Shown here in pieces: positions 1-64,000 of a stretch of DNA of 64,000 nt; position 1 is the first letter of the stretch, and each line of letters opens with the position of its first letter. The stretch lies in contig CAYLPP010000004.1 of the NCBI GenBank assembly GCA_964385615.1, forward strand, positions 39,494 through 103,493. The letters are read 5' to 3'. The translations under genes and the position numbers were made by a program. Origin of the DNA: an uncultured bacterium. GTDB lineage: Bacteria; Omnitrophota; Omnitrophia; Omnitrophales; Aquincolibacteriaceae. The notes under the pieces are model-generated. The model made no database searches. It was not told the origin of the DNA and saw only the letters and a list, made by a program, of their open reading frames with translations.

Positions 1-1
1 G

Positions 2-1963
2 TATCAAAATTACGTGCTGGAGTTGACCGGGGACAATATTCCGGAAAGTTTTGACCGCACGAAGATTGCGTCCATCATTTTTACTGAAGACCAGAAGACC
101 GGAGACCCGCTTCTTAACAATGTCATCAAAGTTCAGATTCCCGGCCTGCATTATGACCCGCCCCAATATTCTGAAGCGGAGAATCAGGTCCGTGACATGT
201 TGATCACCAAAGGCCTGACCTATTTCTCGACGGACAAGGGCCTCGATCCTGCGACGCATCTTCCATACGATTCTATTGAAGCGGACGGCCATCCCAAGAT
301 TGACGAAGTTGATATTGGGAATGACGCCCGGTTTACTCAGCCCACGCTGATTGGATACTACCTTCAGATTCTGGGTGAAGTCGTCGGCGGCACGCTCGAC
401 AACGGTATGACACGTGATGAGGCCCTTACCGAAATCGACACCGTTCTGACCAGTCTGCTTACCATTCAGGAAGATTTCGGCTGGAAAGGGATGATTCCCT
501 GGATGCGTCTGGGGCCAGAACTTACGCCTTACACGCCGGACATCGCTCTGGGCGACAACGCCAATCTCGCGCAAAGCCTGGCCGGAACTTCGGGGACTTT
601 GTCGACAGTTAGTCTGACGCCGGAGCAGACTTCGGCGGTCGCCGCGATCCAGACGAAGATTGAATTGTTTCTCGACAATCAGGCGGAAGGTTACGCGTCT
701 TTTGTGGATGAAGTGTCCGGTTCTTTCTTCCAGGTTTTTACCCGCGACAGTCTAACCAGCCAGACCGGACATTTCCCGAATTTCTACATGGACCGGTTGG
801 CAAACGAATTCCGCGGCGGCATCGCGTTTCTTCAGGTCCGCTACGATCTGCCTTCCACGGTCTGGGAAGCGCTGGGTGTTCATTACAATAATTACACAAC
901 ATCTCAGGGTGAGACGATTCAAAACCTGGCGTATTTCGACGGCGGGGCTTTTCAGGCTTTTTGGCCGCTTCTGCATACCCGGGAAACGGATTTTATCGGT
1001 TTCCACAACGCGCTGGAAAACGCTTTTATCAGTTACGCTGATTTTTCCGCTTCGCACAATCTCCCCGGTTTTGTTTCGGCCAGTCAGCGCCCGGATGACG
1101 GGATTGTGTCGGGAGTTTATGAAAGCCGGCAGGGCGTACGCGAAATCGCGGAAGGCGGATCTTCGCACGCAGACCAGTTTGTTTCGGACGTAGGTTCAAC
1201 TTACGCGCTGGCCGCGGCGTTTTCGCTTGATCCGCAAACCGTGCTGGCTTGGCTGGCTTCGATCCGGGAACAATTACCGGGCCTTGAAGGAAACGAAGGG
1301 TTTTTTGACGGCGCTCGGTCCGATACTGAAATTGCCAAACGGACGCTTGGTGTGGATGCCGCGTCCATGATTCTGGGGCTTTCGAACGTCAGCTCTTCGG
1401 GTTTTGAAACCTACTTGAGAAATCACGGCCTCGAGCTGGATTACAACCTGCTTTATGATGGAGTCAGCCGCAGTCTTTCGATCGCAATGACGAACCAGGA
1501 AGCGGCCGCGCCTCCAGTCATTCCGGACAGGTCACTGGCGGTATTCAGTCACATTGATTCGCAGGGTACGATTAATAATTTCAACCAGTCGGCCGCGACT
1601 CCTGCCGGAATTCATCCGGTTTACGGCAGTCTGGCTGCTAATGGCGGGTACGGCGGTTATTTCTGGTTTCTGGACCAGTCTTACGACGCGCGTTCCAACA
1701 AGCTTTTGATCAACTACACGGCCAGCGATACTCCCCAGCAGATTAAACTGGAATTGAAAGATGAGTTCGGCCAGACGGTTGGAGTTTATACGCCGTCTTT
1801 GGTTGACACCGCTTCAGACAAGATCATTGAAATTGATCTTCCGAATACGGCGGAATTCAGCACGATTACGCAGGTGGTTCTTGTTATTGATCAAAACGCG
1901 ACAAACGACACGAGCGGAAATTTTATTATCCACTCGATCGATTTTCAATATTACGCGTCTTAA
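2..1963 (+). CDS. Hypothetical secreted protein, 5'-partial (the reading frame is open to the window edge). It is possibly carbohydrate-active, with a beta-sandwich-like C-terminal domain.
   Basis: A 649-aa ORF with no in-frame stop upstream of nt 14; the tabulated start is a GTG. The C-terminal region is rich in Thr/Asn/Asp (GYGGYFWFLDQSYD...IDFQYY). No confident family match was possible by eye. Confidence 0.45.
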   Translation, partial: YQNYVLELTGDNIPESFDRTKIASIIFTEDQKTGDPLLNNVIKVQIPGLHYDPPQYSEAENQVRDMLITKGLTYFSTDKGLDPATHLPYDSIEADGHPKIDEVDIGNDARFTQPTLIGYYLQILGEVVGGTLDNGMTRDEALTEIDTVLTSLLTIQEDFGWKGMIPWMRLGPELTPYTPDIALGDNANLAQSLAGTSGTLSTVSLTPEQTSAVAAIQTKIELFLDNQAEGYASFVDEVSGSFFQVFTRDSLTSQTGHFPNFYMDRLANEFRGGIAFLQVRYDLPSTVWEALGVHYNNYTTSQGETIQNLAYFDGGAFQAFWPLLHTRETDFIGFHNALENAFISYADFSASHNLPGFVSASQRPDDGIVSGVYESRQGVREIAEGGSSHADQFVSDVGSTYALAAAFSLDPQTVLAWLASIREQLPGLEGNEGFFDGARSDTEIAKRTLGVDAASMILGLSNVSSSGFETYLRNHGLELDYNLLYDGVSRSLSIAMTNQEAAAPPVIPDRSLAVFSHIDSQGTINNFNQSAATPAGIHPVYGSLAANGGYGGYFWFLDQSYDARSNKLLINYTASDTPQQIKLELKDEFGQTVGVYTPSLVDTASDKIIEIDLPNTAEFSTITQVVLVIDQNATNDTSGNFIIHSIDFQYYAS

Positions 1964-1966
1964 AAA

Positions 1967-2377
1967 TCAATCGGGGTAATTAAAATGAACCGGAATCTGA
2001 ATGTCAGGGTGCATGCTTTGGTGAACGGGGCAGGTCAGCGCGGCGCGTTCCAGAACAGGCCGTTCTTTTTGAGGGATACCCGCGGGCATTTTGAAGGTCA
2101 CCGTCAGTTTGCCGATCCGTCTCACAGGCTCCTGAACCATTTCCTTGATGACTTCCACTTCCGCGCCTTCAAGCGCCAGGCTGTGGCGTTTAGCCACAAT
2201 CCCCATGATAGTCAGCATGCAGGCTCCCAGCCCGCTGGCCACCAGATCCGTAGGTGAAAAAGCTTCACCCTTGCCGTGGTTGTCCTTAGGCGCGTCGGTT
2301 GCGGTTTTTGCACCCGAAGGCCCATGAGTCAGAGCGCAATGCAGATCGCCTTCATAGCGGATATTGATTTTAACCAT
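1967..2377 (-). CDS. OsmC/Ohr-family peroxiredoxin-like protein. The likely true start is the internal ATG giving MVKINI; the tabulated ORF extends to 2422.
   Basis: Contains an OsmC-like paired-cysteine motif (GLGACMLT...ALTCPVH), and the ~135-aa size is typical of the family. Confidence 0.75.
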   Translation of the reverse strand: MVKINIRYEGDLHCALTHGPSGAKTATDAPKDNHGKGEAFSPTDLVASGLGACMLTIMGIVAKRHSLALEGAEVEVIKEMVQEPVRRIGKLTVTFKMPAGIPQKERPVLERAALTCPVHQSMHPDIQIPVHFNYPD

Positions 2378-2398
2378 AGATGACGTATCATACGGCTT

Positions 2399-4057
2399 AT
2401 GCTGACGCAAATCCAGGTGCAAAATTTTCTGCTGGCCGGCAAAGCATCCCTTCCTTTTTCTCCTGAACTCAATGTCCTAACCGGTGAGACCGGCGCGGGC
2501 AAATCCATTCTAATTGACGCTATCCGTTTTGTGCTGGGTGAGCGCGTGGAAGTCCGGCCTGCCGAAGGCCAGACGGCCTCCGTCGAAGCGGTTTTTGAAC
2601 TTCACGACAAAGCTCTTCGCGGGCATGAATGGCTGGAACCGTATAAAAGCGAAGACGACGAAGACGTTTTGATCTTGCGCAAGGAAGTGAATCTGGAAGG
2701 AAAATCCAAAGTCTGGATTAACGGCAGGGCAGCAACGACTGCAGCGCTCAAGCAAATTGGAAGCCTGTTGATCGATATTCACGGTCAGTACGACCACCAA
2801 CTTCTTTTGGATGCCGCCAGCCATCTTGGACTGGTTGACCGTTACGCCAAGACGGAAGATTTGAGAAAAGAATACGGGGAAGTTTACGCGGGCTATCACA
2901 CGCTGATTCAGCGCCGTGAAGAGCTCGCGAAGCTGGCCGAAGGCCGTGAGCGGGAACTGGACCTGCTGAAATACCAGGTTGAAGAAATCGAGAAAGCGGA
3001 TCTTTCAGAAAGCGAAGAAGAGGAGCTTAAAACAGAACAGGCTCGGTTTGGCAACTCTGAGAAGCTTTATGAGGCCTGCTCCCGCGCGTTGGAGTATCTT
3101 GAAGGCGAGGAGCGTTCCGTGTCGGAATTGTTGGCGAAAGCTCAGAGGGATGTCAGCCTCCTGGCTAAGCTCGATCCTTCAATTGAAAACACCAAAACCG
3201 AATTTGAGAATGTTCAGCTGGGATTCGAGGAAATGTCCCGTTCCCTGCGTGATTATCAAGAGTCGCTTTCATTTGATCCTGACCGGCTGTCTGAGATTGA
3301 GAAGCGTTTGGATTTGATTGATTTACTAAAGCGCAAGTACGGTTCAACGGTCGGGAAGGTTTTGGAATTTTTTGAAAATGCCCGCCGGCGTTTTGACGAG
3401 CTGAACAATAAAGAAGTCTACGAAAAGGAAATCGAGCAGAATTTGAAGAAGATTCTGCCGAAGCTTGAATCGCTCGCGGACCAGCTGACGGCCGGGCGCA
3501 AGAAGGCGGGAGTTCTTCTTAAGAAAACGATTGAAACGGAGCTGGGCGATCTCCAGATTCCTTACGCTAAATTTGAGTGCGGGATCACGCAGACGGACTT
3601 TTCGGCTTCCGGCCGTGACGGTGTGGAATTTTTGATCAGCTTGAACGCGGGGGAGCCGGTTATGCCGCTGGCAAAAATTATTTCCGGCGGGGAAGTTTCG
3701 CGTGTCATGCTGGCGCTTAAAAAGGCGCTGATCAAAGTTGATCCGGTCGGCACTCTTATTTTTGACGAAATTGACGCGAATATCGGCGGGCGCCTGGGGG
3801 AAGTGACCGGGCAGAAGCTGAAAGAAATCTCTCAGGCCCGCCAGGTCCTGCTGATTACCCACCTGCCTCAAATCGCTTCCTTTGCCGACCGGCATTTTAA
3901 GGTCGCCAAGAAGGTCAAAGACGGTAAAACGGTGACGGAATACCGGGTCATTGAAGGTGAGGAACGTGTCCGGGAGCTCGCTCAGATGATGTCCGGCAGG
4001 AAAGAATCCGAAATCTCCAAAAAACACGCCGAAGAAATGCTCAGCCGGGCGAAGTAG
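2399..4057 (+). CDS. recN: DNA repair protein RecN
   Basis: N-terminal SMC-like Walker A (LNVLTGETGAGKSILIDAI), a long coiled-coil middle and a C-terminal signature/Walker B region (LIFDEIDANIGG). The 552-aa size is typical of RecN. Confidence 0.9.
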   Translation: MLTQIQVQNFLLAGKASLPFSPELNVLTGETGAGKSILIDAIRFVLGERVEVRPAEGQTASVEAVFELHDKALRGHEWLEPYKSEDDEDVLILRKEVNLEGKSKVWINGRAATTAALKQIGSLLIDIHGQYDHQLLLDAASHLGLVDRYAKTEDLRKEYGEVYAGYHTLIQRREELAKLAEGRERELDLLKYQVEEIEKADLSESEEEELKTEQARFGNSEKLYEACSRALEYLEGEERSVSELLAKAQRDVSLLAKLDPSIENTKTEFENVQLGFEEMSRSLRDYQESLSFDPDRLSEIEKRLDLIDLLKRKYGSTVGKVLEFFENARRRFDELNNKEVYEKEIEQNLKKILPKLESLADQLTAGRKKAGVLLKKTIETELGDLQIPYAKFECGITQTDFSASGRDGVEFLISLNAGEPVMPLAKIISGGEVSRVMLALKKALIKVDPVGTLIFDEIDANIGGRLGEVTGQKLKEISQARQVLLITHLPQIASFADRHFKVAKKVKDGKTVTEYRVIEGEERVRELAQMMSGRKESEISKKHAEEMLSRAK

Positions 4058-4152
4058 AATTTCGGTGCGCAGAGGTTCTTCGGGAACCTCACGCATCGTG
4101 CTTGCGCATGGGCGCAAGCGCGAAGAAATGCTCAGTCGGGCGAAATAATTTC
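4030..4152. repeat. Direct duplication of the last ~32 nt of recN (cgaagaaatgctcagYcgggcgaaRta..aatttc). The two copies flank a ~57-nt insert that contains two hairpins (GAGGTTCttcgGGAACCTC and CTTGCGCatggGCGCAAG).
   Basis: Copy 1 is at 4030-4063 and copy 2 at 4121-4152. They differ by one mismatch and a 2-nt indel. The inverted repeats in the insert were read directly from the sequence. Confidence 0.6.
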
Positions 4153-4223
4153 AAAAACCGCACATTTTCCGGAAAAAAATCCGATTCAAATTGAGAAATT
4201 TCCGTGAATTGCCAGAATGAGGC

Positions 4224-4895
4224 ATGATTAAAAACTGGCCTGAAGCGGAAAGACCGCGGGAAAGAATCTTGTCGCAGGGCGGAGCTGCTTTGTCCGACGC
4301 GGAGTTGTTGGCGATTTTGTTCGGCAGTGGAATTCGGGGCGTTGATGTGGTTTCATTCGCGCGTTCGATTCTCGCGGAGCACGGCGGACTGCGGGGCGTG
4401 CTTTCGCTTGAAAAGGAGAAGCTTCAGAAAATTAAAGGTCTGGGGCCTGCCAAGACTGCGGTTTTATGCGCGGTTGGAGAAATCTCCCAGCGCCGGGCCG
4501 GACAGGAGCTTTTTAAAAAAGACGCGCTTCGTGAACCTGAAGCCGTGATTCGTTATTTAAAACTTTCTCTGCAGGATCAAGTGCGTGAAATATTTAAAGT
4601 GCTTTTCCTGGATAAGGGCAATAGAATCATAGCGGAGTCCAATCTGTTTCATGGAACTGTGGATGAAGCCGCGGTTTATCCCCGCGAAATTGTCCGCGAG
4701 TCGCTTTTAAAAAATGCTACTGCTGTAATTTTGGTGCATAATCACCCTTCCGGCCGGATTGAACCCAGCCCTGAGGACCGGGAACTGACCCGGAAAGCGG
4801 TGAATGCCTGTTCGGCCGTTTCCGTCAAAGTGCTTGACCATATTATTATCGGCGATGGCAGGTATTATAGCTTCGCGGAGCAGGGGATCCTTTAA
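4224..4895 (+). CDS. radC: RadC/UPF0758-family JAB-domain protein
   Basis: N-terminal HhH-like region (LSDAELLAILFGSGIRG) and a C-terminal JAMM motif (HNHPSG...SPED). The 223-aa size fits. Confidence 0.85.
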   Translation: MIKNWPEAERPRERILSQGGAALSDAELLAILFGSGIRGVDVVSFARSILAEHGGLRGVLSLEKEKLQKIKGLGPAKTAVLCAVGEISQRRAGQELFKKDALREPEAVIRYLKLSLQDQVREIFKVLFLDKGNRIIAESNLFHGTVDEAAVYPREIVRESLLKNATAVILVHNHPSGRIEPSPEDRELTRKAVNACSAVSVKVLDHIIIGDGRYYSFAEQGIL

Positions 4896-4977
4896 GCAAT
4901 CCAGAAACAAGGCTCCTGGCGTAGACCTAGTAAGGAAAAAATCGGCGGAGCCGATATTAGTAGGACCGGAGGAATTT

Positions 4978-5595
4978 ATGAAAAAAATTTACCTTGGAGT
5001 CATTTTTTTCTGGGCGGTCATGCCCGTCAGCAGTCTTCTTGCTAAAAACATTGTAACCGGAATTCAAGGCCAGCCCGTTCTGGTCCGTGACGGCCAGGAA
5101 ACGGTTCTAACGGACGGGACTGAAATTGCCCAGGGTGATACCGTTAAGACCGGTGAAGGCGGTTTACTGGATATCAGCTTGAACGGCCGTTCCGGTGTAC
5201 GTATTCTTGCCGAAACAGAAGTTGAAATGCGCCAACTTGACGAAAAAAATACAGATTTGGACATGAAGGTCGGAAATATTATCGCCAACCTGAAAAAGAA
5301 GGTTCCTTCAGATGGAAAGTTTGAAGTTTCAACGCCTGCCGCGGTTCTTGCCGTGCGGGGCACTCAATTTTGGGGGCAAGCGGTGCCGGGCGGCGAGGGG
5401 AAGCCTCAAAGCACTTTTGCCGTTCGTGAAGGTATTTTGAGTGTGCGCGATAAAATAACTTCTGAAGAGTGGATGGTTAACAAAGGCGGAGCCATTGAAA
5501 TTTCAGGCGTTGGAAAGCCCGCTTTGACCCGCGCCGCTTCTGCCGGAGAACTTTCGGCGATCTCCCAGGCTGAAGAAATTAAAATCGAGGAATAA
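4978..5595 (+). CDS. Secreted FecR-domain-like protein. The tabulated ORF starts at 4804 and overlaps radC; the start chosen here is the ATG that has a GGAGG ribosome-binding site and begins a signal peptide.
   Basis: Begins MKKIYLGVIFFWAVMPVSSLLA, which looks like a signal peptide. The motifs VKTGEGGLLDISLNGRSGVRILAETEVEM and AVLAVRGTQF resemble the FecR/DUF4974 beta-sandwich. Confidence 0.5.
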   Translation: MKKIYLGVIFFWAVMPVSSLLAKNIVTGIQGQPVLVRDGQETVLTDGTEIAQGDTVKTGEGGLLDISLNGRSGVRILAETEVEMRQLDEKNTDLDMKVGNIIANLKKKVPSDGKFEVSTPAAVLAVRGTQFWGQAVPGGEGKPQSTFAVREGILSVRDKITSEEWMVNKGGAIEISGVGKPALTRAASAGELSAISQAEEIKIEE

Positions 5596-5600
5596 TCCAA

Positions 5601-5858
5601 ATGCTCGACAAGATTGCTCTGGTGGCGGCGATTGCTCTGCCTCTCTGGAATATTCCTTTGATGATCAGGATTGTTCAGAGGAAATCTTCAGCAGATATCA
5701 GTTTAATGTGGGCCCTGGGCGTTTGGGTTTGTATTATCCTGATGGCGCCTTCTGGCATCAAATCCACGGATTTCGTCTGGAAGGTCTACAATATCGTCAA
5801 CCTCTTCTTTTTTACCGGTGTTGTCGCCACCGTTTTGATTTACCACAAGCGTAAGTAA
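5601..5858 (+). CDS. Small 3-TM membrane protein, possibly a PQ-loop/SemiSWEET-like or lipid-A-biosynthesis N-terminal-domain family member
   Basis: An 85-aa protein with three hydrophobic helices and a conserved-looking VQRKSSADIS loop after TM1. A GAGGA ribosome-binding site lies 7 nt upstream. Confidence 0.4.
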   Translation: MLDKIALVAAIALPLWNIPLMIRIVQRKSSADISLMWALGVWVCIILMAPSGIKSTDFVWKVYNIVNLFFFTGVVATVLIYHKRK

Positions 5859-6056
5859 TTCTCGGCCAATCGGCCGATCCTCCCTTAGACATTCTTTTTA
5901 CACTTTCCACTTTAAAACCGTCTCCGCACGGTGTTCAGAAATTTTCCTAGCGGTATGATTCCCCCATGAAGCCGGTTTTGTTGAAAAAAATTCGCTGGGC
6001 AGCAATCGCCCTTTTTTTAGCAGGGGTTATCTGGCTGTTACATCAATGAGCGGATT

Positions 6057-6272
6057 TTAGAAATCCAGGAATTCTGAGCAGGTGAGATTAAAAGCTTTCG
6101 CGAGTTTCTCAATAGTTTCAAGCTTGACGTCCGTGGGGCGAGTGCTTTCGAGACGCTGGATGTGTTTGTAATCCAGTTCCGCGAGTTCGGCTAATTTTTG
6201 CTGTGTCCAGCCGCAGGTTTCCCGGAGGCTTCGAAGACGTTTCGCGAAATTATGACGGATTGAAATTTCCAT
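6057..6272 (-). CDS. XRE-family helix-turn-helix transcriptional regulator
   Basis: LRSLRETCGWTQQKLAELAELDYKHIQRLESTR is a classic Cro/C1 HTH; 71 aa. Confidence 0.8.
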   Translation of the reverse strand: MEISIRHNFAKRLRSLRETCGWTQQKLAELAELDYKHIQRLESTRPTDVKLETIEKLAKAFNLTCSEFLDF

Positions 6273-6397
6273 AAACGGGAATTATCGGGATTTAGAGGGT
6301 CCATTAACACCGTTTTCATGCGGTATTTCATGTTTGGAGTGGTTAAAGATGAATTTAGTCCAAAAGTGTGCGGACTAAGCACTTTTAAAGAGGCTTT

Positions 6398-6781
6398 ATG
6401 GCGGATTCGGCTAAACCCAGGGTTTTAGTCATTGATGACGAGATTGATGTGCTGTTGATGACCCGGGAGTATTTTGAACTTCGAGGCTATCAGGTTTTTA
6501 CGGCTCTTGACGGCGAGACAGGACTGCTGATTTGCCGTTATGAGAATCCCAAACTGGTTCTGGTGGATTATAAGCTCAAAACCTGTGACGGGGCTGAACT
6601 CATTCGGAGCTTAAGGAAAACATCAAACTCACTGAAAATTTTCGTGATTTCAGCGCATCAAGAAGAGAATATGGAGCGCCGGGTCACCGGGCTGGGAGCG
6701 GACAAGTATTTTGAAAAACCGGTTTCGATTATTGAAGTGGAGCGCGCGGCGCGTCAAATTTTAAATTTTCAGGCTTCCTGA
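6398..6781 (+). CDS. Stand-alone CheY-like response regulator receiver domain
   Basis: Has the receiver hallmarks: VLVIDDE acidic pocket, LVLVDYKL phospho-acceptor Asp, and conserved Lys in YFEKPV. It is 127 aa with no output domain. Confidence 0.8.
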   Translation: MADSAKPRVLVIDDEIDVLLMTREYFELRGYQVFTALDGETGLLICRYENPKLVLVDYKLKTCDGAELIRSLRKTSNSLKIFVISAHQEENMERRVTGLGADKYFEKPVSIIEVERAARQILNFQAS

Positions 6782-8472
6782 TTGATTCTCAACCCTTGAA
6801 CGGTCAAAGCCCATAAAACAACGGCCCCGGCGCAAAAGATCGTGCCCCGTAAGGGATGATTCAGCAAAAGGTCCAGAGGTCCGAAAGTGGTCAGAAGCAG
6901 GGCCGCTGTAGCGTAAAGCCAAAGCTTCAGGCTGGGAATCCAGTTGGACGGAACGCTTGAAACGGATTTCCAGAATCCGGGCGGACGGACTTTTGCCTGA
7001 AACGCGGTCAGAACGGAATCTTCGCAAGGTTTTGTCATGAAAGTCGCGGGAAGCCAGAAAGCCGCGGTGCCCGCAATCATAAAAATAAGATCCGCGACGG
7101 AAGATTCAGGAATGCCCGTGAATTCGAAAAAGAAAGGCCGGGCGAGAAGAACGGGAAGACTTGCTGCCATGGCCGCGATTTCACTCGCCGGATTAATTCT
7201 TCGCCAGAACCAGCGCAGAAAATAAACCGGGCCGATTCCCGCCGTCAGGTTTAAAACCAGGGTGAAGACGGCACCGATACTGTCGGTCATGAAAGCTACG
7301 GCCGTGGCCGCCGCGGCAAGAAGCAGGGAAGTCAGGCGCGCGACGGCAACGTAATGTTTCTCAGAGGCCCCCGGTTTAACGAACCGTTTCCAGAAATCAT
7401 TAACAAAATAAGAAGACCCCCAGTTTAAATGGGTGCTCATCGTGGACATGAATGCCGCGAAAAAGGAAGCCACCATTAATCCCCGAAGTCCTGAAGGTAA
7501 AAGCTGGGAAATCAGACGGGGATAAGCTTTTTCGTGATCGGTTAAGTCCGGAAGAAGAATCAGAGAAGCCAGGGCCGTTAGAATCCAGGGCCAGGCACGC
7601 AAGGCGTATTGGGCGATATTGAACCAGAGCGTCGCGTAAATGGCCTGCTTTTCATTTTTGCAGGAAGCAATTCTCTGAACAATAATTCCGCCTCCGTCCG
7701 TGTTTTTCCAGGCCCACCACTGAATGCAAATCAATCCCAGAAACCAGCCGAACGGAGAAGCTAAAATTTCTGAAGGCGTGTGCCCGGTCATGGGCGGGAT
7801 CAAAGCCAGTTTGCCGGTCGGGCCCAGTTTTTCCACAATCACATGAAGGCCGCCGCAGGCATTCACGGCGTAGAAGGCCAGAATAAAAGCTCCAGCCATC
7901 GCGACAATAAACTGAAACATATCGGTCAGAATAACGCCCCAGTAACCTGACATGCAGGAGTACGCGGCGGTTAGAGCCATGCAAAAAAGGACGGATTGCG
8001 CTTTATTCCACGAAGTGGTTTCCTGCATGACTTTAGACAGACCGGTGACCGGCCAGGCGCCCATGATAAACGCGTTATAAAAAATGCCCCAGTAAAGCGC
8101 TTTAAAGCCCCGCAGAAAAGCCGCAGATTTTCCGCTGTAGCGGAGTTCCACAAATTCGACTTCTGTCAGAACTCCGGCCCGTTTCCAGAGTTTTGAGAAA
8201 AAGAAAACCGCGAACATGGTAGAAATCGCCAGCGCCCAGACTTCCCAATTTCCCCAGATGCCTTTACGGCGCACGATGCCTGTGATTAGAAGCGGAGTGT
8301 CGGAGGAGAACGCGGTCGCGGCCATGGAAGTTCCGGCCAGCCACCAGCCCAGAGAGCGGTCGGAAGCGAAAAAGGATTCCATGCCCTTGCCGGCTTTTTG
8401 GGTCAGCAAAAGGCCGAGGGCGACACTGGCCAGGCAAAAACCGGCGACAATCAACCAGTCCAGCAGGCTCAT
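6769..8472 (-). CDS. Sodium:solute symporter (SSS/SSF) family transporter
   Basis: A 567-aa polytopic membrane protein with SSF-like N-terminal helices (MSLLDWLIVAGFCLASVALGLLL...GWWLAGTSMAATAFSSDTPL). Its start overlaps the anmK stop by 4 nt. Confidence 0.8.
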   Translation of the reverse strand: MSLLDWLIVAGFCLASVALGLLLTQKAGKGMESFFASDRSLGWWLAGTSMAATAFSSDTPLLITGIVRRKGIWGNWEVWALAISTMFAVFFFSKLWKRAGVLTEVEFVELRYSGKSAAFLRGFKALYWGIFYNAFIMGAWPVTGLSKVMQETTSWNKAQSVLFCMALTAAYSCMSGYWGVILTDMFQFIVAMAGAFILAFYAVNACGGLHVIVEKLGPTGKLALIPPMTGHTPSEILASPFGWFLGLICIQWWAWKNTDGGGIIVQRIASCKNEKQAIYATLWFNIAQYALRAWPWILTALASLILLPDLTDHEKAYPRLISQLLPSGLRGLMVASFFAAFMSTMSTHLNWGSSYFVNDFWKRFVKPGASEKHYVAVARLTSLLLAAAATAVAFMTDSIGAVFTLVLNLTAGIGPVYFLRWFWRRINPASEIAAMAASLPVLLARPFFFEFTGIPESSVADLIFMIAGTAAFWLPATFMTKPCEDSVLTAFQAKVRPPGFWKSVSSVPSNWIPSLKLWLYATAALLLTTFGPLDLLLNHPLRGTIFCAGAVVLWALTVQGLRINQEA

Positions 8473-9533
8473 CGTGTTATTTTTCCGAGGATAACAGCGT
8501 GTTTCGCGCCGGTGCCCGCGGGGCAGTGATTGACTTTGCCTTCCAGCGCCCGAAGAGCGAAAAAAGCGAACGCTGCAGGCTCCTTGGCTTGCGCCTCGAT
8601 ACCTGATTTTTCAATTGAGAGGACCGGAACGGGGGTCAGCAGATTTTTCAGGTGTTTCATCAGCGTAAGATTTAAAGCTCCGCCTCCGCTGACAAGGACT
8701 TCCCGAACCGGCGGGAGAAAAGCCTGGTAACTTTCCTTGATTGAAAACGCCGTGAAAAAAGTCAGGGTCGCCAGGATGTCCGCGGGTTTTTGCTTTTTAA
8801 GAGAAGCGGGAATAAAAGTCTCATTGAAAAGTTCACGGCCCGTGGATTTCGGCGGAAGTTTTTTAAAATAAGTATGCCTGGCCATGGCTTCCGCGGATTT
8901 AAAATCAATCTTACCTCCGGCCGCGATTTGACCGCCCTTGTCATAGTTTTTCTTGAAGTATTTTCGTGCCGCCCAATCCATGAGGCAGTTGCCGGGACCG
9001 GTATCAAAAGCGATCAGTTTTTTTCCGCCGGCCAGGGTGACATTTCCGATACCTCCGATATTTTGCAAAGCGCGCGGTTTATCTCCGAAAAAGAAGTCGT
9101 CAAAAAAGGGAATGAGCGGGGCCCCCTGACCGCCCGCAGCGATATCGCGGGGGCGGAAGTCCGAAACCACAGGGATCCCGGTTCTTTCAGCCAGATAAGA
9201 AGGTTCTCCGAGTTGAAACGTATGAGCGGGTTTTCCGGACCCGGCATGAAACACGGTATGACCGTGAGACCCGATGACTTTAATTTTTCGCCCAGGAAAT
9301 TTTTTCAGGAAACGGACCGCGCATTGAGCGAAATAAAGACCCAGTTCAGCGTTTAAGAGAGAAAGTTCCGGAGTCTTAAGATGGACGGCGCTGTTAATTT
9401 TTTTGGAAAGAGATGAAGGGTAAGGATAGGTGAGACAGCCCAGGGTTTTAAATTTGCGGCCGGTGAAATCGGCCAAGGCCAAAGACACTCCATCGCCGGA
9501 GGTGCCGGACATCAGGCCGAGAGCAAGCGTCAT
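8469..9533 (-). CDS. anmK: Anhydro-N-acetylmuramic acid kinase
   Basis: The N-terminus GLMSGTSGDGVSLAL and the ~354-aa ASKHA-fold size are typical of AnmK. Its start overlaps the murQ stop. Confidence 0.85.
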   Translation of the reverse strand: MTLALGLMSGTSGDGVSLALADFTGRKFKTLGCLTYPYPSSLSKKINSAVHLKTPELSLLNAELGLYFAQCAVRFLKKFPGRKIKVIGSHGHTVFHAGSGKPAHTFQLGEPSYLAERTGIPVVSDFRPRDIAAGGQGAPLIPFFDDFFFGDKPRALQNIGGIGNVTLAGGKKLIAFDTGPGNCLMDWAARKYFKKNYDKGGQIAAGGKIDFKSAEAMARHTYFKKLPPKSTGRELFNETFIPASLKKQKPADILATLTFFTAFSIKESYQAFLPPVREVLVSGGGALNLTLMKHLKNLLTPVPVLSIEKSGIEAQAKEPAAFAFFALRALEGKVNHCPAGTGAKHAVILGKITR

Positions 9534-10432
9534 TTTTCCAGAAGAGCTCTTTTAAGAAAACCGCGTGTTTTTTTCAGCGCGGCAACGGCTTTCGGGCGGG
9601 GCCATTTTTTACGGGCCATTAAAATAGCGACTTTCACCTTCTTGCCGGACTGCTTCAGATAAATTTCCGCCCGGTTTTCAGGAACCTGGCCCAAACGGCT
9701 GATCAGGCGCAGCGCGCGCGCCTCCAGTTTTTTGGACCGGGGCTGGAGGTCAACCATCCAGTTCTGGTAAACCTTTCCCAACTGGACCATGGTGCCGACA
9801 GTCAGCATATTCAGTACCAGTTTGGTCGCGGTGCCCGCTTTTAAACGAGTGGAACCACTGATGACTTCGGGGCCGGTTTTGACGGCGATCACGCAGTCAC
9901 ATAAATTTTTAAGCAGGGAGCCGTCCGCGCAGGTGACCAGAATCGCGGATGCGTTTTTTTCTTTCGCGGCTTGAAGCGCACCTTTAACAAAAGGAGTAAC
10001 CCCGCTTGCGGCAATGCCGACTAGAATATCCCCGGATTTCATTTTTTTGCGGAAAATTTCCAGCCCGTCTTCTAATTTATCTTCAGCGCCTTCCTTAGAA
10101 CGAAAAACCGAACTTTTTCCGCCCGCCATAACCGCCTGAATTAATGAGGGCGGGGTGTTAAAAGTCGGAGGACATTCCGCGGCTTCGAGAACGCCGAGAC
10201 GTCCGCTGGTGCCCGCGCCGGCAAAAAAGACGCGCCCGCCGTTTTTGACGGCTTTCACCATAAGTCCGACGCCCCTGGCAATTTGTTTGCGGGCTTGCGC
10301 GACTTTCAGAGGAACGCTCTGATCTTCACGGCTGATCAGTGTCAGGATCTTTTCTGTGGAAAGGGTGTCGATAGCGCGGGTGCGCGGGTTGGCCTGTTCG
10401 GTCAGCAATTTTCCGTAATTTACTTTTTTCAT
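9530..10432 (-). CDS. murQ: N-acetylmuramic acid 6-phosphate etherase. The start was chosen at MKKVNYG; the tabulated ORF extends to 10450.
   Basis: SIS-domain motifs (FFAGAGTSGRLGVLEAAECPPTF, GSTRLKAGTATKLVLNMLT) align with E. coli MurQ from memory. Confidence 0.85.
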   Translation of the reverse strand: MKKVNYGKLLTEQANPRTRAIDTLSTEKILTLISREDQSVPLKVAQARKQIARGVGLMVKAVKNGGRVFFAGAGTSGRLGVLEAAECPPTFNTPPSLIQAVMAGGKSSVFRSKEGAEDKLEDGLEIFRKKMKSGDILVGIAASGVTPFVKGALQAAKEKNASAILVTCADGSLLKNLCDCVIAVKTGPEVISGSTRLKAGTATKLVLNMLTVGTMVQLGKVYQNWMVDLQPRSKKLEARALRLISRLGQVPENRAEIYLKQSGKKVKVAILMARKKWPRPKAVAALKKTRGFLKRALLEK

Positions 10433-10453
10433 GCGGGGGCAGAATAGCATATA

Positions 10454-11974
10454 ATGCGCGCCATGTCCAAAGACCTCCGGGGCCTAGTCGGCGAACAAAT
10501 GATGATCGGCGTGGCAGGGCCGAAAATGACTTCCGCCATGAGAAAACTGGTCCGGAAAATCAGGCCGGGCGGGATTATTTTCTTCCGCCCGAATTTTGCT
10601 TCCGCCAAAGCTTTCCGTAAACTGGTTTCAGATCTTGAAGACGCCGCGGGTAAAAAATTAGTGACCGCGGTTGATCATGAAGGCGGCCGGGTCATTCATT
10701 TTAATGAGGGAGTTACGGTTTTCCCCGACAATCTGGCTGTCGGCAATACCCGCAAAGAAAAATACGCCGCCCAGCAGGGTGAAATCGAAGCCCTTGAGCT
10801 TAGAAAACTGGGGGTGACTCTGAATTTGGCACCCACCGCTGACGTGCTTCGTGAAAATTTCAGCCCGAATATCGGCATCCGTTCTTACGGTAAAGATCCC
10901 GGTCTGGTTTCCGCTTTTGGAACCGCGCGGATCAAAGCCATGCAGGCCGGGGGAATTTCGGCTTGCGCCAAACATTTCCCGGGGCAGGGGCAGTCGACCC
11001 GCGACGCGCATCTTGACCTGCCGGTTTTATTTTCAACCCATCAGGAAATGGAAAAAATTCACCTGGAGCCCTTTCGCGCGGCAATCAAGGCCGGGGTTCG
11101 CGCCGTGATGTCGTCGCATCCCATTTATCCGAATCTCGACAGAAAAAGACAGCCGGCCACATTTTCAAAAGAGATTATTACCGGACTTTTGCGGAACCGG
11201 CTCGGTTTTCAGGGCGCGGTTTTGAGCGATGATCTGGAAATGGGCGCTCTTAAAGGAATCTGCCCCATTGGTGAATCAGCCGTACGCGCAGCGGAAGCCG
11301 GGCATGATATGGTTTTGATCTGTCATGACGTCAAAGCGCAGGAGGAAGTTTTTGAAAGCCTGCTCAAAGCTTATGAAAGCGGGCGCCTCGATCCCTGGTC
11401 GCTTGAAAAGAGTCTTGTCAGAATTGACGCTCTGCGCCAAGAGGCACCGGCTCGAAGGGATGCTTCTAAAAAACACAATCGGGAATTTTCAGAAGCGCTT
11501 CCCTTGAAGATTTCAGAAGAAGGGGTCCTTCGGTCGGCGTCTCACGCGGGTTTCGGTTTTAAGAAAGGAGAGACGGTTTCGGCGGTCTTCCCGAAACTTT
11601 CCGAATTGGCGGGGCGTATCATGATTGAAAAAGAAATGCTGAACGAAAAAGCATTTGTGCTCGGGCTTTTCAAAGAGCGAGGCTGGAAACCCGGGGAGAT
11701 ACAAGTTCTTCCTTTAAAAATTTCCGGAAAGCTTCAGCCGGAAAAAAAGAAAAAAGCGGGCAGCGCTATTTTCTTTTGTTACGACGCGTATCTGGATGAA
11801 GGCACCCGTGTTTTTTTAAAGGAATTTCAGAAAAATTGGGAGAAGCCGGCCGTGGTTCTTCTGCGCGACCCTTATGACATTGATTTTATCGACAAGAAAA
11901 CCGCGTGCGTGACGGCTTTCGGTTTTCGTGCCTCTCAAATCCGCGCGGCTTTAAATTTATTGGTTCAAAAATGA
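10454..11974 (+). CDS. nagZ: Beta-N-acetylhexosaminidase, GH3 family (NagZ-like), with a C-terminal extension
   Basis: GH3 catalytic-region motifs KHFPGQGQSTRDAHLDLPVL and ILFRPNF. The 506-aa length is longer than the ~340-aa NagZ core. The exact start is uncertain (10454, 10463 or 10496). Confidence 0.8.
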   Translation: MRAMSKDLRGLVGEQMMIGVAGPKMTSAMRKLVRKIRPGGIIFFRPNFASAKAFRKLVSDLEDAAGKKLVTAVDHEGGRVIHFNEGVTVFPDNLAVGNTRKEKYAAQQGEIEALELRKLGVTLNLAPTADVLRENFSPNIGIRSYGKDPGLVSAFGTARIKAMQAGGISACAKHFPGQGQSTRDAHLDLPVLFSTHQEMEKIHLEPFRAAIKAGVRAVMSSHPIYPNLDRKRQPATFSKEIITGLLRNRLGFQGAVLSDDLEMGALKGICPIGESAVRAAEAGHDMVLICHDVKAQEEVFESLLKAYESGRLDPWSLEKSLVRIDALRQEAPARRDASKKHNREFSEALPLKISEEGVLRSASHAGFGFKKGETVSAVFPKLSELAGRIMIEKEMLNEKAFVLGLFKERGWKPGEIQVLPLKISGKLQPEKKKKAGSAIFFCYDAYLDEGTRVFLKEFQKNWEKPAVVLLRDPYDIDFIDKKTACVTAFGFRASQIRAALNLLVQK

Positions 11975-13263
11975 ATAAAAAACAGCTGGGTTTCTGGGAC
12001 TCAGTCGCGATTAACGTGGGGATTGTCATTGGCGTCGGTATTTTCCGCACGCCTGGAGAAATTGCCGGCTATGTGGATTCCACTCCGCTGATTCTGCTGA
12101 CCTGGGCGCTAGGCGGTTTGGTCGCAATGGTGGGCGCGCTTTGCTACGCGGAGCTGGCCGCGTGCTACCCTCAAACCGGCGGAACCTACGTTTACTTAAG
12201 GGAAGCTTACGGCCGGCCTTTCGGGTTTCTTTTCGGCTGGGTGGAATTCGCGGTGATGCGCCCGGGGTCGATCGCGGGGGTTGCTTATATTTTGACGAAT
12301 TACCTGGGGAATTTTGTTCCCGCCGCGGCTTCGCATGAAAAACTTTTCGCCATCCTAATGATTCTTTTCTTTACGGTTCTCAATATCCGCGGGCTTCACG
12401 TGGGGAGCGGAGTGCAGAATATTCTAACGGTTCTTAAAACTGCGTCCATTGTTCTAATGACGGGAATTATTTTTTGGAAGCTTGGGCTTCCGTCAGCCGG
12501 AGGGCCTGTTTTTTCGAGCGTGACCGGAAAAAATCTTATGGGTATCGCACCCGCGCTGATTCCGGTCATGTGGACGTACGGCGGCTGGCATCAGAGCACT
12601 TTTATCGGCGGAGAATTCAGGGACACCAAACGGGATTTGCCCCGATCTTTGGTTATGGGGGCCTTGATCGTCATGGCGCTTTACCTCATGATCAACGCGG
12701 CTTACCTGCGGGTTATGACGCCTGCTGAAACCGCGGGAACGAAAGCGATCGCTTCGGAAATTTTTTCCAGAATTTTTGGAACGCCTGGCGGAACTGCCGT
12801 GACGATTGCTGTTTTAATTTCCGCCGCGGGGGCGCTCAATTCCACGATTCTGACGGGAGGGCACATTCCCTTCGCGGTGGCGGGGGATTATCCCAAGCTT
12901 TCCTGGGTCGCGAAAATTGACGCGAAATTTCATACCCCCCTTCAATCTCTGGCCGTTAACGGGATTTGGGCTTCCGCTCTGGTTCTTTGGGGGAATTTTG
13001 ACCAGCTTCTTTTTTTCTTCGCGTTCGCGAACTGGCTCTTTTTTACGATGGCCGGGATTAGTGTTTTTGTTTTGAGAAAACGCGATCCCGAAAAAGTTAA
13101 AAAATCCATGCCGGGTTACCCCTGGGTCCCCGTGATTTTTATTCTATCTTCAGCGGTTCTTTGCCTGATCACCATCCGTACCGCGCCCTTTGAAAGTCTC
13201 TTCGGCGCCGGTTTAATGCTGTTGGGCTTACCGGTTTATGCTTTATTCAGGAATAGGGAATAG
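11971..13263 (+). CDS. APC-superfamily amino acid/polyamine permease
   Basis: About 12 TM segments with APC-like N-terminal motifs (VAINVGIVIGVGIFRTPGE, GGLVAMVGALCYAELAA). Its ATG overlaps the nagZ TGA (ATGA). Confidence 0.8.
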   Translation: MNKKQLGFWDSVAINVGIVIGVGIFRTPGEIAGYVDSTPLILLTWALGGLVAMVGALCYAELAACYPQTGGTYVYLREAYGRPFGFLFGWVEFAVMRPGSIAGVAYILTNYLGNFVPAAASHEKLFAILMILFFTVLNIRGLHVGSGVQNILTVLKTASIVLMTGIIFWKLGLPSAGGPVFSSVTGKNLMGIAPALIPVMWTYGGWHQSTFIGGEFRDTKRDLPRSLVMGALIVMALYLMINAAYLRVMTPAETAGTKAIASEIFSRIFGTPGGTAVTIAVLISAAGALNSTILTGGHIPFAVAGDYPKLSWVAKIDAKFHTPLQSLAVNGIWASALVLWGNFDQLLFFFAFANWLFFTMAGISVFVLRKRDPEKVKKSMPGYPWVPVIFILSSAVLCLITIRTAPFESLFGAGLMLLGLPVYALFRNRE

Positions 13264-13447
13264 CTATAGAGGTCAATTTCTAGCATTCCGTAACATCCCG
13301 CAGTTTATTCCCGCTTCGACAAGGATCATCGTGTAAATTTTAATATTCCAAGGAATAGGGTTGTATTAAGCTTACTTAAAATGTACTTTTTAAAAATTTT
13401 AACTCAATAGAAATATTGCAAAACGAACTTTCACGGACAGGAGATTC

Positions 13448-16400
13448 ATGCCTCGATTTTTAAGAGCCGCCGCGTTTACGGTTCTTCCTCTATTTATATG
13501 GAGTCAGATTAGCTGGGCCAACCCGCTTTTGGCGCAGTCCGGGGGAGAAGTGCGCCTGGAGACTCCGCAGATATCTGATTTTTCAATTCCGGAAAATCTG
13601 GGGAAAATACAGTTTGAGCATCCAGGATCCGGTCCTGCCATCATTCATATTCAAACGGCCCACGGAAATTATGGCGCAGAACAAAAAATAAGAGACCTGC
13701 TGGAGTATTTAAAAAAACGTTACGGCTTCAAACTTCTCTTAGTCGAAGGAACCGCTTCAAAACTTGAACCGGAACGCTTGAGTTTTTTTGGAAAAGAGAA
13801 ATCGCTGAGCCTTGAGACGGCTGAAAAATTGACTCGTGAGGCCCTCATGAAAGGTTCTGAGCTTTTTTTGATGGAAGAACCCGGCATGGAAGCTTACGGC
13901 ATTGAAAACCGGGAAGCGTATGTATCCAATGGTGAAGCGTTTCGGGCGGTGCTTACGGAACAAAAGGCTTCCGGGAAATTCCTCAGCGGGATGGATGAGC
14001 AGATTAACCGGTTATTGGCGGTTTTTACAGAGTCGTCTTTCCGCGGTTTTTTGTCCGAAATGCAGCGTTTTGAATCCGGGCAGGGCTCGCTCGCGGACTG
14101 GCTGGGATATCTTAAAAGTGTTACCGCAAAAAATTCAGGTTTAAACCTTGAAGACCCGGCTAATCAATTTGACTGGCCGATGCTGACCCGCTTCTTTAAA
14201 CTACAGGAACTTGAAAAGAAATATCATTCCGGCTCTTTCCGCGAGGAGCTTCCCGGCTTCCTGGCGCGGCTCCAGGGAATAAGTCCGGAATTATCCTCTC
14301 AGGCTGAAAAGTTATTTTCCGCGGAAAATATGCGGGTCCATCTGCCGTATCCTCAGACCGGTGAATTATTTGAGGCTATCGCGCGTGTTTTGCCTGAAGA
14401 CTTCAGCATTGACGCTTACCCGAATGTGAAAATCCGTGCGGCTTTTTTGATCCTCCAAAGTGAATTAAGCGCGGAAATGCTCATGAGAGAAACCGAAAAG
14501 CTTTCGGAGCTTGCTTCGGACGGGCTTGCCCGGACGGAAGATCAGAGGAAGATCTATGGGTTTTACCGGGACTATCTTTTGCTGACGAAACTTTTCGCAC
14601 TGAATGTCACGCCTGAGGAATACGGCTTAATTTTAAAACGCCGTGAAGCGCTGAACCCGGAAGCTTTGGCCGAAGAATTCCGGAGGCTGAACTCGGGAGG
14701 GCGTGTCCGTGATTTGAAGTTCGAACATTTGGCTGAAATATGTTCGCTATTTGAAAAATCGCTCGAATTTTATAAAGGGGCTAAAGAGCGTGACGCTTTA
14801 ATGATTCAGGGGGTTGAGCGGAGGTTAAAGGAAACCGGAGCGGACAAGGCAGTGGTGATTACCGGCGGGTTTCACGCGGAACCGTTTCAGGATTATTTTT
14901 CTTCTCATGGGTTTAATTATGCGCGGATCATGCCGGAGATTACAGTTTTAGGCGGAAGGGATGCCTATGTGGAAGCCGTTCTGCAGAGCCAGCCCCGCCT
15001 TTTTTTCGCATCGACCCGTGAAGTGCCGTTTGCTTTCGCTTCACCGGAAGCTCTTTTGGAAATGGATAGAAATGCTTATCTGGGCTCGCTCGACCGGCTG
15101 GTACGGGCTGAGCTTGAAACGGCTGAAGATTCCGGGGACTTAAAAAATATTGAGAAAGCGAATTCAAACGGCCGTTTATTCGGGATTCAATATCAAGCCG
15201 GTTCAAAAAATGTGACTGTGAGCGCGGATGGAAAAAAATTCACGGTTCCGGTTTCACTTCGTCTGAATTTAAATCAGACTCGGCTCCTTCAGCGTTCCGA
15301 GTTGAGGGTGGACGTTGAGAAACTTAAAAACGCCGCGACTAAAGATGAAGCGCTGCGTGATCTTTTGAGCACTCTGGTAAGCGGAAGCGATGACAGGCAG
15401 CGTTTGTCGGCCTATCGGATCCTCACGGGAGTTTTTAGACGGGGCTCGCATAGAGATGAGATTTATCAGCATTTTACGGATAATGACCGCCGAAAAATCC
15501 GGGAGCTGATGTTCCACGCTTTTTTTGATCCCGATCACCGGATCCGTCAAGACCTGGGGTACAACCTTTACGGAAGCCTCAAAGATTTGGCTTCAAATGA
15601 TGATCTTATGGATTATCTTGCCAGGGCCGACGTTTATCAGCCGGGGCATTTAAATGAAGCCGAGGAATTTGTTTCCTGGGAAGTTTCCGGTCAGGAACCT
15701 CGTTTGAGCCCTGAGGAAACTTACAGCCTGGCCACGCAGAAATACATGGGTAAAGAAGCCGTTCTTTTCGCGATTTCCCGGCGCATCCATTTTTCTCACG
15801 GGAATCCTGACGAGCCGTACTTTCAGGGAAAAATACAGGAGGCCGACGGGGATTTCCGGGCCGCTTTGAAGTGGTTTAATCCGGAAATTCTTCAAGACTC
15901 AAAATTCCCGATCGCGCGAGCGATCCACGCGGCTCTTTTTGAATTTGCGCGTGAGGAAATGGTCGAGAATCATATTCCCGCTTCCTTTCTTATTCCGGAT
16001 CAAAAGACGCATTCGGTGAAAAACTGGAGGCTTGAAATGATCCGGTGCGTGATGGGAGATGCCTACACTCCGTGGATTTCGGCGATGGTGAGTCTCTATG
16101 CTTCGTTTATCGCAGAGCATCAAGCGGTTTTAGGGCGCGAAAGTATTGGACTCAGCTTTCAGGAAATCCGGAATCGCAAGACCGGTACGGAAAAACCGAT
16201 TTTGTATGGACCGGTTAAGGCAGTTCTGGCGGGCGATGAGAATAAATTGGCGTATATCGCCGCCCGGAGTCTAGAGCATAAGAGTTCCAGCGGGGCCGAC
16301 ATCCGGGAAGGGTTGACTGTTCTGGAAGGATACCGCGAACTGCTCGCGGAAAATGGTTTTGACTTCGGCGACGCGATTCGAGTTTCAATCCGAAAAATGG

Positions 16401-19400
16401 GCACGCTTTCTAATTTAATAAACCGGAATTTCCTGAGCGCTTCGCGAGATGAAATAATGGGACCTCTTTTGGAGATTCAAGAAGATTTGAGAAGACTTTT
16501 AGAGCTCCTGACGGCGGAGGAACCGAAAATTCGGGGACGCAGTGAGGAGCTGATGCGGGGCAGTGACAAAAGACAGGGTGCCCGGCTTCGGAAAAATTTC
16601 GAAGTTCTCACGGAGCAAACCCGGCTTCTTAAGGTGTATCTTGATGACCGGATTGCGTTCGCGAACAAAAGCTCTGAACCCGCGCGTACGGAAGTGGTGC
16701 CGGTTCTGGGCTTAATTCAGTCACGGCATGGTCAGAAACTGGTTATTGAGACTTCAGATCTTTCCGGGGTTTCCGCCGCTATCTCCCGCGTCCGGCTTTT
16801 CTCGATTCTCAATAATCTTGTTTCGAACGCAATTGAGGCCCAGGCGGAGTATTCTCAGGAACCGGTAACTGTTCGAGTTTCCTTGGAAAAAGAGGGGATT
16901 CTTTTTGAAGTTCAAGATCACGGACCTGGTTTTCCTTCGGATTATTTTCAGCCCGGTGAAAATGGAATCCGCTTATTTGATCTGGATGAGAGGAAAGGGC
17001 TGGGATTGGCTGAAGTCTGGGCGACTACGGCCCTGGCTTCAGGGTTTCTGGATGTCATTTCCAAAAGCGGGAAAGGCTCCACAATCGGCGTGACAATTCC
17101 TCGCTCAGAGGTACGCACTCAAACATCCGAAGCCCCAGTCATTCAGGATTTAATCATTCCCGGTGTTTCGGCTAAAACACTTGGGGTTTCACCTTTGAGC
17201 CGGATTAAGGTGTGGAGGCGTAAACCGGTGCGGGGGAATCCTTCTCTGGTCCGGAGTAATGACAATCTTTTAGTGGTTGAAGCAAAAATGGCGAATGAAC
17301 TGAAAGCTTTAGACCAGATATGGGCGCGTATCGTGCTGCGTCTTGATAATCCGTCCGCGGAAGAAGTGGAAGGGATGCGGGTTATGGCGGAGGTCATTGA
17401 ACGCGTAAAAGTCCGTATCCGGCTTGAACAGAGGAAAAGCCAGGAAATTTTACGTGAGATTATGGGGTTTGAAGGAAGCGGGGGTATTTCAAACCCTAAA
17501 GCCCGCGAAATCGTTGAGAAAGAACTTCTTCCTGACTTGGAAGATCGTGATGAATTTCTTTTTTTGAGCGCTGCCGAAGAAGTCAAAGGCGTTTCGCTTG
17601 AAAAAGCCCGCACCGCGATTACCCGGCGGTATCAGACCTTGGCCATGATTAAGCTCTACCAAATTATTTTAAATCTGCCTTATGGGTTCCACACAGAAAG
17701 CGATGACGTGATTCAAATGCAAAGAAACCTGGCCGCATCCCGTAAGGATGAACTGGAAGCTGAAGTCCCGAGGATTTTAAGCGCGATTGAAAAAGGATCC
17801 AGCCCTCGTGCCGCCGTTCAGGAATCCATCGAACGTATCAAGATCAGAATCCGGGATCTTGACCGGGAGATTAAAGAGACTCCCAGCAGTGAGGACCGGA
17901 CGTCACTGAAAACACTGCGGACAATCGCGGTGGAACAGATCGGGTACCTTGAAAAAGTGGGAACCTCTTACGATGTTTACGAATATCTTTACGAGCCTCG
18001 TGATCCGGAGGATGTTAGAAAAGAAAAAATTAGCAACGAAACAAAACGTCATGTTCAGCTTGCCCGGACGGCGGGCGATGAATTCCCGGAGCTTAAACGG
18101 CGGGGATGGTCTCTGAAGACGATTTGGTTTTATGTGTTTTCATCAACAGCCTGGGTTTTTGGCCTGCATTTTTGGGCTGTTCGGTTTTTCCGTAAGAATC
18201 CTGATTTTTTTCTGAATTGGTTTAACGCTTACATCCGCAACGAGATTTCCAAAGGCCGGCCGGTTCAATACGCCGCTGCCAAGTTTTTCTATGAAAACCG
18301 TGAGCTGGCCGCGAAAAGGGATTCGCTGTTCTGGCCTTTTTTGATGCGTTATTACGATCTGGCTGAATATGGTCACGCCCGCAGAGAATCTGGTGACCCG
18401 GTCATCGTTTTTGCCGAAGAGATTCACGACGAATCGGATTATAACCGCCTGATGGCGAGTTCCCGGGGTCACGGGAAAATCGCGGCGATTGTCGCGCCTA
18501 AAATGGAAGGGGAAATGAGAATCCCTCACTGGTTTATTTACGCTAAGAAGGAAAATATTCTCGTTCTGACTTCTCTGGATTTAAGAAAAGCGGGGATCCG
18601 GCTGGAGGATCTTGAAAAGGCTGATGGGGAAGAGTACGAGGGGATGGTGGACGCGAAACGGGGGGTTCTGGTGATTAATCCCTCCGTGGAAACTCAGCTG
18701 GAGTGGCAGAGTAAGGGAGAAACTTACGAGCTCCAGGATAAATATTATTGGAGCCGCGCGCGTAAGCAGACCATTTTTAATCTGACTCAGATTGAGTACC
18801 TCGCGGATGAAACCAGCCTTGAAGCCATTGAATGGATGGATGGTCAACCCTCCCTGCTTTACCGCTCCGGCGCGAGCGGGGTTGGTTTATTCCGTCTCGA
18901 AGAACTTTTGACCGCTCAGATGGACCGCGCGGGTATTGAGCGCGATCCGGCGCGTATTCAGGCCGCGGGGTCGGAAATTCTTGGTTATCCGGAATTTGAA
19001 AATGGCCAGGTTTTTACTATCAGACTTAATGATGTGAGCGTGGACAAAAGACCTCAATTCCTTGTGGATGGCGCTAAAGGTTTGCGCGGATGGGATATGG
19101 ATGAAATTATCCGGACGATGTCCGGAGCCCGTTTTTACTTGAACCGGGAAAAGTATCCGGAATTTTATGAGTTCGGGAAAATGCAGTTAAAAGCCATTTT
19201 CGCGGCTCATTTACGCAAAGGTATCCGGCGTTCAGGGATTAAGATTTTGATTTCTGATGTCCGGAATGCTTCAGAAATCGAGGCGCTTGAAGCTTTGCTT
19301 TTGGACGCGAAAAAAGAATTTATCGAAGAGGTTATCATCGGTACTTCTGCGGACCTTTCCGCGAGACTTCACTACGAGGATATGACCCAGCTTCTCTCGA

Positions 19401-22400
19401 CACTCAATCCGGATGAAATCAGCGATGCGATTGAAAGAATCCCGATTGGTTACATGTATGAAGATACCACGGCGATTGAAAATGAACGGGAAGCCATGAC
19501 CCGAAAAGTAAAGGAATTGTCAAAAACCCATTGGCGCGAAAGGTTTTTTGGAATTGGTTCCAATGATTTGAGCAAGTCGATTAATAAAGACCGCATGGGC
19601 GGAACGATGGCGCTGGATGAGTTGAGTCCTCTCCTCGTTCGGGATATCTGGCTCGCCGCCAAATCGGCTCAAAGAGAAAATATTCCGGTTAACCTGGAAG
19701 GGGAGTTGGGCGGGTCCAAACCGATGGCTTTTATTCTTCTGGCTTTGCAGGAACTCTCTGGAGGGGTGAGGATCACTCCAGTCGCCGCGACCGCGCAAAT
19801 TCCTGAATTGAAGGAGCTGGTTCGTGAGCATGTAGAGATAAGTGATTTTACGGAACCCTTGCGGGGGCAAAAATATTCCTTGGCAGAGCTTTTAGAGAAG
19901 ATCAGGGCTCCTTCTTTTGACTTGAGTCAGTTCCCGCTGGAGGACTGGAAATCAATTTTAAATCAGCTGGTTTCTACCGTAGAGGCCAGAATTTTCGGAA
20001 GCGATGATTTTAATCATTTTGCCCAGCAGATTTCCGACGGAGTTGCTCCGGAAGACGCGGAAATTCAAGCTCCGAAAGAAGCTGGATATTCCCGTGTGGA
20101 AAGTTTGGATGACGGTAGAATCCGGGAGGATAGATTATACGCGGTCGGCGCCTATGCTTTTCATACAACGCCCAACCAAAAAATTATGGTATGGCTCGCG
20201 GCGCATAGAAATGTGCGCGCGGTTTACGGTAAAGGGGACGCCGACCCAATAACCGAGCTTTATGAGTTTAATTTTATCAATATTCTCACGGTCAGAATTC
20301 TCCGCAAGCAGAAAATGTTTTTTAGGGTTGAAGGCCCTGAAGCCGAGGTGAGGGAATTTTATGAATTAATCGATACGATGGTGGAATATGACGGCATGAC
20401 CAGCACATTTTCGCCCGCGTCCGGACGCTCTGAATTAAGAGTGAAGGCCGCTCCTCAGCTTCCCTGGGATGAAATTGAAAAAGCCCAGCAGGATTTTCGC
20501 CTAAGGCTCGCGGATCCGTCTTTAAAAGACGCGGTATTGCGGGAAATTTGGAATAACGTTCTTAACGGTCCGGATGAGCTCACCAGGGCCGCGAGCTATT
20601 ACATTCTCGCGGACTTCTTTACCCAGCCTGATTTATTTGCGGGAATTATCGGGAACAAGGAAAGGCTTTTTACGGGGCGGGTGCTCTTAAGTTCTTATTT
20701 CGACCCTTCAAAAAATATTCGAATGCCTTTAGCCAGCAACAACGCCGCGGAAGAGGTTTATGAGGCGGTCCCGGATAAAGCTTTGCTTGAACTGCTGAAT
20801 CAGACGGACGCTTATCCTTTTTTGAGAGTTAACGGCAAAAATGAATTGGAAACGATTAGCACGGGGGCTGACCCCCGCCTGGGTCCCGGTGCCGTGTTCA
20901 GTCCGGAGCTTCGGGCTTATTTCGCGAAAGAAGCGATTTTGTTCACTCTGTACCGCCGTTTAGCTAACAGTTCCAGCGGAACCCCGAAATTCATTCAATC
21001 TGAAATCGCGGCTGCACAGGCGGACCTTGATAAAGCTCAAACGGCTCATGATCCTTCTATTCTGGAAAATTCAAAATCTCCGATTTTAAGGGCCGTAGGC
21101 GCCGTGCTTTTTGAGTACCTGCGGGACGAGTACGTTGAGAATGGGGTTAAAAATGGACAAAGACTGATCGGCGAAAGTAATTGGGGGATCGCGGGCCGTT
21201 GGCGGTTAAATATGATTCAGGAAATTCTTGGGCCCGCTAACAAGGCCGCCGTGAGAGAAATAGCATGGGCCTATCTGGAATTTATTCGCCAGCACGAAGC
21301 TCATCTGGGGCCCGAGACCAGAGGTTTTGGCAGGGGCCGTTTAAGCCGCTCTGAATTGAGAAATGAAGAGCAGGGTAAATCGTTTGTTGAATTTCAGCGA
21401 TTCAGCCGGCTCCCGCGGATTGAGTCCGCGAAACTGCCGTTAGGATATTATATTCAATCCTCCGGACTCAATATTGCCGTGGTGGATGATCACCATAAAG
21501 TGGTGCCGATTTGGCGGGAAGCCCACGCACGGGGAATTATTCCGAAAAATTCTTCGCTGGTGCATATTGACGCGCACACGGATGATCTCTTTGTGCCGGA
21601 CAGTCTTAACGGTCTTGTTCCGCTCCCCTCGGGGATTTTAGACGGGGCTGTTTTGGCGGACTATTTGGAGCAAGTTAAACGGGGGATCGCGAAATATTAC
21701 CGGATTGGAACTTTTATCGCGCCGGAAGTTTTGGCCGGTCTAATTGATCCTGAAAAATGGTTCTTTATTAACTCGTTATCCAATCTTAGAAGCGGTCCGG
21801 GAAGATTTCAATTTCAATGGCGCGGAATTGGAGGTATCGAGATGCTTACGGCGGCTTATCCTTTCGCGGGTACTTTGGATCGAATTTTTAAGAATAATCA
21901 GCCGGATATCGTGAATTTCGACATTGATGTAATGGGAACGGAGGTTCACGTTTTCCGGAGCCTCTTCCGCGTTAAACTCTTCCGGTTTTTGGGAGATCAA
22001 AAAGCAGATTCAGCCCAGGAAATCCTCGATTTGCTTTCAAGAGATCCGGAACTGAAAGCGAAAGGTTTTAATTTAGCCGGCGGAAGATATTCAGAAATCG
22101 TGGAAGCCTATTTCCGCTCTGACAAGAAAACGCCGGTTTTGATTGAGCTGGAAAAGAGTTTGGCAGTGGAAACCGTTTTAGCTCAATGGTTTCCGGTTTT
22201 GCTTCCGCTTCTCTCTAGAGCTAAGCTGATTACGATTGCGACCAGCCCGGGCTATATCGACCAGGATGACGCTTTAAGAATTGTTAACCGTCTTCTTCCC
22301 GAATTAGAACAGTATAAGATTAGCGGAGTTTTGACCGTGTTTCCAGAAAGGGAGAGAGAGGAAGGCGCGGGAGAACTTCCTTTTGAGCAAAGAGCCCGCG

Positions 22401-23467
22401 CCGCTTTTGAGTCGATTCCCGCGGAAATTCGCTCAAAAATTCCGGATATTACTTTCGCGCAGGCTGAAGAATACGCGCGGAACTCAATTTCCGCGGATGA
22501 ACTGAAAGCAAGAGCGGAGGAAGATTTTTCTGAGGCTTGGCATCTGCCGTACGCGATTGATTTTGCCGGCCGGATTTCGCCCCGGGCTCTGGTTTATGCA
22601 CGGCTTGGAGAATTGTTTTTTAATGGAGGTAAACCGGATTCGGACGCGGCGCTGGCGGTTTTGCTGGGTCTTTACAAACGTAACGATCTTCCGCCGGAGG
22701 AAAAGGAAAATTTGAACCGGTTTGCCGCTTCTTTGGACCGCGAGCGGGATTTACCAGGGATCGTCGCGAAAAGTGTCCGCGATTTTAATCGGGTTATGAA
22801 ACGCTCGGAAATCCGGGTTTCAGGCGCGCAAACTCTTTCCCCGCTGTTTTTTTCCCGTCTGCTGGATTTGAGGTTTGATTTTATTCCGTTTTCCTGGTTT
22901 GAGATTTACGGCAGACAGGAACTTGAAAATACGTTTAACCGCTTGAAGAAAAACAGCCGGGCTCCAGGGGGAGCTTGGGCGCCGTTTACGGCCGATCAGC
23001 GCAATCAGCTGGGCGGTGTTCTGGGGATCCGCGGAAAATCAGAACCGCCGAACGTTCTGATTGTTGACCGCGTGGCGGGTGTGGACCGCGGATTGCTTTC
23101 TGTGCTGGGGGAAGCGGGACAAGGGGTTCGGGTTATTTTAGCGGGAGCTTCTGACGCGGATCGGAAGATTGTGGAAGCTTTGAACCGAGAGTTAAAAGCG
23201 CGGAAAAGGCCGGAAGTGCTTCTAGCCCAAAACGCGGAAGAAGCCCGCCGGATAGCTGATAAAGCGGTGAATGGAAAAGCGGTTATGCGGGCTTATCTGG
23301 ACGCCTCTGAAATTGGAAAATGGGGTGAAGCTTTGAGGAAGCAAAAAGCGGAAGTCGTCCCCATGACTCCGCGGATGTACCAAAATCTGACGGAAGGTTT
23401 TGCCGCCGCGGCTGCCCGGTTGACCGCCTTTTTTGAGATCAGGAAGCGCATCAGCTCTGCAGCATAG
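13448..23467 (+). CDS. Giant multidomain protein (3339 aa), called giant 1 below. Its parts are a signal peptide, a TraB/GumN/Tiki-like N-domain, a GHKL ATPase domain, one hydrophobic helix, an Enzyme-I-like PEP-utilizing module, an arginase-fold-like signature, and a C-terminal domain shared with the next gene.
   Basis: A single uninterrupted 10-kb ORF preceded by a GGAG ribosome-binding site. Details are in the findings. Confidence 0.85.
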   Translation: MPRFLRAAAFTVLPLFIWSQISWANPLLAQSGGEVRLETPQISDFSIPENLGKIQFEHPGSGPAIIHIQTAHGNYGAEQKIRDLLEYLKKRYGFKLLLVEGTASKLEPERLSFFGKEKSLSLETAEKLTREALMKGSELFLMEEPGMEAYGIENREAYVSNGEAFRAVLTEQKASGKFLSGMDEQINRLLAVFTESSFRGFLSEMQRFESGQGSLADWLGYLKSVTAKNSGLNLEDPANQFDWPMLTRFFKLQELEKKYHSGSFREELPGFLARLQGISPELSSQAEKLFSAENMRVHLPYPQTGELFEAIARVLPEDFSIDAYPNVKIRAAFLILQSELSAEMLMRETEKLSELASDGLARTEDQRKIYGFYRDYLLLTKLFALNVTPEEYGLILKRREALNPEALAEEFRRLNSGGRVRDLKFEHLAEICSLFEKSLEFYKGAKERDALMIQGVERRLKETGADKAVVITGGFHAEPFQDYFSSHGFNYARIMPEITVLGGRDAYVEAVLQSQPRLFFASTREVPFAFASPEALLEMDRNAYLGSLDRLVRAELETAEDSGDLKNIEKANSNGRLFGIQYQAGSKNVTVSADGKKFTVPVSLRLNLNQTRLLQRSELRVDVEKLKNAATKDEALRDLLSTLVSGSDDRQRLSAYRILTGVFRRGSHRDEIYQHFTDNDRRKIRELMFHAFFDPDHRIRQDLGYNLYGSLKDLASNDDLMDYLARADVYQPGHLNEAEEFVSWEVSGQEPRLSPEETYSLATQKYMGKEAVLFAISRRIHFSHGNPDEPYFQGKIQEADGDFRAALKWFNPEILQDSKFPIARAIHAALFEFAREEMVENHIPASFLIPDQKTHSVKNWRLEMIRCVMGDAYTPWISAMVSLYASFIAEHQAVLGRESIGLSFQEIRNRKTGTEKPILYGPVKAVLAGDENKLAYIAARSLEHKSSSGADIREGLTVLEGYRELLAENGFDFGDAIRVSIRKMGTLSNLINRNFLSASRDEIMGPLLEIQEDLRRLLELLTAEEPKIRGRSEELMRGSDKRQGARLRKNFEVLTEQTRLLKVYLDDRIAFANKSSEPARTEVVPVLGLIQSRHGQKLVIETSDLSGVSAAISRVRLFSILNNLVSNAIEAQAEYSQEPVTVRVSLEKEGILFEVQDHGPGFPSDYFQPGENGIRLFDLDERKGLGLAEVWATTALASGFLDVISKSGKGSTIGVTIPRSEVRTQTSEAPVIQDLIIPGVSAKTLGVSPLSRIKVWRRKPVRGNPSLVRSNDNLLVVEAKMANELKALDQIWARIVLRLDNPSAEEVEGMRVMAEVIERVKVRIRLEQRKSQEILREIMGFEGSGGISNPKAREIVEKELLPDLEDRDEFLFLSAAEEVKGVSLEKARTAITRRYQTLAMIKLYQIILNLPYGFHTESDDVIQMQRNLAASRKDELEAEVPRILSAIEKGSSPRAAVQESIERIKIRIRDLDREIKETPSSEDRTSLKTLRTIAVEQIGYLEKVGTSYDVYEYLYEPRDPEDVRKEKISNETKRHVQLARTAGDEFPELKRRGWSLKTIWFYVFSSTAWVFGLHFWAVRFFRKNPDFFLNWFNAYIRNEISKGRPVQYAAAKFFYENRELAAKRDSLFWPFLMRYYDLAEYGHARRESGDPVIVFAEEIHDESDYNRLMASSRGHGKIAAIVAPKMEGEMRIPHWFIYAKKENILVLTSLDLRKAGIRLEDLEKADGEEYEGMVDAKRGVLVINPSVETQLEWQSKGETYELQDKYYWSRARKQTIFNLTQIEYLADETSLEAIEWMDGQPSLLYRSGASGVGLFRLEELLTAQMDRAGIERDPARIQAAGSEILGYPEFENGQVFTIRLNDVSVDKRPQFLVDGAKGLRGWDMDEIIRTMSGARFYLNREKYPEFYEFGKMQLKAIFAAHLRKGIRRSGIKILISDVRNASEIEALEALLLDAKKEFIEEVIIGTSADLSARLHYEDMTQLLSTLNPDEISDAIERIPIGYMYEDTTAIENEREAMTRKVKELSKTHWRERFFGIGSNDLSKSINKDRMGGTMALDELSPLLVRDIWLAAKSAQRENIPVNLEGELGGSKPMAFILLALQELSGGVRITPVAATAQIPELKELVREHVEISDFTEPLRGQKYSLAELLEKIRAPSFDLSQFPLEDWKSILNQLVSTVEARIFGSDDFNHFAQQISDGVAPEDAEIQAPKEAGYSRVESLDDGRIREDRLYAVGAYAFHTTPNQKIMVWLAAHRNVRAVYGKGDADPITELYEFNFINILTVRILRKQKMFFRVEGPEAEVREFYELIDTMVEYDGMTSTFSPASGRSELRVKAAPQLPWDEIEKAQQDFRLRLADPSLKDAVLREIWNNVLNGPDELTRAASYYILADFFTQPDLFAGIIGNKERLFTGRVLLSSYFDPSKNIRMPLASNNAAEEVYEAVPDKALLELLNQTDAYPFLRVNGKNELETISTGADPRLGPGAVFSPELRAYFAKEAILFTLYRRLANSSSGTPKFIQSEIAAAQADLDKAQTAHDPSILENSKSPILRAVGAVLFEYLRDEYVENGVKNGQRLIGESNWGIAGRWRLNMIQEILGPANKAAVREIAWAYLEFIRQHEAHLGPETRGFGRGRLSRSELRNEEQGKSFVEFQRFSRLPRIESAKLPLGYYIQSSGLNIAVVDDHHKVVPIWREAHARGIIPKNSSLVHIDAHTDDLFVPDSLNGLVPLPSGILDGAVLADYLEQVKRGIAKYYRIGTFIAPEVLAGLIDPEKWFFINSLSNLRSGPGRFQFQWRGIGGIEMLTAAYPFAGTLDRIFKNNQPDIVNFDIDVMGTEVHVFRSLFRVKLFRFLGDQKADSAQEILDLLSRDPELKAKGFNLAGGRYSEIVEAYFRSDKKTPVLIELEKSLAVETVLAQWFPVLLPLLSRAKLITIATSPGYIDQDDALRIVNRLLPELEQYKISGVLTVFPEREREEGAGELPFEQRARAAFESIPAEIRSKIPDITFAQAEEYARNSISADELKARAEEDFSEAWHLPYAIDFAGRISPRALVYARLGELFFNGGKPDSDAALAVLLGLYKRNDLPPEEKENLNRFAASLDRERDLPGIVAKSVRDFNRVMKRSEIRVSGAQTLSPLFFSRLLDLRFDFIPFSWFEIYGRQELENTFNRLKKNSRAPGGAWAPFTADQRNQLGGVLGIRGKSEPPNVLIVDRVAGVDRGLLSVLGEAGQGVRVILAGASDADRKIVEALNRELKARKRPEVLLAQNAEEARRIADKAVNGKAVMRAYLDASEIGKWGEALRKQKAEVVPMTPRMYQNLTEGFAAAAARLTAFFEIRKRISSAA

Positions 23468-23692
23468 TCTAATGCTTCAAAGCATCTTCTAGCAGAAACT
23501 AACACTGCTAAAAATCGTGAAGTCCATTCAGTCATTCCCAGACTTCATTTGATTTCACCCTTCAGGTTAAATCAGAACTTATTTCAACTGCAAATAGTCC
23601 AGCATAACCCCTTGAAGATAAAAGTTTTTTAATGTAATCTTGCGTAACTTTTTAAAGAAATTGTAAATAAATTTAATTGAAAGAGGCTCTCA

Positions 23693-26600
23693 ATGAAAAA
23701 ACGGGACGGCAGACTCGTAAGGAAAACAAGCGCGGCCATTACGGCCGCGTGTTTTATCGCCCAACAGATTTTTGCACCCGCTGTTTCTTCTGCCTCCGAA
23801 GTTCAGGAAAGCAGTCTCCGAGTTCCCTCAATTGAAATTCCCGCTGAAATAGGTTCCCTTGAAACCTCAGGGATTTTAGAAGATCAAAAGCCCATGATTA
23901 TTCAGGTTCAGGACGCTCACGGAAATTATGACGCTCAGAAAAATATTCAAAAAATTCTCCAGCATCTTACCGCCTATGAAGGCGTCGACCTTGTTTTGCT
24001 CGAAGGCGGAAAAGGCCCGCTTCATCCCGAAATCCTGAATTTTTTACCAAGACGTCCTGATTTGAATCTGGAAATCGCCGACCGTCTGGCTCAGCAATCT
24101 GAACTGAGCGGAGCGGAGATTTTTCTTCTAGACCGGTATTTGGCGGGGAAGACTCTTGCCGCATTTGGGATTGAAAACGCTCCGGCTTACCGGGAGAACC
24201 GTGAAGCTTTTCAAAAAGTTCTGCGCGCCCGGGAGCAAAGCGGAAATTTCTTAAAAGATATGGAAATGCAGATTGACCGCCTGACGGCGCCTCATGTGAA
24301 TCCTCAGCTCAAAAATTTTCTGCGCAGTTATGAAGCTTATGAATCACGGCAGATGGATTTGACGGTATGGCTCCGCCAGCTTGAGGAGCTTTCACGCAAG
24401 CACTTGGGCTTGGACCTGGATTTAGCCGGAAGTCAGAAAGACTGGCCGATGCTCACCCGGTATTCCCGCCTGCGTAAACTCGAACCCAAACTTGATAAAA
24501 CGCGTGTTGAAAACGACAAAACGGCGATGCTTCAAAAACTTAGGTCGCTCAATGTTTCTAAAGCGGTGATTGAGGCTTTTGACAATGCCGTGAATATGGC
24601 CCCGGATAACGGTGTTCAGGCTTCTCAAATTGTGAAAGCTGTTGAGAGTGTGATGGAAGCGGTTCCTTCCGATTTTTCTTTTGAACCCTATGGGTTCCTG
24701 AAAGCTTGGATTCAGTTTGAAGTTTTTCAGCGTGAGCTTAATGGAGAAGCTTTATTCGCGGAGGTCAGCAAACTGGAAGATCTTCTCTCAAATCAGCTGG
24801 CCAGAACCGAAACCGAGAAAAAACTTCTGGCCCTCTTTAAAGATTACCGTGCTCTAAACAAACTTTTCGCTCTCGAACTTACCCGGGAAGATTATCAGAA
24901 TATCCAGCGTTCTGAGGACACGATGACGCCTTCGGCCATCGCCGGACGGTTTTCAGCGGTCAATAAAAACAAGCAGGTCCGCGACACGCAGTTTATTCAT
25001 TTAAAAGAACTCGACGCTCTTTATTCGCTCGCGCTTAATTTTTACCGCGGAGCGCTTGACCGCGATCATTTGATGGCGGACAACATTTTGGAAACTATGC
25101 AGGCGCAGGGGAAGCGCCGGGCGGTTGTTGTGACCGGCGGGTTTCATTCAGAAGGAATGCAGGAATACTTTCAATCCAAGGGTTTTTCTTACGCGCGGAT
25201 CAGCCCGCGAATTCAGGAGCTGGGTGACAACAAAGCTTATATCCGGGCAATGCTGGATGAAGATGTTGAAATTAAAAAATCGCAGGTCGCGGATATCCTG
25301 GTGGAACAATTCGGGGAAGTTCAGCTGGAGCTGGGGAGCGCCAGCCACTTAACCCGCAAGGACGCAGTCATTTACCGGGTCATGCGGGATGTCGTTGAAC
25401 ACGCGGGCGCGCGCTCAGAAATGCGCGGACGGCGTGATTGGATTTACGGTATCGGGCTTGTGACCGCGATCGGTTTAGCGGCTTATGCCGCGTTTAGACC
25501 CTTGCCTGTCAATCCGCCGGCTCAGCAGGATGTGCCTGCAAAAGTCGCGGAGCTAGAACCTAAACCGGTTCAGCAGGAGAAGAAGGTTGAAGAAAAAAAG
25601 CCCGCTCCGATTCCTGAAGTGGTGCCGCTGCCTCAGCCTGAAAAGAAAGCTCCAATTGTTAAAATAGATGAGCCTGTGATTGATAAGGCCGAAACGCTCC
25701 GTGTTTGGGGTAAGCGGGAAGTGCCTAAAATTTCTCCTGAAAAACTCGAGGCTCTTGTCACTTCAGATTTAAACGCGGAACAGATCCGGTATTTGCTGAA
25801 ATACGATAAGCGGTCGAAACAGCTTGAGTCCGCGGGAGCGGGAAAAAACACGGTTTGGAGTATTGAAGCCGGTGTCCGTCATATTACAGAAGCTAAGCTG
25901 AATAAGGCGGAGAAGGCGGAGTTTGAAGCGACGAAAGGCGCGATTGAAGAGTTTTTGAAAGAACTGAAAGAAGACGGCGCTTTTAAAGAAGGGCAGACCG
26001 CTCTGGATCTTTATTACTTTTTCTTCCGCCCGCTTTTTGTGGTGCAGGACCGTCATGGAGCTGCCGCCGCGAAGTGGGTGGTAGAAATGCAGATTGCTTA
26101 CTTTACGGTTAAGAATAATTTTGAGATCAACCTGAAAGGGTTAACTGAAAAATCTTTGAGCGCGACTTATATCCGCACCATTGAGGACTATCTGAATGCT
26201 GATGAGTGGAAAGCTAACGGCGGGGAACGGTTAAAAATCGCGTTCGCGCTTTCTATTTTATACGCGCAGATGGATAATTATAAACAGGTGATTTGGCGTA
26301 ATCACGACTGGTCAAAATTCAAAAGGCTTGAGCTTCCGGCTGAACTCGAACTCTACCGCTTTTACGGCGAAAAAGGGCTCGGCAAAGATGCGTTGGAACG
26401 CATGGAGCTCGAACTTAAAGCTGAAATCCGCGGCCCCAGACCCCTGGGAAAAAATAATGCCTGGAACAACCGCCCGAATCTCCCCCAACGTTATGTCGGC
26501 CTTTACGAAGAAGTTTATTCCAGGACCTGGTATTACTCGACCATGCACCGTGAGCGTTTTTACCGGCCCGGAGATTTCCGCCTCGGAGCGACTCCGAATC

Positions 26601-29600
26601 CCTGGTTCCCGACGCATACGCTGATGTACTTCCATATTTCCAGAATGGATTGGGTCCAGAAACGCGCTTCGGATGTAACGGGTGTGAGCCGTGAACCCTA
26701 TTTCATCGCGCCGGTGGCGATCCAGCTGCCCAGCGACAACATCCGCAAAAACAAATTTCCGATTATTATTCCAGCACGCCCGGACGCTGTCTGGGGCGCG
26801 ATGGGGCTCGGCGATAGAAGCAGTCAGCGGGCTGAAGATATTTTCAGTTTTCATCTTTCCAATCCTTCCGCTTGGAAGCCGGGTGAAAAAGACGAGCTTC
26901 AATATCTCGATCAGGTTTTTGACGCGGCAAAAATGAAAGATTTCAGTAAGCAGTTCCGCGCATTATGGGACAGCGGAAAAGTCCGGAAATTGTATGTCCA
27001 GGATTACGGAGAATTTCTGGTGGATGATTTCCTCAAGAAGTTCATTGACCAGAATTATTTTGACGTTTTCAACGGTCAGCTGAAAGGAAACGAAAAGTAT
27101 TTTGATGATCTCGCGAAGGCTTTGAGGACGCAATATCCGAAACTTCCTTACGATTATCAGGTTTATCTTCAAATTCCTCTCCTTCGCTATGAGGCCGGGA
27201 AAAATCTCAAGCTGGATGATGATTATATGGCGTATCTCCGCGCGGATCTTTACCAGTCCGCGGCTCAGCTTGCCCGGGATATCTATGTCAACAACACGCA
27301 GGCGCTGATCGGCTCAGCTTACCGGCAGGGAATTTATGACACTCCGGGCGTCTTAGCGTATGTTGAACGGCACATTATTTTCCGGCCCATGGTTGAAAAG
27401 CTTCTAGGCCGTGAGCTTGTTCTCTCAGACCCTCACTCGAACGATTCGGGGCGTCTGTCCGCGTTCGTTAATGAAATTTACAAAAGAGATATTGATCCGG
27501 ACATCTGGTATCTGATTACCCGCTATACGCTTGAAGAATCCACGCAAAAAAGTGCGCTGGAATTTTACAACGCCGTGATGGGTACTGAATTAACTTCTTT
27601 GGGGCTTAACGATAAAGACGAAAAACTCGCGGCGGTCCGCTTCGGGGTTCTGCTTTCGTACGCGGCCGAGGACATTCTTCACCCGGGCCGGATGGAGAAA
27701 ATAAAAACGTTCTTAAAAACACCGGCGATGCGCCGTAAAGCTGTCGAGTTTGCCATCCGCACGCGCGGGGCATTTAGAAGTGAGCCTGATCTTACGGGAG
27801 ATGACTTAAAACGCGCCGCTGACGCGCTTGAAAAAGATCTTTTGGAGCAGAAAAACTCAGAAGCCCTTGTGCGCTACACCGGCTACTTGATCGGGCAGGC
27901 CCGGACCGCTGTTTTGAAAGACGTTCTGGATAGCGATGAAAATTTTAAGGAGTGGGTGGAATTGACGGACGCTTTGATTAAGGTTCTTGATCCGCGAGCG
28001 CCTAAAAAACGTTCCGAAGCGCGGGCGGTTTCCCGGGCGCCGGAATCTTTCGAGGCTGATTTTATCGAAGCTTTTTTAAATTCAAAGTTAATGGATTTAA
28101 CGGATCGTGAGAGGGTTGTTTTTACGAGACGGTTCGCCGAAAAGAAAAAGGTGAATGAAATCGCGGCGGAATTGAAAATTGCCGGGCCTGCTGTTTCCAA
28201 GGTTATCGCGAGTCTCCAGCTGAAAACGGATTATTTCTCGGTGAATATTTACGGCAAGCCTTTGCTCGATCCCCGCAAGCTCAATGAGCTCCCCGTGGAA
28301 AGGGTCGGATACCTTGATCAAAAAACCCTGACAGCCTGGAAAGGCAGGGGGATTAATAATTTGAAGGACTTGGTGACACGAATGCCTGAACTTCTGGATG
28401 ATCCCCAGAAAACAGGACCGGCGCTTAAAATAGTTTCCCAATACCTGATCGCTTTGGGAGTGAATCTTAATCTGGGATTGATTATGGATCTTACCCCTGA
28501 AGCTTCGTCCGCGCTGGAAGCTATGACTCTTCAGGAATATTTGGTTCAGGAAAACGCATACCAACTGCTTTTGAGAGTTCAAGCGGTTCAAGACCCTCTG
28601 TTTTTACCGCAAAAGAAACGTGAGGAAAGACCGGGTAAATTAAGACAGCTTGGAGTGAATACGGTCGGCGACCTTCTTAAGGTCGGGCTTGATGCGTTCA
28701 GACAGGCGGGATTTACCTCTTCCGACATTAAGTTAATCGCGGCGGTTTTAAAAGTTCAGCCGGCAGGAACAAGCGCCCGCTCAGAACTCCGCTCGGAAGA
28801 AACGAAACCGGAAGCCCAAGGCAAAGCTGTACCGGTACGGTCCGAAGTTCTTCAAAGAGTCCGGAGTCTCAAGACTGATGAGGTGGAAAAGTTAACGACG
28901 GAAGATCTCGCTGGAATCGTTCGTGAACTTGTGGAGAGCGGAATTTTAAAGGATTACGAAGGGCTTCAAGTGCTGTTAACGTTGTTTTCTGCGGGCCCGG
29001 CGACTGGGAAAGGCGCTTTGATGAGCGCGACTTTTCTGGCTGAAGAAGAAGGAGAAATCGCCCCCTATCAAGATCTGGTGGATAAATTCGTTCTTTTTCA
29101 CACCCGCGCTCCGCGAGTGGATAAAAAAGGAAGATCGGAAAAGAACGGAAGAGCTTACTATTTCGTGAAAACGGAAGATTTAAAACAGTTGGCGGCGGAA
29201 CTTGGCGAAGATGTTCTGGTCGTTCGGGAAATCAACCGGGAAGTTCAGGCGCTCGCGCGTAAAAATTTCACACTGCCTCATGTCGAAGTCGGGGAGGTCA
29301 CCGGTTCTGGACAGCTTCAGCCGGGCGATCTTGTCGTGAGCTTCGATGCTTCCCAGGGGCTTTTAGTCATTCAGCGCGGGGAATTCACGATTCCTCTGAC
29401 GGGGGTGACCATTCCTGAAGGCTCTGCGGGGTATTTTTTAAATGGGGATAAAATTGAAAAAGTTGAAGGGCCGGCGGTCTATGTAAGCCGGCAGATTAAA
29501 GGGATTGAAGAAACGTTTAAGAGCGGAAAGCTGACCATTCTTGAAGGCGGTTATGAATGGTTCAAATGGGTTAAAGAGCATTATCCGGAAGTTCTGACCA

Positions 29601-30937
29601 TGTTTTTATCGCCTTTCCGCGAACCCGAATTCGCCGTGCGTGCCCAGAATTTGGCATGGATCCGGGAAAACTTTTCAACCCCTGAAGATATTTACGCGGC
29701 TTTTGAAGCGATGACGGATTTGATTAAAGCCAATAAAGGTGAAATTTCCATTCCTTCGTCAACGGGCTATCAGGCGGCTATAAAAGCCAAGGTTGATTCC
29801 AAACCTGCGATTCCGCCTGTGCTGGCCGAAAACACCGCGGTCATTCTTAATGACGCTGATTTTATCGCTGAACTCAATCAGCTTCGGAGCCGTTTTGGAA
29901 AGCCTTCGCTGAAGCCGGAAGATTACGATTTGGCCCGGGCCCTGGCCTTTGAAGTTCAGAGGAGGCTTTTCGGCCGTGATGGGGTGAAGGCGTTTCGTGT
30001 CGGCGGGGAAAGAAGCAATCCTTACGACCGGATTTTAGAAGGAACCTTGCAGATTCTGGACCGGAATTCCGATTACGGCGCTGAAAACGTTCTTCCGAAT
30101 CCTTTTGGGTACACGGAAGACGAGAAAAGTAAAAACATTAATGAGTTGAGCGATCAGTTCGCCCGGCGTGTTTTCCTGCACGTTGTGGAAGGTCTTCGCC
30201 GGTCAGAGATCAGAAATAATCCGGCGGATATTACCGCGGTATCCCTGCTTGAAGGCAAACCGGGGACGCCTTCAGAATTATTAGTTCAGGCTCCGGTTGG
30301 GATTTCACCGCGGAAGACTTTGCGCGCGGTCCAAATCGTTACTGAGGTTTTTGATGGAATTGCGCCTACGGCTGGAATTCTCGGCATTTCGGCGGAAGTT
30401 CTGATTGACCGGATATCTGCCGGTGAAAGCGGAAAGGTTTCACCGTGGGTGCCGTTTACCGATGAACAAAGAAAACAGCTGAGCGGAGTGCTGGGAATTC
30501 GCGGGCATGGAACTCAAGCAAATGTTCTGATTACTGAACCCGTCGCTGGTATTGATAATGGCCTGCTCGCTTTACTCGGTGAAGCTGGAGAAGGCGTTCT
30601 GGTTATTTTGGTGGGCGCGGATGATCAGCAGAAGCGTATCGTCGCTGAAATGAATAAAGAATTAAAAGCCGTGAAGCGTCAAGAAATCCGGCTGGCTAAA
30701 GATACGGTCGAAGCCCGGAAGATCGCGGATCAATACACTAAGGGAAAAACCGTGATGCGGGCGTATGTCGACGTTTCAATGGTAGGCCGGTACGGTACGG
30801 CGCTGCGTAAACAGCTTGCGGATGTTATCCCGATGACTCCCAGAATGTACGAGAATATGAAGCAGGGGTTTGCCGCGGCGGCAGCCCGCCTGACGGCTTT
30901 CTTCGAAATCAGCAAACGGATCAAATCCGCGGCATAA
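23693..30937 (+). CDS. Giant multidomain protein (2414 aa), called giant 2 below, a paralog of giant 1. Its parts are a signal peptide, a TraB/GumN/Tiki-like N-domain, a TM helix with a Pro/Lys-rich linker, a sigma70-r4-like HTH, two RNAP alpha-CTD-like HhH domains, and the shared C-terminal domain.
   Basis: A single 7.2-kb ORF preceded by an AGAGG ribosome-binding site. Its N- and C-terminal regions align clearly to those of the upstream giant. Confidence 0.85.
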   Translation: MKKRDGRLVRKTSAAITAACFIAQQIFAPAVSSASEVQESSLRVPSIEIPAEIGSLETSGILEDQKPMIIQVQDAHGNYDAQKNIQKILQHLTAYEGVDLVLLEGGKGPLHPEILNFLPRRPDLNLEIADRLAQQSELSGAEIFLLDRYLAGKTLAAFGIENAPAYRENREAFQKVLRAREQSGNFLKDMEMQIDRLTAPHVNPQLKNFLRSYEAYESRQMDLTVWLRQLEELSRKHLGLDLDLAGSQKDWPMLTRYSRLRKLEPKLDKTRVENDKTAMLQKLRSLNVSKAVIEAFDNAVNMAPDNGVQASQIVKAVESVMEAVPSDFSFEPYGFLKAWIQFEVFQRELNGEALFAEVSKLEDLLSNQLARTETEKKLLALFKDYRALNKLFALELTREDYQNIQRSEDTMTPSAIAGRFSAVNKNKQVRDTQFIHLKELDALYSLALNFYRGALDRDHLMADNILETMQAQGKRRAVVVTGGFHSEGMQEYFQSKGFSYARISPRIQELGDNKAYIRAMLDEDVEIKKSQVADILVEQFGEVQLELGSASHLTRKDAVIYRVMRDVVEHAGARSEMRGRRDWIYGIGLVTAIGLAAYAAFRPLPVNPPAQQDVPAKVAELEPKPVQQEKKVEEKKPAPIPEVVPLPQPEKKAPIVKIDEPVIDKAETLRVWGKREVPKISPEKLEALVTSDLNAEQIRYLLKYDKRSKQLESAGAGKNTVWSIEAGVRHITEAKLNKAEKAEFEATKGAIEEFLKELKEDGAFKEGQTALDLYYFFFRPLFVVQDRHGAAAAKWVVEMQIAYFTVKNNFEINLKGLTEKSLSATYIRTIEDYLNADEWKANGGERLKIAFALSILYAQMDNYKQVIWRNHDWSKFKRLELPAELELYRFYGEKGLGKDALERMELELKAEIRGPRPLGKNNAWNNRPNLPQRYVGLYEEVYSRTWYYSTMHRERFYRPGDFRLGATPNPWFPTHTLMYFHISRMDWVQKRASDVTGVSREPYFIAPVAIQLPSDNIRKNKFPIIIPARPDAVWGAMGLGDRSSQRAEDIFSFHLSNPSAWKPGEKDELQYLDQVFDAAKMKDFSKQFRALWDSGKVRKLYVQDYGEFLVDDFLKKFIDQNYFDVFNGQLKGNEKYFDDLAKALRTQYPKLPYDYQVYLQIPLLRYEAGKNLKLDDDYMAYLRADLYQSAAQLARDIYVNNTQALIGSAYRQGIYDTPGVLAYVERHIIFRPMVEKLLGRELVLSDPHSNDSGRLSAFVNEIYKRDIDPDIWYLITRYTLEESTQKSALEFYNAVMGTELTSLGLNDKDEKLAAVRFGVLLSYAAEDILHPGRMEKIKTFLKTPAMRRKAVEFAIRTRGAFRSEPDLTGDDLKRAADALEKDLLEQKNSEALVRYTGYLIGQARTAVLKDVLDSDENFKEWVELTDALIKVLDPRAPKKRSEARAVSRAPESFEADFIEAFLNSKLMDLTDRERVVFTRRFAEKKKVNEIAAELKIAGPAVSKVIASLQLKTDYFSVNIYGKPLLDPRKLNELPVERVGYLDQKTLTAWKGRGINNLKDLVTRMPELLDDPQKTGPALKIVSQYLIALGVNLNLGLIMDLTPEASSALEAMTLQEYLVQENAYQLLLRVQAVQDPLFLPQKKREERPGKLRQLGVNTVGDLLKVGLDAFRQAGFTSSDIKLIAAVLKVQPAGTSARSELRSEETKPEAQGKAVPVRSEVLQRVRSLKTDEVEKLTTEDLAGIVRELVESGILKDYEGLQVLLTLFSAGPATGKGALMSATFLAEEEGEIAPYQDLVDKFVLFHTRAPRVDKKGRSEKNGRAYYFVKTEDLKQLAAELGEDVLVVREINREVQALARKNFTLPHVEVGEVTGSGQLQPGDLVVSFDASQGLLVIQRGEFTIPLTGVTIPEGSAGYFLNGDKIEKVEGPAVYVSRQIKGIEETFKSGKLTILEGGYEWFKWVKEHYPEVLTMFLSPFREPEFAVRAQNLAWIRENFSTPEDIYAAFEAMTDLIKANKGEISIPSSTGYQAAIKAKVDSKPAIPPVLAENTAVILNDADFIAELNQLRSRFGKPSLKPEDYDLARALAFEVQRRLFGRDGVKAFRVGGERSNPYDRILEGTLQILDRNSDYGAENVLPNPFGYTEDEKSKNINELSDQFARRVFLHVVEGLRRSEIRNNPADITAVSLLEGKPGTPSELLVQAPVGISPRKTLRAVQIVTEVFDGIAPTAGILGISAEVLIDRISAGESGKVSPWVPFTDEQRKQLSGVLGIRGHGTQANVLITEPVAGIDNGLLALLGEAGEGVLVILVGADDQQKRIVAEMNKELKAVKRQEIRLAKDTVEARKIADQYTKGKTVMRAYVDVSMVGRYGTALRKQLADVIPMTPRMYENMKQGFAAAAARLTAFFEISKRIKSAA

Positions 30938-30965
30938 TTTTAAGACGGCAGTCCGTAAGGACAAA

Positions 30966-31006
30966 AACCCGTTTCCCGCCCTCGGGCGGGGAGCGGGTTA
31001 TTTTTT
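30966..31006 (+). terminator. Rho-independent terminator after giant 2
   Basis: AACCCGtttCCCGCCCtcgGGGCGGGgagCGGGTT forms a nested GC-rich hairpin, followed by ATTTTTT. Confidence 0.65.
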
Positions 31007-31018
31007 ACCATATTAAGA

Positions 31019-31047
31019 CTTTTATAATGAAAGAACTGTGATATAAT
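31019..31047 (+). promoter_or_regulatory. Candidate typA promoter with an extended -10 (TGaTATAAT at 31039-31047). A second TATAAT lies at 31023-31028.
   Basis: Sequence motif only. The leader is short or absent, and there is no clear SD before the ATG at 31058. Confidence 0.3.
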
Positions 31048-31057
31048 CCCCGGCTCT

Positions 31058-32902
31058 ATGACTACTCAGAAAAGAAGGAAAGAACTTCGTAACGTCGCTA
31101 TTATCGCTCACGTCGACCACGGCAAAACCACGCTCGTTGACGCGATTTTAAAGCAGACCGGCGCCTATGATTTCAAGGAAGGCGAGACCACGATTATGGA
31201 CTCGAACCCCCTTGAAAAAGAGCGCGGGATTACGATTTTCTCCAAGAACGCTTCCTGCCGTTTTAAAGATACCCAGATTAATATTGTGGATACGCCCGGC
31301 CACGCGGACTTCGGGTCCGAAGTGGAACGCATCCTTAAAATGGTCGACGGCGTGCTTCTATTAGTAGACGCTTTTGACGGCCCCATGCCTCAGACCAAGT
31401 TTGTGCTTAAAAAGTCGCTCGAGCTTCATTTGAAGCCGATTCTCGTGGTCAACAAGATTGACCGCCCCGGCGCGCGTCCTCAGGAAGTCGTGGATATGGC
31501 TTTTGATCTTTTCTGCGAATTAAACGCGACGGATGAACAGCTGGATTTCCCGATCGTGTTCGCTTCCGGCAAAGACGGAATTGCCAAAATCGATCTCAAA
31601 GATGAAAGTAAAGACATCACCCCTCTTTTGGACACGATTCTTCACCGCGTGCTTCCTCCTGTCGCGGATCCCGACCTTAACTTTCAAATGCTGATCACCA
31701 TGCTGGATTATGATTCTTATGTCGGGCGCATCGCGATCGGCCGTATTACCAATGGAAAAATTTCCACCGGGGATTCGATGGTTTGCGTGAAGCGTGACGG
31801 CAGTATCATCCGGGGCAAAGCCACTAAAATTCTGAAATATATTGGTCTAAAGCGCATTGAAGCTGAAAGCGCTGAAGCCGGCGATATTATTTCCATCGCG
31901 GGTATCGACGATATCAAAGTGGGCGAGACGCTCGCGCATCCTGACAATCCCAAGGCGCTTCCCACGATTAAAGTGGATGAGCCGACGATTTCCATGAATT
32001 TTTCCCACAACACCAGCCCTCTTTGCGGTAAGGACGGCGGGCGTTTCCTGACTTCCCGCCACATTCGGGAACGGCTGGAGCACGAAGCGATGATGAACGT
32101 GGGTATTAAGATTGAAGAAGTTGAAGGCGGGGAGCGGTTCAAGGTTTCCGGCCGCGGGGAACTTCACCTTTCTATTTTGATCGAAACCATGCGCCGTGAA
32201 GGTTATGAGCTTGAAGTCTCTCGCCCGCGCGTGATCCTTAAGGAAGTCGATAAGGAAATCCTTGAGCCTGTTGAAGAACTCACGGTTGAAGTCGACCCCA
32301 ATTATCAGGGCGCGGTTATGCAGGCGCTGGGTTCCCGCAAGGCTGAAATGAAAAATATGCAGAACAGCGCGGTTGGCGGTACCGTCCGGCTTGAATATTT
32401 GATTCCCTCGCGCGCTTTGATCGGTTTCCGCAGTGAATTTATGACCATGACCCGCGGCACCGGAATTTTGTATCAAAACTTTTTTGAATACCAGAAATTT
32501 AAAGGGGATCTGCCTGAGCGTCCGTCCGGTGTTTTGGTTTCTCAGGATAACGGTAAAGCCGTTGCTTACGCGCTTTGGGGTTTGCAGGAACGCGGTGAGA
32601 TTTTCACAAGGCCCGGCGATGAAATTTATGAAGGCATGATCGTGGGTGTCAATAATAAGGGCAATGACTTGGTTGTGAACGCGATCCGCGAAAAGAAGCT
32701 TACCAATATGCGCTCGACCGGTACGGACGAAGCCATTCAGCTGGTTCCGCCCCGTGAAATGACACTGGAATTCGCTCTCGATTTTATTGAAGATGATGAA
32801 TTGGTTGAAATTACCCCCAAGAATGTCCGTCTGCGCAAACGTTATCTGACTGAAAACGAACGCAAGACTTCTGCCCGCGGCGCCGCCCTTCGCGGACAGT
32901 AA
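31058..32902 (+). CDS. typA: Translational GTPase TypA/BipA
   Basis: G-domain motifs (AIIAHVDHGKTTLVD, DTPGHADF, NKID) and the EF-G-like domain order; 614 aa. Confidence 0.9.
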   Translation: MTTQKRRKELRNVAIIAHVDHGKTTLVDAILKQTGAYDFKEGETTIMDSNPLEKERGITIFSKNASCRFKDTQINIVDTPGHADFGSEVERILKMVDGVLLLVDAFDGPMPQTKFVLKKSLELHLKPILVVNKIDRPGARPQEVVDMAFDLFCELNATDEQLDFPIVFASGKDGIAKIDLKDESKDITPLLDTILHRVLPPVADPDLNFQMLITMLDYDSYVGRIAIGRITNGKISTGDSMVCVKRDGSIIRGKATKILKYIGLKRIEAESAEAGDIISIAGIDDIKVGETLAHPDNPKALPTIKVDEPTISMNFSHNTSPLCGKDGGRFLTSRHIRERLEHEAMMNVGIKIEEVEGGERFKVSGRGELHLSILIETMRREGYELEVSRPRVILKEVDKEILEPVEELTVEVDPNYQGAVMQALGSRKAEMKNMQNSAVGGTVRLEYLIPSRALIGFRSEFMTMTRGTGILYQNFFEYQKFKGDLPERPSGVLVSQDNGKAVAYALWGLQERGEIFTRPGDEIYEGMIVGVNNKGNDLVVNAIREKKLTNMRSTGTDEAIQLVPPREMTLEFALDFIEDDELVEITPKNVRLRKRYLTENERKTSARGAALRGQ

Positions 32903-32972
32903 GAATTCTGCCGATAAAGTTTTCTCGCATTTTTCCGTGAATAGGATATAATGCTCCCATTCGCGAAAGGTT

Positions 32973-33470
32973 TTGAAAGTGTCTAAGAAAAAAGCTGTTT
33001 CCAAGTCGGTTGATTCGCTTTTATCTGAGAAGAAGATTTATCAGATTGTGAACCCTCGCCTCGTCCAGGCCCCTCCTACTTTTACCGTTAATGAAGCCGT
33101 CCGTTTAATGCAGGAAAGAAAAGCCGGCTCCGTCGTTATCGCTGAAAAGAAAAAACCGGGGGGTTTTTTCACGGAAACGGACATTATCCAGAAAATTATG
33201 GGCTGTGACGTGAACTGGAGCTTTCCGGTTCGTGATTACATGACGCCTAACCCGGTCTGCCTCCGTATGGAAGACACGGTCGGCCAGGCTATTGATGTGA
33301 TGGGTACTAACCGCTTCTATCATATTCCCCTGGTGAATGAAAAAGGGGAGCTTGTGAACGTGATTTCCGTGCGTACTTTGATCCGCTTTTTGGCTGAGTT
33401 TTATCCGGCCGAAGTGCTTAACCTGCCTCCGGTTCCAGATCAAATCATGGAATCCAGAGAGGGAGGCTAA
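32973..33470 (+). CDS. CBS-domain pair protein
   Basis: Two CBS repeats (TVNEAVRLMQERKAGSVVIAE and GQAIDVMGTNRFYHIPLVNEKGELVNVISVRTL). The start codon is TTG. Confidence 0.7.
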   Translation: MKVSKKKAVSKSVDSLLSEKKIYQIVNPRLVQAPPTFTVNEAVRLMQERKAGSVVIAEKKKPGGFFTETDIIQKIMGCDVNWSFPVRDYMTPNPVCLRMEDTVGQAIDVMGTNRFYHIPLVNEKGELVNVISVRTLIRFLAEFYPAEVLNLPPVPDQIMESREGG

Positions 33471-33472
33471 GC

Positions 33473-35314
33473 GTGGCTGATACAAAAATTAAAAAGAAAG
33501 TTCCCGCGATTACCGTCCGCTTTGCCGGAGATTCCGGTGACGGGATGCAGTTGACGGGGGATCAGTTTGCCGATACGACGGCAGTCATGGGCAATGACTT
33601 TTCGACTCTGCCGGATTTCCCGGCTGAAATTCGCGCCCCTGCCGGAACCCTCCCCGGCGTCAGCAGTTTCCAGATCCAGTTTTCCGAATCCGTCATCTAC
33701 ACACCTGGGGATATTGCCGACGTGCTTGTCGCGATGAACCCCGCGGCGCTTAAGATCAATATTCCGATGGTTAAAAAAGGCGGACTCATGATTATTAATG
33801 AGAACGCTTTTAATGAGGTTGGTTTGCGCAAAGCTAATCTCAAAAATAACCCTCTGACCGATGATACGCTTAAAGACTGGCAGGTTCTGAAGGTTCCTCT
33901 TTCGGATTTAACGCGGAATGCTCTTAAAGATCATCCGATTAAAATGACCGAAGTGGACCGCTGTAAAAACTTTTTCGCCCTCGGCATGATGTTCTGGCTT
34001 TATGACCGTCAGCTGGATCATACCGTCGGCTGGATTCAAAATAAATTCGCGAAGAAACCTGAAATTATGAACGCGAACGTAGCCGCGCTGAAAGCCGGCT
34101 ACAATTACGCGGACATTACGGAAGTCCTGACCACGCAATATCAGGTAGCTCAGACCAAGCTTGAGCCCGGAACTTACCGTAAAATTATGGGAAATGAAGC
34201 GACTGCTATCGGGCTTGTCGCGGCGTCTCTGCTTTCCGATAAACCTCTTTTTTACGGTTCTTACCCGATTACTCCAGCCAGTTCGATTCTTGAAGGTCTT
34301 TCCCGTTATAAACATTACGGGGTTAAAACTTTTCAGGCGGAAGACGAAATCGCGGCGATTGGCGTGACCATTGGCGCAGCTTTCGGCGGCGACTTGGCCG
34401 TCACGGGAACCAGCGGCCCGGGCCTTTGCCTTAAATCTGAAGCTTTAAACCTTGCGGTCATGGCTGAACTTCCGATTGTTGTTATTGATGTTCAGCGCGG
34501 CGGACCCAGTACCGGAATGCCGACTAAAACGGAGCAGACAGACTTGCTTCAGGCTATGTTCGGCCGGAACGGGGAATCGCCGGTTTGCATCGTGGCACCC
34601 AGCACGCCTGCCAACTGTTTTGATATGGCTCTTGAAGCCTGCAGAATCGCGATGAAATTTATGGTGCCGGTTATCTATCTTTCGGAAGGCTATCTGTCCA
34701 GCGCTTCAGAGCCCTGGAAATTGCCGGATATTGCTAAGCTCCCTAAAATTGAAATTAAGCATCCAACCTCAGCGGGCCCTGAAGGCTATATGCCGTACGC
34801 GCGCAATCCTGAAACTCTGGCCAGACCTTGGGCGCTTCCGGGGACTAAAGGCTTAGAGCACCGGATCGGCGGTCTTTCCAAAGCGGATATGACCGGCAAC
34901 GTGAGCTATGATCCGGATAACAATCAGAAGATGATTAATTTCCGCGCGGAAAAAGTTCAGCGGATTGCTAATGATATTCCGGAGCTTGAAGTTCGCGGGG
35001 CGCAATCCGGCAAACTGCTGGTGCTGGGATGGGGCGGTACTTACGGCCCGATTTATCAGGCGGTTTCTGAGTTTCAAGACGCAAAGTCCAAGATTGGACA
35101 GGCGCATCTTCATTACATTAACCCCTTTCCCAAAAATTTGGGTGCGGTTTTGAAAAAATTCGAAAAGGTTCTGATTCCGGAATTAAACTCCGGTCATCTG
35201 GCCATGCTGATCCGCAATCAGTTTCCTGGAACCGAAGTGATCGGCTTGAATAAAGTGCAAGGCCAGCCGTTTAAAGTTTTTGAAATTGTCCGCAAGATCA
35301 AGGAGATCGTATGA
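33473..35314 (+). CDS. korA: 2-oxoacid:ferredoxin oxidoreductase, fused gamma/alpha subunit (KorA/OorA-like)
   Basis: A 613-aa protein with an N-terminal gamma-type domain (ITVRFAGDSGDGMQLTGDQFA) followed by an alpha-subunit TPP/pyrimidine-binding region. The start codon is GTG. Confidence 0.8.
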   Translation: MADTKIKKKVPAITVRFAGDSGDGMQLTGDQFADTTAVMGNDFSTLPDFPAEIRAPAGTLPGVSSFQIQFSESVIYTPGDIADVLVAMNPAALKINIPMVKKGGLMIINENAFNEVGLRKANLKNNPLTDDTLKDWQVLKVPLSDLTRNALKDHPIKMTEVDRCKNFFALGMMFWLYDRQLDHTVGWIQNKFAKKPEIMNANVAALKAGYNYADITEVLTTQYQVAQTKLEPGTYRKIMGNEATAIGLVAASLLSDKPLFYGSYPITPASSILEGLSRYKHYGVKTFQAEDEIAAIGVTIGAAFGGDLAVTGTSGPGLCLKSEALNLAVMAELPIVVIDVQRGGPSTGMPTKTEQTDLLQAMFGRNGESPVCIVAPSTPANCFDMALEACRIAMKFMVPVIYLSEGYLSSASEPWKLPDIAKLPKIEIKHPTSAGPEGYMPYARNPETLARPWALPGTKGLEHRIGGLSKADMTGNVSYDPDNNQKMINFRAEKVQRIANDIPELEVRGAQSGKLLVLGWGGTYGPIYQAVSEFQDAKSKIGQAHLHYINPFPKNLGAVLKKFEKVLIPELNSGHLAMLIRNQFPGTEVIGLNKVQGQPFKVFEIVRKIKEIV

Positions 35315-36345
35315 GCCCTGAAACTTCGGCGCCTCAAGTGCCCTCTCAGCCCCCGTTCACTAAAGAAAGTTTTGTTTCGGGGCAGGAAGTCCGTTGGTGC
35401 CCCGGATGCGGAGATTACGCTATTCTGGCGACCGCGCAGCGAACTTTGGCTAAATTCGATCTGCCTAAAGAAAAATACGTGTTTGTTTCCGGCATCGGCT
35501 GTTCCAGCCGGTTTCCGTATTACATGAATACTTACGGGTTTCACACGATTCACGGCCGCGCGCCCACGATTGCCAGCGGTTTGAAATGCGCCAATCCTGA
35601 GCTTTCGGTTTGGGTTATCACGGGCGACGGTGATGGTCTTTCCATCGGCGGGAATCATTTGGTTCACTGTATGCGCCGGAACGTGGATCTGAACATCTTG
35701 CTTGTGAATAACCAGATTTACGGTTTAACCAAAGGTCAGTATTCTCCGACTTCCGAATTCGGAAAAGTCACGAAGTCAACGCCTATGGGCTCGATCGACT
35801 ATCCGATCAACGCTCTTTGCATCGCGATTGCTTCGGAAGCGACGTTTATCGCCCGTACGCTTGATTCCGACCCTCTGCATATGAGCTATGTCATGGAACG
35901 CGCGATGAAGCACAAGGGAATTTCTTTTGTGGAAATCTACCAGAATTGCGTGATTTTCAATGATAAGGCTTTTGGTCCGGTTACCGGGCGCGAAAACCGC
36001 GAAGACCGTATGGTTTACCTGGAACACGGCAAACCTCTGGTTTTTGGTAAGGAAAAAAATAAAGCGGTGCGTCTTAACGGTTTGAAACCGGAAGTCATGG
36101 ATTATAAATCAGGCGACACGGGGCTGATTGTTCATGATGAAAAAAGCGTGACGCCTCATTATGCTTACCTTTTGACGCAGATGACTTATCCGGAAATGCC
36201 GGTGCCTTTCGGAGTTTTTCGCGCCATTGAGAAACCGACCTACAACGAAATGATGGATGCCCAAATCGCGGAAGCGGTCAAGAAACGCGGGAAAGGGTCC
36301 GTTCAGGATCTCCTTTACCGTGCTGAGACCTGGACTGTGAAATAG
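35311..36345 (+). CDS. korB: 2-oxoacid:ferredoxin oxidoreductase beta subunit (TPP-binding)
   Basis: Cys motif CPGCGDY and TPP motif GDGDGLSIGGNH. It overlaps the korA stop. Confidence 0.85.
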   Translation: MSPETSAPQVPSQPPFTKESFVSGQEVRWCPGCGDYAILATAQRTLAKFDLPKEKYVFVSGIGCSSRFPYYMNTYGFHTIHGRAPTIASGLKCANPELSVWVITGDGDGLSIGGNHLVHCMRRNVDLNILLVNNQIYGLTKGQYSPTSEFGKVTKSTPMGSIDYPINALCIAIASEATFIARTLDSDPLHMSYVMERAMKHKGISFVEIYQNCVIFNDKAFGPVTGRENREDRMVYLEHGKPLVFGKEKNKAVRLNGLKPEVMDYKSGDTGLIVHDEKSVTPHYAYLLTQMTYPEMPVPFGVFRAIEKPTYNEMMDAQIAEAVKKRGKGSVQDLLYRAETWTVK

Positions 36346-36353
36346 GTGAAACC

Positions 36354-36926
36354 ATGAAATGTCCGTCTTGCGGATTTGAAAATATCGAGGGTGAAGACCG
36401 CTGCGCTCAGTGTCTTCACACCCTGCATCACACCGCCCTGCCCAAGAAAACAGCTGACACGATTAAAGACGCCATTATGTCGGCGCCTATTTCTGAGCTG
36501 ATTACCGGAGAAGACCTGCTGGTTGCCGCGACGACGGATAAAATCGATAAGATTCTTCGTATTTTCCAGACGAGGAAAAAAAATTGTGTGGTGGTCTATC
36601 AGCGCAAGAAATTAGTAGGGATTTTAAGCAACCGTGACATTCTCTGGAAAGTCGCGGGTAAGTACAAAGATCTCTCCAAGGTCACCGTGGAAGAAGTCAT
36701 GACGCCCAATCCTGAATATGTCATGCCGGAGCATCCCATTGCTTTTGCCGTGAATAAAATGGCGATGGGCGGTTTCCGCCATGTTCCAGTCCTCAACGAA
36801 GCCGGCGAACCTCTGAGCATCATCCTGATCAAGGATGTCCTTGCTTACCTTGCTGAGCGGGAGCGTAAGAAGCCTGCCGCGCCCAAAAGTCCCGCTTCGA
36901 AAAAATCTTCAAAAAAGAAAAAGTAA
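36354..36926 (+). CDS. Zinc-ribbon plus CBS-pair protein with a Lys-rich tail
   Basis: The zinc ribbon is MKCPSCGF...CAQC, followed by two CBS motifs (GILSNRDIL, GFRHVPVLNEAGEPLSIILIKDV). The C-terminus is KKSSKKKK. Confidence 0.7.
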   Translation: MKCPSCGFENIEGEDRCAQCLHTLHHTALPKKTADTIKDAIMSAPISELITGEDLLVAATTDKIDKILRIFQTRKKNCVVVYQRKKLVGILSNRDILWKVAGKYKDLSKVTVEEVMTPNPEYVMPEHPIAFAVNKMAMGGFRHVPVLNEAGEPLSIILIKDVLAYLAERERKKPAAPKSPASKKSSKKKK

Positions 36927-36964
36927 TCCGGAAGGCGATGTTCCGCCTGGATAGAGGAGATTTC

Positions 36965-37738
36965 ATGAAAAAAATTTTCCCCGCGCTTCTCATTCTGGCT
37001 GTTGCTTTTTCGGGATGCTTTAAGAAAAAAGACCGTATTTCTCCTGAAGAGGAAAAAGCCGTGAACGCGGTTCTCGCGCATTGGGAGACTTGGGTTCCCT
37101 CCCGTCAAAAAGCCGGAACAGCCCCTCTTTTAACTTTTGAGGAACTTTATGCCGGTTTAGCGGATGACGGAAAAAATTTTCTCGATAAAATCCGGGCTTT
37201 GAAGCCCGGAGGAGTGTTTCCGGATCCCCAAAAAACTTTTCTGGCCCGTATTGACGGTCAAAAGCTTGAGCGCGGAGGAAAACCCGTGACGATCGACACG
37301 CAATATCTTCCCACGGAAGTTTACAGCGCGCTTCGGGTGATGCTCACGGAGATGCAGAAAGATTTGGGAAAGCAGCTTCTTGTTGAATCCGGCTACCGCT
37401 CACCGGCCTACCAGCTTTATCAGTTTGTTTTTTATATGCCCAAGCACGGCTATTCCATTTCTGAAACGAACCGCTGGGTCGCTCTCCCGGGGCACAGTGA
37501 ACACGGCAATCCCGCGCGTCAGGCCGTCGATTTTATTAATATGCAGGGGATTAACGGCGATGATAACGGCCAAACTGCGGAAACATTTGAAAAGCTTCCG
37601 GAATATGACTGGCTTCAGCGCCGGGCGGGAGAATTTGGATTTGAGTTGTCCTATCCCAAAGGCAAGAAAGACACGGTTTTTGAGCCCTGGCACTGGCATT
37701 ATGCCGGAGAAAGCGCCGCTCCTTCCAATAAAGCATGA
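36965..37738 (+). CDS. Lipoprotein of the peptidase M15 (VanY/D,D-carboxypeptidase-like) family
   Basis: Lipobox LAVAFSGC. M15 zinc-site motifs are SGYRS, H..G.A.D (SEHGNPARQAVDF) and EPWHWHY. Confidence 0.7.
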   Translation: MKKIFPALLILAVAFSGCFKKKDRISPEEEKAVNAVLAHWETWVPSRQKAGTAPLLTFEELYAGLADDGKNFLDKIRALKPGGVFPDPQKTFLARIDGQKLERGGKPVTIDTQYLPTEVYSALRVMLTEMQKDLGKQLLVESGYRSPAYQLYQFVFYMPKHGYSISETNRWVALPGHSEHGNPARQAVDFINMQGINGDDNGQTAETFEKLPEYDWLQRRAGEFGFELSYPKGKKDTVFEPWHWHYAGESAAPSNKA

Positions 37739-38280
37739 TGCCTCAGGAGCGTGAACAGGTTGTTTTAAGCCGGGAGTGCGAAGCCGTCGAAATTCCTAGC
37801 GGTAAAAGTATTACCCTTTTTGCCGGAACCAGTTTAACGTTAATGCAGTCCCTTGGCGGTGCTTTTACGGTTGTAACCGGAATTGGTCAAATGGCCAGCA
37901 TCGCTGGAAAAGACGCGGATGCCATCGGCAAGGAACCGCCTCCGCCCCCGGCGCTTGTTGACTCCACGGGCAAAGAGAAGAGCGTGGAGGAGCTGGTTTG
38001 GGACCAGTTAAGGACCTGTTATGATCCCGAAATTCCTCATAACATTGTCGACCTCGGACTTGTATACCGGTGCGATGTTGATGAATCCTCGAAGAAAGTG
38101 CAAATCCGCATGACACTGACCGCGCCGGGCTGCGGTATGGGAGACTGGCTTAGGCAGGATGTAAAAAGAAAAGTCTCCACGATTCCCGGAATTGTTGAAG
38201 TTGAAGTTGAAGTTGTTTTTGACCCGCCTTGGACCCGCGATAAGATCGCCCCTCAGCTTCGCCGTTATCTCAATCTGTGA
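37735..38280 (+). CDS. DUF59/MIP18-family Fe-S assembly protein (SufT-like) with an N-terminal extension
   Basis: The C-terminal domain reads DPEIPHNIVDLGLVY...LTAPGCGMG, which is the typical MIP18 motif. Confidence 0.6.
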   Translation: MMPQEREQVVLSRECEAVEIPSGKSITLFAGTSLTLMQSLGGAFTVVTGIGQMASIAGKDADAIGKEPPPPPALVDSTGKEKSVEELVWDQLRTCYDPEIPHNIVDLGLVYRCDVDESSKKVQIRMTLTAPGCGMGDWLRQDVKRKVSTIPGIVEVEVEVVFDPPWTRDKIAPQLRRYLNL

Positions 38281-38804
38281 TTGAAAAATACACGTTTGAT
38301 TTGAGGGCAGAATTCCCAAATAAGCCCAAGGTCCGGGAGAAAATGATTCTGGTTAAGACCGACCTTGAATCCCGGAACCATGTGGTTATGAAACTCCTGG
38401 CCTACCTTCTGTTTTATGATCCCCGTCTCGTTATCGAAAAAAATATCGATATGCACTACAAGCCTGACGTGGTCATTCCCGGCGATCATGGTGTTCCGGA
38501 GCTTTGGATCGATTGTGGTAAAATTGCGCTGAAAAAAGTCGATACATTGTCACGCAAACTCAAAACATCGCGCCTGGTTATTTTAAAAGAAACCGTGCGT
38601 GAGATGGAGAGTTTCCGGAAGCTTATTGATAAAAAAATCGAAAACGCGCTTCGGGTTGAATATTTGGCTTTTGAGCCGGGATTTGTATCCGGAATTGCCG
38701 ACAATCTCCAGAGAACCAACGAAGTCACCCTGTATGAGGTGATGGAAAATGTCGTGGGGTTTGCGCTTAATGAACTGGTTTTTGAAAGCACTCTTTACCG
38801 TTAA
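38277..38804 (+). CDS. YaeQ-family protein
   Basis: At 175 aa, the motifs HVVMKLLAYLLFYD and PELWIDCGK resemble YaeQ (MMVRLLAFAL, ELWIEVG) as recalled from memory. Confidence 0.5.
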   Translation: MIEKYTFDLRAEFPNKPKVREKMILVKTDLESRNHVVMKLLAYLLFYDPRLVIEKNIDMHYKPDVVIPGDHGVPELWIDCGKIALKKVDTLSRKLKTSRLVILKETVREMESFRKLIDKKIENALRVEYLAFEPGFVSGIADNLQRTNEVTLYEVMENVVGFALNELVFESTLYR

Positions 38805-38835
38805 ACGGGGCAATTCATAAAATAGAGGAGGCTGT

Positions 38836-39315
38836 ATGAGTAAGATGAAATGGATGCTGATGGGTTTGGCAGGACTGATGATCGTGAGCGGGGGGGCGGT
38901 TTTTGCTGAAGATATGCCTGCCGCAGGGAAGGGTGAGAGTAAAATTTCCGGAAGAATGCCGCCTGAGATGGAAGCTTTGATTCAGGAAGAAGTGGCTTCT
39001 TTGAAACAAGCCAGTTCAGAAATGCAGGCCAAACACCAAAAAGACATGGATGAGGTTCGGATGCTAAACGGCAAGATTGTTGAGGCGATTAAAGCGGATA
39101 AAAAAGAGGAAGCCTCAGCGCTCAAAAAACAGATTGAGCAGATCCGTGACCGAATGAAAGCTGAAGATAAGGCCTTTCGTGAAAGGATGAAGAAGCATAA
39201 TGAGGAATGGAGTCTCAAGCGAAAGGCTTTAAGTGCCAAGATTCAGGAAGAAAGAAAAAAAGCAGCTGCCGCCGCCGAGAAACAGAGTAAAGAGAAGGCG
39301 AAGGCGGGCCGATAG
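38836..39315 (+). CDS. Secreted Lys/Glu-rich alpha-helical protein, possibly a Spy/CpxP-like periplasmic stress protein
   Basis: Has a signal peptide (MKWMLMGLAGLMIVSGGAVFA) and a coiled-coil composition; 159 aa. Confidence 0.45.
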   Translation: MSKMKWMLMGLAGLMIVSGGAVFAEDMPAAGKGESKISGRMPPEMEALIQEEVASLKQASSEMQAKHQKDMDEVRMLNGKIVEAIKADKKEEASALKKQIEQIRDRMKAEDKAFRERMKKHNEEWSLKRKALSAKIQEERKKAAAAAEKQSKEKAKAGR

Positions 39316-39352
39316 ATTCTCTGCAGACCTTTTCAGGTCTTAAGGAGAAGTT

Positions 39353-39523
39353 ATGAAAAAAATTTTCATTTTTACGGCCTTGTTAGGAATCGTTATCCTT
39401 CCTTTCGGCGGTATTGCCTTGAGTGCCCGGGTCAACCCTGTCGGCGGTGCTTTGTATTTAGTTAGTTTTTTGGCCCCCGCGGATGTCCCGGCCCCCCTCA
39501 ACGGTATGGGTTTTCCCCAGTAA
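39353..39523 (+). CDS. Small secreted or membrane peptide (56 aa) that is not in the ORF table
   Basis: A strong AAGGAGAAG ribosome-binding site lies 6 nt upstream of the ATG. It has a hydrophobic N-terminus (MKKIFIFTALLGIVILPFGGIALSA) and follows a hairpin at 39323-39340. Confidence 0.35.
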   Translation: MKKIFIFTALLGIVILPFGGIALSARVNPVGGALYLVSFLAPADVPAPLNGMGFPQ

Positions 39524-39558
39524 TTTTTGTTTAAACCTTTCCGCTTCCCGCGCGTCTA

Positions 39559-40383
39559 ATGGGTATGCGAAAAAAGATACGTCTAATAGGGGTTTTGGCC
39601 CTTTCTATTCTGTGGCTGACCGCTCCGGCCCCCGCAGCCCGGGCCGAAGAAAGTTTGCCTTCCAGCCGGGATTTTTCGCCTTCCAACGTAGCCCGGTTAC
39701 GCGAGCTTAAAGAGAAAGACCCTCAGGCGTTTGAGGCTTTTGTCAGCGAGAGAAAGCAGCAGGTTAAATCCCGGTTCCGGGAAATCCGGAAAAATGATCC
39801 CCAAAAATATCAGGACCTCAAGCAAGGAGTTGTGGAAAACCGGATGCGGCGTCTGCGCGGGATGCGCCGGGACAATCCTGAAAAGTTTCGGCAGGTCATG
39901 GGGGAGAGAGTTCAAAAGTTCGAGAAAGTTAAAAGGGAAAACCCTGAGCGCTACAGGAATTTCATTGGAAATCATCCCCGATTTGAAGACCGGATGCAAA
40001 AGATACAGCCTTTCAAGGATCGGCCGGAGGGCGGTCGTCCAGGATTGAATCGTCTTCCAACCGCATCGCAACCGGAAGCTCACGGGCCTGAAAGCCGGCC
40101 CGGTTTACGTGAGAATACCCGTGAAAATGTAAAGGCTCCCAGACCGCCTCAGGCTGAATTTAAAAATAACCAGGGACCGGATTTTAAACGCCAGAATCCG
40201 GAACGGCAGATGAATCCCCGTAGCGAACCCGGAAACGGCCCAAGGGTCAATGGGCTGAATTCCCGTCCGCAGGCTGGGCAGGGGCCCGGCCCAAGAGGCG
40301 GAGTTTTAAGATCCCAAAATCAGCCCCCCCGAAACGCGGGAGGAGGTCCCGGTGGCAGCCGCAGAAGCCGGAATCGATCCTGA
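39559..40383 (+). CDS. Secreted repeat protein with periodic NPE[KR][FY]R-type repeats and a Gly/Pro/Arg/Asn-rich tail
   Basis: Signal peptide MRKKIRLIGVLALSILWLTAPAPAARA. The repeats KDPQAF, NDPQKY, DNPEKF and ENPERY recur at roughly 20-aa spacing. Confidence 0.5.
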   Translation: MGMRKKIRLIGVLALSILWLTAPAPAARAEESLPSSRDFSPSNVARLRELKEKDPQAFEAFVSERKQQVKSRFREIRKNDPQKYQDLKQGVVENRMRRLRGMRRDNPEKFRQVMGERVQKFEKVKRENPERYRNFIGNHPRFEDRMQKIQPFKDRPEGGRPGLNRLPTASQPEAHGPESRPGLRENTRENVKAPRPPQAEFKNNQGPDFKRQNPERQMNPRSEPGNGPRVNGLNSRPQAGQGPGPRGGVLRSQNQPPRNAGGGPGGSRRSRNRS

Positions 40384-40963
40384 AGTTTTAGCCGCCCGGG
40401 CGCGCCAGGGGGATACCCTGGCTTTTTCGCGTTTAGTGGAGCTCTATGAAGAGAAGGCCATTCATACGGCTTACGCTTTCCTGGGGAACATGGAAGACGC
40501 GCGTGACGCGGCGCAGGAAGCTTTTGTGAAGGCGTACCAGGCACTGGGTTCTTTTAAAGGAAATAGTAAATTCTCGACCTGGCTGATCCGGATCGTTGTC
40601 AATCAATCGAAAGATGTGCTGAGAAAAAAGAAAACCCGGAATTTTTTTAACTGGATTCCTTCCGGAGAAGCGGAAGAAAAAGACCCGATTCAGAATCTGG
40701 AATCCAAATCGCCCGATTCCCGCAAACAGCTTCAGAACCGTGAAATCGATCAAGCGGTGCGCGAAGCGGTTGAGAAACTGCCGGGTCAGCAGAAAAGTGT
40801 TTTTACACTGCGTTATCTGGAAGGCATGAGTCTTGAAGAAATTGCCCAGGTCCTGGACTTAAGCACGGGAGCGGTCAAAGCCCACTTGTGGCAGGCCGGG
40901 CAAAAAATGAAAAAAAGTCTCCAGCCCTGGATGGCCGGAGCGGAGGTGGACCGTGGAATCTGA
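40352..40963 (+). CDS. ECF-type RNA polymerase sigma-70 factor
   Basis: Region 2 (FSRLVELYEEKAIHTAYAFLGNMEDARDAAQEAFVKAY, WLIRIVVNQ) and region 4 (LRYLEGMSLEEIAQVLDLSTGAVKAHL). Confidence 0.8.
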   Translation: MAAAEAGIDPEVLAARARQGDTLAFSRLVELYEEKAIHTAYAFLGNMEDARDAAQEAFVKAYQALGSFKGNSKFSTWLIRIVVNQSKDVLRKKKTRNFFNWIPSGEAEEKDPIQNLESKSPDSRKQLQNREIDQAVREAVEKLPGQQKSVFTLRYLEGMSLEEIAQVLDLSTGAVKAHLWQAGQKMKKSLQPWMAGAEVDRGI

Positions 40964-41549
40964 AATGTTTGATAAGCTTGACCGTGATTTAATGAAAGGA
41001 CTCCAGACCCTGCGTGAAAAGCCGGTTCCGCAAGAAATTCGCAGAAATTTCCGCCGGTCGGTAGAAGAAAGAATTCTAGAGATCGGAAGGCCCCCGCTTT
41101 TTTCATGGCAGACGGCGTTGATTCCGGCGGCGGTATTGGTCCTTGGACTGGCTTTAATCGTGCTTTTTGTGAAACCCAGGCCCGTGACGGTATCTCCGCA
41201 GATGAAAGAAGCCCCGGCGGTGATCCGCGAAACCGCGAAGTCTGAGGTGAAAATTCTGGCGCCCGCTTTGCCTATGCCCTCAGAGGTTAAACGCGAAGTT
41301 CAGGTGGACCGGGAAATTCAAAACCAGAACCCGCAAACACAGGCTGCTGTTGTCAGTGAAAGCGATTTGCTTAGCGAGATTGAAACACTCAAAGAACTTG
41401 GGGTCTGGACGGACGAGGATGAAGAAGAAATTGGAATTTCCTCAGATCAGATTTTTGAAGAGCTGGAGATTCTGATGGGGGAATCGGCGCAAACCGGTGT
41501 TTCTCCAGACGGTTCCGGGGCTCCTGCCGGACAAGTCGGTCAGTTTTAA
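40953..41549 (+). CDS. Putative anti-sigma factor (single-pass membrane protein)
   Basis: It overlaps the sigma gene by 11 nt and has one TM helix (ALIPAAVLVLGLALIVLF) separating an N-terminal cytoplasmic part from a C-terminal part. Confidence 0.5.
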   Translation: MESEMFDKLDRDLMKGLQTLREKPVPQEIRRNFRRSVEERILEIGRPPLFSWQTALIPAAVLVLGLALIVLFVKPRPVTVSPQMKEAPAVIRETAKSEVKILAPALPMPSEVKREVQVDREIQNQNPQTQAAVVSESDLLSEIETLKELGVWTDEDEEEIGISSDQIFEELEILMGESAQTGVSPDGSGAPAGQVGQF

Positions 41550-41552
41550 GAG

Positions 41553-41588
41553 CGGAAACAAATTCTCCTTTCCGAACCGTTTTTTTTG
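41553..41588 (+). terminator. Putative Rho-independent terminator
   Basis: CGGAAAcaaattctccTTTCCG followed by T8. Confidence 0.45.
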
Positions 41589-41636
41589 ATGCAGAATAGT
41601 CCTTTCATTAATTTTCATCCATGAAAGGAATACCCC

Positions 41637-42281
41637 TTGAAATCCTCTTACATTGAGCATGACAATCCCGCAGCCGCCAATCCCGAAACTCTCCGGTCTA
41701 AAACCGTTGAAATTGCCAAGAAGCACAAGGCTTCCTGGATAGAGTTGGGGCAATGTCTTTTTGCCGTTCAGAAGGATAAGATCTTCAAACAGTGGGGATA
41801 CCTCACTTTCGAGGCTTACTGTCTGAAAGAGCTCGGCATTAAACAGGCGACGGCGGCCAAACTCCTGAAGTCTTATTATTTTTTGGAAAAAGAAGAGCCG
41901 GCCATTATCAGCCAGGAAGGGATTGATGACGCGAAGCCTACCGTCCTTCCTCATTATGAATCCGTGAACCTCCTGAGACTGGCCAAGGAAAACCCCAAAA
42001 TTCAGCCGGAAGAATTCCGCGATTTGCGCAAAGCGGTTCTTTCGTCCGCCAAGGAACCCAAGGAAGTTCGGGCCCAGGTAAAACAGATTCTTCTGAACCG
42101 TGAAGAAGCGGAAAATCCTTCAGAGGTTCGCCAGGCTCGCCGGAATGCGGCCATTAAAAGAGTGATTATGGTTCTCAGCGGCGCGCGCAGAGAATTGGAG
42201 CATGAAGGGCTGATTCCTGAATATCTGGTCAAGCAGATGAACGACTTGATTACGAAAATGCAGGATCAGATCGAAAAATGA
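41637..42281 (+). CDS. Hypothetical protein (TTG start)
   Basis: A 214-aa soluble protein in a well-defined ORF; I recognise no motifs in it. Confidence 0.4.
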   Translation: MKSSYIEHDNPAAANPETLRSKTVEIAKKHKASWIELGQCLFAVQKDKIFKQWGYLTFEAYCLKELGIKQATAAKLLKSYYFLEKEEPAIISQEGIDDAKPTVLPHYESVNLLRLAKENPKIQPEEFRDLRKAVLSSAKEPKEVRAQVKQILLNREEAENPSEVRQARRNAAIKRVIMVLSGARRELEHEGLIPEYLVKQMNDLITKMQDQIEK

Positions 42282-43210
42282 GTTTTCGCGATTCGATGAA
42301 GCAGAACAACATGGACTTGGTCCGTGTGACGGAAGCCGCGGCAATCGCGGCATCCGCCTGGGTTGGAAGCGGTGACAAAATTGCCGCGGATAAAGAAGCC
42401 ACGGAGGCGATGCGTGAACGCCTGAACCGCTTGGATTTCAGGGCCAGGGTGGTGATCGGCGAAGGTAAGAAGGACGACAGTTACGGTTTGTTTACGGGAG
42501 AAATTGTCGGAACGGCTCCGAAAAATTCAAAAATTTATGAAATCGCCGTGGACCCGATTGAAGGGACCCGTCCGACGGTGACTTCCGGGCCGGAAGCGAT
42601 CAGCGTGATTGCGCTTTCGGAAGAAGGCGGTCTTTTTGAAACGGGTGAGTATTATATGAATAAGCTTGCCTACGGACCTGAAATTGCTTCGCGGGTAAAG
42701 TTGAATATCACGGACCCCATTGAGGGAACGCTCAAAAAGGTTTCCGCGGCTTCCGGTAAAAAAATGAATCAGATCATGGTCTGTATTCTTGACCGTCCCC
42801 GGCATGAGAAACTGATTATGATTCTTCGTAAGCTTGGAGTCCGGATCAAGCTGATTTTGGATTGCGATGTTTCAGGCGCGATCGCGACCGGGCTTCCGGA
42901 GAGCGGGATCGATCTTCTCCTGGGAACCGGGGGAGCGCCGGAAGGTGTTTTGGCCGCTTGCGCCATGAAATGCCTGCGCGGAGATTTTCAGGCGCAAATC
43001 GCGGACGGCAAAGGAAATGTCACTGATCCTAAAGTCTACGGACTCAACGATCTGGTGCGCAAAGAATGTATTTTTGCCGCGACGGGCATTACGAACGGCA
43101 GTTTGCTCCGGGGCGTGAGGTACACGAATCTAGGCGCCGTTACGAACAGCGTTTTTATGCGTTCTGAGAGCGGAACCATCCGCTGGATTTCCGCCAATCA
43201 CGGGAACTAA
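42278..43210 (+). CDS. glpX: Fructose-1,6-bisphosphatase class II
   Basis: The GlpX N-terminus VRVTEAAAIAASAWVGSGDK and the motif IAVDPIEGT. Confidence 0.85.
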   Translation: MSFRDSMKQNNMDLVRVTEAAAIAASAWVGSGDKIAADKEATEAMRERLNRLDFRARVVIGEGKKDDSYGLFTGEIVGTAPKNSKIYEIAVDPIEGTRPTVTSGPEAISVIALSEEGGLFETGEYYMNKLAYGPEIASRVKLNITDPIEGTLKKVSAASGKKMNQIMVCILDRPRHEKLIMILRKLGVRIKLILDCDVSGAIATGLPESGIDLLLGTGGAPEGVLAACAMKCLRGDFQAQIADGKGNVTDPKVYGLNDLVRKECIFAATGITNGSLLRGVRYTNLGAVTNSVFMRSESGTIRWISANHGN

Positions 43211-43212
43211 CT

Positions 43213-43539
43213 ATGACTCTTTCTCAAAAAAAATGTAAACCCTGCGAAGGGGGAACACCCGCTTTGACATCCGCGCAGGCGCAGGAATACCTGAAGCAGA
43301 CGCCGGGATGGAATCTCAAGGATGGCCGTCTGACGCGTGAATTTCAGTTTAAAAATTACTATGAAACGGTTTCTTTCGTGAACGCCGCGGCTTGGATCGC
43401 TCACCGCGAAGATCATCATCCGGATATAGAGTTCGGTTATAAGGCTTGCACCGTCCGGTTTTGGACTCATTCCGTTAAAGGGCTTTCCGAAAACGATTTT
43501 ATCTGTGCTTCTAAAATCAACGAACTTTTAAAGGATTGA
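43213..43539 (+). CDS. phhB: Pterin-4a-carbinolamine dehydratase (PCD/DCoH)
   Basis: Motifs W.L...L.REF.F and EDHHPD...Y; 108 aa. Confidence 0.85.
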   Translation: MTLSQKKCKPCEGGTPALTSAQAQEYLKQTPGWNLKDGRLTREFQFKNYYETVSFVNAAAWIAHREDHHPDIEFGYKACTVRFWTHSVKGLSENDFICASKINELLKD

Positions 43540-43547
43540 GGATTCAA

Positions 43548-45452
43548 ATGGATGAGATTCACGGGGAATCCGGGCATTTCGGCCGAAATCTTCTGCTGGG
43601 TATAACCGCGGTTATACTTTTGGCCGTCACGGCCGCGGCTTTTTTTATTTTTACATTTGACGCGGACCGCTACCGGCCGATGATACAGGAAAAACTGGAA
43701 CAGGCACTCGGACGCCCTGTTGGAATGGAAAGAATTTTTCTGGGCTGGGAAGGCGGACTCGCTTTAAAAATTGATGGTCTGAACTTAAACCAGTCAAAAA
43801 CCTCAAAGAATTCATTTCTGAATATCCGTTCAGTGGCCGTCAGAGTCAGCTTGATGCCTCTTTTGCGCCATGAGGTCCAGGTTTCTTCCGTGATTATTGA
43901 CAATCCTGAGATAACGCTGACCCGTTCTCCGTCGGGGCGCATTTTGGAACTTTCGGAACAGCCGGTGTCTTCTTCGGAAGTTTCTTCGCCCGCGCCTGGA
44001 AAGGATACTCCCGCAGAGGGATCTTCCGCGGCGTTAGCATTTCTGGTTGAATCCGTAAAAATTAAAAATGGCCGTTTGCATTTTGTGGATCAAAATCCGG
44101 CAAGCTATTCGGATATTGATATCCGCCAGATTGAGGCGGTGGTGTCGGATATTTCCCCGCTAAAACCGCTTCATTTTGACGCCCGGGCGTCAATTTTTGG
44201 AACCCGTCAGAATTTTAGCGCGGAAGGGCAAGCCGGATATGATGTGCGGGAAAACGGAGTTTTTCTTGAGAATTTCAGCGCTTCAATGGAACTTGCGGAT
44301 GTGGATGCCGGAAAACTTCTGGCGTCTTTCCCGGCGCTTCAGGAGGTTGGCTTGGCTCAGGGAATGGCCGGGCATCTGGATTTCAAGATCGAGCGTTTTA
44401 AAATGGTTTCCGGAAAAATCAGGGATTTAGAAGGCGATTTTCATATTGGGCAGGGAACTCTCAAGACCGCCCGGATGCCTATTCCGGCATCGAATTTGGA
44501 CGCCAATGTCAATTTTAACGCGGACCGGATTATTCTTCAGAATTTATCAGGTAATCTGGGAACCGGAAAATTTGAGCTTGCCGGGCAGACGGAATTAACG
44601 ATGCCTCTTTATCAGACCCAGTTTCAAGTTTCCGTTTCCGGTATGGAGTTTTCGGAGTTGACGCCTCCTCCGGCCCGGAGTTCAGAACCGTATCTAACCG
44701 GTAAAGCCGGACTTAATTTAAAAGCCGCGGCGCAAGGCAACGGCGCACCGTTGATCACCCAGACAGTCTCCGGCAACGGAATGCTTCAAATGGACGGGTT
44801 GGTTCTTAAAAATATGAACGTTTTGCGTGAAATTCTGAAAAAACTTTCAGTCGTGCCGGCAATCGGTCAGAGCCTGGAAAAGCATCTTCCGGAAAATTAT
44901 AATGAGCGCTTGAGGTCCGATGACACATCCTTTGAACCAATCCAGGCTCCTATCCTTATTCAGCAGGGAATTATTTTCTTTGATCATGCGCTGATTCAAT
45001 CAGATTCATTGAGCGTGCTGGCTTCGGGGCGCGCGGGAATAAATGGGTCCGTGCAGATGAACGCGATTGTGACTCTGGACTCGGATTTGTCCGCGGCTTT
45101 GATACGGGGGATTCAAGAGCTTCAATACCTGACCGATCCGCAGGGCCGTCTCCAGATTCCGCTAGTCCAGGCTCAAGGCCCCAAATTCTCTCTGATTCCT
45201 GATATTCCGTATATTGCCAGTAAACTTGCCGTCGGCAAGGGCCGGGACGTGCTGACACAGCTGATTCAGAAAAAGACCGGCACCGCGGATCCTAACGCTC
45301 CCGCAGCGGAAAGCTCTTCAGGAATTGAACAGAACGTCCAGCCGAGCGGGGGAACGGATTACCGGAAGCTCAAAGGTAAAGATATCCTCAACCAATTCCT
45401 TCAGACAGCTTTGCAGCCTGAGTCCGGCGGGGATTCTTCAAACAGCCGTTAA
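43548..45452 (+). CDS. AsmA-family outer-membrane assembly protein. The tabulated TTG start is at 43536; the ATG at 43548 is preferred here.
   Basis: An N-terminal TM anchor (LLLGITAVILLAVTAAAFFIF) is followed by a long beta-rich periplasmic region. Confidence 0.7.
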   Translation: MDEIHGESGHFGRNLLLGITAVILLAVTAAAFFIFTFDADRYRPMIQEKLEQALGRPVGMERIFLGWEGGLALKIDGLNLNQSKTSKNSFLNIRSVAVRVSLMPLLRHEVQVSSVIIDNPEITLTRSPSGRILELSEQPVSSSEVSSPAPGKDTPAEGSSAALAFLVESVKIKNGRLHFVDQNPASYSDIDIRQIEAVVSDISPLKPLHFDARASIFGTRQNFSAEGQAGYDVRENGVFLENFSASMELADVDAGKLLASFPALQEVGLAQGMAGHLDFKIERFKMVSGKIRDLEGDFHIGQGTLKTARMPIPASNLDANVNFNADRIILQNLSGNLGTGKFELAGQTELTMPLYQTQFQVSVSGMEFSELTPPPARSSEPYLTGKAGLNLKAAAQGNGAPLITQTVSGNGMLQMDGLVLKNMNVLREILKKLSVVPAIGQSLEKHLPENYNERLRSDDTSFEPIQAPILIQQGIIFFDHALIQSDSLSVLASGRAGINGSVQMNAIVTLDSDLSAALIRGIQELQYLTDPQGRLQIPLVQAQGPKFSLIPDIPYIASKLAVGKGRDVLTQLIQKKTGTADPNAPAAESSSGIEQNVQPSGGTDYRKLKGKDILNQFLQTALQPESGGDSSNSR

Positions 45453-45925
45453 ACAGCGGATTTAGGAACGACCCGGACACTGACCCGGATGAGTCCCTTG
45501 CGCGGGGATGCGATTTTTTTGAACGCGGTGCGGGTTAAATCGATAATCCGGTCGAGTCTTTTGGAAGGCCCCCGGTCATTGACACGGCAAATGACCTTTT
45601 TCCCATTCTCCAGATTTTTAATCTCCAGATAGGTTCCGAAGGCATAATCCCACGACGCGCAGGTCAACAGCTTATCGTTGAAGATTTCTCCGTTCGCGGT
45701 ATGCCGGTTGATCCCGGGGTCCGATTCGCTGTACCAGGAGGCTATGCCAAAGCGGGCTGGATTTTTCGGAACCACTGCCAAGCGCATTCTTTTTTTGACG
45801 GTTTTGACAGAGGTTTCGATTGGAGGATTCGCTTCCTGAAGGATGGAGACCGGTTCGGCCCAGACCGTGGACGTAAAAACCATCAGCCCGACCGCTAAAA
45901 TTTTTTCAATGTTCCTAAGTTTCAA
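45449..45925 (-). CDS. rlpA: RlpA-like DPBB-domain lipoprotein or septal lytic transglycosylase
   Basis: ASWY...ANGE...ASW...GT...V.VNDRGP is the RlpA double-psi beta-barrel signature. Confidence 0.8.
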   Translation of the reverse strand: MKLRNIEKILAVGLMVFTSTVWAEPVSILQEANPPIETSVKTVKKRMRLAVVPKNPARFGIASWYSESDPGINRHTANGEIFNDKLLTCASWDYAFGTYLEIKNLENGKKVICRVNDRGPSKRLDRIIDLTRTAFKKIASPRKGLIRVSVRVVPKSAV

Positions 45926-46125
45926 ACACGCCTCACTTGTTGATCAAAACCTAGCACACAGGATTTAGCTCTGCAAAAAACACGCGTTTTCCGGGAAGAC
46001 TTCTTAAAAAGCCTAAAAAAACTCGGAGAAATTAATTTCTAGAGGGGGAACTGGTAAAAGCTCTCTGAGGCAGGTATCTTTTCACCAAAGCAAAGAAATG
46101 TTTTTTTAACCCGGAAAAAACGGAA

Positions 46126-47940
46126 ATGACGGAAATGGTCGGGTTTAAAATCTACGCGTGGCCGCTTCTTGCCGCGGGTCTTTCAATCCTTTTCCTTGGC
46201 GTTGTCATGGTTTTCAGGGAAAGAGGTTCCTCGTTAAGCCGCGCGTTCCTCCTTCTCACGTTTTGCTCCTCCGGATGGCTCCTTGGCTTTTTCGCGGTTA
46301 ACTTGTGCGGGGATCCTGAAACGGCCATGATCTGGGTGAAGGCCGCAAATACTTTCGTTGTTTTTATCCCCAGTGTTTTTTATCTTTTTGTGGTAGTTGC
46401 CGCCCGTCAGATTGACCGCCATAACATTCCTCTTTTTCTGGCGTTTTCAGCGTCTGAGATTTTTCTGATTCTGGTCTGGAGCGGGAATACTTTTATTTCT
46501 TCGCTGATTCCATATTTCTGGGGGTTTTATCCGCGGTACGGAAATTCAACCCTGCTTTTTCTGGTTTTTTTCTTCGGTGCCATGGCCTCAAGTTTCCGTT
46601 TGCTTTGGGTTTGCCACCGGCGTTATGGTGCTAACACCAAGCGCTTTAAGACTTTCCTGGCGGGCTTCGCGATCGCTTATCTTGCGAGCGTTGATTTCCT
46701 GCCTGCTTACGGAATTCCGGTTTATCCTTGCGGGTATTTGGCAGTGCTTGTTTTTTCCGGGTTTATGGCTTGGGGAATTATTCGCCGGCATTTGGCGGAC
46801 ATCACGCCCTCTTTTGCGGCTGAGCAAATCCTTAAAACAATGGCGGACGGGCTCTTGGTGCTGGACCGTGAGGGAACAGTGCGTTTAGCTAATGAGTCGG
46901 CCCGGTATTTGTTTGGTGAGGAGGGCGAAGAATTGATTGGCAGACCGGTTCATGCCGGAGGGATGGAATTTTTTAAAAAACAGAATCTGGCCAGACTTTT
47001 GTGGACGGGAGGCGTGCAAAATCACGAGGTTGTTTACTACAGTAAGCCTCAGGGGATGCATGTGCTGGATATCTCCACTTCGGTGATCCGGGACAGCCAT
47101 AAAGAACCTCTGGCAGTGGTTTGTATTATTAAAGACGCGACCGCTCGCAAGAATTCAGAAGCCGCATTAAGAGACAGTGAAAAGCACTACCGGATTTTGG
47201 CGGAAAATGTGACGGATGTGATCTGGACCATGGACATGAATTTAAAACTTACTTATGTAAGCCCGTCGATTCTTAAACTGACAGGGTTCACTCCATCTGA
47301 AGCGGTTTCGCGGGATTTGATCGAGACTTTTACGGGCCATTCTTCCCAAAAAGCCATGGTGGCTTTTACCGGACTCTTTCACGGTTTGGGGGCAATGCCG
47401 GGGCCTATCGAATTGGAATACCGGTGTAAGGAAGGGACCACGGTATGGGCGGAAGTAACTCTTTCGATCATCCGTGATGAAAAAGGCAGTCCGGTTGAAA
47501 TTCTCGGGGTCAGCCGGAACATTGCCGAACATCTCAAAGTCCGCGAATCGGTTAAAACCGCGGAAAATCTTTATTTGGAGCTTGCCTCCTCAGTTTCTGA
47601 TCCGGTTTTTATTCTGGACCGGAATTGCGTGATTCGCACGGTGAATCCTGCCGCCGAACAGATTCTGGGAATGAGTCTGGGGGAACTTGCAGGAAAATCT
47701 CTGGCTGGAATTCTTTCGCAGGACACGCAGGCCAAAACCCTGCAGGAAATTACCTGCGTCTTTTTGGGGTGGCAGAGACTCTGCTTTGATGCCGCGTTTT
47801 CCACTCGTGACGGGCGGCGGTTGATTATGGAGGCCCATCCCAAGCTGATGCTCAGAGAATCCGACCACTCGTTTGTCCAGGTGGTTTTTAAAAATCCGCG
47901 TCAACGGGCGGTTCATCCGCAAAATCAAAATGTGGCATGA
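46126..47940 (+). CDS. Membrane sensor with an N-terminal multi-TM domain and tandem PAS domains, with no recognisable output domain
   Basis: About 6-7 TM helices in the first 210 aa, followed by PAS-like repeats (GLLVLDREGTVRLANESARYLFG, NVTDVIWTMDMNLKLTYVSPS, VSDPVFILDRNCVIRTVNPAAEQILG). Confidence 0.7.
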   Translation: MTEMVGFKIYAWPLLAAGLSILFLGVVMVFRERGSSLSRAFLLLTFCSSGWLLGFFAVNLCGDPETAMIWVKAANTFVVFIPSVFYLFVVVAARQIDRHNIPLFLAFSASEIFLILVWSGNTFISSLIPYFWGFYPRYGNSTLLFLVFFFGAMASSFRLLWVCHRRYGANTKRFKTFLAGFAIAYLASVDFLPAYGIPVYPCGYLAVLVFSGFMAWGIIRRHLADITPSFAAEQILKTMADGLLVLDREGTVRLANESARYLFGEEGEELIGRPVHAGGMEFFKKQNLARLLWTGGVQNHEVVYYSKPQGMHVLDISTSVIRDSHKEPLAVVCIIKDATARKNSEAALRDSEKHYRILAENVTDVIWTMDMNLKLTYVSPSILKLTGFTPSEAVSRDLIETFTGHSSQKAMVAFTGLFHGLGAMPGPIELEYRCKEGTTVWAEVTLSIIRDEKGSPVEILGVSRNIAEHLKVRESVKTAENLYLELASSVSDPVFILDRNCVIRTVNPAAEQILGMSLGELAGKSLAGILSQDTQAKTLQEITCVFLGWQRLCFDAAFSTRDGRRLIMEAHPKLMLRESDHSFVQVVFKNPRQRAVHPQNQNVA

Positions 47941-47946
47941 GGGGAA

Positions 47947-48567
47947 ATGAAACTTTATAATGCGCCCATGAAAAAAATGTTTTTGCTCAGTGTCCTGAGC
48001 CTTACGGCCGGCTGTGCGGCTCTTTTTGGATGGAATATTCACGCGCCCGGCCTGCTCTCTGGAAATTTTGATTATCAGATACGCCCGCTTCCCGCGCGGG
48101 TGGCGCTTTATTTGGATCCTTCAATCTATACCTACCAATCCAAAGACCGCGGTGGAGCGACCGCGGACCCTCAGACCTTTTATATTGGGGAAGCGTACGC
48201 GCCAATGGCTTTGGAAGGGTTCCAGCAGGCTTTTGATGAATTTGTGTTCATGGAAGTCGAGCCGACTCCGGCCATCATGAAACAGTACGCGATTTCTTAT
48301 CTGGCGGTAGTGCGCCCGAAAGCTTTTAAAAATCATGTGACCTGGAAAGGCCAAGGGGTTAGGTTTACGACGGAAACAGCCGTTTTTAATACAGCCTTTC
48401 AGCAGGTTGACCGGTTTGAATCCGCGGGAAGCAGTGATGTTGAGAAGATTTTTGCCAAGAAGGGCGGTCCGGAAGTGAATCTGAATGCCGCGCTTGAAAA
48501 TAATGTGATCGCTTTGGTTCAGTACATTCAGGACGCGGTACAGACCGGAAAGTGGCCGGAGGTATGA
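47947..48567 (+). CDS. Hypothetical lipoprotein
   Basis: Lipobox LSLTAGC; 206 aa. Confidence 0.5.
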   Translation: MKLYNAPMKKMFLLSVLSLTAGCAALFGWNIHAPGLLSGNFDYQIRPLPARVALYLDPSIYTYQSKDRGGATADPQTFYIGEAYAPMALEGFQQAFDEFVFMEVEPTPAIMKQYAISYLAVVRPKAFKNHVTWKGQGVRFTTETAVFNTAFQQVDRFESAGSSDVEKIFAKKGGPEVNLNAALENNVIALVQYIQDAVQTGKWPEV

Positions 48568-49106
48568 AAAAACTCCTTTTAAAAGCGGGTTGTTGTCTTG
48601 TCATTACAGCGGTTTTTGTTCTGCCTCAGGCAGCCGCTGACGAGGTGATAACACAGACGCCCACGAAAGTGGTGGTTCGTGAGCACATCAAGACCGGTAA
48701 ACCTTATGTCGTTATTACGTCCGCGCAGGGAGACAGGAACCCTTTTGCTTCTATTCCTGTCGCGACCCGTGTCCGGCCGGATTACCGGTTGCTGGATCCT
48801 AAAGTGAAGGCCAGTCAGGTTCGTTATGAGGGTCCGGTCAGCGACCGTAAGAAAGTTTATATTTTCGCGGGAACCATTGCCGCTCTCGGAACCGCCGGCG
48901 GTGCCGCGGTGATTGCGGCGGCTCCGGCCGCGACCGGGGCAGGAGCGGCAGGCGGCGCGGGCGGGTACGCGGCCGCGGGAACGGCTGTTGCGGCGGGTAC
49001 GATTTCAACATCCGTTTTGAATACCCGGCCCGATCCGGAAAAAGATAAAATTGAACAGGGGTTTTCATCCGCGCAGATATCGGATACAGTTAAGGAAGGA
49101 TCATGA
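48552..49106 (+). CDS. Secreted hypothetical protein with a Gly/Ala-rich segment
   Basis: Has a signal peptide and a low-complexity stretch GTAGGAAVIAAAPAATGAGAAGGAGGYAAAGTAVAAG. Confidence 0.4.
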   Translation: MAGGMKKLLLKAGCCLVITAVFVLPQAAADEVITQTPTKVVVREHIKTGKPYVVITSAQGDRNPFASIPVATRVRPDYRLLDPKVKASQVRYEGPVSDRKKVYIFAGTIAALGTAGGAAVIAAAPAATGAGAAGGAGGYAAAGTAVAAGTISTSVLNTRPDPEKDKIEQGFSSAQISDTVKEGS

Positions 49107-49942
49107 AAAAGACGATCGGCCTTTTAACCGCGTTTACGCCTGAAGTTTTCAAAAGCGAATATCATACCCGGATTATTTCCGGTATCGTGGACGCTTTGCG
49201 CCAGACTCATTATGATATGAAGATGATCATGGTTAAAGACGAAGAATACGCGGACCCCAGCCGTAAAATCCTCAAAGAGCACGATGTTCAGGGCCTTTTG
49301 CTTTTAACCTGGCGGATTCATCCCAAATATATCGAAGAGTCCATGTCCGGTTCCGAACTGCCGGTAGTTATCGTCAACGACTACACGCCGGGCATCAAAA
49401 CCAACATTGTTTATTCAAACAATAAAGCGGGCATTGAGCTTGCCGTGAGGCATTTGCTCAACCGCGGGTACCGGAAGATCGGAATGCTTCAGGGGCCGGA
49501 CGAAGATTCTCTGGACGCCCGGGAAAGGTTTCAGGTTTACGGAGATTTGCTTCGTGAAAACGAGCTGGCTTTTGATCCCGCTTACTACCGCAAGTGTGAT
49601 TATTATTTTGAAGAAGACGGCTATTTGAAGATGATGGACATCATTCACACGGCCAAGGTTTTGCCCCGGGCGATGATCTGCTTTAATGATGATATCGCGA
49701 TCGGCGCGTTAAAAGCTCTCAAAGAATCCTGGATCAAGTGCCCTGAAGAAGTCGCTGTGGTCGGTTATGACGGGATTGAGCGCGGGAAATATGTAGTTCC
49801 GCCCTTAACTACGATTCGACAGCCTTTGGAAAGAATGGGGCGGGAAATGGTAACGATTGTGACTGGACTTATCGAAGGGCGTTTGAAAGGCCCGATTCAG
49901 AAAGAACACCTCCCCGAGCTTGTGATCCGCCAGTCTGCCTGA
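49103..49942 (+). CDS. LacI-type periplasmic-binding-fold (sugar-binding) domain protein lacking an HTH
   Basis: It resembles the LacI/PurR C-terminal ligand-binding domain (GLLTAF..., KIGMLQGP, AMICFNDDIAIGALKAL), with no N-terminal DNA-binding domain. Confidence 0.55.
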   Translation: MKKTIGLLTAFTPEVFKSEYHTRIISGIVDALRQTHYDMKMIMVKDEEYADPSRKILKEHDVQGLLLLTWRIHPKYIEESMSGSELPVVIVNDYTPGIKTNIVYSNNKAGIELAVRHLLNRGYRKIGMLQGPDEDSLDARERFQVYGDLLRENELAFDPAYYRKCDYYFEEDGYLKMMDIIHTAKVLPRAMICFNDDIAIGALKALKESWIKCPEEVAVVGYDGIERGKYVVPPLTTIRQPLERMGREMVTIVTGLIEGRLKGPIQKEHLPELVIRQSA

Positions 49943-49958
49943 GATACAAAATAAAAAA

Positions 49959-49986
49959 GGCCGCCCCGTGAGGAGCGGCCTTTTTT
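49959..49986. terminator. Bidirectional Rho-independent terminator between convergent genes
   Basis: AAAAAAGGCCGCcccgtgaggaGCGGCCTTTTTT. Confidence 0.7.
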
Positions 49987-50003
49987 GCTTCTACTGTATT
50001 CCG

Positions 50004-50381
50004 TTAGGAACCGATGCTGACTCCGCCTTCGGGAAGTTTCACATCCACCTGAGTAATCGGGAAGGTGGCAATGTGAAGCACACCGCCGATGGTGTCATAG
50101 AGGGCGTTGAAATTTCCGCGCAGGAAACCCTTGATGACACAGCTCTTATTCTGATGGGCTTCGACGGGTTCGGTAAAGATTTCAGTCCAGCCCGCGAAGA
50201 AATTCTTGAAACCAAACTCAAGCTTGCCAAGCGCCTGCTTGCTCCAGCCGGTCTGTTCCGTCCAGGGACTGGCTTTGAAGCCGAGCTTACAGCACTGCTG
50301 GCAGTTACCTTCAGTGCCGCCCGCGTACGCGGCAGGCGCAAGAAAGGCGAGTGTTAAAAGCATTAAAAGGATCTTCTTCAT
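50004..50381 (-). CDS. Small secreted protein, possibly of the exosortase-associated TIGR04073-like family
   Basis: Has a signal peptide, and the motif KLEFGFKNFFAGWTEIFTEP resembles the conserved G-x-x-N-x-x-x-G-W-x-E-I core of that family. This is from memory. Confidence 0.4.
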   Translation of the reverse strand: MKKILLMLLTLAFLAPAAYAGGTEGNCQQCCKLGFKASPWTEQTGWSKQALGKLEFGFKNFFAGWTEIFTEPVEAHQNKSCVIKGFLRGNFNALYDTIGGVLHIATFPITQVDVKLPEGGVSIGS

Positions 50382-50524
50382 TGGTTTTCCCCCTTGGTTA
50401 TATAGCTACAAAGCCTTAATTCAATAGACTATCTATCGTCATCCTTTACATAAAGTTTACCGGGAGCTTTTTAGTGATTTAAGGTATAATTCTCCGTCAA
50501 AATACCCGGTAAACAAGCGAGGCC

Positions 50525-51739
50525 TTGATGAGCGCTCTAAGACTTTCTACGTTTTTGATGCTGATTCTGATTGCCCCCCGGACCCTGCTGGCCGGAATCT
50601 CCTTTTACGACCTAAATACCCGTGTTCCGATTAAAAATGAATACTATTCCGTGCTTTCTGTTCAGCCTGGAAGCTCGCCCGGGATTCTGAAGTTTAAGGT
50701 CAAATCCGACCATGCCCTCTACGAAGTCGAGGGGGTTGTTCCGATGATCAAACTTTTACGCGAAATTGAAGTTATTGAGAAAATCCGGCGGAACGAAGAA
50801 ACCAGCGGTTTTTTTGACGGTGTCGCGGCCTCAGTGGGAGCTACGGCCGGAGGATTTGTGAAACTTGTGACCCATCCGATTGAGTCGGGTAAAGGCTTGG
50901 GGCGTGCCGCGGGGAAAGTCGGGCGGACTATCGGCGGAGTTTTCCGCACAAAGGAAGAAGGGGAGAAAACGAGCTTCGGGGAATCGGTGCTGGGATCTTC
51001 GGAGCGTGAGCTGGCTAAAGAGTTCGGAGTGGATGTTTACACGACCAATCCTTATTTAAAAGGATTGCTGACGAAAATGGCCCGCGCGCGGATGGGCGGG
51101 AAAAGTTTCGTGTTTCTGGCGACGTTTTTAATCCCCGTAGGCGCTATTTCTCTGGCAGTCACCGCCAGCGGATTGAACGGCGCCGCGGATCAGGTCGTCA
51201 ATGACAACAGCCGCGCGGAACTTTTCCGGCTGAATAAAGATGCCCTGTTGGATCTTAAAATCTTAAATTCAGACGCGGAACGCTTTTTGAATTGCCCGGA
51301 GTTCAGTCCCCGGGAGGCGACTTATTTCCGCGCTTATCTGGAGCAGTTAAAGCAGGTTTCCGGTTTTCAGAGTCTGATCAAAATCGCGGCCCAGGTAAAA
51401 ACGGACACGGACGCGCGAAAAATTCTTTTTTCGACTCAGGTCGCGGCGGAAGAGGCAAAAAAGAATCCGAAGGTTTTTGGAAAGATCGAAGTTTGGGGAG
51501 ACGGTTTGAAAGCTCAGACGAAGGATGGCCTGATTTTTATCATGCCCTATGATTATCTGGATTCAGATTCTCAGGGGAAGCTTCTCTTGAAGCAGATGAA
51601 GGGTGAGTTAGAGCATTCGGGAAAATCCCGGCTGGAGCTTTGGAATGCCGGACAGGTTTCAACCGGATTTTCTGGAGACGCGAAATGGCAGGGGATCGGC
51701 CTGCGGAAATTAATTTTGTGGGGCAGCGGCAAATCTTGA
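50525..51739 (+). CDS. Hypothetical secreted or membrane-associated protein
   Basis: Hydrophobic N-terminus (LSTFLMLILIAPRTLLAG) and one internal hydrophobic helix; 404 aa. Confidence 0.45.
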   Translation: MMSALRLSTFLMLILIAPRTLLAGISFYDLNTRVPIKNEYYSVLSVQPGSSPGILKFKVKSDHALYEVEGVVPMIKLLREIEVIEKIRRNEETSGFFDGVAASVGATAGGFVKLVTHPIESGKGLGRAAGKVGRTIGGVFRTKEEGEKTSFGESVLGSSERELAKEFGVDVYTTNPYLKGLLTKMARARMGGKSFVFLATFLIPVGAISLAVTASGLNGAADQVVNDNSRAELFRLNKDALLDLKILNSDAERFLNCPEFSPREATYFRAYLEQLKQVSGFQSLIKIAAQVKTDTDARKILFSTQVAAEEAKKNPKVFGKIEVWGDGLKAQTKDGLIFIMPYDYLDSDSQGKLLLKQMKGELEHSGKSRLELWNAGQVSTGFSGDAKWQGIGLRKLILWGSGKS

Positions 51740-52239
51740 AAACCTACGAAGTCGAACAGAAATACCGCGTTAAAAATCCGGCAGCGTTCCGCCGGAAAAT
51801 TATCGCGCTGAAAGCCCGGAAAATTTCGAGCGGGTTTGAGGAGAACGCGGTTTACAATCTCCGCAAATTCGGAATTCGCGAAGGGATTCTCCGGCTCCGC
51901 CGAAGCGGGAAAAAAGCCAAGTTGACTCTCAAAGGACCGCGCCTTGCGGGCCGGTTTAAAAAACGGGTAGAAATCGAAACCGAAGTTGATTTTACGGCGA
52001 TGAACCTGATTTTCCGCGCGCTAAAATGGAAACCGTCTTGCCGTTACTCAAAGGTTCGTGAAGAATATCAAAAGGGGAGCGCTTTAATTGTGCTGGATTT
52101 TTTAAAGGGGCACGGCTGGTTCGCGGAGATCGAAGCTCCTGCCCGTCAGATTCATTTATTGGAACGCAAGCTGGGTCTTAAAATTTCTGACCGTGAACAC
52201 CGCACCTATCTGCAAATTCTAGGCCTTCGCTACCGCTAA
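51640..52239 (+). CDS. CYTH-domain (CyaB/ThTPase-like) protein. The true start is probably near 51736 (TTG), overlapping the upstream stop.
   Basis: Contains the CYTH ExExK motif (YEVEQKY) and RLRRSG...KLTLKG. The first ~30 codons of the tabulated ORF overlap the previous gene. Confidence 0.65.
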   Translation: MECRTGFNRIFWRREMAGDRPAEINFVGQRQILKTYEVEQKYRVKNPAAFRRKIIALKARKISSGFEENAVYNLRKFGIREGILRLRRSGKKAKLTLKGPRLAGRFKKRVEIETEVDFTAMNLIFRALKWKPSCRYSKVREEYQKGSALIVLDFLKGHGWFAEIEAPARQIHLLERKLGLKISDREHRTYLQILGLRYR

Positions 52240-52265
52240 TTCTGTTTTAATCTTGTGCTGCCTGA

Positions 52266-54251
52266 TCAGGTGCGGAGCTGTTTCTCAGCATCGACAACGT
52301 CACGGTTGATTTTCATGCGCGCTTTGTGGGCTTTGGCGCGCAGGTCGTCTGAAGTGCTGTGCGCGTGTTCCAGCTCGCGAAGCAGCTGGATGATCATGCG
52401 GAAATGCCTGACAATCTCGCCTTCATCCGCCTGAGTCAGCCGGAAAATCCGGTCAAAAGGAACACCTTGGACCCAGGCTTCGACGGCCAGCGCCTGATTG
52501 AAATGCGGGTGCTTGGTGTAGGGATGAATTCGGAACTGAGATTCGAGTTTGTGAATTTTTCGGTGATGATGCTCGGCGTAACTGCGGAGTTTCTCAATCC
52601 GGCCGGTCAGGTGAGGAACATGATCGCCCTTGCGCGGTTCACAGATCAGGCCGGAAAGTAAAACGCTCAGCATTGCGTCATCCAATTTATCCAGGATGCC
52701 GTCCTGATGGAGCTCGGAAAGCATCAGTTCATAGCCGAAGACAGAAGACGCGAACTCGCCTTTCGGCGTTAAACTTTTTTCATCCAGATGGCCCAGCGTA
52801 TCCAGAAGTTTCAATTTGTTTTCCAGCAGGCTGTAGCCTTTCTGGCGGATATGACCTGGCGACTGAAAGTGGTGGAACGAGCGCGGATAAATTTCAAAAA
52901 GTTTCCGGCCTAGATCACGGTAGAGATTCAGCAGGGTGGCATAAGCGGTGTTCAACTGACTTTCAATCGGCTCATACCGGCCGTGAAGAATTTTTTCCAC
53001 GTCATGGAAACTGACGTCCTGAGGGTGAACGCGCAGAACGACAAAACCCTTGGTGTCCATGCCTCGCCGGCCCGCCCGCCCCGCTATTTGAAAAAAATCC
53101 CGGTGGGTCAGGAGCCGGAAGCCGTGGCCGTCATATTTTTCGAGTTCGTCAAAAATAACCGTCTTGGCCGGCATATTGATGCCGATGGCGAAAGTTTCGG
53201 TCGTGAAAATCAGTTTAATCAGTTTTTTCGTGAAAAGCTGTTCGATGACTTCTTTTAAAGTCGGGAGCATACCCGCGTGGTGATACGCGATACCTTGCTC
53301 AATGAGAGGCGCCATTTCGACGGCGGATTTTTCGTGTTTCAGGTCGTATTTTTCCAGCAGTTTAAAAAAGTCATGGGTGATTTGCTTGCGTTCTGAATCG
53401 TCCAGAAAATCAAAACGAATGGCTTCGCCCGCCAGGTATTCCGTGCGCCGCCGGCCGAAGGCAAAATAAATCGCGGGGAGGCGGTTGTTGTCCATGAGGT
53501 ATTCCACCAGCTGGTCGAGCCGGTTCGGCCGGGCTTTCATCATGGGAATGCCCCGGTGGCGTTCGCGCGAGCTTCTGCGCCAGATTTCACGGTTCAGGTA
53601 GCCGTCACGTTTTAAATCTTTCAGATTGGTCATAATCTGCCCCTGGCACTGAAAAAGAAAGTCCAGCGGAACCGGGCGGTGAGATTCCTGCACGATTTCA
53701 AGCGGGCGGTCATGAATTTTCCGGATCCAGTCGGCCAGCTGATGAACATTGGGTACGGTGGCTGAAAGCGCCAGGATGCGGATGTGAGAGGGGGTAAAAA
53801 GAATCGCTTCCTCCCAGACCGTTCCGCGTTCGGCGTCATCCAGATAATGGACTTCGTCAAAAATAACCCAGCCGATTTTTTCGATACGGCTGGAATTTTC
53901 AAAAAGGGAATTGCGGTAAATTTCCGTGGTCATAATCAGAATCGGCGCGTCGGGATTGATCGAGACATCGCCGGTTAGAATACCGACTTGATCATCGCCG
54001 TAGGCCGCGCGGAAATCCCGGTACTTTTGATTGCTCAGAGCCTTGACCGGCGCGGTGTAGATCACCTGCTCATGACGGGAGAGAGCCTGGTCGATGGCTT
54101 TTTCAGCAATCACCGTTTTGCCGGAACCTGTGGGCGCGGAGACAATGACCGAATGGCCCTTGTCGATCCATTCGATCGCTTCTTTTTGGAACTTATCGAG
54201 TTCAAATGTCATATAATGGGGCATTCTCGCACATATGGACGAAAAAGCCAT
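52266..54251 (-). CDS. Ski2/HelY-like DExH-box helicase (superfamily 2)
   Basis: Motif I APTGSGKT, motif II DEVH, and motifs SAT and QIAGRAGRRG. The C-terminal region is helical. Confidence 0.8.
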   Translation of the reverse strand: MAFSSICARMPHYMTFELDKFQKEAIEWIDKGHSVIVSAPTGSGKTVIAEKAIDQALSRHEQVIYTAPVKALSNQKYRDFRAAYGDDQVGILTGDVSINPDAPILIMTTEIYRNSLFENSSRIEKIGWVIFDEVHYLDDAERGTVWEEAILFTPSHIRILALSATVPNVHQLADWIRKIHDRPLEIVQESHRPVPLDFLFQCQGQIMTNLKDLKRDGYLNREIWRRSSRERHRGIPMMKARPNRLDQLVEYLMDNNRLPAIYFAFGRRRTEYLAGEAIRFDFLDDSERKQITHDFFKLLEKYDLKHEKSAVEMAPLIEQGIAYHHAGMLPTLKEVIEQLFTKKLIKLIFTTETFAIGINMPAKTVIFDELEKYDGHGFRLLTHRDFFQIAGRAGRRGMDTKGFVVLRVHPQDVSFHDVEKILHGRYEPIESQLNTAYATLLNLYRDLGRKLFEIYPRSFHHFQSPGHIRQKGYSLLENKLKLLDTLGHLDEKSLTPKGEFASSVFGYELMLSELHQDGILDKLDDAMLSVLLSGLICEPRKGDHVPHLTGRIEKLRSYAEHHHRKIHKLESQFRIHPYTKHPHFNQALAVEAWVQGVPFDRIFRLTQADEGEIVRHFRMIIQLLRELEHAHSTSDDLRAKAHKARMKINRDVVDAEKQLRT

Positions 54252-54585
54252 CCAGGAAAAAATAGACAGGGAGTTTCAGTGTCACCGCTGCGGTGAGTGC
54301 TGCCGCAAGCCGGGGTACGTTTATCTCAACACGAGCGAGACAGAAGCCATGGCGCGGTTCCTCGGGAAAGATATCCGGGATTTTATGGAGGAATTTTGTG
54401 AGGTTATTGAGCGCCGGCAGATTGTGCTGAAAAAACTTCCGGATGAAGCCTGTATTTTCCTGAAAGACAATTCCTGCGAAGTTAACCCCGCTAAACCCCG
54501 GCAGTGCCGGGAGTTTCCCTTCAAGTGGCGCACCCCTGCCAGTTTTGGCTACTGCACGGGTCTGAAAACCTTATTTAATTCATAA
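54235..54585 (+). CDS. YkgJ/UPF0153-family Cys-rich protein (CxxCxxCC)
   Basis: Contains CHRCGECCR and later ACIFLKDNSCEVNPAKPRQCREFP. Confidence 0.6.
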   Translation: MDEKAIQEKIDREFQCHRCGECCRKPGYVYLNTSETEAMARFLGKDIRDFMEEFCEVIERRQIVLKKLPDEACIFLKDNSCEVNPAKPRQCREFPFKWRTPASFGYCTGLKTLFNS

Positions 54586-54608
54586 ACCTTTATATTAAAA
54601 CAAGTTAC

Positions 54609-54639
54609 ATATCTGGACTAAAACAGTCTGGTTTGATAT
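54609..54639. promoter_or_regulatory. Candidate Rrf2/IscR-type operator overlapping the promoter of the Rrf2-suf operon
   Basis: ATATCTGGACTAAAACAGTCTGGTTTGATAT contains the GACT-N5-AGTC inverted core with outer ATATC/GATAT arms, and is followed by a TATACT -10-like hexamer. Confidence 0.4.
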
Positions 54640-54664
54640 ACTTTAATCGGAAGCTGAGGTCACT

Positions 54665-55117
54665 ATGAGATTTACGACGAAAACAGAATACGGGTTGGTC
54701 TGCCTCATCTATATGGCTAGGCACATGGAAGGCGGAAAGACTGAGCCTTGCACGATTAAAGAGCTGTCGGGTGCTGAAGAGTTTTCGCCCGCGTATACGG
54801 AAAAAATCCTTCAGAGCCTTCGGGCGGCGGGGATTGTGACCGCGCTTCACGGCAATCAGGGCGGATATGTGCTGGCCCGGCCGGCTACCGAAATTACGGT
54901 GAAAGAAATTATCGAAGCTCTGGAAGGTTCTACTTTTGATGTTTTTTGCGAACCCGATAACCGCAAAGAAATTACCTGCACTCATTTTTCACTTTGCGGA
55001 ATCAAACCCCTCTGGGGCAAGAGCCGGGAAGTCTTGAACCAGTTTTATTCTTCCGTAACGCTGGATATGCTCGTGAAAGGGCATCTGGAATCCGCGGAAG
55101 TTAAATTGTTGTTCTAA
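54665..55117 (+). CDS. Rrf2-family transcriptional regulator (IscR/SufR-like)
   Basis: Winged-HTH N-terminus [18 protein letters not shown] and a C-terminal Cys cluster (FCEP...CTHFSLC). Confidence 0.85.
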
Positions 55118-55125
55118 GGAAAATT

Positions 55126-56601
55126 ATGGAAACAAAAGACACGAATAAAAGCGCGAAGCCGGCTACGATTGAAGAATTCGTCAATCGTGAGTATCAGTAC
55201 GGCTTTCAGACTGAAATCGAATCAGGCCGTACGGTTAAGGGTTTGAATGAAGAAACTATCCGTCTGATTTCCTCCTACAAGAATGAACCTGAGTTCATGC
55301 TGGAATTCCGCCTTAACGCTTTCCGGCAGTTTCAGAAAATGAAAGAGCCGAAGTGGGCGCATGTGTCTTACCCGCCTATTAATTATCAGGACATCCTTTA
55401 TTACACGGAGCCCAAACAGAAAAAGGCTGAGAAACTTCAGAGTATGGAAGAGGTCGACCCGGAACTGCGCCGTACGTTTGAGAAGCTCGGCATTCCCTTG
55501 ATGGAGCAGAAACGGCTGGCCAATGTGGCCGTTGACGCGATTTTTGACAGTGTTTCCGTGGCCACGACTTTTAAGGAAAAACTGAAGGAAGCGGGCGTGA
55601 TTTTTTGTTCGTTCTCTGAAGCGGTTAAGGAATATCCGGAACTGGTCAAAAAATACATGGGGTCCGTGGTGCCTGCCGCGGACAATTACTTCGCCGCGCT
55701 CAACTCCGCGGTTTTCTCCGATGGTTCTTTCGTTTATGTTCCGAAAAATACGCGGTGCCCGATGGAGCTTTCCAGTTATTTCCGAATCAACACGGAAAAT
55801 TCCGGCCAATTCGAGCGCACCCTGATCATCTGCGAAGACAACAGCCATGTCAGTTATCTGGAAGGCTGTACCGCGCCGAAGTTCGACACGAATCAGCTTC
55901 ACGCGGCGGTGGTGGAGCTGGTCGCGCTTGAAAACGCGGAAATTAAATATTCGACGGTGCAGAACTGGTATGCGGGTGACCCCAAGACCGGCAAGGGCGG
56001 GATTTTTAATTTCGTGACCAAGCGCGGGAAATGCCTGGGCAATAATTCCAAAATTTCCTGGACCCAGGTTGAGACGGGTTCTGCCATCACCTGGAAATAT
56101 CCCAGCTGTATTTTGATGGGCGATAACTCTGTGGGCGAATTCTATTCAGTCGCGCTCACGACCGGCTACCAGCAGGCGGACACGGGAACCAAGATGATTC
56201 ATCTGGGTAAAAACACGCGAAGCACGATCATTTCGAAAGGAATTTCCGCGGCGCACGGCATGAATAATTACCGGGGCCTTGTGCAGATGGGGCCTAACGC
56301 GGAAAACGCGCGCAATTTCACGCAGTGCGATTCGCTTTTAATCGGTTCCAAATGCTCCGCCAACACCTATCCTTATATGGACGTGGCCAATCCTACGGCG
56401 CAGGTTGAGCATGAAGCTTCGATCTCGCGCGTCAGCGACGATCAGCTTTTTTATTTTCAACAGCGGGGCATCGATGCCGAAACGGCTATGAGCTCCATTC
56501 TCAGCGGCTTCTGCAAGCAGGTATTCCGGGAACTTCCCATGGAATTCGCGGTGGAAGCGACGCAATTACTCGGCCTCAAGCTGGAAGGAACGGTGGGTTA
56601 A
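55126..56601 (+). CDS. sufB: Fe-S cluster assembly protein SufB
   Basis: A 491-aa protein with SufB-like N-terminal and core beta-helix motifs. Confidence 0.9.
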
Positions 56602-57368
56602 TGTTATCAGTTCGTAATCTGCACGCGGTCATCGCGGACAAAGAAATTCTGAAAGGCATCAGCCTGGAAGTTAAAGCCGGAGAAGTGCATGCCATCATGG
56701 GGCGTAACGGTTCGGGCAAAAGCACTTTGGCTAAAACCATCGCGGGGGAGCCTCATATCGAAGTGACTTCCGGCGAAATTCTTTTTAATGGCAAGAACCT
56801 GATTGGAATGGAACCCGAAGACCGCGCTTTAGCCGGCGTCTTCATGGGTTTTCAGTATCCTGTTGAAATTCCGGGTGTGAATAACGCGAGTTTTTTACGG
56901 TTGGCTTTTAACGCCAAACGCAAGGCGCAGGGGCAGGAAGAAATGGATCCGATGGAATTCGACGAATTCCTTCAGGACAAAATTAAGATGGTGGAAATTT
57001 CGCAGGACTTTCTTGACCGCGCGGTGAATCAGGGTTTTTCCGGCGGTGAGAAAAAGAAGAACGAAATTCTGCAGATGGCCGTGCTGGAACCCAAGCTCGC
57101 GATTTTGGATGAAACCGATTCCGGCCTGGATGTTGACGCTCTGCGTACCGTGGCCGAAGGCGTCAACCGCCTGCGCACTCCGGAAAACGCGGTGGTACTG
57201 GTCACGCATTATCAGAGAATTCTGAACTACATTAAACCTGATCATGTGCATATTCTGTTTGAAGGGAAAATTATTAAATCCGGCGGGAAGGACCTCGCCC
57301 TTGAAGTTGAAAACCGGGGTTATGACTGGGTTTTTGAAGAAATGAAAGGGAAAGCCGTTTCAAAATGA
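56601..57368 (+). CDS. sufC: Fe-S cluster assembly ATPase SufC
   Basis: ABC motifs: Walker A GRNGSGKST, signature FSGGEKK and Walker B ILDETDSG. Confidence 0.9.
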   Translation: MLSVRNLHAVIADKEILKGISLEVKAGEVHAIMGRNGSGKSTLAKTIAGEPHIEVTSGEILFNGKNLIGMEPEDRALAGVFMGFQYPVEIPGVNNASFLRLAFNAKRKAQGQEEMDPMEFDEFLQDKIKMVEISQDFLDRAVNQGFSGGEKKKNEILQMAVLEPKLAILDETDSGLDVDALRTVAEGVNRLRTPENAVVLVTHYQRILNYIKPDHVHILFEGKIIKSGGKDLALEVENRGYDWVFEEMKGKAVSK

Positions 57369-58651
57369 ACGCTGAATTGACTTATCAGGAATCGGTCAAA
57401 GCGGGACCCGCGGAAAAAACCGGGCCGGAATGCCTGCGCGATTTCCGTCAGCGGGCGTTTGCCCGTTTTCAGGAGACCGGATTCCCGACGCGTAAAATGG
57501 AAGCCTGGAAATATATGAGTTTAGAGCCGGTGCTTAGAATGCCGGTATTGAACAGGCAGACAGTTCCGGCGGTTGTGAACCCCTCGGCTCTTGACGCGGA
57601 TCATGAAGACTTTTTTGTTTTTTGGAACGGTGTTTATCAACCTTTGGTTTCTTCATTCCGGAAAATTCCCTCCGCTGTGCGTTATGGGGTGCTTTCTTCC
57701 GGCCGTTTTGAAGGGGCGGGGTTGGAAGCTTTTTTTCAGGATCTTGAAAATGAAAATCCTCTTTCGGTAGTTAACGCGTTCCGGTTTGAAGACGCTTTTG
57801 TCATTCAGGTTCCGCAGGGAACCGTTATTCCGGAGCCCGTGCGGTTGATTTTCCGCTCAAGCGAAAAAGGGGAAGCCAATCCCCGGATTCTGGTGTGGCT
57901 GGGTGCCGGTTCCAAAGCGGAACTTATTTTTGATTTCTCCGGTGAGGAAAAGGCTTCGCTGATGAATACTTCGGCTCAAGTCCGCCTGGAACCCAACGCG
58001 AATTTGAGCGTGTCACTGATTCAAAAAGCGGGTGAAGGCACGGTCCAGTTTTTAAACAGCCGGATTTCGCAGTCTGAAGGCAGTTCGCTGGAATGGGTTT
58101 CTTTTTCGAGCGGCGGGAAAATGACGCGTAATGAGACGGTTGTAAATCTGGAAGGCTCGAACGCTTTTGCTTCGATTTCAGGGTTGGCTTTGCTGGACGG
58201 GGAGTCGCAGGTTTTTCAGCACGCTTTCATTTATCATCAGAAGCCTCACTGCTCAAGCCGGCAGGTGTTTAAGAATATTCTTTCGGATAAATCCGCGGCG
58301 GAGTTTGACAGCCTGGTGCATGTCTGGAAAGACGCGGCTAAATCCGATTCTGAACAGCTGGACAAAAACCTTCTGCTTTCAAAACAGGCGCGCTCGTGGT
58401 CGCGGCCTCAGCTGAAAATTGATACGGATGACGTGAAAGCTTCGCACGGTGCCGCAACAGGGCAGTTAGAAAGAAATGAACTCTTTTATCTGAGAAGCCG
58501 GGGGCTTTCCAAGCAGGAAGCGCGTTTTTTGATCACTTACGGGTTTGCTGAGGAAGTTCTGGAGAAAATCGGCCATTCGGGTTTGCGCCGGGAGCTTGAA
58601 GCTTTTGCTTCGGCGCAGATTCAGCGGATGACCGCGGGGATTCCGGCGTGA
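57365..58651 (+). CDS. sufD: Fe-S cluster assembly protein SufD
   Basis: Its position between sufC and sufS, the SufB/D-fold size and a partial SufBD-family motif. Confidence 0.8.
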   Translation: MNAELTYQESVKAGPAEKTGPECLRDFRQRAFARFQETGFPTRKMEAWKYMSLEPVLRMPVLNRQTVPAVVNPSALDADHEDFFVFWNGVYQPLVSSFRKIPSAVRYGVLSSGRFEGAGLEAFFQDLENENPLSVVNAFRFEDAFVIQVPQGTVIPEPVRLIFRSSEKGEANPRILVWLGAGSKAELIFDFSGEEKASLMNTSAQVRLEPNANLSVSLIQKAGEGTVQFLNSRISQSEGSSLEWVSFSSGGKMTRNETVVNLEGSNAFASISGLALLDGESQVFQHAFIYHQKPHCSSRQVFKNILSDKSAAEFDSLVHVWKDAAKSDSEQLDKNLLLSKQARSWSRPQLKIDTDDVKASHGAATGQLERNELFYLRSRGLSKQEARFLITYGFAEEVLEKIGHSGLRRELEAFASAQIQRMTAGIPA

Positions 58652-59892
58652 AGGAGGCCGTCATGAGCTCAAATTTTGATGTGATGAAAATCCGGAAAGA
58701 TTTTCCGCTCCTGGCTTCGTCCATGAACGGCCGGCCTCTGGTCTACCTTGATAATGCCGCCACCACGCAGAAACCGCTCGCGGTCATTGAAAGAATGGAT
58801 CATTTTTACCGGAAGGAATACACCAACATTCACCGGGGCGTTTACACGCTGAGCCAGCAGGCGACAATGGAATGTGAAGAGGCCCGTACGAAGTGCGCCG
58901 AATTTTTGAACGCGGAAAAAGCGGAAGAGATTATTTTTGTGCGCGGGGCAACTGAGGCTGTTAACCTTGTTGCGTCCGCTTACGGTGAGAAATTTTTAAA
59001 AAGCGGGGACGAGATTATTATTTCCCAGCTGGAGCATCACGCCAATATTGTTCCCTGGCAGCAGTTGGCCCAGAGAAAGTCTTTGAAGCTGAAAGTTATT
59101 CCCATCAATGAAAGCGGTGAGCTGTTGATGGAAGAATATAAAAAACTGCTTTCGCCCAAGACCAAATTGGTGGCTGTGACCCAGGTTTCCAATGCGCTGG
59201 GAACGATTGTGCCTGTCGAAGAAATTACGAAACTGGCGCATCAGGCCGGTGCGGTTGTGCTGATTGACGGCGCTCAGGCTGTACCGCATTTGAAGGTTGA
59301 TGTTCAGGCCATCGGCTGTGATTTTTACTGTTTTTCCGGGCATAAGGTTTACGGGCCCAGCGGGATTGGCGTACTTTACGGGCGTTATGATTTGCTGGAA
59401 GCTATGGATCCTTATCAGTTCGGCGGGGAAATGATTGAAAGCGTGACTTTTGAGAAAACGACGTTTGCCAAGCCGCCTGCGAAATTTGAAGCGGGAACTC
59501 CGGCCATTGTTGAGATTGTGGGCTTGGGCGCGGTGCTGGATTATGTGCAGGGTGTCGGACTTGATAAGATCTCAGCTTATGAACATGAATTGCTAATTGA
59601 AGCGTCGCGGAAATTATCTTCGGTTTCCGGCCTGCGTATTTTGGGCACAGCCAGAAATAAATCGGCTGTGGTTTCCTTCGAGTTGGAAGGAATTCACCCG
59701 CACGACATCGGCAGTATTCTGGATCAGGACGGCATCGCAGTCCGCACCGGTCATCACTGCGCTCAGCCTCTCATGAAGTTTTTGAAAGTGCCCGCGACGG
59801 CCCGAGCCTCATTTTCTTTTTATAACACAAAGGCGGAAATCGACGCGCTGGTTGCCGGACTGGAAAAGGTAAAGGCGGTTTTTCACGCATGA
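58648..59892 (+). CDS. sufS: Cysteine desulfurase SufS (class V aminotransferase)
   Basis: PLP lysine in FSGHKVYGP and the active-site loop RTGHHCAQP. Confidence 0.9.
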   Translation: MKEAVMSSNFDVMKIRKDFPLLASSMNGRPLVYLDNAATTQKPLAVIERMDHFYRKEYTNIHRGVYTLSQQATMECEEARTKCAEFLNAEKAEEIIFVRGATEAVNLVASAYGEKFLKSGDEIIISQLEHHANIVPWQQLAQRKSLKLKVIPINESGELLMEEYKKLLSPKTKLVAVTQVSNALGTIVPVEEITKLAHQAGAVVLIDGAQAVPHLKVDVQAIGCDFYCFSGHKVYGPSGIGVLYGRYDLLEAMDPYQFGGEMIESVTFEKTTFAKPPAKFEAGTPAIVEIVGLGAVLDYVQGVGLDKISAYEHELLIEASRKLSSVSGLRILGTARNKSAVVSFELEGIHPHDIGSILDQDGIAVRTGHHCAQPLMKFLKVPATARASFSFYNTKAEIDALVAGLEKVKAVFHA

Positions 59893-60347
59893 TTCCCGAA
59901 CCCAGACTTGAAAAGCTTTATCAGGATGTGATTCTGGATCACAACCGGAATCCCCGTAACTACAAAGAAGTCGCCGGGCCGACGCAGTATTCGCACGGCT
60001 TCAATCCTCTTTGCGGTGATGATTATCATCTTTATCTGAAAGTGGATGAAAAGGGCGTGATTCAGGATATCGGTTTTCAGGGCGCGGGCTGCGCGATTTC
60101 AAAATCCAGCGCGTCGCTTATGACCGCTTTTATCAAGGGGAAAACCCTGAGCGAAGCGGAAACCGTGAAGGATGCCTTTCTTGATTTGCTGACCAAAGAG
60201 CCTACGCCCGCTCCGGCGCGCGAAAAGGTGGGGAGACTCGTGCTTTTTGAAGGCGTAAAAGAATTTCCGGTGCGGGTGAAATGCGCGACCCTGATCTGGC
60301 ACACTCTGGCGGACACACTTAAAGACGCGAAGGCGGGTGCGAAATGA
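59889..60347 (+). CDS. sufU: SUF-system NifU-family sulfur transfer/scaffold protein SufU
   Basis: Motifs NPLCGDD...GAGCAIS...CATL; 152 aa. Confidence 0.8.
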   Translation: MIPEPRLEKLYQDVILDHNRNPRNYKEVAGPTQYSHGFNPLCGDDYHLYLKVDEKGVIQDIGFQGAGCAISKSSASLMTAFIKGKTLSEAETVKDAFLDLLTKEPTPAPAREKVGRLVLFEGVKEFPVRVKCATLIWHTLADTLKDAKAGAK

Positions 60348-60907
60348 AAGAGCCTGAAGAACTTCAGATTACGGCGGAAATTACGCCCAACCCTAACACG
60401 CTTAAATTCGTACTGAACCGGCCTTTGCTCTCTTTTGGTTCGAGGAATTATTTAAAAAAAGAAGAGGTCACGGATTCGCCTTTGGCGGCTTCCCTGTTTG
60501 AAGTCGGGCAGGTGGCTTCCGTTATGATCGGTACGGATTTTGTGACGATGACTAAGACACCTGAAGCGGACTGGCAGGAAGTCGGTCCTCATGTGGTGCA
60601 GGCTCTTCGCGCTTTTTTTGAGTCCGGTCAGGAAGCGATCGCGGCGAATGCCTCCGTCAGCGTGCATGCTGAGACCCGGACTGACGTTGAAAAGAAAATT
60701 ATCGAAATTCTGGACAATGAAATCCGCCCCGCGGTCGCCCGTGACGGCGGAGACATTGTTTTTTACGGTTTTGACAACGGGGTCGTGAAACTGCACCTTC
60801 AGGGCGCCTGCAGTTCCTGCCCGAGTTCGGTCATGACCTTGAAAATGGGGATTGAGAACCGGCTGAAAATGATCATTCCTGAAGTCAAGGAAGTCCTGCA
60901 GGTCTGA
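60344..60907 (+). CDS. Nfu/NifU-C-terminal-domain Fe-S carrier protein with an N-terminal Nfu_N-like domain
   Basis: The C-terminal motif LQGACSSCPSS is the Nfu CxxC motif. Confidence 0.75.
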   Translation: MKEPEELQITAEITPNPNTLKFVLNRPLLSFGSRNYLKKEEVTDSPLAASLFEVGQVASVMIGTDFVTMTKTPEADWQEVGPHVVQALRAFFESGQEAIAANASVSVHAETRTDVEKKIIEILDNEIRPAVARDGGDIVFYGFDNGVVKLHLQGACSSCPSSVMTLKMGIENRLKMIIPEVKEVLQV

Positions 60908-61026
60908 AAACCCCCTTCCGCAAGTCCTCCCGGGGCCGGGTATAATTTAGAAAAGGCCTTACCCGGCGTTTTACACACGTTTTACTTGTGAGTCATCTCT
61001 GCCAACCTTAGGATACGGAGACTGAA

Positions 61027-62022
61027 ATGGGAAAATCCAAAAAGAAAAAATTCTGGATCGGGATCGATCTGGGCGGAACTAAACTGCTGACGGCTGTTCT
61101 GGACCAGCGCTTTCGAGTGGTCGCTTCCGTTAAAAATAAAGTCGATGCCTCGAAGGGGCCCAAAAAGTTCCTGGAAGACCTCGAAGACAGTATCCGGGAA
61201 GCCCTCAAAGAGTCGCGGGTTCAAAAATCCAAAATCGGCGGGATTGGAATCGGCGCCCCCGGCATTATGGACCGCAAAAAAGGCGAAATCGTTTTCTGCC
61301 CGAACATTCCTTTTCTCAACGGATTCCGTCTGGGGAACGTGCTCCAGAAAAAATTCGGAGTCCATGCGGTTCTGGAAAATGACGCCAACACCGGGCTTTA
61401 CGGTGAATCAGAATTAGGCGCGGCCCGCGGTTATAAGGATGTTATTGGAATTTTTGTCGGCACGGGTGTCGGCGGCGGTATTTTAATCGACGGGAAAATT
61501 TACAGCGGGGTTTCAGGCTCAGCCGGAGAGATCGGTCATATGGTGCTTGATCCTTCGGGGCCTTCATGCGGCTGCGGACAGCGGGGCTGTCTGGAGGCTT
61601 ACACCGGCCGGTTGGCCATGGCGGGCGAAGCTGCGGTTTTGGCGTCGCGTGGTCAGGCCAAAAGGCTTTACCGTGAAGCGGGAACCGAAGTTTCAAAAAT
61701 TAAAAGCGGCGTGCTGGCTAAAGCGGTTTTTAGCGGTGATAAAAAAATTGAAAAGATGATCAAAGAACGGGCTGGGCGTCTGGGAATGGCCATGGCGGGA
61801 CTCGCGAATTTTATGAGCCCGGAGCTTTTTGTCCTGGGCGGAGGGGTTGTCGAGGCTATGCCTTTTATCGTGAAAGAAGCGGAAAAATCGATGAGGCATT
61901 TCGTGATGCCGAAAATCGGCGCGCATATCCGGGTCGTACCCGCTCAACTGGGAGATCACGCGATCATCAAGGGCGCGGCGCGGCTGGCGGCGGATTTTGA
62001 TGAGGGGAAAGGAAAGTCATGA
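61027..62022 (+). CDS. ROK-family sugar kinase (glucokinase-like)
   Basis: Motifs IGIDLGGTK and ENDANTGLYGE, and the zinc motif GHMVLDPSGPSCGCGQRGCLE. Confidence 0.8.
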   Translation: MGKSKKKKFWIGIDLGGTKLLTAVLDQRFRVVASVKNKVDASKGPKKFLEDLEDSIREALKESRVQKSKIGGIGIGAPGIMDRKKGEIVFCPNIPFLNGFRLGNVLQKKFGVHAVLENDANTGLYGESELGAARGYKDVIGIFVGTGVGGGILIDGKIYSGVSGSAGEIGHMVLDPSGPSCGCGQRGCLEAYTGRLAMAGEAAVLASRGQAKRLYREAGTEVSKIKSGVLAKAVFSGDKKIEKMIKERAGRLGMAMAGLANFMSPELFVLGGGVVEAMPFIVKEAEKSMRHFVMPKIGAHIRVVPAQLGDHAIIKGAARLAADFDEGKGKS

Positions 62023-63584
62023 CGGAAAATCCTGTAGTCCAGAAGCAAATGGTTTCCGTGATTGATATCGGTTCAAGCGCGATCCGCATGGTGATCGCGG
62101 AATTGGGACCTAAAACGGAAATACGCCGTCTGGAAAACCTTCAGAAACCCGTGGCTTTGGGCAAAGACGTTTTTACGACCGGGAAAATCAGCCGGACGGT
62201 GATGCGTGAAGCGCTGACGATCATTAAAAATTATAAGAGCATTATCGACAGCTACGGGATTACCAATATTCACGCGATCGCGACCAGCGCGGTGCGCGAT
62301 GCCCTGAACCGCGAGAGTTTTGTCGACCAGGTTTTCGTCCGGACGGGAATTGACGTTGAAGTCATAGAAGGTCCTGAAGAAAACCGTCTTGAACTGCTGG
62401 CTGTGGAGCACGCCCTTGGTGAAAAGTATGAGTATCAGAATAAAAACTGCCTGATTATTGAAGTGGGTTCGGGCAGTATCGAAATTATTGTTTTAAATAA
62501 TGGGGAAGTGGGGCTGACCCGGACTATTTCTCTGGGAACGATCCGCCTTCCCGAACAGCTGATTGCCGGGAAAACCTCCCCGGATATTTTTAAACGGGCG
62601 ATTAAGCGCACGGTCCGCACGCTTAGTCAGAATTTTTCCCGGGAATACGACCTTAAGAATATTGATACTTTTATCGCTCTTGGCGGTGATATGCGGTTTT
62701 TAGCTCGCCAGCACTCAGGCGGTGAACTCGAGAATTTTGGAATTCTGAACAAGAAGAATTTCCTCGATTTCCTTAACGGAATCGCCAAAATTCCTCTTGA
62801 GGAACTGGCGGAAAAATTCAGTCTCTTTTATTCTGAAGCGGAGACGCTCTTCCCCGCGCTTCTTTTTTACGCCAACTTCCTGGAAGAGACTGGGGCGAAA
62901 GAAATTGTCGTGCCCATGACCAATATTCGCGACGGCCTGCTGATCGAGCTTTCCCAGCTTTTTTCAGGGTACAAGCGCACTGACGTCTCCAAGCAGGTTA
63001 TTAGCTCGGCCCGTCAGCTTGGTAAAAAATTTCATTACGACGAACCTCACTCACTGTGCGTGGCTAACCTGGCGATCAAGCTTTTTGACCTTTTGAAGCA
63101 AGACCACGGCCTCGGTACCCGTGAACGGCTCTTGCTGGAAGTCTCCGGAGTTCTTCATGATATCGGGATGTTTGTTTCGTCGACTTCCTATCATAAGCAT
63201 TCCAGTTATCTGGTCGACACGGCGGAGATTTTCGGTCTGCGCAAGCAGGATAAAAATATCGTTTCCAACGTAGTCCGCTACCACCGCCGGGCTCTGCCTC
63301 AACCCAGCCATGAACCGTATATGTCCCTGCCTCGCGCCGACCGCGCGGTGGTTTCCAAGCTGGCGGCGATTTTGCGGATCGCCGACGCTCTGGACAAAGC
63401 CCGTCAGCAAAAAATTAAAAATTTCTCCATGGAAAAGCAGGATGACGCCTACATTCTCTGGGTGCCCGAAGAAATCGGCGACATTTCTTATGAACGGGAG
63501 TCCATGGCCAAGCGCAGTAATCTTTTCAGCGAGGTTTTTGGCGTGGCTCTGGATCTTAAGCAGGGGAATCCGCCAAAAGGCTGA
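62019..63584 (+). CDS. ppx: Ppx/GppA exopolyphosphatase with a C-terminal HD domain
   Basis: ASKHA N-terminus (VIDIGSSAIRMVIAE, EVGSGSIEI) and the HD motif LHDIGMF. Confidence 0.85.
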   Translation: MTENPVVQKQMVSVIDIGSSAIRMVIAELGPKTEIRRLENLQKPVALGKDVFTTGKISRTVMREALTIIKNYKSIIDSYGITNIHAIATSAVRDALNRESFVDQVFVRTGIDVEVIEGPEENRLELLAVEHALGEKYEYQNKNCLIIEVGSGSIEIIVLNNGEVGLTRTISLGTIRLPEQLIAGKTSPDIFKRAIKRTVRTLSQNFSREYDLKNIDTFIALGGDMRFLARQHSGGELENFGILNKKNFLDFLNGIAKIPLEELAEKFSLFYSEAETLFPALLFYANFLEETGAKEIVVPMTNIRDGLLIELSQLFSGYKRTDVSKQVISSARQLGKKFHYDEPHSLCVANLAIKLFDLLKQDHGLGTRERLLLEVSGVLHDIGMFVSSTSYHKHSSYLVDTAEIFGLRKQDKNIVSNVVRYHRRALPQPSHEPYMSLPRADRAVVSKLAAILRIADALDKARQQKIKNFSMEKQDDAYILWVPEEIGDISYERESMAKRSNLFSEVFGVALDLKQGNPPKG

Positions 63585-63586
63585 CT

Positions 63587-64000
63587 ATGGAGACCTCCAA
63601 ACCGGAACACTTCTTCAACAGAGAACTTTCCTGGATTGAGTTCAATACCCGTGTGTTTGAAGAAGCGCGTGACCCGTCCAATCCTCTGTTGGAACGTTTG
63701 AAGTTTCTGGGGATTGTCAGTTCCAACTTTGACGAGTTTTTTATGGTCCGCATGGCAAGCCTCGAAGAGTCTTCGCCGGCTTTTCAAACCGTCCGCTCGC
63801 GGGCTTACGGACTGATCGAACAGCAGAACCTTTATTTTGAACAGGCCATGATTCCGGAAATGGAATCCCATGGAATTGTCCGGGTGCCCGCTGAAGCGCT
63901 GAATGAAAAACAGCTCGAATTCGTGAAACTGCTTTTCTATAAAGAAATTTTTCCGGTTCTGACCCCGATCGCTCTGCATCCCGATAAGGCGCTTCCTGTT
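63587..64000 (+). CDS. ppk: Polyphosphate kinase 1, 3'-truncated by the window edge
   Basis: The N-domain signature FFNRELSWIEFNTRVFEEA...FLGIVSSNFDEFFMVR. It starts 3 nt after the ppx stop. Confidence 0.85.
   Translation, partial: METSKPEHFFNRELSWIEFNTRVFEEARDPSNPLLERLKFLGIVSSNFDEFFMVRMASLEESSPAFQTVRSRAYGLIEQQNLYFEQAMIPEMESHGIVRVPAEALNEKQLEFVKLLFYKEIFPVLTPIALHPDKALPV

Follow-up and report, generated by a model that had tools for sequence, protein, structure and literature searches.

A divergent pair of operons for the salvage of sugars from peptidoglycan turnover, with an SSS-family transporter as the uptake step and with promoters for leaderless transcripts, is the best explanation for a locus of an Omnitrophota bacterium in the 64-kb window (the whole stretch of DNA analysed here), and we consider it probable. 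Peptidoglycan recycling is known mostly from Proteobacteria, Firmicutes and one Bacteroidete, and uptake is its least conserved step. A mycobacterial preprint of 2026 still speaks of 'an unknown transporter'. The locus provides a concrete importer candidate for the PVC/Omnitrophota branch.

Gene layout and the recycling enzymes

The first-pass annotation had described murQ, anmK and the SSS gene as a minus-strand operon divergent from nagZ, with a TATAAT motif between the two starts. The open reading frames, the murQ ATG, both nagZ ATGs and the motif all lie where it had placed them (Table 1). Direct reading of the sequence shows that the murQ stop and the anmK start share a 4-nt ATGA overlap (...AAAATGACG), and the same is the case for the anmK stop and the SSS start (...CGATGAGC). 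The nagZ stop, likewise read from the sequence, is overlapped by the ATG of an APC permease gene (ATGA), which is possibly a member of the nagZ operon; among the loci compared, this permease is found only in the closest relative (L033). Between the murQ ATG at 10432 and the nagZ ATG at 10463 lies a spacer of 30 nt.

Table 1. Genes and predicted promoter elements of the locus, in positions of the window.
Feature	Position	Strand	Remarks
murQ, MurNAc-6-phosphate etherase, 300 aa	9530-10432	-	start at 10432 (MKKVNYGKLLTE)
anmK, anhydro-N-acetylmuramic acid kinase, 354 aa	8469-9533	-	
SSS-family (PF00474) transporter, 567 aa	6769-8472	-	candidate Na+-coupled importer of anhMurNAc or GlcNAc-anhMurNAc
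nagZ, GH3 beta-N-acetylglucosaminidase, 503 aa	10463-11974 (10454 = alternative start)	+	
APC-family amino-acid permease	11971-13263	+	PF13520, E 6e-50
Predicted murQ promoter, extended -10 (TGCTATTCT)	10441-10449	-	8 nt upstream of murQ ATG
Predicted murQ promoter, -35 hexamer TGGACA	10464-10469	-	overlaps nagZ codons 1-3 (promoter scan)
Predicted nagZ promoter, -35 hexamer TTTTCA	10426-10431	+	overlaps murQ codons 1-3 (promoter scan)
Predicted nagZ promoter, -10 hexamer TATAAT	10450-10455	+	7 nt upstream of ATG 10463

All three enzymes pass equivalog models. AnmK scores 400.9 bits against the NCBI model NF007148 (cut-off 387), and its match to PF03702 (E 1e-98) covers residues 4-353 of 354. 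MurQ reaches 317.6 bits against TIGR00274 (cut-off 302). In an alignment with E. coli MurQ and relatives, its invariant E86 and E117 correspond to E. coli E83 and E114, which, following the literature, we take to be the catalytic glutamates. The alignment also shows that the N-terminus coincides with those of E. coli MurQ and relatives when translation starts at 10432. A start at the ATG at 10450 was rejected, since its six extra residues are missing from the homologues. NagZ scores 224.9 bits against NF003740 (cut-off 207), matches PF00933 with E 8e-70, and carries a KHFPG...D-A-H motif (KHFPGQGQSTRDAH) that conforms to the KHFPG...D-x-H pattern. No hydrophobic leader or signal peptide is seen at its N-terminus (MSKDLRGLVGEQMMIG) or in the compared homologues, and a C-terminal extension of about 175 aa has no Pfam match. 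A nagZ start further downstream, at MMIGVAG, had also been considered, but it would remove the conserved N-terminal motif LxxxVGQxxMxG, just before which the homologues begin, and it has to be abandoned. The predicted start that fits best is 10463; the in-frame ATG at 10454, within the TATAAT, is possible if transcription begins further upstream.

In the pathway that we propose, the SSS protein would act at the inner membrane as a Na+-coupled, LeuT-fold, SGLT-like symporter. Its cargo would be a peptide-free anhydro-muropeptide sugar, namely free 1,6-anhydro-MurNAc (anhMurNAc) and/or GlcNAc-1,6-anhMurNAc. In the cytoplasm, NagZ would take GlcNAc off the disaccharide, AnmK would open the ring of anhMurNAc and phosphorylate it to MurNAc-6-P, and MurQ would remove D-lactate from the latter to yield GlcNAc-6-P. 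The genes downstream in each operon would be translated via translational coupling at the ATGA overlaps. The transporter would occupy the role that is held elsewhere by AmpG (MFS), MurP (PTS) or Tannerella MurT (NagX/HGSNAT-like), to all of which it is, judging from its sequence, unrelated. Its function is read from gene context, which makes it a candidate, and we infer its substrate, its direction of transport and its Na+ coupling.

Family, gene neighbourhood and candidate cargo of the SSS transporter

The transporter matches PF00474 over residues 34-429 (E 1.7e-41, 142.9 bits; gathering score 22.8), but with 154 bits it stays under the cut-off of 184 of the stricter NCBI model TIGR00813, and it is thus a divergent PF00474 member. 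In the PDB, the sequences closest to it are those of vSGLT and SGLT1 (E 1e-22, about 20% identity). A Foldseek search with its AF2 model (pLDDT 86.9, pTM 0.87) returned SGLT2, SGLT1 and vSGLT at the top (TM 0.70-0.73), followed by SiaT, NIS and CHT1, and the modelled structure shows the LeuT-type fold known from vSGLT, SGLT and SiaT. Moreover, S343/T344 align with S364/S365 of vSGLT and D184 with D189, and all three residues are invariant in 59 relatives. From the established literature, we take the vSGLT residues to be the Na2-site hydroxyl pair in TM8 and the conserved Asp of TM5, respectively. The subfamily comprises 741 clusters at E<1e-30, and its invariant motifs include AATAFSSDTPLLxTGxxRR and QWWAWKNxDGGG. 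Its members are named in the sources only as 'Na+:solute symporter', and many such proteins would be better annotated if the proposed function were confirmed.

Assignment to the characterised SSS members was rejected in each case. The protein scores 72.9 bits against the PutP equivalog (cut-off 515), 62.7 bits against that of PanF (cut-off 328) and 79.7 bits against PRK10484 for YidK (cut-off 401), and the ActP models give no match to it. With E. coli PutP, PanF, ActP and YidK it shares 23-28% identity over partial alignments. In an NJ tree it sits on a branch separate from all four, so that neither tree nor equivalog scores group it with them.

Relatives with 69% and 60% identity also have the order murQ-anmK-SSS. 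Informative loci from GTDB, i.e. those with upstream sequence, number 29; they stem from Omnitrophota and Planctomycetota and span 41-80% identity. The gene upstream of the SSS gene is anmK in 25 of them, and in two further ones (L022 and L029) it is nagZ alone that lies directly upstream. The same arrangement occurs in metagenome loci (L040, L041, L044, L045 and L054), and two further clades at 41-43% identity have the orders murQ-anmK-...-nagZ-SSS (L129) and anmK-nagZ-SSS (L130). Conserved synteny with anmK, murQ and nagZ, on which the first-pass proposal depended, thus holds down to about 41% identity, and because the identical gene order is found in dozens of independent genomes, the arrangement is not due to chance. 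P0150, P0167 and P0269, which are family members with no more than 40% identity, have neighbours other than peptidoglycan genes, and P0121 (47% identity, on a short contig) is not beside such genes either. It follows that the substrate specificity belongs to a single clade rather than to the family at large.

In a survey of 80 MurQ-centred loci, the transporter slot is occupied by an AmpG-like MFS protein in L102 (26% identity to E. coli AmpG), by MurP in L056, L097 and L116, and by a second SSS subfamily in L058, L100, L113 and L119. Like the window protein, the second subfamily is of the PF00474 type and adjoins murQ, with anmK or a NAGK-like kinase also at hand; it differs in its length of about 500 aa, is only 22-26% identical to the window protein and branches separately in the tree. 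It is likewise a candidate by context and looks like an independent recruitment.

These data bear on whether the adjacency could have been kept for non-functional reasons, such as a gene order inherited within the superphylum, with a transporter role unrelated to peptidoglycan. The syntenic loci all come from Omnitrophota, Planctomycetota and nearby lineages, which are related, and other clades of the family lack the association, as such inheritance would allow. However, the murQ-anmK-(nagZ)-SSS core persists while the surrounding genes differ wholly between loci; it is rearranged, nagZ being divergent in some cases and inserted or directly coupled in others; its start-stop overlaps are kept; and an independent SSS subfamily was recruited to the same operon elsewhere. 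We therefore regard mere inheritance as very unlikely.

The proposal that the transporter is an importer of MurNAc or anhMurNAc has thus gained in strength: the gene is joined to anmK by an ATGA overlap, the synteny extends to about 41% identity, and the protein stands apart from PutP, PanF, ActP and YidK. Since we did not find clustering with PutP-, PanF- or ActP-type permeases combined with a lack of synteny, a cell-wall-sugar importer is the best reading, the sugar being MurNAc, anhMurNAc or a fragment containing it. Because NagZ is predicted to be cytoplasmic, the cargo is possibly not free MurNAc or anhMurNAc but the disaccharide GlcNAc-anhMurNAc. To our knowledge, however, the disaccharide (about 480 Da) would exceed every established SSS cargo in size, which counts against it. 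Free anhMurNAc, in turn, would leave a cytoplasmic NagZ without obvious supply, which counts against that cargo.

Alternatively, the transporter might import another small solute that feeds the pathway or is co-regulated with it, such as GlcNAc, reducing MurNAc or another amino sugar or sugar acid. Hexose and sialic-acid symporters are its closest structures, E. coli MurQ also acts in MurNAc catabolism, and distant family members lie beside unrelated glycosidases (e.g. GH67N/DUF4838 in L133), all of which would suit such a role. We nevertheless consider it rather unlikely, since the tightest and most conserved coupling is that to anmK, often with overlapping codons, and anhMurNAc is the only AnmK substrate we know of. 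Moreover, no MurNAc or GlcNAc kinase was found in the loci examined, and imported MurNAc or GlcNAc would therefore have no local entry step.

It is highly improbable that the transporter handles D-lactate, the by-product released by MurQ, instead of importing a sugar. The SSS members ActP and MctP do transport acetate and lactate, and a Bacteroidales recycling cluster (L121) holds a D-lactate-dehydrogenase-like gene, which indicates that lactate handling can cluster with recycling genes. Besides the missing match to ActP models, however, BLASTP against E. coli ActP gave only E 1e-3 over 100 residues, and a lactate role is hard to reconcile with L022 and L029, where the gene is coupled to nagZ alone. 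Export of lactate is also unlikely because SSS proteins are inward symporters.

For the import of cell-wall sugars more widely, we see about even chances that in Omnitrophota, Planctomycetota and neighbouring lineages anhydro-muropeptide sugars are brought across the inner membrane mainly by this SSS clade, which would have replaced AmpG there, and that the second SSS subfamily was recruited independently elsewhere. The clade possibly carries the disaccharide GlcNAc-anhMurNAc.

Predicted promoters between murQ and nagZ

The first-pass annotation had called the divergent spacing promoterless. This is contradicted by a promoter scan, which found two back-to-back sigma-70-like promoters in the spacer region. 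The predicted murQ promoter reads TGGACA-17-TATTCT with TG, and the predicted nagZ promoter, with 10/12 matches, is the best of the 7-kb region scanned. The accompanying expectation that both promoters overlap coding sequence is borne out for the -35 hexamers, which fall into the first codons of the opposite gene, but not for the -10 boxes, which lie inside the 30-nt spacer.

The sequence TGYTATNCT is found 6-12 nt before the murQ start in 17/23 loci, with one further near-match, and this conserved extended -10 has a TTG upstream at -35 spacing. The murQ spacers of these loci are otherwise unalignable and 30-500 nt long, and ATGYTATNCT occurs a single time in the window. For nagZ, the corresponding -10 in relatives is TATAAT followed by 7 nt and ATG in L033, TATAAT with 9 nt in L005 and TAGAAT with 7 nt in L024. 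No Shine-Dalgarno sequence precedes the murQ or the nagZ start. Elsewhere in the window, genes that come first also carry a -10 box, at 7-10 nt from their ATG, while internal genes have GGAGG ribosome-binding sites. We classed a gene as putatively leaderless if it lacks a Shine-Dalgarno sequence and its start codon follows a -10 box at a distance of about 6-12 nt, and both murQ and nagZ show this combination. With only 7-8 nt between -10 box and start codon, their mRNAs are predicted to be leaderless, and the transcription start sites at both genes are likewise predictions. Two overlapping back-to-back sigma-70-type promoters in and around the spacer would then drive leaderless transcripts.

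Instead, one or both promoters might lie inside the opposite coding region and produce normal leaders, the TATAAT and TGCTATTCT being incidental and nagZ starting at 10454. In favour of this arrangement, the 10454 ATG is in frame, and L033, the closest relative, has it too. The arrangement is unlikely, however, given that the extended -10 is fixed 6-12 nt from the murQ start despite unalignable spacers and that a Shine-Dalgarno sequence is missing ahead of both starts. Moreover, the ATG inside TATAATG is out of frame in L005, where the downstream ATG is therefore the nagZ start. With two overlapping divergent promoters and operons predicted to be leaderless, the spacer is a clean example of its kind, although of lesser interest than the transporter.

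Comparison with known uptake and recycling systems

It had been stated that known uptake uses AmpG or MurP. Both stand, but the list is incomplete, since MurT of Tannerella forsythia is a third characterised MurNAc importer. Homologues of AmpG, AmpD, MurP and MurT were found neither in the window nor in 442 kb of related loci. These searches used tblastn with E. coli AmpG and the AmpG-like MFS protein of L102, and tblastn also for MurP. The SSS transporter was thus rejected both as an AmpG, which belongs to a different superfamily, and as a MurP. The MurT locus was recovered with the MurK N-terminus from PDB 8oqw, which matched a MurK fragment on contig L120 with 100% identity and led on to L121 and L122. 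MurT (the gene directly upstream of murK, Tanf_08375) has about 387 aa and weak DUF5009/HGSNAT_cat matches; against the NagX model NF046061 it scores 117.6 bits (E 7e-34), under the cut-off of 480. BLASTP of MurT against the window SSS protein gave only E 4.5. By its sequence, MurT is NagX/HGSNAT-like and not homologous to the SSS transporter, and the label 'sodium symporter superfamily' given to it in one paper is not supported by the recovered sequence.

If our reading is true, a Na+-coupled LeuT-fold protein would form a fourth mechanistic class of peptidoglycan-fragment importer beside AmpG, MurP and MurT. Ultra-small, host-dependent Omnitrophota keep the full murein pathway, and confirmation would bear on how they economise on or scavenge wall sugars.

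The locus shares with murT-murK-murQ of Tannerella forsythia that a non-PTS secondary transporter, a sugar kinase and the etherase MurQ are encoded in one operon. The Tannerella kinase, however, is a BadF-type MurK acting on MurNAc, whereas here it is AnmK, which would act on anhMurNAc. With the AmpG-NagZ-AmpD-AnmK-MurQ system of E. coli, it has NagZ, AnmK, MurQ and the pathway from anhMurNAc via MurNAc-6-P to GlcNAc-6-P in common. Unlike in E. coli-type recycling, AmpD, LdcA and Mpl are missing from the locus, which points to a cargo free of peptide. Moreover, AmpG is an MFS proton symporter, whereas the SSS protein has a predicted LeuT fold and is probably Na+-coupled, and recycling genes that are scattered in E. 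coli are here clustered and translationally coupled. As in E. coli MurP-MurQ, the transporter gene belongs to the neighbourhood of murQ, and according to RefSeq annotation MurP also transports anhMurNAc. However, MurP is a PTS EIIBC that phosphorylates its substrate during uptake, while the candidate symporter would need the separate kinase AnmK. Finally, SGLT/vSGLT and SiaT (SSS, TC 2.A.21) are the best sequence and structure matches and share the fold and the Na2-site residues, but with only about 20% identity, the window protein belonging to a separate large subfamily with motifs of its own.

Gene layout, start codons and predicted promoters

We found the murQ-anmK-SSS transporter operon and the divergent nagZ to be arranged as the first-pass annotation had described: the map of open reading frames (ORFs) agrees with it, and direct inspection of the sequence reveals an ATGA stop/start overlap at both the murQ/anmK and the anmK/SSS junction. 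The assigned identities of the four genes likewise agree with profile searches, in which the three enzymes score above their cut-offs. Moreover, the two catalytic glutamates of E. coli MurQ, E83 and E114, have their counterparts in the alignment in E86 and E117 of the window MurQ, and the KHFPGQG...DAH motif is present in the window NagZ. Comparison of N-termini shows that NagZ and its homologues are devoid of a signal peptide. No Pfam family matches the C-terminal ~175 aa of NagZ (residues about 330-503; 11450-11974 (+)); this extension can be aligned in some Omnitrophota homologues, and others end at about residue 326.

Coordinates of genes and predicted promoters in the window, and of transporter genes in compared loci (L-numbers)
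Feature	Locus	Coordinates	Strand	Remarks
SSS transporter	window	6769-8472	-	567-aa ORF; PF00474, 142.9 bits
anmK	window	8469-9533	-	354-aa ORF; NF007148, 400.9 bits vs cut-off 387
murQ	window	9530-10432 (alternative start 10450)	-	300/306-aa ORF; TIGR00274, 317.6 bits vs 302
nagZ	window	10463 (or 10454)-11974	+	503/506-aa ORF; NF003740, 224.9 bits vs 207
predicted nagZ promoter	window	-35 TTTTCA 10426-10431; -10 TATAAT 10450-10455	+	18 nt between boxes; 10/12 matches, best in region scanned
predicted murQ promoter	window	-35 TGGACA 10469-10464; -10 TATTCT 10446-10441	-	17 nt between boxes; TG precedes -10
APC-family amino-acid permease	window	11971-13263	+	PF13520; nearest models L-type amino-acid transporter and FrlA, all under cut-off
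very long ORF	window	13448-23467	+	3339 aa; directly downstream
very long ORF	window	23693-30937	+	2414 aa; directly downstream
second SSS subfamily	L058	6840-8342		with anmK-murQ
second SSS subfamily	L100	6885-8360		with anmK-murQ
second SSS subfamily	L113	4042-5550	-	with murQ and NAGK-like kinase
second SSS subfamily	L119	4173-5705	-	with murQ and NAGK-like kinase
murT (directly upstream of murK)	L120	182-1355
murT (directly upstream of murK)	L121	6841-8004
murT (directly upstream of murK)	L122	1156-2319

Homologues place the predicted starts at 10432 for murQ and 10463 for nagZ. E. coli MurQ and all relatives start at the position equivalent to 10432, and the alternative murQ start was rejected because its six added residues are without counterpart in homologues including E. 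coli MurQ. NagZ homologues start 5-9 residues ahead of the conserved VGQxLMxG motif. The suggestion that nagZ starts further downstream, at MMIGVAG, was therefore dropped, since this would delete the conserved N-terminal motif. In locus L005 the ATG within TATAATG is out of frame.

The divergent spacing had been called 'promoterless', but both predicted -10 boxes lie within the 30-nt spacer (catGCGGGGGCAGAATAGCATATAATGCGCGCCatg), back to back, and the predicted -35 of each promoter overlaps the opposite gene's first codons. On this prediction the spacer is compact but conventional, and the puzzle dissolves. Because the end of each predicted -10 is 7-8 nt from its own ATG, and no Shine-Dalgarno sequence precedes the murQ or the nagZ start, both predicted transcripts should be leaderless or almost so. 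Other first genes are similarly built: recN, for example, has a -10-like TATCAT followed by 7 nt to its ATG, and bipA a -10-like TGATATAAT followed by 10 nt (window 2380-2400 and 31035-31060 for the recN/bipA sites), while GGAGG sites precede most internal genes of the window. Leaderless first genes may thus be common in this organism.

The predicted murQ promoter was compared in 23 loci, where spacer length varies between 30 and about 500 nt and the rest of the spacer cannot be aligned. In 17 of them TGYTATNCT is found 6-12 nt ahead of the murQ start, with a near-match in one further locus, and is accompanied by a conserved TTG at -35 spacing; the 10-mer ATGYTATNCT occurs a single time in the 64-kb window. 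Several Planctomycetota loci have different -10-like boxes at the same distance from murQ. A special regulatory motif was considered and rejected, as the conserved block corresponds to an ordinary -35/17 nt/extended -10 promoter; upstream of murQ we found no evidence of an operator. In L013 (about 5760-5940), some 150 nt separate the conserved box and an in-frame ATG from the MurQ-homologous N-terminal region downstream; this MurQ may have an insertion at its N-terminus or a leader rich in repeats.

The APC permease ATG overlaps the nagZ stop (ATGA), so that nagZ would also head a two-gene operon, a pairing found among the compared loci in L033, the closest relative, alone. When the first 1000 aa of each very long ORF were searched against Pfam, the 3339-aa ORF had no match and the 2414-aa ORF just a sub-threshold one. 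Such lengths fit the report of a preprint (10.64898/2026.06.07.730766) that Omnitrophota tend to code for very long proteins. Convergent with the SSS gene is a response-regulator receiver gene that stands alone (127 aa, 6398-6781 (+)), its last 13 nt overlapping the SSS stop region; receiver genes are likewise found a short way upstream of murQ in L001 and L002.

Conserved synteny and family of the transporter

The proposal of the first-pass annotation, that the SSS protein is a candidate alternative MurNAc/anhMurNAc importer, is well supported by comparative genomics as far as a putative role in cell-wall sugar salvage is concerned, and synteny is the chief evidence for it. For relatives at 69% and 60% identity the operon again has the order murQ-anmK-SSS, and a GH3 gene runs divergently close by. 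A GTDB scan with one genome per species recovered 32 family loci in Omnitrophota and Planctomycetota (41-80% identity), whose neighbour genes were found by tblastn with the window's enzymes; 29 have usable upstream sequence. Directly before the SSS gene lies anmK in 25 of the 29 and nagZ in two more (L022, L029), and murQ lies ahead of anmK in every such locus whose contig extends far enough. By tblastn, the remaining two (L021, L030) are without anmK, murQ or nagZ. The neighbours of L029 and L030, both from Planctomycetota and without anmK, are uninformative. The nagZ gene is divergent in most Omnitrophota loci and inserted, in the order murQ-anmK-nagZ-SSS, in several Planctomycetota-type loci (L025, L032, L045). 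Two more clades at 41-43% identity also show the linkage, as murQ-anmK-x-x-nagZ-SSS (L129) and anmK-nagZ-SSS (L130). Neighbours are unrelated for the distant family members P0150, P0167 and P0269 (36-40% identity) and for P0121 (47% identity, short contig), so the association with peptidoglycan genes marks one clade and not the whole subfamily. Since the genes flanking the core are wholly different between loci, the conserved unit is the core itself. In L001 (12169-17755) the operon lies ~2.5 kb from a dcw cluster (ftsA, ftsQ, ddl, murB, murC), which indicates that these organisms synthesise MurNAc de novo too.

By its profile scores the transporter is a divergent SSS protein: it stays below the NCBI superfamily cut-off (TIGR00813, 154 bits vs 184), scores far under the PutP, PanF and YidK models and gives zero matches to the ActP models. 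Among 1.84 billion representative proteins scanned with HMMER, 741 clusters (50% identity) reached E<1e-30. The 150 top-scoring clusters have 35-63% identity to the query (mostly 36-48%) and >270 bits, whereas characterised SSS proteins score ~40-80 bits. The named relatives are Omnitrophota MAGs, which makes this phylum the most likely source of the window. Neighbour-joining trees, which are indicative only, place the protein inside its own large subfamily, and it does not cluster with E. coli PutP, PanF, ActP or YidK.

Among PDB sequences, vSGLT and human SGLT1 come closest (E 1e-22), ahead of CHT1, SiaT and NIS. An AlphaFold model with 59 relatives as input is confident (pLDDT 86.9, pTM 0.87), and its top structural matches are SGLT2, SGLT1 and vSGLT (TM 0.70-0.73, ~20% identity), with SiaT, NIS, CHT1, SMCT1 and DUR3 ranking below. 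S343/T344 align with S364/S365 of the vSGLT Na2 site, and D184 with vSGLT D189. Since all three are invariant across the family, Na+ coupling is plausible. Other polar residues without variation in the family are D58, R68, E77, K256, N257, D259, Q266 and R267.

Likely cargo and alternative transporters

The presence of anmK, whose codons frequently overlap those of the transporter gene, speaks for an anhydro sugar as the cargo. No BadF/NAGK-type kinase (MurK) was found in the window and related loci, and no MurNAc or GlcNAc kinase in the loci. In L022, L029, L130 and L129 the transporter gene is coupled directly to nagZ; together with the missing signal peptide of NagZ, this argues for the disaccharide GlcNAc-anhMurNAc reaching the cytoplasm. 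Its size counts against it as cargo, as it is larger than any SSS substrate established so far. Because AmpD is absent at all loci, a cargo without peptide is suggested. This leaves both free anhMurNAc and the disaccharide as candidates.

A MurQ-centred metagenome scan of 80 loci revealed other transporters in the same operon slot. The window's SSS family adjoins murQ in five of them (L040, L041, L044, L045, L054), and MurP does so in three (L056, L097, L116). L102 has an AmpG-like MFS protein (26% identity to E. coli AmpG) in the order ampG-murQ-anmK-nagZ. Also adjoining murQ is a second SSS subfamily of ~500 aa, which shares 22-26% identity with the window protein; here an SSS carrier seems to have been recruited independently to MurNAc/anhMurNAc catabolism. 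Such replacement by non-orthologous transporters at a conserved place in the operon fits the expectation for the uptake step. Small ORFs adjoining murQ in the metagenome loci were rejected as MurK or transporter candidates, being GidB, an aminotransferase, an M50 peptidase and others.

Comparison with characterised importers

Homologues of AmpG, AmpD, MurP and MurT are absent from the window and from 442 kb of related loci. The first-pass annotation had limited known uptake to AmpG or MurP, which is incomplete: a third importer, MurT of Tannerella forsythia, has been characterised, and its gene belongs to a murT-murK-murQ operon. One paper places it in the 'sodium symporter superfamily' (PMC5790795); had this wording meant PF00474, the window protein would be a plain MurT homologue. 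We traced the murT locus via an N-terminal MurK fragment of 80 residues, read from alignments of PDB entry 8oqw (with a Bacteroidetes-type N-terminus as query). The search returned short MurK fragments only, one of them 100% identical and carried by L120; L121 is the locus of a 57%-identical relative. The gene directly upstream overlaps the murK start and encodes a membrane protein of ~387 aa, interrupted in L120 by a frameshift that is probably an assembly error. Its profile matches are weak ones to DUF5009 and HGSNAT_cat, and one to the NagX model NF046061 (E 7e-34, under cut-off). This NagX/HGSNAT/DUF5009-like assignment, outside PF00474, conflicts with the published wording. BLASTP detects no similarity between MurT and the window transporter (E 4.5), and homology of the two was rejected.

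Since MurT turns out to be NagX/HGSNAT-like and dissimilar, the window protein is, judged by sequence comparison, related to none of the three characterised importers. Full-text searches of a literature collection found no description of an SSS-type MurNAc or anhMurNAc carrier. Adding MurT to AmpG and MurP thus strengthens the case for the SSS protein as an importer.

Follow-up and report, generated by a model that had tools for sequence, protein, structure and literature searches.

Two adjacent genes that encode giant proteins raise the question of what kind of product they specify, and whether each acts as one chain or is cut into smaller parts. Both lie in the window, by which we mean the whole analysed stretch of 64,000 nucleotides, and are termed Giant 1 (G1) and Giant 2 (G2). 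A first-pass annotation had described tandem, co-oriented open reading frames of 3339 and 2414 aa with shared termini and unrelated middles, and the coordinates were found exactly as claimed (Table 1).

Table 1. Features of the G1/G2 locus, in window coordinates
Feature	Position	Strand	Details
Giant 1 (G1)	13448..23467	+	3339 aa; signal peptide, head domain, four cargo cassettes, C-domain; ORF list, translation
G1 signal-peptide-like N-terminus MPRFLR-AAAFTVLPLFIWSQISWA↓NP	13448..13519	+	read from the sequence by eye
G1 head domain, aa 28-530	13529..15037	+	TIKI/erythromycin-esterase superfamily fold
G1 head putative catalytic residues	His72 13661-13663; Glu100 13745-13747; His476 14873-14875	+	
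Motif RSELR, G1 aa 616	15293..15307	+	
G1 repeat A copy 1, aa 616-~916	15293..16195	+	31% identity, E 5e-37 to copy 2
HATPase_c (GHKL ATPase), G1 aa 1115-1219	16790..17104	+	Pfam 46.2 bits vs 26.4
Motif RSEVR, G1 aa 1219	17102..17116	+	directly at HATPase_c end
G1 cassette aa 1219-2326	17102..20425	+	N-terminal part (aa ~1219-1800) without annotation, then PEP-utilizers_C
PEP-utilizers_C, best stretch G1 aa 1806-1961	18863-19330	+	Pfam 42.5 bits vs 22.8
Motif RSELR (G1 aa 2327) + repeat A copy 2	20426..21346	+	
Motif RSELR (G1 aa 2634) + UPF0489 cassette	21347..22801	+	domain aa 2676-2773; Pfam 35.7 bits vs 27
Motif RSEIR (G1 aa 3119) + linker + C-domain	22802..23464	+	tail ...FFEIRKRISSAA-COOH; BLASTP 59% to G2
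G1 shared C-domain, aa 3160-3339	22925-23464	+	BLASTP vs G2
G1/G2 spacer, AT-rich, 225 nt	23468..23692	.	terminator-like site absent; AGAGG ribosome-binding site before G2 start
Giant 2 (G2)	23693..30937	+	2414 aa; ORF list, translation
G2 signal-peptide-like N-terminus (aa 1-34) + head (aa 35-525)	23693..25267	+	His76, Glu104, His485; weak Pfam ChaN/Tiki match
Motif RSEMR, G2 aa 574	25412..25426	+	
G2 transmembrane-like segment WIYGIGLVTAIGLAAYAAF, aa 583-601	25439..25495	+	hydropathy scan; then Pro/Lys/Glu-rich linker
G2 module X, aa ~660-1439	25670..28009	+	G2-type conserved core; 63-66% to P0014, P0016
Motif RSEAR (G2 aa 1440) + HTH cassette	28010..28777	+	sigma-70 region-4-like, sub-threshold; two HhH-like stretches by eye
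Motif RSELR (G2 aa 1696) + cassette	28778..30199	+	faint, far sub-threshold guanylate-kinase-like match; common to P0019
Motif RSEIR (G2 aa 2170) + linker + C-domain	30200..30934	+	tail ...FFEISKRIKSAA-COOH
G2 shared C-domain, aa 2235-2414	30395-30934	+	BLASTP vs G1
Intrinsic-terminator-like hairpin, strong	30966..30999	+	15-bp stem, 10 G-C pairs, T-run; just 3' of G2

A common frame around variable cargo

The shared domains, put by the annotation at roughly 500 aa (N-terminal) and 170 aa (C-terminal), are both significant in BLASTP. The N-terminal block (~490 aa) aligns G1 aa 31-512 with G2 aa 33-521 at 37% identity (E 4e-89), and the C-terminal block (180 aa) aligns G1 aa 3160-3339 with G2 aa 2235-2414 at 59% identity without gaps (E 4e-56). 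Since all remaining HSPs have E ≥ 0.19, the middles are unrelated, as had been proposed. Within the C-domain, 106 of 180 residues are identical at a nucleotide identity of 62%, the same codon is used at 39 of the 102 identical residues with a synonymous choice, and nowhere do the two genes match exactly over more than 14 nt. This heavy codon divergence, already pointed out in the annotation, supports a duplication or exchange that is old and has been subject to purifying selection. The junction between the genes had been called terminator-free, and a consensus scan of the 225-nt spacer was empty as well. Both signal peptides look classical by eye: the n-region is basic, the core is hydrophobic, and the site reads SWA↓N or SSA↓S. 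In a hydropathy scan a clear transmembrane segment was seen in G2 only, not in G1; it is kept in P0014 and P0016. Neighbouring genes encode an SSF transporter, AnmK, a MurQ-like protein, NagZ and an amino-acid permease, as well as BipA, CBS-domain proteins and an oxoacid:ferredoxin oxidoreductase. Secretion-like matches within the window are limited to one weak T2SSN stretch, which belongs to an AsmA-like gene lying 12.6 kb downstream.

The cargo of G1 could be annotated in part. Both copies of repeat A begin at an RSExR motif, which is treated below. HATPase_c closes a histidine-kinase-like stretch (aa ~975-1219) in which Pfam gave no HisKA match and the H-box position lacks a His by eye; NCBIfam histidine-kinase models on G1 all stayed far below their cut-offs. 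No Pfam match was obtained for aa 1219-1751. HATPase_c, PEP-utilizers_C and UPF0489 scored above the Pfam gathering values, and the Enzyme-I-like assignment of the first-pass annotation stood only for the PEP-utilizers_C part. G1 as a full PTS Enzyme I was rejected: the TIGR01417 match reaches aa ~2104 and scores 35.3 bits against a cut-off of 341.7. The PEP-utilizers_C cassette recurs at 41.6% along 927 aa in L033 and at 57% in the L082 orthologue, and the UPF0489 cassette has a weak match to the peptide-arginase model NF052474 (NCBIfam). In G2, module X matched no known family in Pfam or the PDB. A sigma region 4 HTH and two alpha-CTD HhH modules had been read into G2 aa 1440-1695, and neither was borne out. 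Sigma70_r4 (PF04545/PF08281) reached 15.7-18.7 bits against the Pfam threshold of 24.1; for the alpha-CTD, PF03118 gave nothing at E up to 10, the PDB sequence search was empty, and BLAST against the alpha-CTD-bearing homologue P0003 found no similarity.

The homologue search suggested for the shared domains led to at least 204 head loci in species-representative genomes, hence a large family, of which 80 relatives were retrieved. All 80 come from MAGs labelled Omnitrophota or 'uncultured bacterium', several per genome. Every named relative is an Omnitrophota MAG, and the window is syntenic with such MAGs. The family was found here only in Omnitrophota, which fits the multi-enzyme giant ORFs already reported from this phylum. 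Family genes are sometimes tandem, and most of the relatives' ORFs exceed 3900 aa and extend past the retrieved flank. Head identity to G1 ranges from 31 to 56%, and the cargo includes triosephosphate isomerase (TIM), PGI, iPGM, adenylate kinase, GDH, PGM and 6PGL. The C-terminal cassette of the family ends in a predicted long helix, amphipathic by eye, and ...AA or ...SA-COOH. Of the 29 family-type ORFs whose 3' end is complete, 21 finish in AA or SA, compared to 1.4% (AA) and 1.0% (SA) of other ORFs. The shared termini of G1 and G2 are a common family frame, which opens with a Sec-type signal peptide and the head of ~500 aa, and no special feature of the pair. We consider it very likely that G1 and G2 are neighbouring members of a modular giant family with a head, a punctuation motif and a tail.

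A pentapeptide at the cassette borders

Each cargo cassette opens with a motif of the consensus R-S-E-(V/L/A/M/I)-R. G1 and G2 together carry nine copies, compared to 0.16 in shuffled sequences (maximum 3 in 2000), and the remaining genes of the window carry none. Among 75 relatives 335 copies were counted where 4.3 were expected from composition, an approximately 80-fold enrichment, and the density in relatives is 1.76 per 1000 aa against 0.24 in neighbouring ORFs. An unbiased gapped 5-mer count also placed RSE.R on top in most giants examined, with RAE.R and LSD.R as lineage variants. The median spacing from motif to motif is 191 aa.

Several observations place the motif at module borders. 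The alignment of G2 aa 1696-2170 with P0019 aa 743-1239 spans exactly one motif to the next, that of G1 aa 1219-2367 with the L082 orthologue begins exactly at the motif in both sequences, and the syntenic orthologue in L001 departs from G1 right past the first motif. Overall, the median distance between an HSP start and a motif is 19.5 aa, compared to 105 under random placement. The TIM of L002 (253 bits, usual conserved TIM motifs present) starts 7 aa past one RAARSEAR and ends 4 aa ahead of the next, and the PGI of L044 (758 bits) ends 8 aa ahead of a motif. A motif occurs inside none of 15 Pfam stretches, for which the rough joint chance is ~10^-5.6. Small residues stand ahead of the motif, and small, then acidic residues behind it. 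The junction between repeat A and the kinase-like part of G1 has no motif, so not all domain junctions are marked, and some family members possess head and tail without any recurring pentapeptide. The codons of the motif are biased as well: Arg is encoded by CGY in 85% and Ser by TCN in 94% of cases. A purely peptide-level signal does not predict the Arg-codon bias, which counts against proteolytic processing at the motif.

The C-domain itself appears to follow these borders. It is 59% identical between G1 and G2; the G2 copy shares 34% with its own orthologues, although module X shares 63-66%. The G1 orthologues of L082 and L081 carry a C-terminal domain that differs from that of G1. Probably, as these comparisons suggest, the shared C-domain is a motif-bounded cassette that was exchanged or homogenised long ago between the neighbours. 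A structural model of the C-domain shows a generic Rossmann-like fold in the core and pLDDT <50 for the first 61 residues, motif region included.

Proposed processing and its alternatives

The core of the head domain is alpha/beta, with a parallel beta-sheet between flanking helices as in the TIKI/Ere/ChaN/TraB superfamily; the family head adds a ~300-aa helical insertion between core strands. His72, Glu100 and His476 (G1 numbering) are invariant across family alignments, the second His within GGFH, and the Glu stands exactly 28 residues past the His in 79 of 79 head sequences. The same spacing is found in Bcr135 (His85/Glu113) and RRSP (His3902/Glu3930) (PMC6254334). Matched on sequence spacing, the head has the catalytic His-Glu and the second His of the superfamily; the remaining member of the 2His/2Glu set of RRSP, its first Glu, is unconserved, and heads have Thr, Asp, Glu or Ala there. 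With the curated Pfam model Cofac_haem_bdg/ChaN (PF04187) and its relatives, G2 scored 18.1 bits against a cut-off of 27.7, and the G1 head had no Pfam match even at E up to 10; one distant head homologue, P0034, carries PF04187. The superfamily comprises Tiki, RRSP, EreA-C, Bcr135/136 and HopBA1, and its solved members and relatives include the site-specific endopeptidases Tiki and RRSP. As the only constant enzyme of the family, in a superfamily with such endopeptidases, the head is the first candidate for a processing protease. Peptidase activity is only one possibility because Ere enzymes are esterases, and ChaN and PMT share the fold, yet are not enzymes working through these residues. 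On this evidence it seems unlikely, albeit worth considering, that the head is the processing protease.

In the model that we favour, the N-terminus would direct export or membrane insertion of each giant precursor, which would be polyprotein-like and cut at RSExR into separate domain-sized products. G1 would yield a histidine-kinase-like ATPase, a PEP-utilising enzyme, a UPF0489 hydrolase-fold protein and others, and G2 would yield module X, an HTH protein and the cassette with the faint guanylate-kinase-like match. The head might act on the motifs as a protease, and the conserved C-terminal tail might be recognised in sorting or secretion, or by a tail-specific protease. We tentatively infer that RSExR is a proteolytic processing site, a reading that we hold to be somewhat less likely than not. 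The whole package, the family frame together with polyprotein-like precursors processed at the motif, appears almost evenly poised, tilting slightly towards doubt. A bolder version, in which Omnitrophota make a large share of their enzymes, TIM, PGI and adenylate kinase included, as true polyproteins, a TIKI-fold head endopeptidase cuts RSExR, ...AA/SA-COOH marks the last product, cassettes shuffle at the marks and G1 and G2 are small, tractable examples, is as a whole rather unlikely. Topology poses a conflict: the head, which bears the signal peptide, is expected in the periplasm, and the three G2 motifs downstream of the transmembrane segment are expected in the cytoplasm. Most relatives have no stop-transfer segment after the head, so that cytoplasm-type enzymes would be exported.

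The strongest rival is an uncleaved multi-domain scaffold, in which single polypeptides tether many enzymes and RSExR is a hinge between modules, or a short linear motif at which a chaperone, the export machinery, a Ser kinase or a partner protein docks. It would explain why the motif lies in linkers of low predicted order and is wholly absent from some members, and why no dedicated protease gene is conserved beside the family, whose neighbours reflect housekeeping synteny only. Topology analyses in a 2026 preprint handle such giants as membrane-associated single proteins (10.64898/2026.06.07.730766). A hinge, however, requires no five-residue consensus maintained family-wide at 31-56% head identity to G1, and Arg followed by a small residue is a typical protease-site pattern. 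As free proteins TIM and PGI are obligate oligomers, and the 4-8 aa that separate them from the flanking motif are tight for a working tethered array. We regard the scaffold as a serious contender that is nonetheless rather improbable. Less probable still, and in our view quite unlikely, is a MARTX-like delivery of multiple effectors, with head and tail serving export or translocation into a host or prey where the cassettes are released. Its kinase-like, PEP-utilising, HTH/sigma-like and nucleotide-kinase-like modules would manipulate a prokaryotic host. The signal peptide agrees with this, as does central cargo that is hypervariable between conserved termini; the fold of the head is shared with RRSP, PMT and HopBA1, and cytoplasm-type cargo on a secreted protein would be sensible inside another cell. 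An epibiotic life as predators or parasites is reported for Omnitrophota, with a giant protein enriched in attached cells (PMC10066038). On the other hand, RTX repeats, a cysteine protease domain and nearby type I secretion genes are all absent, ordinary central metabolism (TIM, PGI, adenylate kinase, GDH in relatives) makes odd effectors, G2 has a stop-transfer-like segment, and the locus sits amid housekeeping genes syntenic across genomes.

Gene order in other assemblies bears on two further explanations. In L001 the permease precedes a G1 orthologue, in L055 a G2 orthologue comes after the final part of a giant, and L082 has the G1 orthologue, the G2 orthologue and BipA in this order. An assembly artefact is unlikely because the same order recurs in independent assemblies (L001, L055, L082, L081), and the check for a chimera called for by the first-pass annotation gave no indication of one. 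Orthologous architecture in these assemblies, frames open across 10 kb and 7.2 kb and full-length entries for both giants (P0013, P0012) in a 15-billion-protein library leave a chimeric contig, or fused or pseudogenised genes read as a single ORF, with a negligible chance. The same annotation had proposed a dedicated, membrane-anchored two-gene system in which a sensor/enzyme G1 is coupled to a DNA-targeting G2. The adjacency of G1-type and G2-type genes in four assemblies (the window, L055, L081, L082), the spacer without a terminator, and the transmembrane segment and weak HTH of G2 are in its favour. Yet the cargo is not conserved: the histidine-kinase-like part is absent from the L082 orthologue of G1, and the HTH and P-loop cassettes of G2 are missing in the orthologue P0016 (1.65 kaa) and give way to WD40 and other cassettes in P0014. 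Shared termini are present in hundreds of unrelated giants (at least 204 loci), the L082 pair is split by an opposite-strand IS30-like gene, the alpha-CTD modules are unconfirmed and the sigma region 4 match is sub-threshold. Such a system is unsupported and highly improbable; given that the two genes are neighbours in four assemblies, some coupling of G1 and G2 is conceivable.

The giant ORFs of Omnitrophota have long been recognised as puzzling, and head, motif and tail make the question of cut or intact chains concretely testable; the modest size of G1, G2 (2.4-3.3 kaa) and P0016 brings them within reach of expression. If processing at RSExR holds true, it would be a rare polyprotein organisation of housekeeping enzymes in a cellular organism and would give an annotation rule by which proteins with 10,000 to 150,000 residues could be divided into real units. 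Should it be refuted, RSExR would still mark cassette borders and recombination between these genes.

Relation to known systems

The first-pass annotation recognised no described system in this architecture, which is too strong, since multi-enzyme giants of Omnitrophota have been reported in two preprints (10.1101/2023.11.21.568195; 10.64898/2026.06.07.730766). These giants carry HATPase_c, PEP/pyruvate-dikinase-type, NUDIX, TIM, PGI and PGM domains and are named 'Archaeovorin'-type (West-Roberts et al. 2023, 10.1101/2023.11.21.568195) or assigned to a 'multi-enzyme metabolic' class (2026, 10.64898/2026.06.07.730766). As far as described there, they resemble G1 and G2 in coming from Omnitrophota, in an N-terminal signal peptide followed by a Pfam-free region, in strings of cytoplasm-type enzyme domains with poor conservation outside the domains, and in suspected cleavage. 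Many unrelated enzyme domains are tiled in G1 too (HATPase_c, PEP-utilizers_C, UPF0489), and likewise in relatives. Archaeovorin-type giants are defined by a length of at least 30,000 aa in West-Roberts et al. or at least 10,000 aa in the 2026 preprint, and G1 (3339 aa) and G2 (2414 aa), shorter by a factor of 10-40, fall below the length of this type; unlike these giants, they have 0-1 transmembrane segments. The type II/IV secretion-pilus locus and downstream pilZ reported beside such giants are absent around G1 and G2. According to the published studies, the functions of giant ORFs are poorly understood, and one study explicitly calls the cleavage points unknown; whether these giants are one chain or cut is undecided there because no cleavage points are known. 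The shared grammar of head, punctuation and tail, with the TIKI/Ere fold, RSExR and ...AA/SA, was not found in the accessible Omnitrophota giant-protein literature that was searched.

MARTX toxins also have a conserved N- and C-terminal frame with variable central modules. Their strain-variable modules are split by unstructured linkers and cut by an in-chain protease domain, and their effector RRSP has the superfamily fold of the family head (PMC6254334), a fold also found in the toxin/effector domains of PMT and HopBA1. The marks of MARTX, RTX/glycine-rich repeats and the C80 cysteine protease, gave no Pfam or NCBIfam match in G1 and G2, and type I secretion genes were not found within the window. 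Unlike MARTX toxins, G1 and G2 have a Sec signal peptide, and the family cargo consists of housekeeping-type enzymes.

Polymorphic toxins use demarcation motifs, VENN in CdiA and PxxxxDPxGL in Rhs, between a conserved frame and swappable modules. G1 and G2 resemble them in module exchange at a short-peptide border; they differ in that each protein has many such borders and that immunity genes and toxin domains are lacking. The polyproteins of picorna- and flaviviruses combine many functional units per ORF, a junction consensus and a protease in the chain, and the gingipain-adhesin polyproteins of Porphyromonas are cut after Arg/Lys. Unlike the viral polyproteins, G1 and G2 are cellular and chromosomal, and their cassettes turn over fast between orthologues. 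Like polyproteins, they contain many units per ORF, a short consensus that recurs at the apparent module borders with a basic and then a small residue, and, if cleavage takes place, a candidate protease in the same chain, the head.

The giant gene pair and its chromosomal position

The two neighbouring giant proteins, G1 and G2, were compared by BLASTP. Their N-terminal heads aligned over residues 31-512 of G1 and 33-521 of G2 with 37% identity (E = 4e-89), and their C-domains aligned without gaps over residues 3160-3339 and 2235-2414 with 59% identity (106 of 180 residues identical, E = 4e-56). Beyond these two blocks, no match with E < 0.19 was found between the two proteins. The comparison thus bears out the shared ends and unrelated middles described in the first-pass annotation. 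Its proposal of an old divergence under purifying selection also held: under the C-domain the nucleotide identity is 62%, the same codon is used at 38% of the identical residues having a synonymous choice, and the longest exact match between both genes is 14 nt. The absence of a terminator between the genes, as had been stated, was likewise supported: a consensus scan of the 225-nt spacer detected no terminator-like site. The pair is real, yet less singular than it had been taken to be: G1 and G2 belong to a family.

The 64-kb window around the giants is ordinary chromosome, with genes for RecN, RadC, BipA, the SUF system, GlpX and an oxoacid:ferredoxin oxidoreductase. No tRNA or tmRNA was present in the window, nor did any Rfam family match it. 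A phage or defence origin was rejected, with PADLOC returning nothing and PHROGs matching the kinase ATPase alone. Directly 5' of G1 (window 6769-13263) lie genes for an SSF transporter, AnmK, a MurQ-like SIS protein, NagZ (GH3) and an amino-acid permease, which form a muropeptide-recycling-type cluster. This cluster is mostly syntenic in locus L001; the L003 contig begins at the permease and shows only this gene of the cluster. The GTG start of the permease (11905) overlaps NagZ by 70 nt, so the true start is probably further downstream.

In L001, a G1 orthologue comes after a repeat of the window genes at 4221-13260. L055 derives from the same MAG; there, a G2 orthologue is preceded by a giant whose visible end bears the same C-domain. 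The order in L082 is G1 orthologue, IS30-like gene, G2 orthologue (P0014) and BipA, and in L081 the end of a giant precedes the G2 orthologue P0016. Such conservation of the locus makes an assembly artefact very unlikely, and we assign this explanation a negligible chance. Due to the IS30-like insertion, the orthologues in L082 need not share a transcript.

Coordinates of the giant genes, their domains and motifs, and selected features of related loci (nucleotides for G1 and G2 features are positions in the window)
Feature	Sequence	Nucleotides	Strand	Residues (aa)	Remark
G1 ORF	window	13448..23467	+	3339 aa	
G2 ORF	window	23693..30937	+	2414 aa	reading frame same as G1
Strong terminator-like site	window	30966-30999			3' of G2; consensus scan
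HATPase_c	G1			1115-1219	Pfam, above gathering score
PEP-utilizers_C	G1			1806-1961	best stretch; Pfam, above gathering score
UPF0489	G1			2676-2773	Pfam, above gathering score
RSExR motif	G1	15293		616	
RSExR motif	G1	17102		1219	
RSExR motif	G1	20426		2327	
RSExR motif	G1	21347		2634	
RSExR motif	G1	22802		3119	
RSExR motif	G2	25412		574	
RSExR motif	G2	28010		1440	
RSExR motif	G2	28778		1696	
RSExR motif	G2	30200		2170	
IS30-like gene (HTH_38)	L082	7601-8593	minus		inserted between G1 and G2 orthologues
Giant with triosephosphate isomerase (TIM; its residues given)	L002	3271-10332		1181-1441	
Giant with phosphoglucose isomerase (PGI; its residues given)	L044	9833-21655		2082-2582	

Domains, cassettes and the RSExR motif

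In G1, a TIGR01417 Enzyme-I match reaches residue ~2104, beyond the PEP-utilizers_C stretch, and all NCBIfam histidine-kinase and Enzyme I model matches lie far under their cut-offs. Hydropathy revealed one transmembrane-like segment in G2, right after the head (aa 583-601), and none in G1 by the same criterion. The only Pfam matches in G2 were sub-threshold, to sigma-70 region 4 and to ChaN/Tiki. Of the transcription-factor-like modules first read in G2, the sigma region 4 helix-turn-helix has a match, below threshold, and the alpha-CTD modules were seen neither by Pfam (E up to 10) or PDB sequence search nor in comparison with an alpha-CTD-bearing homologue. We consider the paired sensor and DNA-targeting system proposed at that stage highly improbable. 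Searches of Pfam and PDB gave no match for module X, the conserved core of G2-type proteins.

G1 residues ~975-1219 (window 16300-17100) are histidine-kinase-like, with a good HATPase_c and no HisKA match; by eye, the H-box position reads SRDEIMGPLLEI and lacks His. The module is possibly a pseudokinase or else a GHKL ATPase of non-canonical type. Located 3' of the PEP-utilising domain, residues ~2190-2326 (window 20020-20425) appear HPr-like by eye and read AFHTTPNQ..., ...FRVEGPEAEVREFYELIDTMVEY.

The pentapeptide R-S-E-x-R (RSExR) occurs nine times in G1 and G2 together, whereas 2000 residue shuffles gave 0.16 copies on average and never more than 3. All other genes of the window lack it. 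In 75 relatives, 335 copies were counted versus 4.3 expected from composition. Their density is 1.76 per 1000 aa; the remaining ORFs of these loci have 0.24, and their matches lie mostly in adjacent giants. An unbiased count of gapped 5-mers placed RSE.R at the top in most giants examined; the lineage variants RAE.R (L068, L022) and LSD.R (L023) were observed, and a few giants examined had no recurring pattern. The fourth position is occupied by V, L, A, M or I. The motif is flanked by small residues on its N-terminal side and, on the other side, by a small and then an acidic residue. The median motif-to-motif distance is domain-sized (191 aa). Searching the literature for 'RSELR' returned only unrelated software names.

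The position of the motif coincides with cassette borders. Both copies of an internal duplication in G1 (aa 616-~916 versus 2327-2634; 31% identity, E = 5e-37) start exactly at a motif, and HATPase_c terminates exactly at one. The alignment of G2 residues 1696-2170 with residues 743-1239 of the homologue P0019 spans one motif to the next. G1 residues 1219-2367 are 57% identical to the L082 orthologue, with the motif as start in both, and this cassette is also found in L033 at another position; the kinase-like stretch (aa ~913-1218) is missing from the L082 orthologue. The G2-type proteins can be arranged as a series: P0016 has the layout head, motif, transmembrane segment, module X, motif, C-domain, and P0014 and G2 add to it, ahead of the C-domain, two or three unrelated cassettes that each begin with a motif. 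Family-wide, the median distance from a motif to the start of a homologous segment outside the head is 19.5 aa, compared to 105 aa for random placement. A motif within a Pfam stretch was found in 0 of 15 cases (rough joint chance ~10^-5.6).

Among the cassettes of relatives are entire enzymes of housekeeping type. The TIM of L002 (253 bits, with the usual conserved TIM motifs) begins 7 aa past one RAARSEAR and stops 4 aa before the next, and the PGI of L044 (758 bits) stops 8 aa before a motif. Additional cassettes hold adenylate kinase, iPGM, glutamate dehydrogenase (GDH), a 6PGL-type isomerase, a 2-hydroxyacid dehydrogenase, PGM and an ACP-like domain. Such motif-flanked, complete enzymes of central metabolism were observed in head-bearing, signal-peptide giants of L002, L044, L025, L030, L058 and L061.

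Codon usage was assessed for the nine window motifs and 75 family ORFs of L001-L080. The first Arg is encoded by CGY in 85% (46-49% in controls) and by AGR in 2%, and Ser by TCN in 94% (61-68% in controls), whereas Glu and the last Arg follow background usage. The motif is not a DNA-level repeat: codons vary and the flanks carry no information. A codon class frozen under purifying selection can explain the Ser bias, but fails to explain the CGY bias. The CGY-TCN-GAR core suggests that a nucleotide- or translation-level constraint may act besides that on the peptide.

Head, tail and distribution of the family

Some members of the superfamily to which the head belongs are site-specific endopeptidases (Tiki, RRSP), others are esterases (Ere), and ChaN and PMT are not enzymes. 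As modelled by AlphaFold (pLDDT 81), G1 residues 28-530 form an alpha/beta core into which ~300 aa of helices are inserted; the figures listed for structural matches to this model are 10.6 for Bcr135, 9.5 for both Bcr136 and HopBA1, 9.3 for EreC, 8.6 for TraB, 8.4 for ChaN, 7.2 for PMT and 7.1 for RRSP. His72 (in AHG), Glu100 and His476 (in GGFH) are invariant, and the His-to-Glu spacing is exactly 28 residues in 79 of 79 sequences. The catalytic pairs of Bcr135 (His85/Glu113) and RRSP (His3902/Glu3930) have the same spacing (PMC6254334). Judged by predicted fold, invariant His/Glu/His and this spacing, the head is probably an active hydrolase.

When 1.8 billion representatives were searched exhaustively with HMMER, the 180-aa C-domain turned up only in G1, G2 and six other proteins, always at the extreme C-terminus; one further copy is present in L055. 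No homologue was returned by a word-index protein search, and neither the C-domain nor module X had a match in scans of metagenome contigs. In its model, the C-domain adopts a generic Rossmann-like fold that ends in a long helix, and it carries no diagnostic motif. Between G2 and its orthologues P0014 and P0016, identity is 63-66% in module X and 49-52% in the head, but only 34% in the C-domain, and the G1 orthologues in L082 and L081 carry a different terminal domain (...LATLQASA). The C-domains of G1 and G2 are thus closer to each other than those of G2 and its orthologues, pointing to exchange or homogenisation. From these sequence comparisons, the best account of the shared C-terminus is a motif-bounded cassette that the two neighbours exchanged, or that became homogenised between them, in this lineage. 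With synonymous sites near saturation, this would have happened long ago. Among family-type ORFs whose 3' end is complete, 21 of 29 terminate in ...AA or ...SA-COOH (other ORFs: 1.4% and 1.0%), and the helix before this end is amphipathic by eye. No tmRNA, whose tag could be compared with the ...AA tail, was present in the window or in 60 loci.

With the head as query, all protein database matches were Omnitrophota, and at least 204 head relatives were found in species-representative genomes. The 80 loci retrieved from these all derive from MAGs labelled Omnitrophota or 'uncultured bacterium', several per genome, with at least five head-bearing loci in one MAG. The head opens the ORF in 75 loci. 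Most of these ORFs extend past the retrieved 10-kb flank, so that their length of > 3900 aa is a lower bound. At least seven loci have a co-oriented giant ending < 500 nt 5' of the head gene, and tandem arrays thus recur. Next to family members, no conserved protease or transporter gene was seen; the neighbours show synteny of housekeeping genes only (fabF, lpxA-like).

A second conserved chromosomal position of the family is taken by one group of paralogous head-bearing giants, which in 12-19 loci lie 3' of fabF-like and lpxA-like (hexapeptide acyltransferase) genes (upstream flanks in L009-L079; for example L022:5413-9624 and L049:8229-9281). The P0005 gene carries in-frame tandem heptamers, (GTACGGA)n and the complement (TCCGTAC)n, at L036:3471-3552, 3936-4007 and 4290-4361. 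These insertions are inverted repeats within the head coding sequence and look like a hairpin-forming repeat element tolerated in frame; their peptide signature (...EYGVRSTA...TPYAFRRT...) is also found in P0008 and P0011.

Processing at the motif and relation to known systems

The family has an architecture in which a putative signal peptide and a hydrolase head are followed by swappable cassettes, delimited by the motif, and at the end by a conserved tail. The giants would be polyprotein-like precursors that are cut at the motif. Cleavage is supported by three arguments: a five-residue consensus kept in disordered linkers family-wide needs a reader, for example an enzyme or a binding partner; the motif is generic to all cassette types; and it brackets complete stand-alone enzymes with few residues to spare. 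We regard cleavage as the best-supported reading, at somewhat less than an even chance. As the sole constant enzyme, and one with endopeptidase relatives, the head would be the first candidate protease, a role that we consider unlikely. A cut N-terminal to the motif, leaving ...AA ends like the natural tail, was rejected; small residues at -1 and -2 are only mildly enriched.

Several observations count against cleavage. The putative signal peptide would put the head outside the cytoplasm, and the later G2 motifs lie behind the transmembrane segment. A stop-transfer segment follows the head in 4 of 79 sequences; in most relatives, which lack it, cytoplasm-type enzymes would be exported. Moreover, some junctions and some entire family members are without the motif, and the codon bias hints at an added nucleotide-level constraint. 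The giants could instead be uncleaved scaffolds in which the motif serves for docking or as a hinge; this is a serious alternative to cleavage, although a less probable one. Delivery into host cells as a MARTX-like multi-effector protein appears quite improbable. The logic of MARTX toxins, and of viral and gingipain polyproteins, is alike, yet what defines these families is absent here.

Giant ORFs are a recognised Omnitrophota trait (PMC10066038), and a 'multi-enzyme metabolic' class is defined in a 2026 preprint (10.64898/2026.06.07.730766). In the searched portions of this preprint and of West-Roberts et al. 2023 (bioRxiv 10.1101/2023.11.21.568195), neither a junction motif, linker or polyprotein model nor a TIKI/ChaN/TraB-type head or conserved C-terminal tail is mentioned. 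Unlike the published Omnitrophota giants, G1 and G2 miss the size definitions and lack the secretion-locus context, which makes them small relatives and not members by definition. As compact members of their own family, they expose a family-wide grammar through which possible processing of the giants becomes directly testable.

Follow-up and report, generated by a model that had tools for sequence, protein, structure and literature searches.

Giant 1 is a very long open reading frame (ORF) in a 64,000-nt stretch of DNA from an uncultured member of the Omnitrophota (the whole of this stretch is called the window below). Two distant segments of its product resemble each other, and the question raised by the locus is what these segments are: traces of a recent duplication, the result of biased composition, or copies of a domain with a role of its own. 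The initial annotation of the window had described them as a repeat of about 140 aa flanking a GHKL ATPase and an EI-like (PEP-utilising) module, and had suggested a recurring structural or docking domain. The answer that we reach, and hold as a whole with moderate confidence, is that they are ancient paralogous solenoid cassettes within modular giant proteins of the Omnitrophota, with a probable adaptor or input role and with cleavage at the junctions between cassettes as a speculative addition.

Results

Layout of giant 1

In a library of 1.84 billion proteins, the top match of giant 1 is itself (P0001). The features of giant 1, and its downstream neighbor, are as follows.

13448..23467, + strand: giant 1 ORF, 3339 aa, bearing both copies of the module (ORF list and translation)
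13568..15007, + strand: head domain, Tiki/ChaN/EreA/TraB-like, aa 41-520, after a signal-peptide-like N-terminus
15293..15307, + strand: junction RSELR, aa 616-620, directly preceding copy 1
15308..16174, + strand: copy 1 of the module, a predicted ARM/HEAT-like alpha-solenoid of ~290 aa, aa 621-909 (start at about 621/625)
16175..17101, + strand: remainder of the copy-1 cassette, comprising a helical linker (weak HisKA-like stretch) followed by the GHKL ATPase
aa 1115-1219, + strand: GHKL ATPase (HATPase_c) match of giant 1 (Pfam/NCBIfam)
17102..17116, + strand: junction RSEVR, aa 1219-1223
17117..20425, + strand: EI-like (PEP-utilising) cassette, aa 1224-2326
aa 1806-2104, + strand: PEP-utilising (EI-like) domain match of giant 1 (PEP-utilizers_C, E=5e-12; TIGR01417)
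20426..20440, + strand: junction RSELR, aa 2327-2331, directly preceding copy 2
20441..21361, + strand: copy 2 of the module, a free-standing cassette, aa 2332-2638 (start at 2332/2353)
21347-21361, + strand: junction RSELR, the final five residues of copy 2 (motif at aa 2634)
21362..22801, + strand: UPF0489/peptide-arginase-like cassette, aa 2639-3118 (PF12640, E=1e-9; NF052474, weak)
22802..22816, + strand: junction RSEIR, aa 3119-3123
22817..23464, + strand: tail domain, aa 3124-3339, ending ...SSAA, 59% identity with the tail of giant 2
23693..30937, + strand: giant 2, 2414 aa, tandem paralogue directly downstream of giant 1

From end to end, the order is head, copy 1 with the kinase-like part, EI-like cassette, copy 2, UPF0489 cassette and tail. 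The UPF0489 match itself covers aa 2676-2773 (Pfam/NCBIfam). The EI-like cassette closes with a domain of ~100 aa that is triplicated in P0002, one of the two other proteins in which the module was found (see below).

Two copies of one ancient domain

The homology of the two segments is beyond doubt. BLASTP of aa 620-1222 against aa 2331-2640, with composition-based statistics, gave 93/297 identities (31%) and 49% positives at E=1e-37. The self-alignment was also significant, scoring 126 bits where 200 composition-preserving shuffles gave 15.8±2.3 (maximum 21.9; z=47). The peptides first noted lie where they were said to lie, at 15740-16150 (aa 765-901) and 20915-21330 (aa 2490-2628), and it is the length of the repeat that has to be revised. 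The ~140 aa upstream of them are homologous as well (47 bits on their own, against a shuffle maximum of 20.4), so that the real unit measures ~290 aa and only its C-terminal half had been recognized. The abundance of E, R and L and the helical character of both regions might suggest a chance or compositional (low-complexity, coiled-coil) artefact, but the shuffle test, the composition-adjusted E-value and specific conserved motifs held in register over four copies refute this explanation, to which we give virtually no weight.

Further copies were sought with a profile of copies 1 and 2, the search that the initial annotation had proposed. An exhaustive HMMER search of all 1.84 billion representative proteins gave four hits: giant 1 with its two copies, P0002 (5015 aa, E=1e-40), P0003 (7672 aa, E=9e-11) and a weak match to a repetitive 591-aa protein, which we regard as spurious. 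Real copies are found only in the first three. Beyond these, none was detected among 5.8 billion word-indexed proteins (searched with the two-copy and the four-copy alignments), in GTDB genome contigs, in JGI metagenome contigs (scanned twice) or among 404 ORFs of 82 loci scanned with the HMM. None of the four copies has a Pfam match, and HEAT and ARM are absent even at E≤10. The module is a new, very rare helical-repeat domain without a described family.

In the four-copy alignment, all pairs are 26-31% identical. Twenty-eight columns are invariant, many of them charged or aromatic (D, R, E, Y, W), and the motifs FDPxxxIR, PRL, YxGKEAxLF, DPxILxNSKSPxxRA and WRL stand in register in every copy; with only four copies in existence, this view of conservation is a thin one. 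Invariant charged and aromatic residues are also compatible with a ligand-binding or catalytic site.

The same alignment bears on the age of the duplication. Copies 1 and 2 share 31% identity with each other and 26-30% with the copies in other genomes. As the distance between them is no smaller than that to the copies of other samples, they are ancient paralogues and not the outcome of a recent intragenic expansion. A recent segmental event within giant 1, or an assembly artefact, would readily account for one gene with two copies, and domain repeats are described as common in long Omnitrophota proteins in one preprint (bioRxiv 10.64898/2026.06.07.730766). However, identity is only 31% at the protein level, blastn finds no nucleotide similarity between the two copies beyond chance, and their contexts differ, copy 1 being fused and copy 2 free-standing. 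The lack of DNA similarity and the equidistance from the P0002 and P0003 copies lead us to reject a recent origin as highly improbable. Giant 1 contains, in these segments, two anciently diverged paralogous copies of a single domain of ~290 residues.

Position of the copies within cassettes

Each of the four copies begins 1-15 residues past a short junction motif: RSELR at aa 616-620 and 2327-2331 of giant 1, RSEMR at 4457 of P0002 and RSELR at 7119 of P0003. Three of the four also end at such a motif (RSELR at 2634 of giant 1, RSELR at 4754 of P0002 and KSEVR at 7385 of P0003), and these junction-bounded copies form free-standing cassettes, each about 270-310 aa long. Where the other copies have their terminal helix, copy 2 has the motif, which is not obviously an exposed linker there.

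Copy 1 ends in the conserved terminal helix LSFQEIRN, has no junction motif between it and the rest of its cassette, and runs directly into the HisKA-like/GHKL region. Judged from the sequence, it occupies the N-terminal input position of a cassette that appears kinase-like (aa 621-1223). The HATPase_c match of this cassette is strong (E=1e-12; 49 bits, cut-off 26.4), and its profile ends at position 109 of 111, exactly at the next junction. The HisKA match is weak (E=0.06; 13.8 bits, cut-off 26.9), and the H-box position is not His in a manual alignment.

The EI-like cassette of giant 1, counted from aa 1219, shares 42% identity with one of the cassettes of P0002 across 962 aa, and 41% identity with L015; the blocks of homology in P0002 and L015 both begin at a junction. 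As first described, the two copies do flank the GHKL and EI-like domains in position. They do not bracket these domains as one unit, since they belong to different cassettes, copy 1 to the kinase-like one and copy 2 to a cassette two junctions downstream.

The module was also considered for an association with an HPr-like domain ahead of it, an idea dropped as unsupported: the cassette that precedes the module in P0003 matches PTS-HPr only at E=0.019. The ~100-aa domain before the module in giant 1 has no Pfam match and no detectable kinship with that cassette.

A junction motif throughout the giants

Tracing the borders of the module exposed a grammar of cassettes that extends over the whole family. 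The junctions of giant 1 read RSELR, RSEVR, RSELR, RSELR and RSEIR. Giant 2 has a head and a tail as in giant 1 and four RSExR junctions (RSEMR, RSEARA, RSELR and RSEIR) together with one KAEIR, and it lacks the module; its similarity to giant 1 is confined to the N-terminal ~500 aa (36% identity) and the C-terminal 180 aa (59%). The pattern [RK][SA]E[LIVMA]R has 5 occurrences in giant 1, 5 in giant 2, 10 in P0002 and 14 in P0003, against 0.1-0.3 in shuffled sequences; the other 40 ORFs of the window, ~13,900 aa in total, contain none.

The enrichment holds in a wider sample. Ninety-two head-bearing ORFs (196,000 aa) contain RSE.R 297 times, or 1.5 per 1000 aa, whereas the permuted controls RES.R, SRE.R, RSD.R, KSE.R and RSE.K occur 1-8 times each (0.02 per 1000 aa) in the same ORFs. 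Neighboring ORFs contain RSE.R at 0.10 per 1000 aa, mostly in 5'-truncated giants lying just upstream. The logo of the motif (in percent) is R99 – S87/A12 – E100 – A27/V25/L20/M18/I7 – R100, with almost free flanks. The residue that follows is A, G, S or T in 49% of cases (27% in the background), Pro in 1% (4.7%) and L, F, W, Y, R or K in 13% (32%).

The motif also falls where domains meet. Its first occurrence has a median position of 633, just past the head, and the median spacing between motifs is 239 aa, about the size of a domain. For blocks of homology shared between giants, the median distance of the start from a motif is 16 aa, and 57% of these blocks start within 30 aa of one, compared with 14% of random positions. 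In about 8 of the ~45 long members of the family, RSExR occurs once at most, and this minority has other recurrent pentamers. From these sequence statistics we describe the giants as strings of apparently independent cassettes separated by R-S-E-[AVLMI]-R. Nothing relevant to the pentapeptide turned up in the openly accessible literature.

The head domain and the family

Searched against one genome per GTDB species, the head domain has at least 461 confirmed matches. Those that carry an organism name are essentially all from metagenome-assembled genomes of Candidatus Omnitrophota, often several per genome and often in tandem, which places the window itself in an Omnitrophota genome. The public names of relatives are all "hypothetical protein". 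Nearly all complete members of the family end in x-[S/A]-A. The family plan, as it may be read from these sequences, is a signal-peptide-like start, a Tiki/ChaN-like head, a series of unrelated enzyme and adaptor cassettes joined by RSExR, and an x-[S/A]-A tail.

By profile, the head is matched by PF04187 in giant 2 only, at 18.1-21 bits, below the gathering cut-off of 27.7. A structure model built on a 4-sequence alignment has a fold of the Tiki/EreA/ChaN/RRSP type and contains the invariant His/Glu/Arg/His set (His...Glu...Arg...Gly-x-x-His). The model identifies the head as a predicted hydrolase fold of the Tiki/ChaN/EreA superfamily, differing from other members of the Tiki/TraB/EreA/ChaN superfamily in a helical insertion of ~300 residues between its two halves. 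Since the Tiki superfamily includes esterases and a haem binder besides endopeptidases, a protease function does not follow for the head.

Discussion

Fold and role of the module

The AlphaFold2 model of the module, built on the four-copy alignment, is confident (pLDDT 84, pTM 0.86) and all-alpha save for a small beta-hairpin at residues 112-122. Foldseek found weak matches of this model to ARM/HEAT structures, the best at E=0.057, which is not significant. The only sequence matches in the PDB were designed armadillo repeat proteins (E=1e-4 and 9e-3 over ~35 residues). The predicted fold is a solenoid of stacked helix-turn-helix repeats, as in HEAT and ARM proteins, while a sequence-profile match to either family was not obtained. 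By its modeled fold, then, the module is an ARM/HEAT-like alpha-solenoid without membership of these families at the level of sequence. Compared with HEAT/ARM scaffolds (the PP2A A subunit PR65, TOG domains, importin-beta and designed armadillo proteins), about half of the module aligns; it differs from them in its own conserved motifs, in the beta-hairpin and in being a discrete domain of ~290 aa rather than an open-ended array.

Alpha-solenoids of the ARM/HEAT type are the classic scaffolds for protein docking. The predicted fold makes a docking or structural module a reasonable reading, and part of the original suggestion has stood: the domain does recur, belongs to no known family and is predicted to have a scaffold-type fold. 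Judging from the model, the likeliest role is that of a protein-binding adaptor or a regulatory input. The module could recruit a partner, either another cassette or a target protein, to the catalytic cassettes, in the manner of the PP2A A subunit, which is a scaffold for its enzyme.

Alternatively, the module may itself be a sensor, a ligand-binding domain or a catalytic helical-repeat domain, with copy 1 acting as an input that controls the GHKL ATPase. Catalytic helical-repeat domains do exist, the HEAT-like-repeat DNA glycosylases AlkC and AlkD being examples. Such a function would agree with the many charged and aromatic residues among the invariant columns and with copy 1 lying where a sensor is usually found. 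Three of the four copies, however, are free-standing with no attached kinase, and the structures that match best are protein-binding scaffolds. A known catalytic motif was not recognized, and neither Pfam nor the PDB gave a sequence match to any enzyme. We consider a sensory or catalytic module unlikely, and retain a protein-binding adaptor or regulatory input as the preferred role.

Punctuation or cleavage at the junctions

For the fate of the junctions, two readings deserve to be weighed. The first, in our opinion a serious contender that falls somewhat short of an even chance, is that RSExR is never cleaved and serves as structural or recognition punctuation, for example as a capping motif or as a hand-hold for a chaperone or export machinery. 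The copies of the module would then act in cis as scaffolding within one large machine. The motif can abut folded elements, as shown by the HATPase_c profile that ends at it, and in copy 2 it replaces the terminal helix. HEAT repeats are, moreover, reported as internal scaffolding in Omnitrophota giants in one study (bioRxiv 10.64898/2026.06.07.730766). Against simple punctuation, the motif is free of context, with invariant R, E and R, a small following residue and depletion of Pro, all of which resembles a protease site. Every family member also has a head with a hydrolase fold akin to the Tiki/RRSP endopeptidases, and the cassettes resemble complete proteins that have been shuffled between giants at the motif.

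The second reading takes these last features at face value. The junctions would be putative endopeptidase sites, cut after the last Arg (P1 Arg, a small P1' residue and no Pro), and the Tiki-like head is perhaps the protease that cuts them. Copy 2 would be released as an adaptor of ~35 kDa, and a kinase-like protein of ~600 aa would be set free with copy 1 at its N-terminus. In the full form of this reading, the Tiki-head giants would be true polyproteins, in which cuts behind every RSExR, made by the head or a partner protease, free dozens of enzymes and adaptors, the module among them as an adaptor that assembles or targets its sister cassettes (kinase-like, EI-like and arginase-like). We regard this full form as possible but doubtful. 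Cleavage at the junctions is speculative: it fits all of the sequence statistics, and the motif may equally be uncleaved punctuation. To our knowledge, R-S-E-x-R matches no known protease specificity.

The closest analogies are to MARTX toxins and viral polyproteins, which the giants resemble in being secreted-looking and very long, with serial unrelated cassettes, short junctions and a protease-fold domain in cis. The MARTX effector RRSP, an endopeptidase, has a Tiki-like fold like that of the head. The giants differ from MARTX toxins in having no cysteine protease domain, RTX repeats or homology to them, and in that cleavage of the giants is proposed from their sequence.

Relation to known giants of the Omnitrophota

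Giant proteins of this phylum have been described as "Archaeovorins" by West-Roberts et al. (bioRxiv 10.1101/2023.11.21.568195) and as "multi-enzyme metabolic clusters" (bioRxiv 10.64898/2026.06.07.730766). The two preprints present them as mosaics of HATPase_c, PPDK/PEP-type, HEAT, methyltransferase and other domains. There, 65% of the long proteins are reported to repeat domains within one chain, and at the DNA level these repeats are old, not recent (10.1101/2023.11.21.568195; 10.64898/2026.06.07.730766). Giants 1 and 2 come from the same phylum and are mosaics of the same type, and at 3.3 and 2.4 kaa they lie below the range of ≥10 kaa analyzed in the two studies. The duplication as such is an ordinary feature of long Omnitrophota proteins, for which diverged repeats and HEAT-like scaffolds have already been reported.

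What is new is the domain family of the module and the architecture shared by these giants, with its Tiki-like head, RSExR junctions and x-[S/A]-A tail. The head and junctions appear to be undescribed in both preprints, to judge from a look-up of terms in their text. It found no mention of a Tiki/ChaN-like head or of cleavage sites (10.1101/2023.11.21.568195; 10.64898/2026.06.07.730766), the words "motif" and "linker" are absent from the text of the second, and the x-[S/A]-A tail is absent from the sections of them that were consulted. Information on cleavage points is said to be lacking in the first (10.1101/2023.11.21.568195). As a marker of module borders, RSExR could provide a rule for splitting giants into parts. 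Were processing to take place at the junctions, giant ORFs could be divided computationally into their working parts, and whether such an ORF yields one chain or many proteins would become directly testable. Should the polyprotein reading be true, the pentapeptide would be the missing parsing rule for very large ORFs.

The presence of L, V, M or I at the variable position of the motif had prompted the idea of an internal translation start, with a ribosome-binding site and start codons at the motif itself. This idea was rejected on the nucleotide sequence, CGY-TCN-GAR-NNN-MGN, which varies synonymously and resembles neither a Shine-Dalgarno sequence nor a start. The codons found at the variable position are TTG, GTA, TTA, ATC, ATG, GCG and CTC. 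Given this synonymous variation, selection acts on the peptide of the motif and not on an internal start of translation.

Junction, head and tail

The sequence R-S-E-[AVLMI]-R recurs at the module borders of both tandem giants, the 3339-aa giant 1 and the 2414-aa giant 2, which also share an N-terminal head domain.

Features of giants 1 and 2 (window coordinates, plus strand)
13568-15007, head domain of giant 1, ~480 aa, Tiki/ChaN/EreA/TraB-like hydrolase fold
23819-25282, head domain of giant 2, same fold
15293-15307, 17102-17116, 20426-20440, 21347-21361 and 22802-22816, junction pentapeptides of giant 1
25412-25426, 28010-28024, 28778-28792 and 30200-30214, junction pentapeptides of giant 2
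~20135-20425, ~100-aa domain closing the EI-like cassette of giant 1 (aa ~2230-2326), single copy

Across 92 head-carrying Omnitrophota ORFs the pentapeptide was found 297 times, compared with 1 to 8 occurrences for permuted motifs, and the residue that follows it is mostly small and almost never proline. Its presence at module borders is a feature common to the head-bearing Omnitrophota family. A few members, at loci L057, L035 and L049, lack RSExR and have other recurrent pentamers instead (L057 has three to four occurrences of RPEAR, L035 four of GASLG), and these may be lineage-specific variants of the junction.

In both giants the head is accompanied by a signal-peptide-like segment at the start of the protein. 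A His/Glu/Arg/His set is invariant in the head, of which Omnitrophota genomes hold at least 461 copies, every named one annotated as hypothetical. The head of P0003, the 7672-aa giant of locus L002, carries repeated in-frame inserts (aa ~30-480; 'VGAPLAGA...' four times and 'EEKGTGSGFLPVPFS' twice), which look like a short element inserted several times.

At the other end of the proteins, the tails (22928-23464 in giant 1, 30395-30934 in giant 2) share 59% identity across 180 aa and are better conserved between the two giants than the heads (36%). In the two giants and in loci L003-L082, nearly all complete family members end in x-[S/A]-A (SAA, RSA, TSA or KAA), which may be a C-terminal recognition signal.

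Individual cassettes

The kinase-like cassette of giant 1 combines a good GHKL domain with a marginal HisKA match (E=0.06; 16298-16429, aa 951-994), and manual alignment places a non-histidine residue at the position of the phospho-acceptor histidine. This cassette may represent a pseudo-histidine kinase, or it may act as a kinase on a different substrate. The ~100-aa domain closing the EI-like cassette has no Pfam match; it recurs three times in tandem in the 5015-aa giant P0002 (aa 1640-1998; E=1e-5 to 1e-10 against giant 1). In P0003, the cassette preceding the helical-repeat module gives a weak PTS-HPr match (E=0.019).

A cassette of giant 2 (28025-28792, aa 1445-1700) weakly matches sigma-70 region-4/LuxR-type helix-turn-helix domains (E=1e-3), which is unexpected given the signal-peptide-like start. 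Directly behind the first junction of giant 2 lies a hydrophobic, transmembrane-like stretch (aa 583-601, 25439-25495; RSEMRGRRDW-IYGIGLVTAIGLAAYAAF), so that a membrane could separate the head from the remaining cassettes.

Gene neighbourhoods

Immediately upstream of the giants lies a gene cluster that looks like one for peptidoglycan recycling.

6769-13263, sodium:solute symporter, anhydro-MurNAc kinase AnmK, SIS-domain MurQ-like protein, GH3 NagZ-like hydrolase and amino-acid permease

On the contig encoding P0002, the product of the adjoining upstream gene (L001, 1797-9788) is 2663 aa long and contains a two-partner-secretion (TPS) domain.
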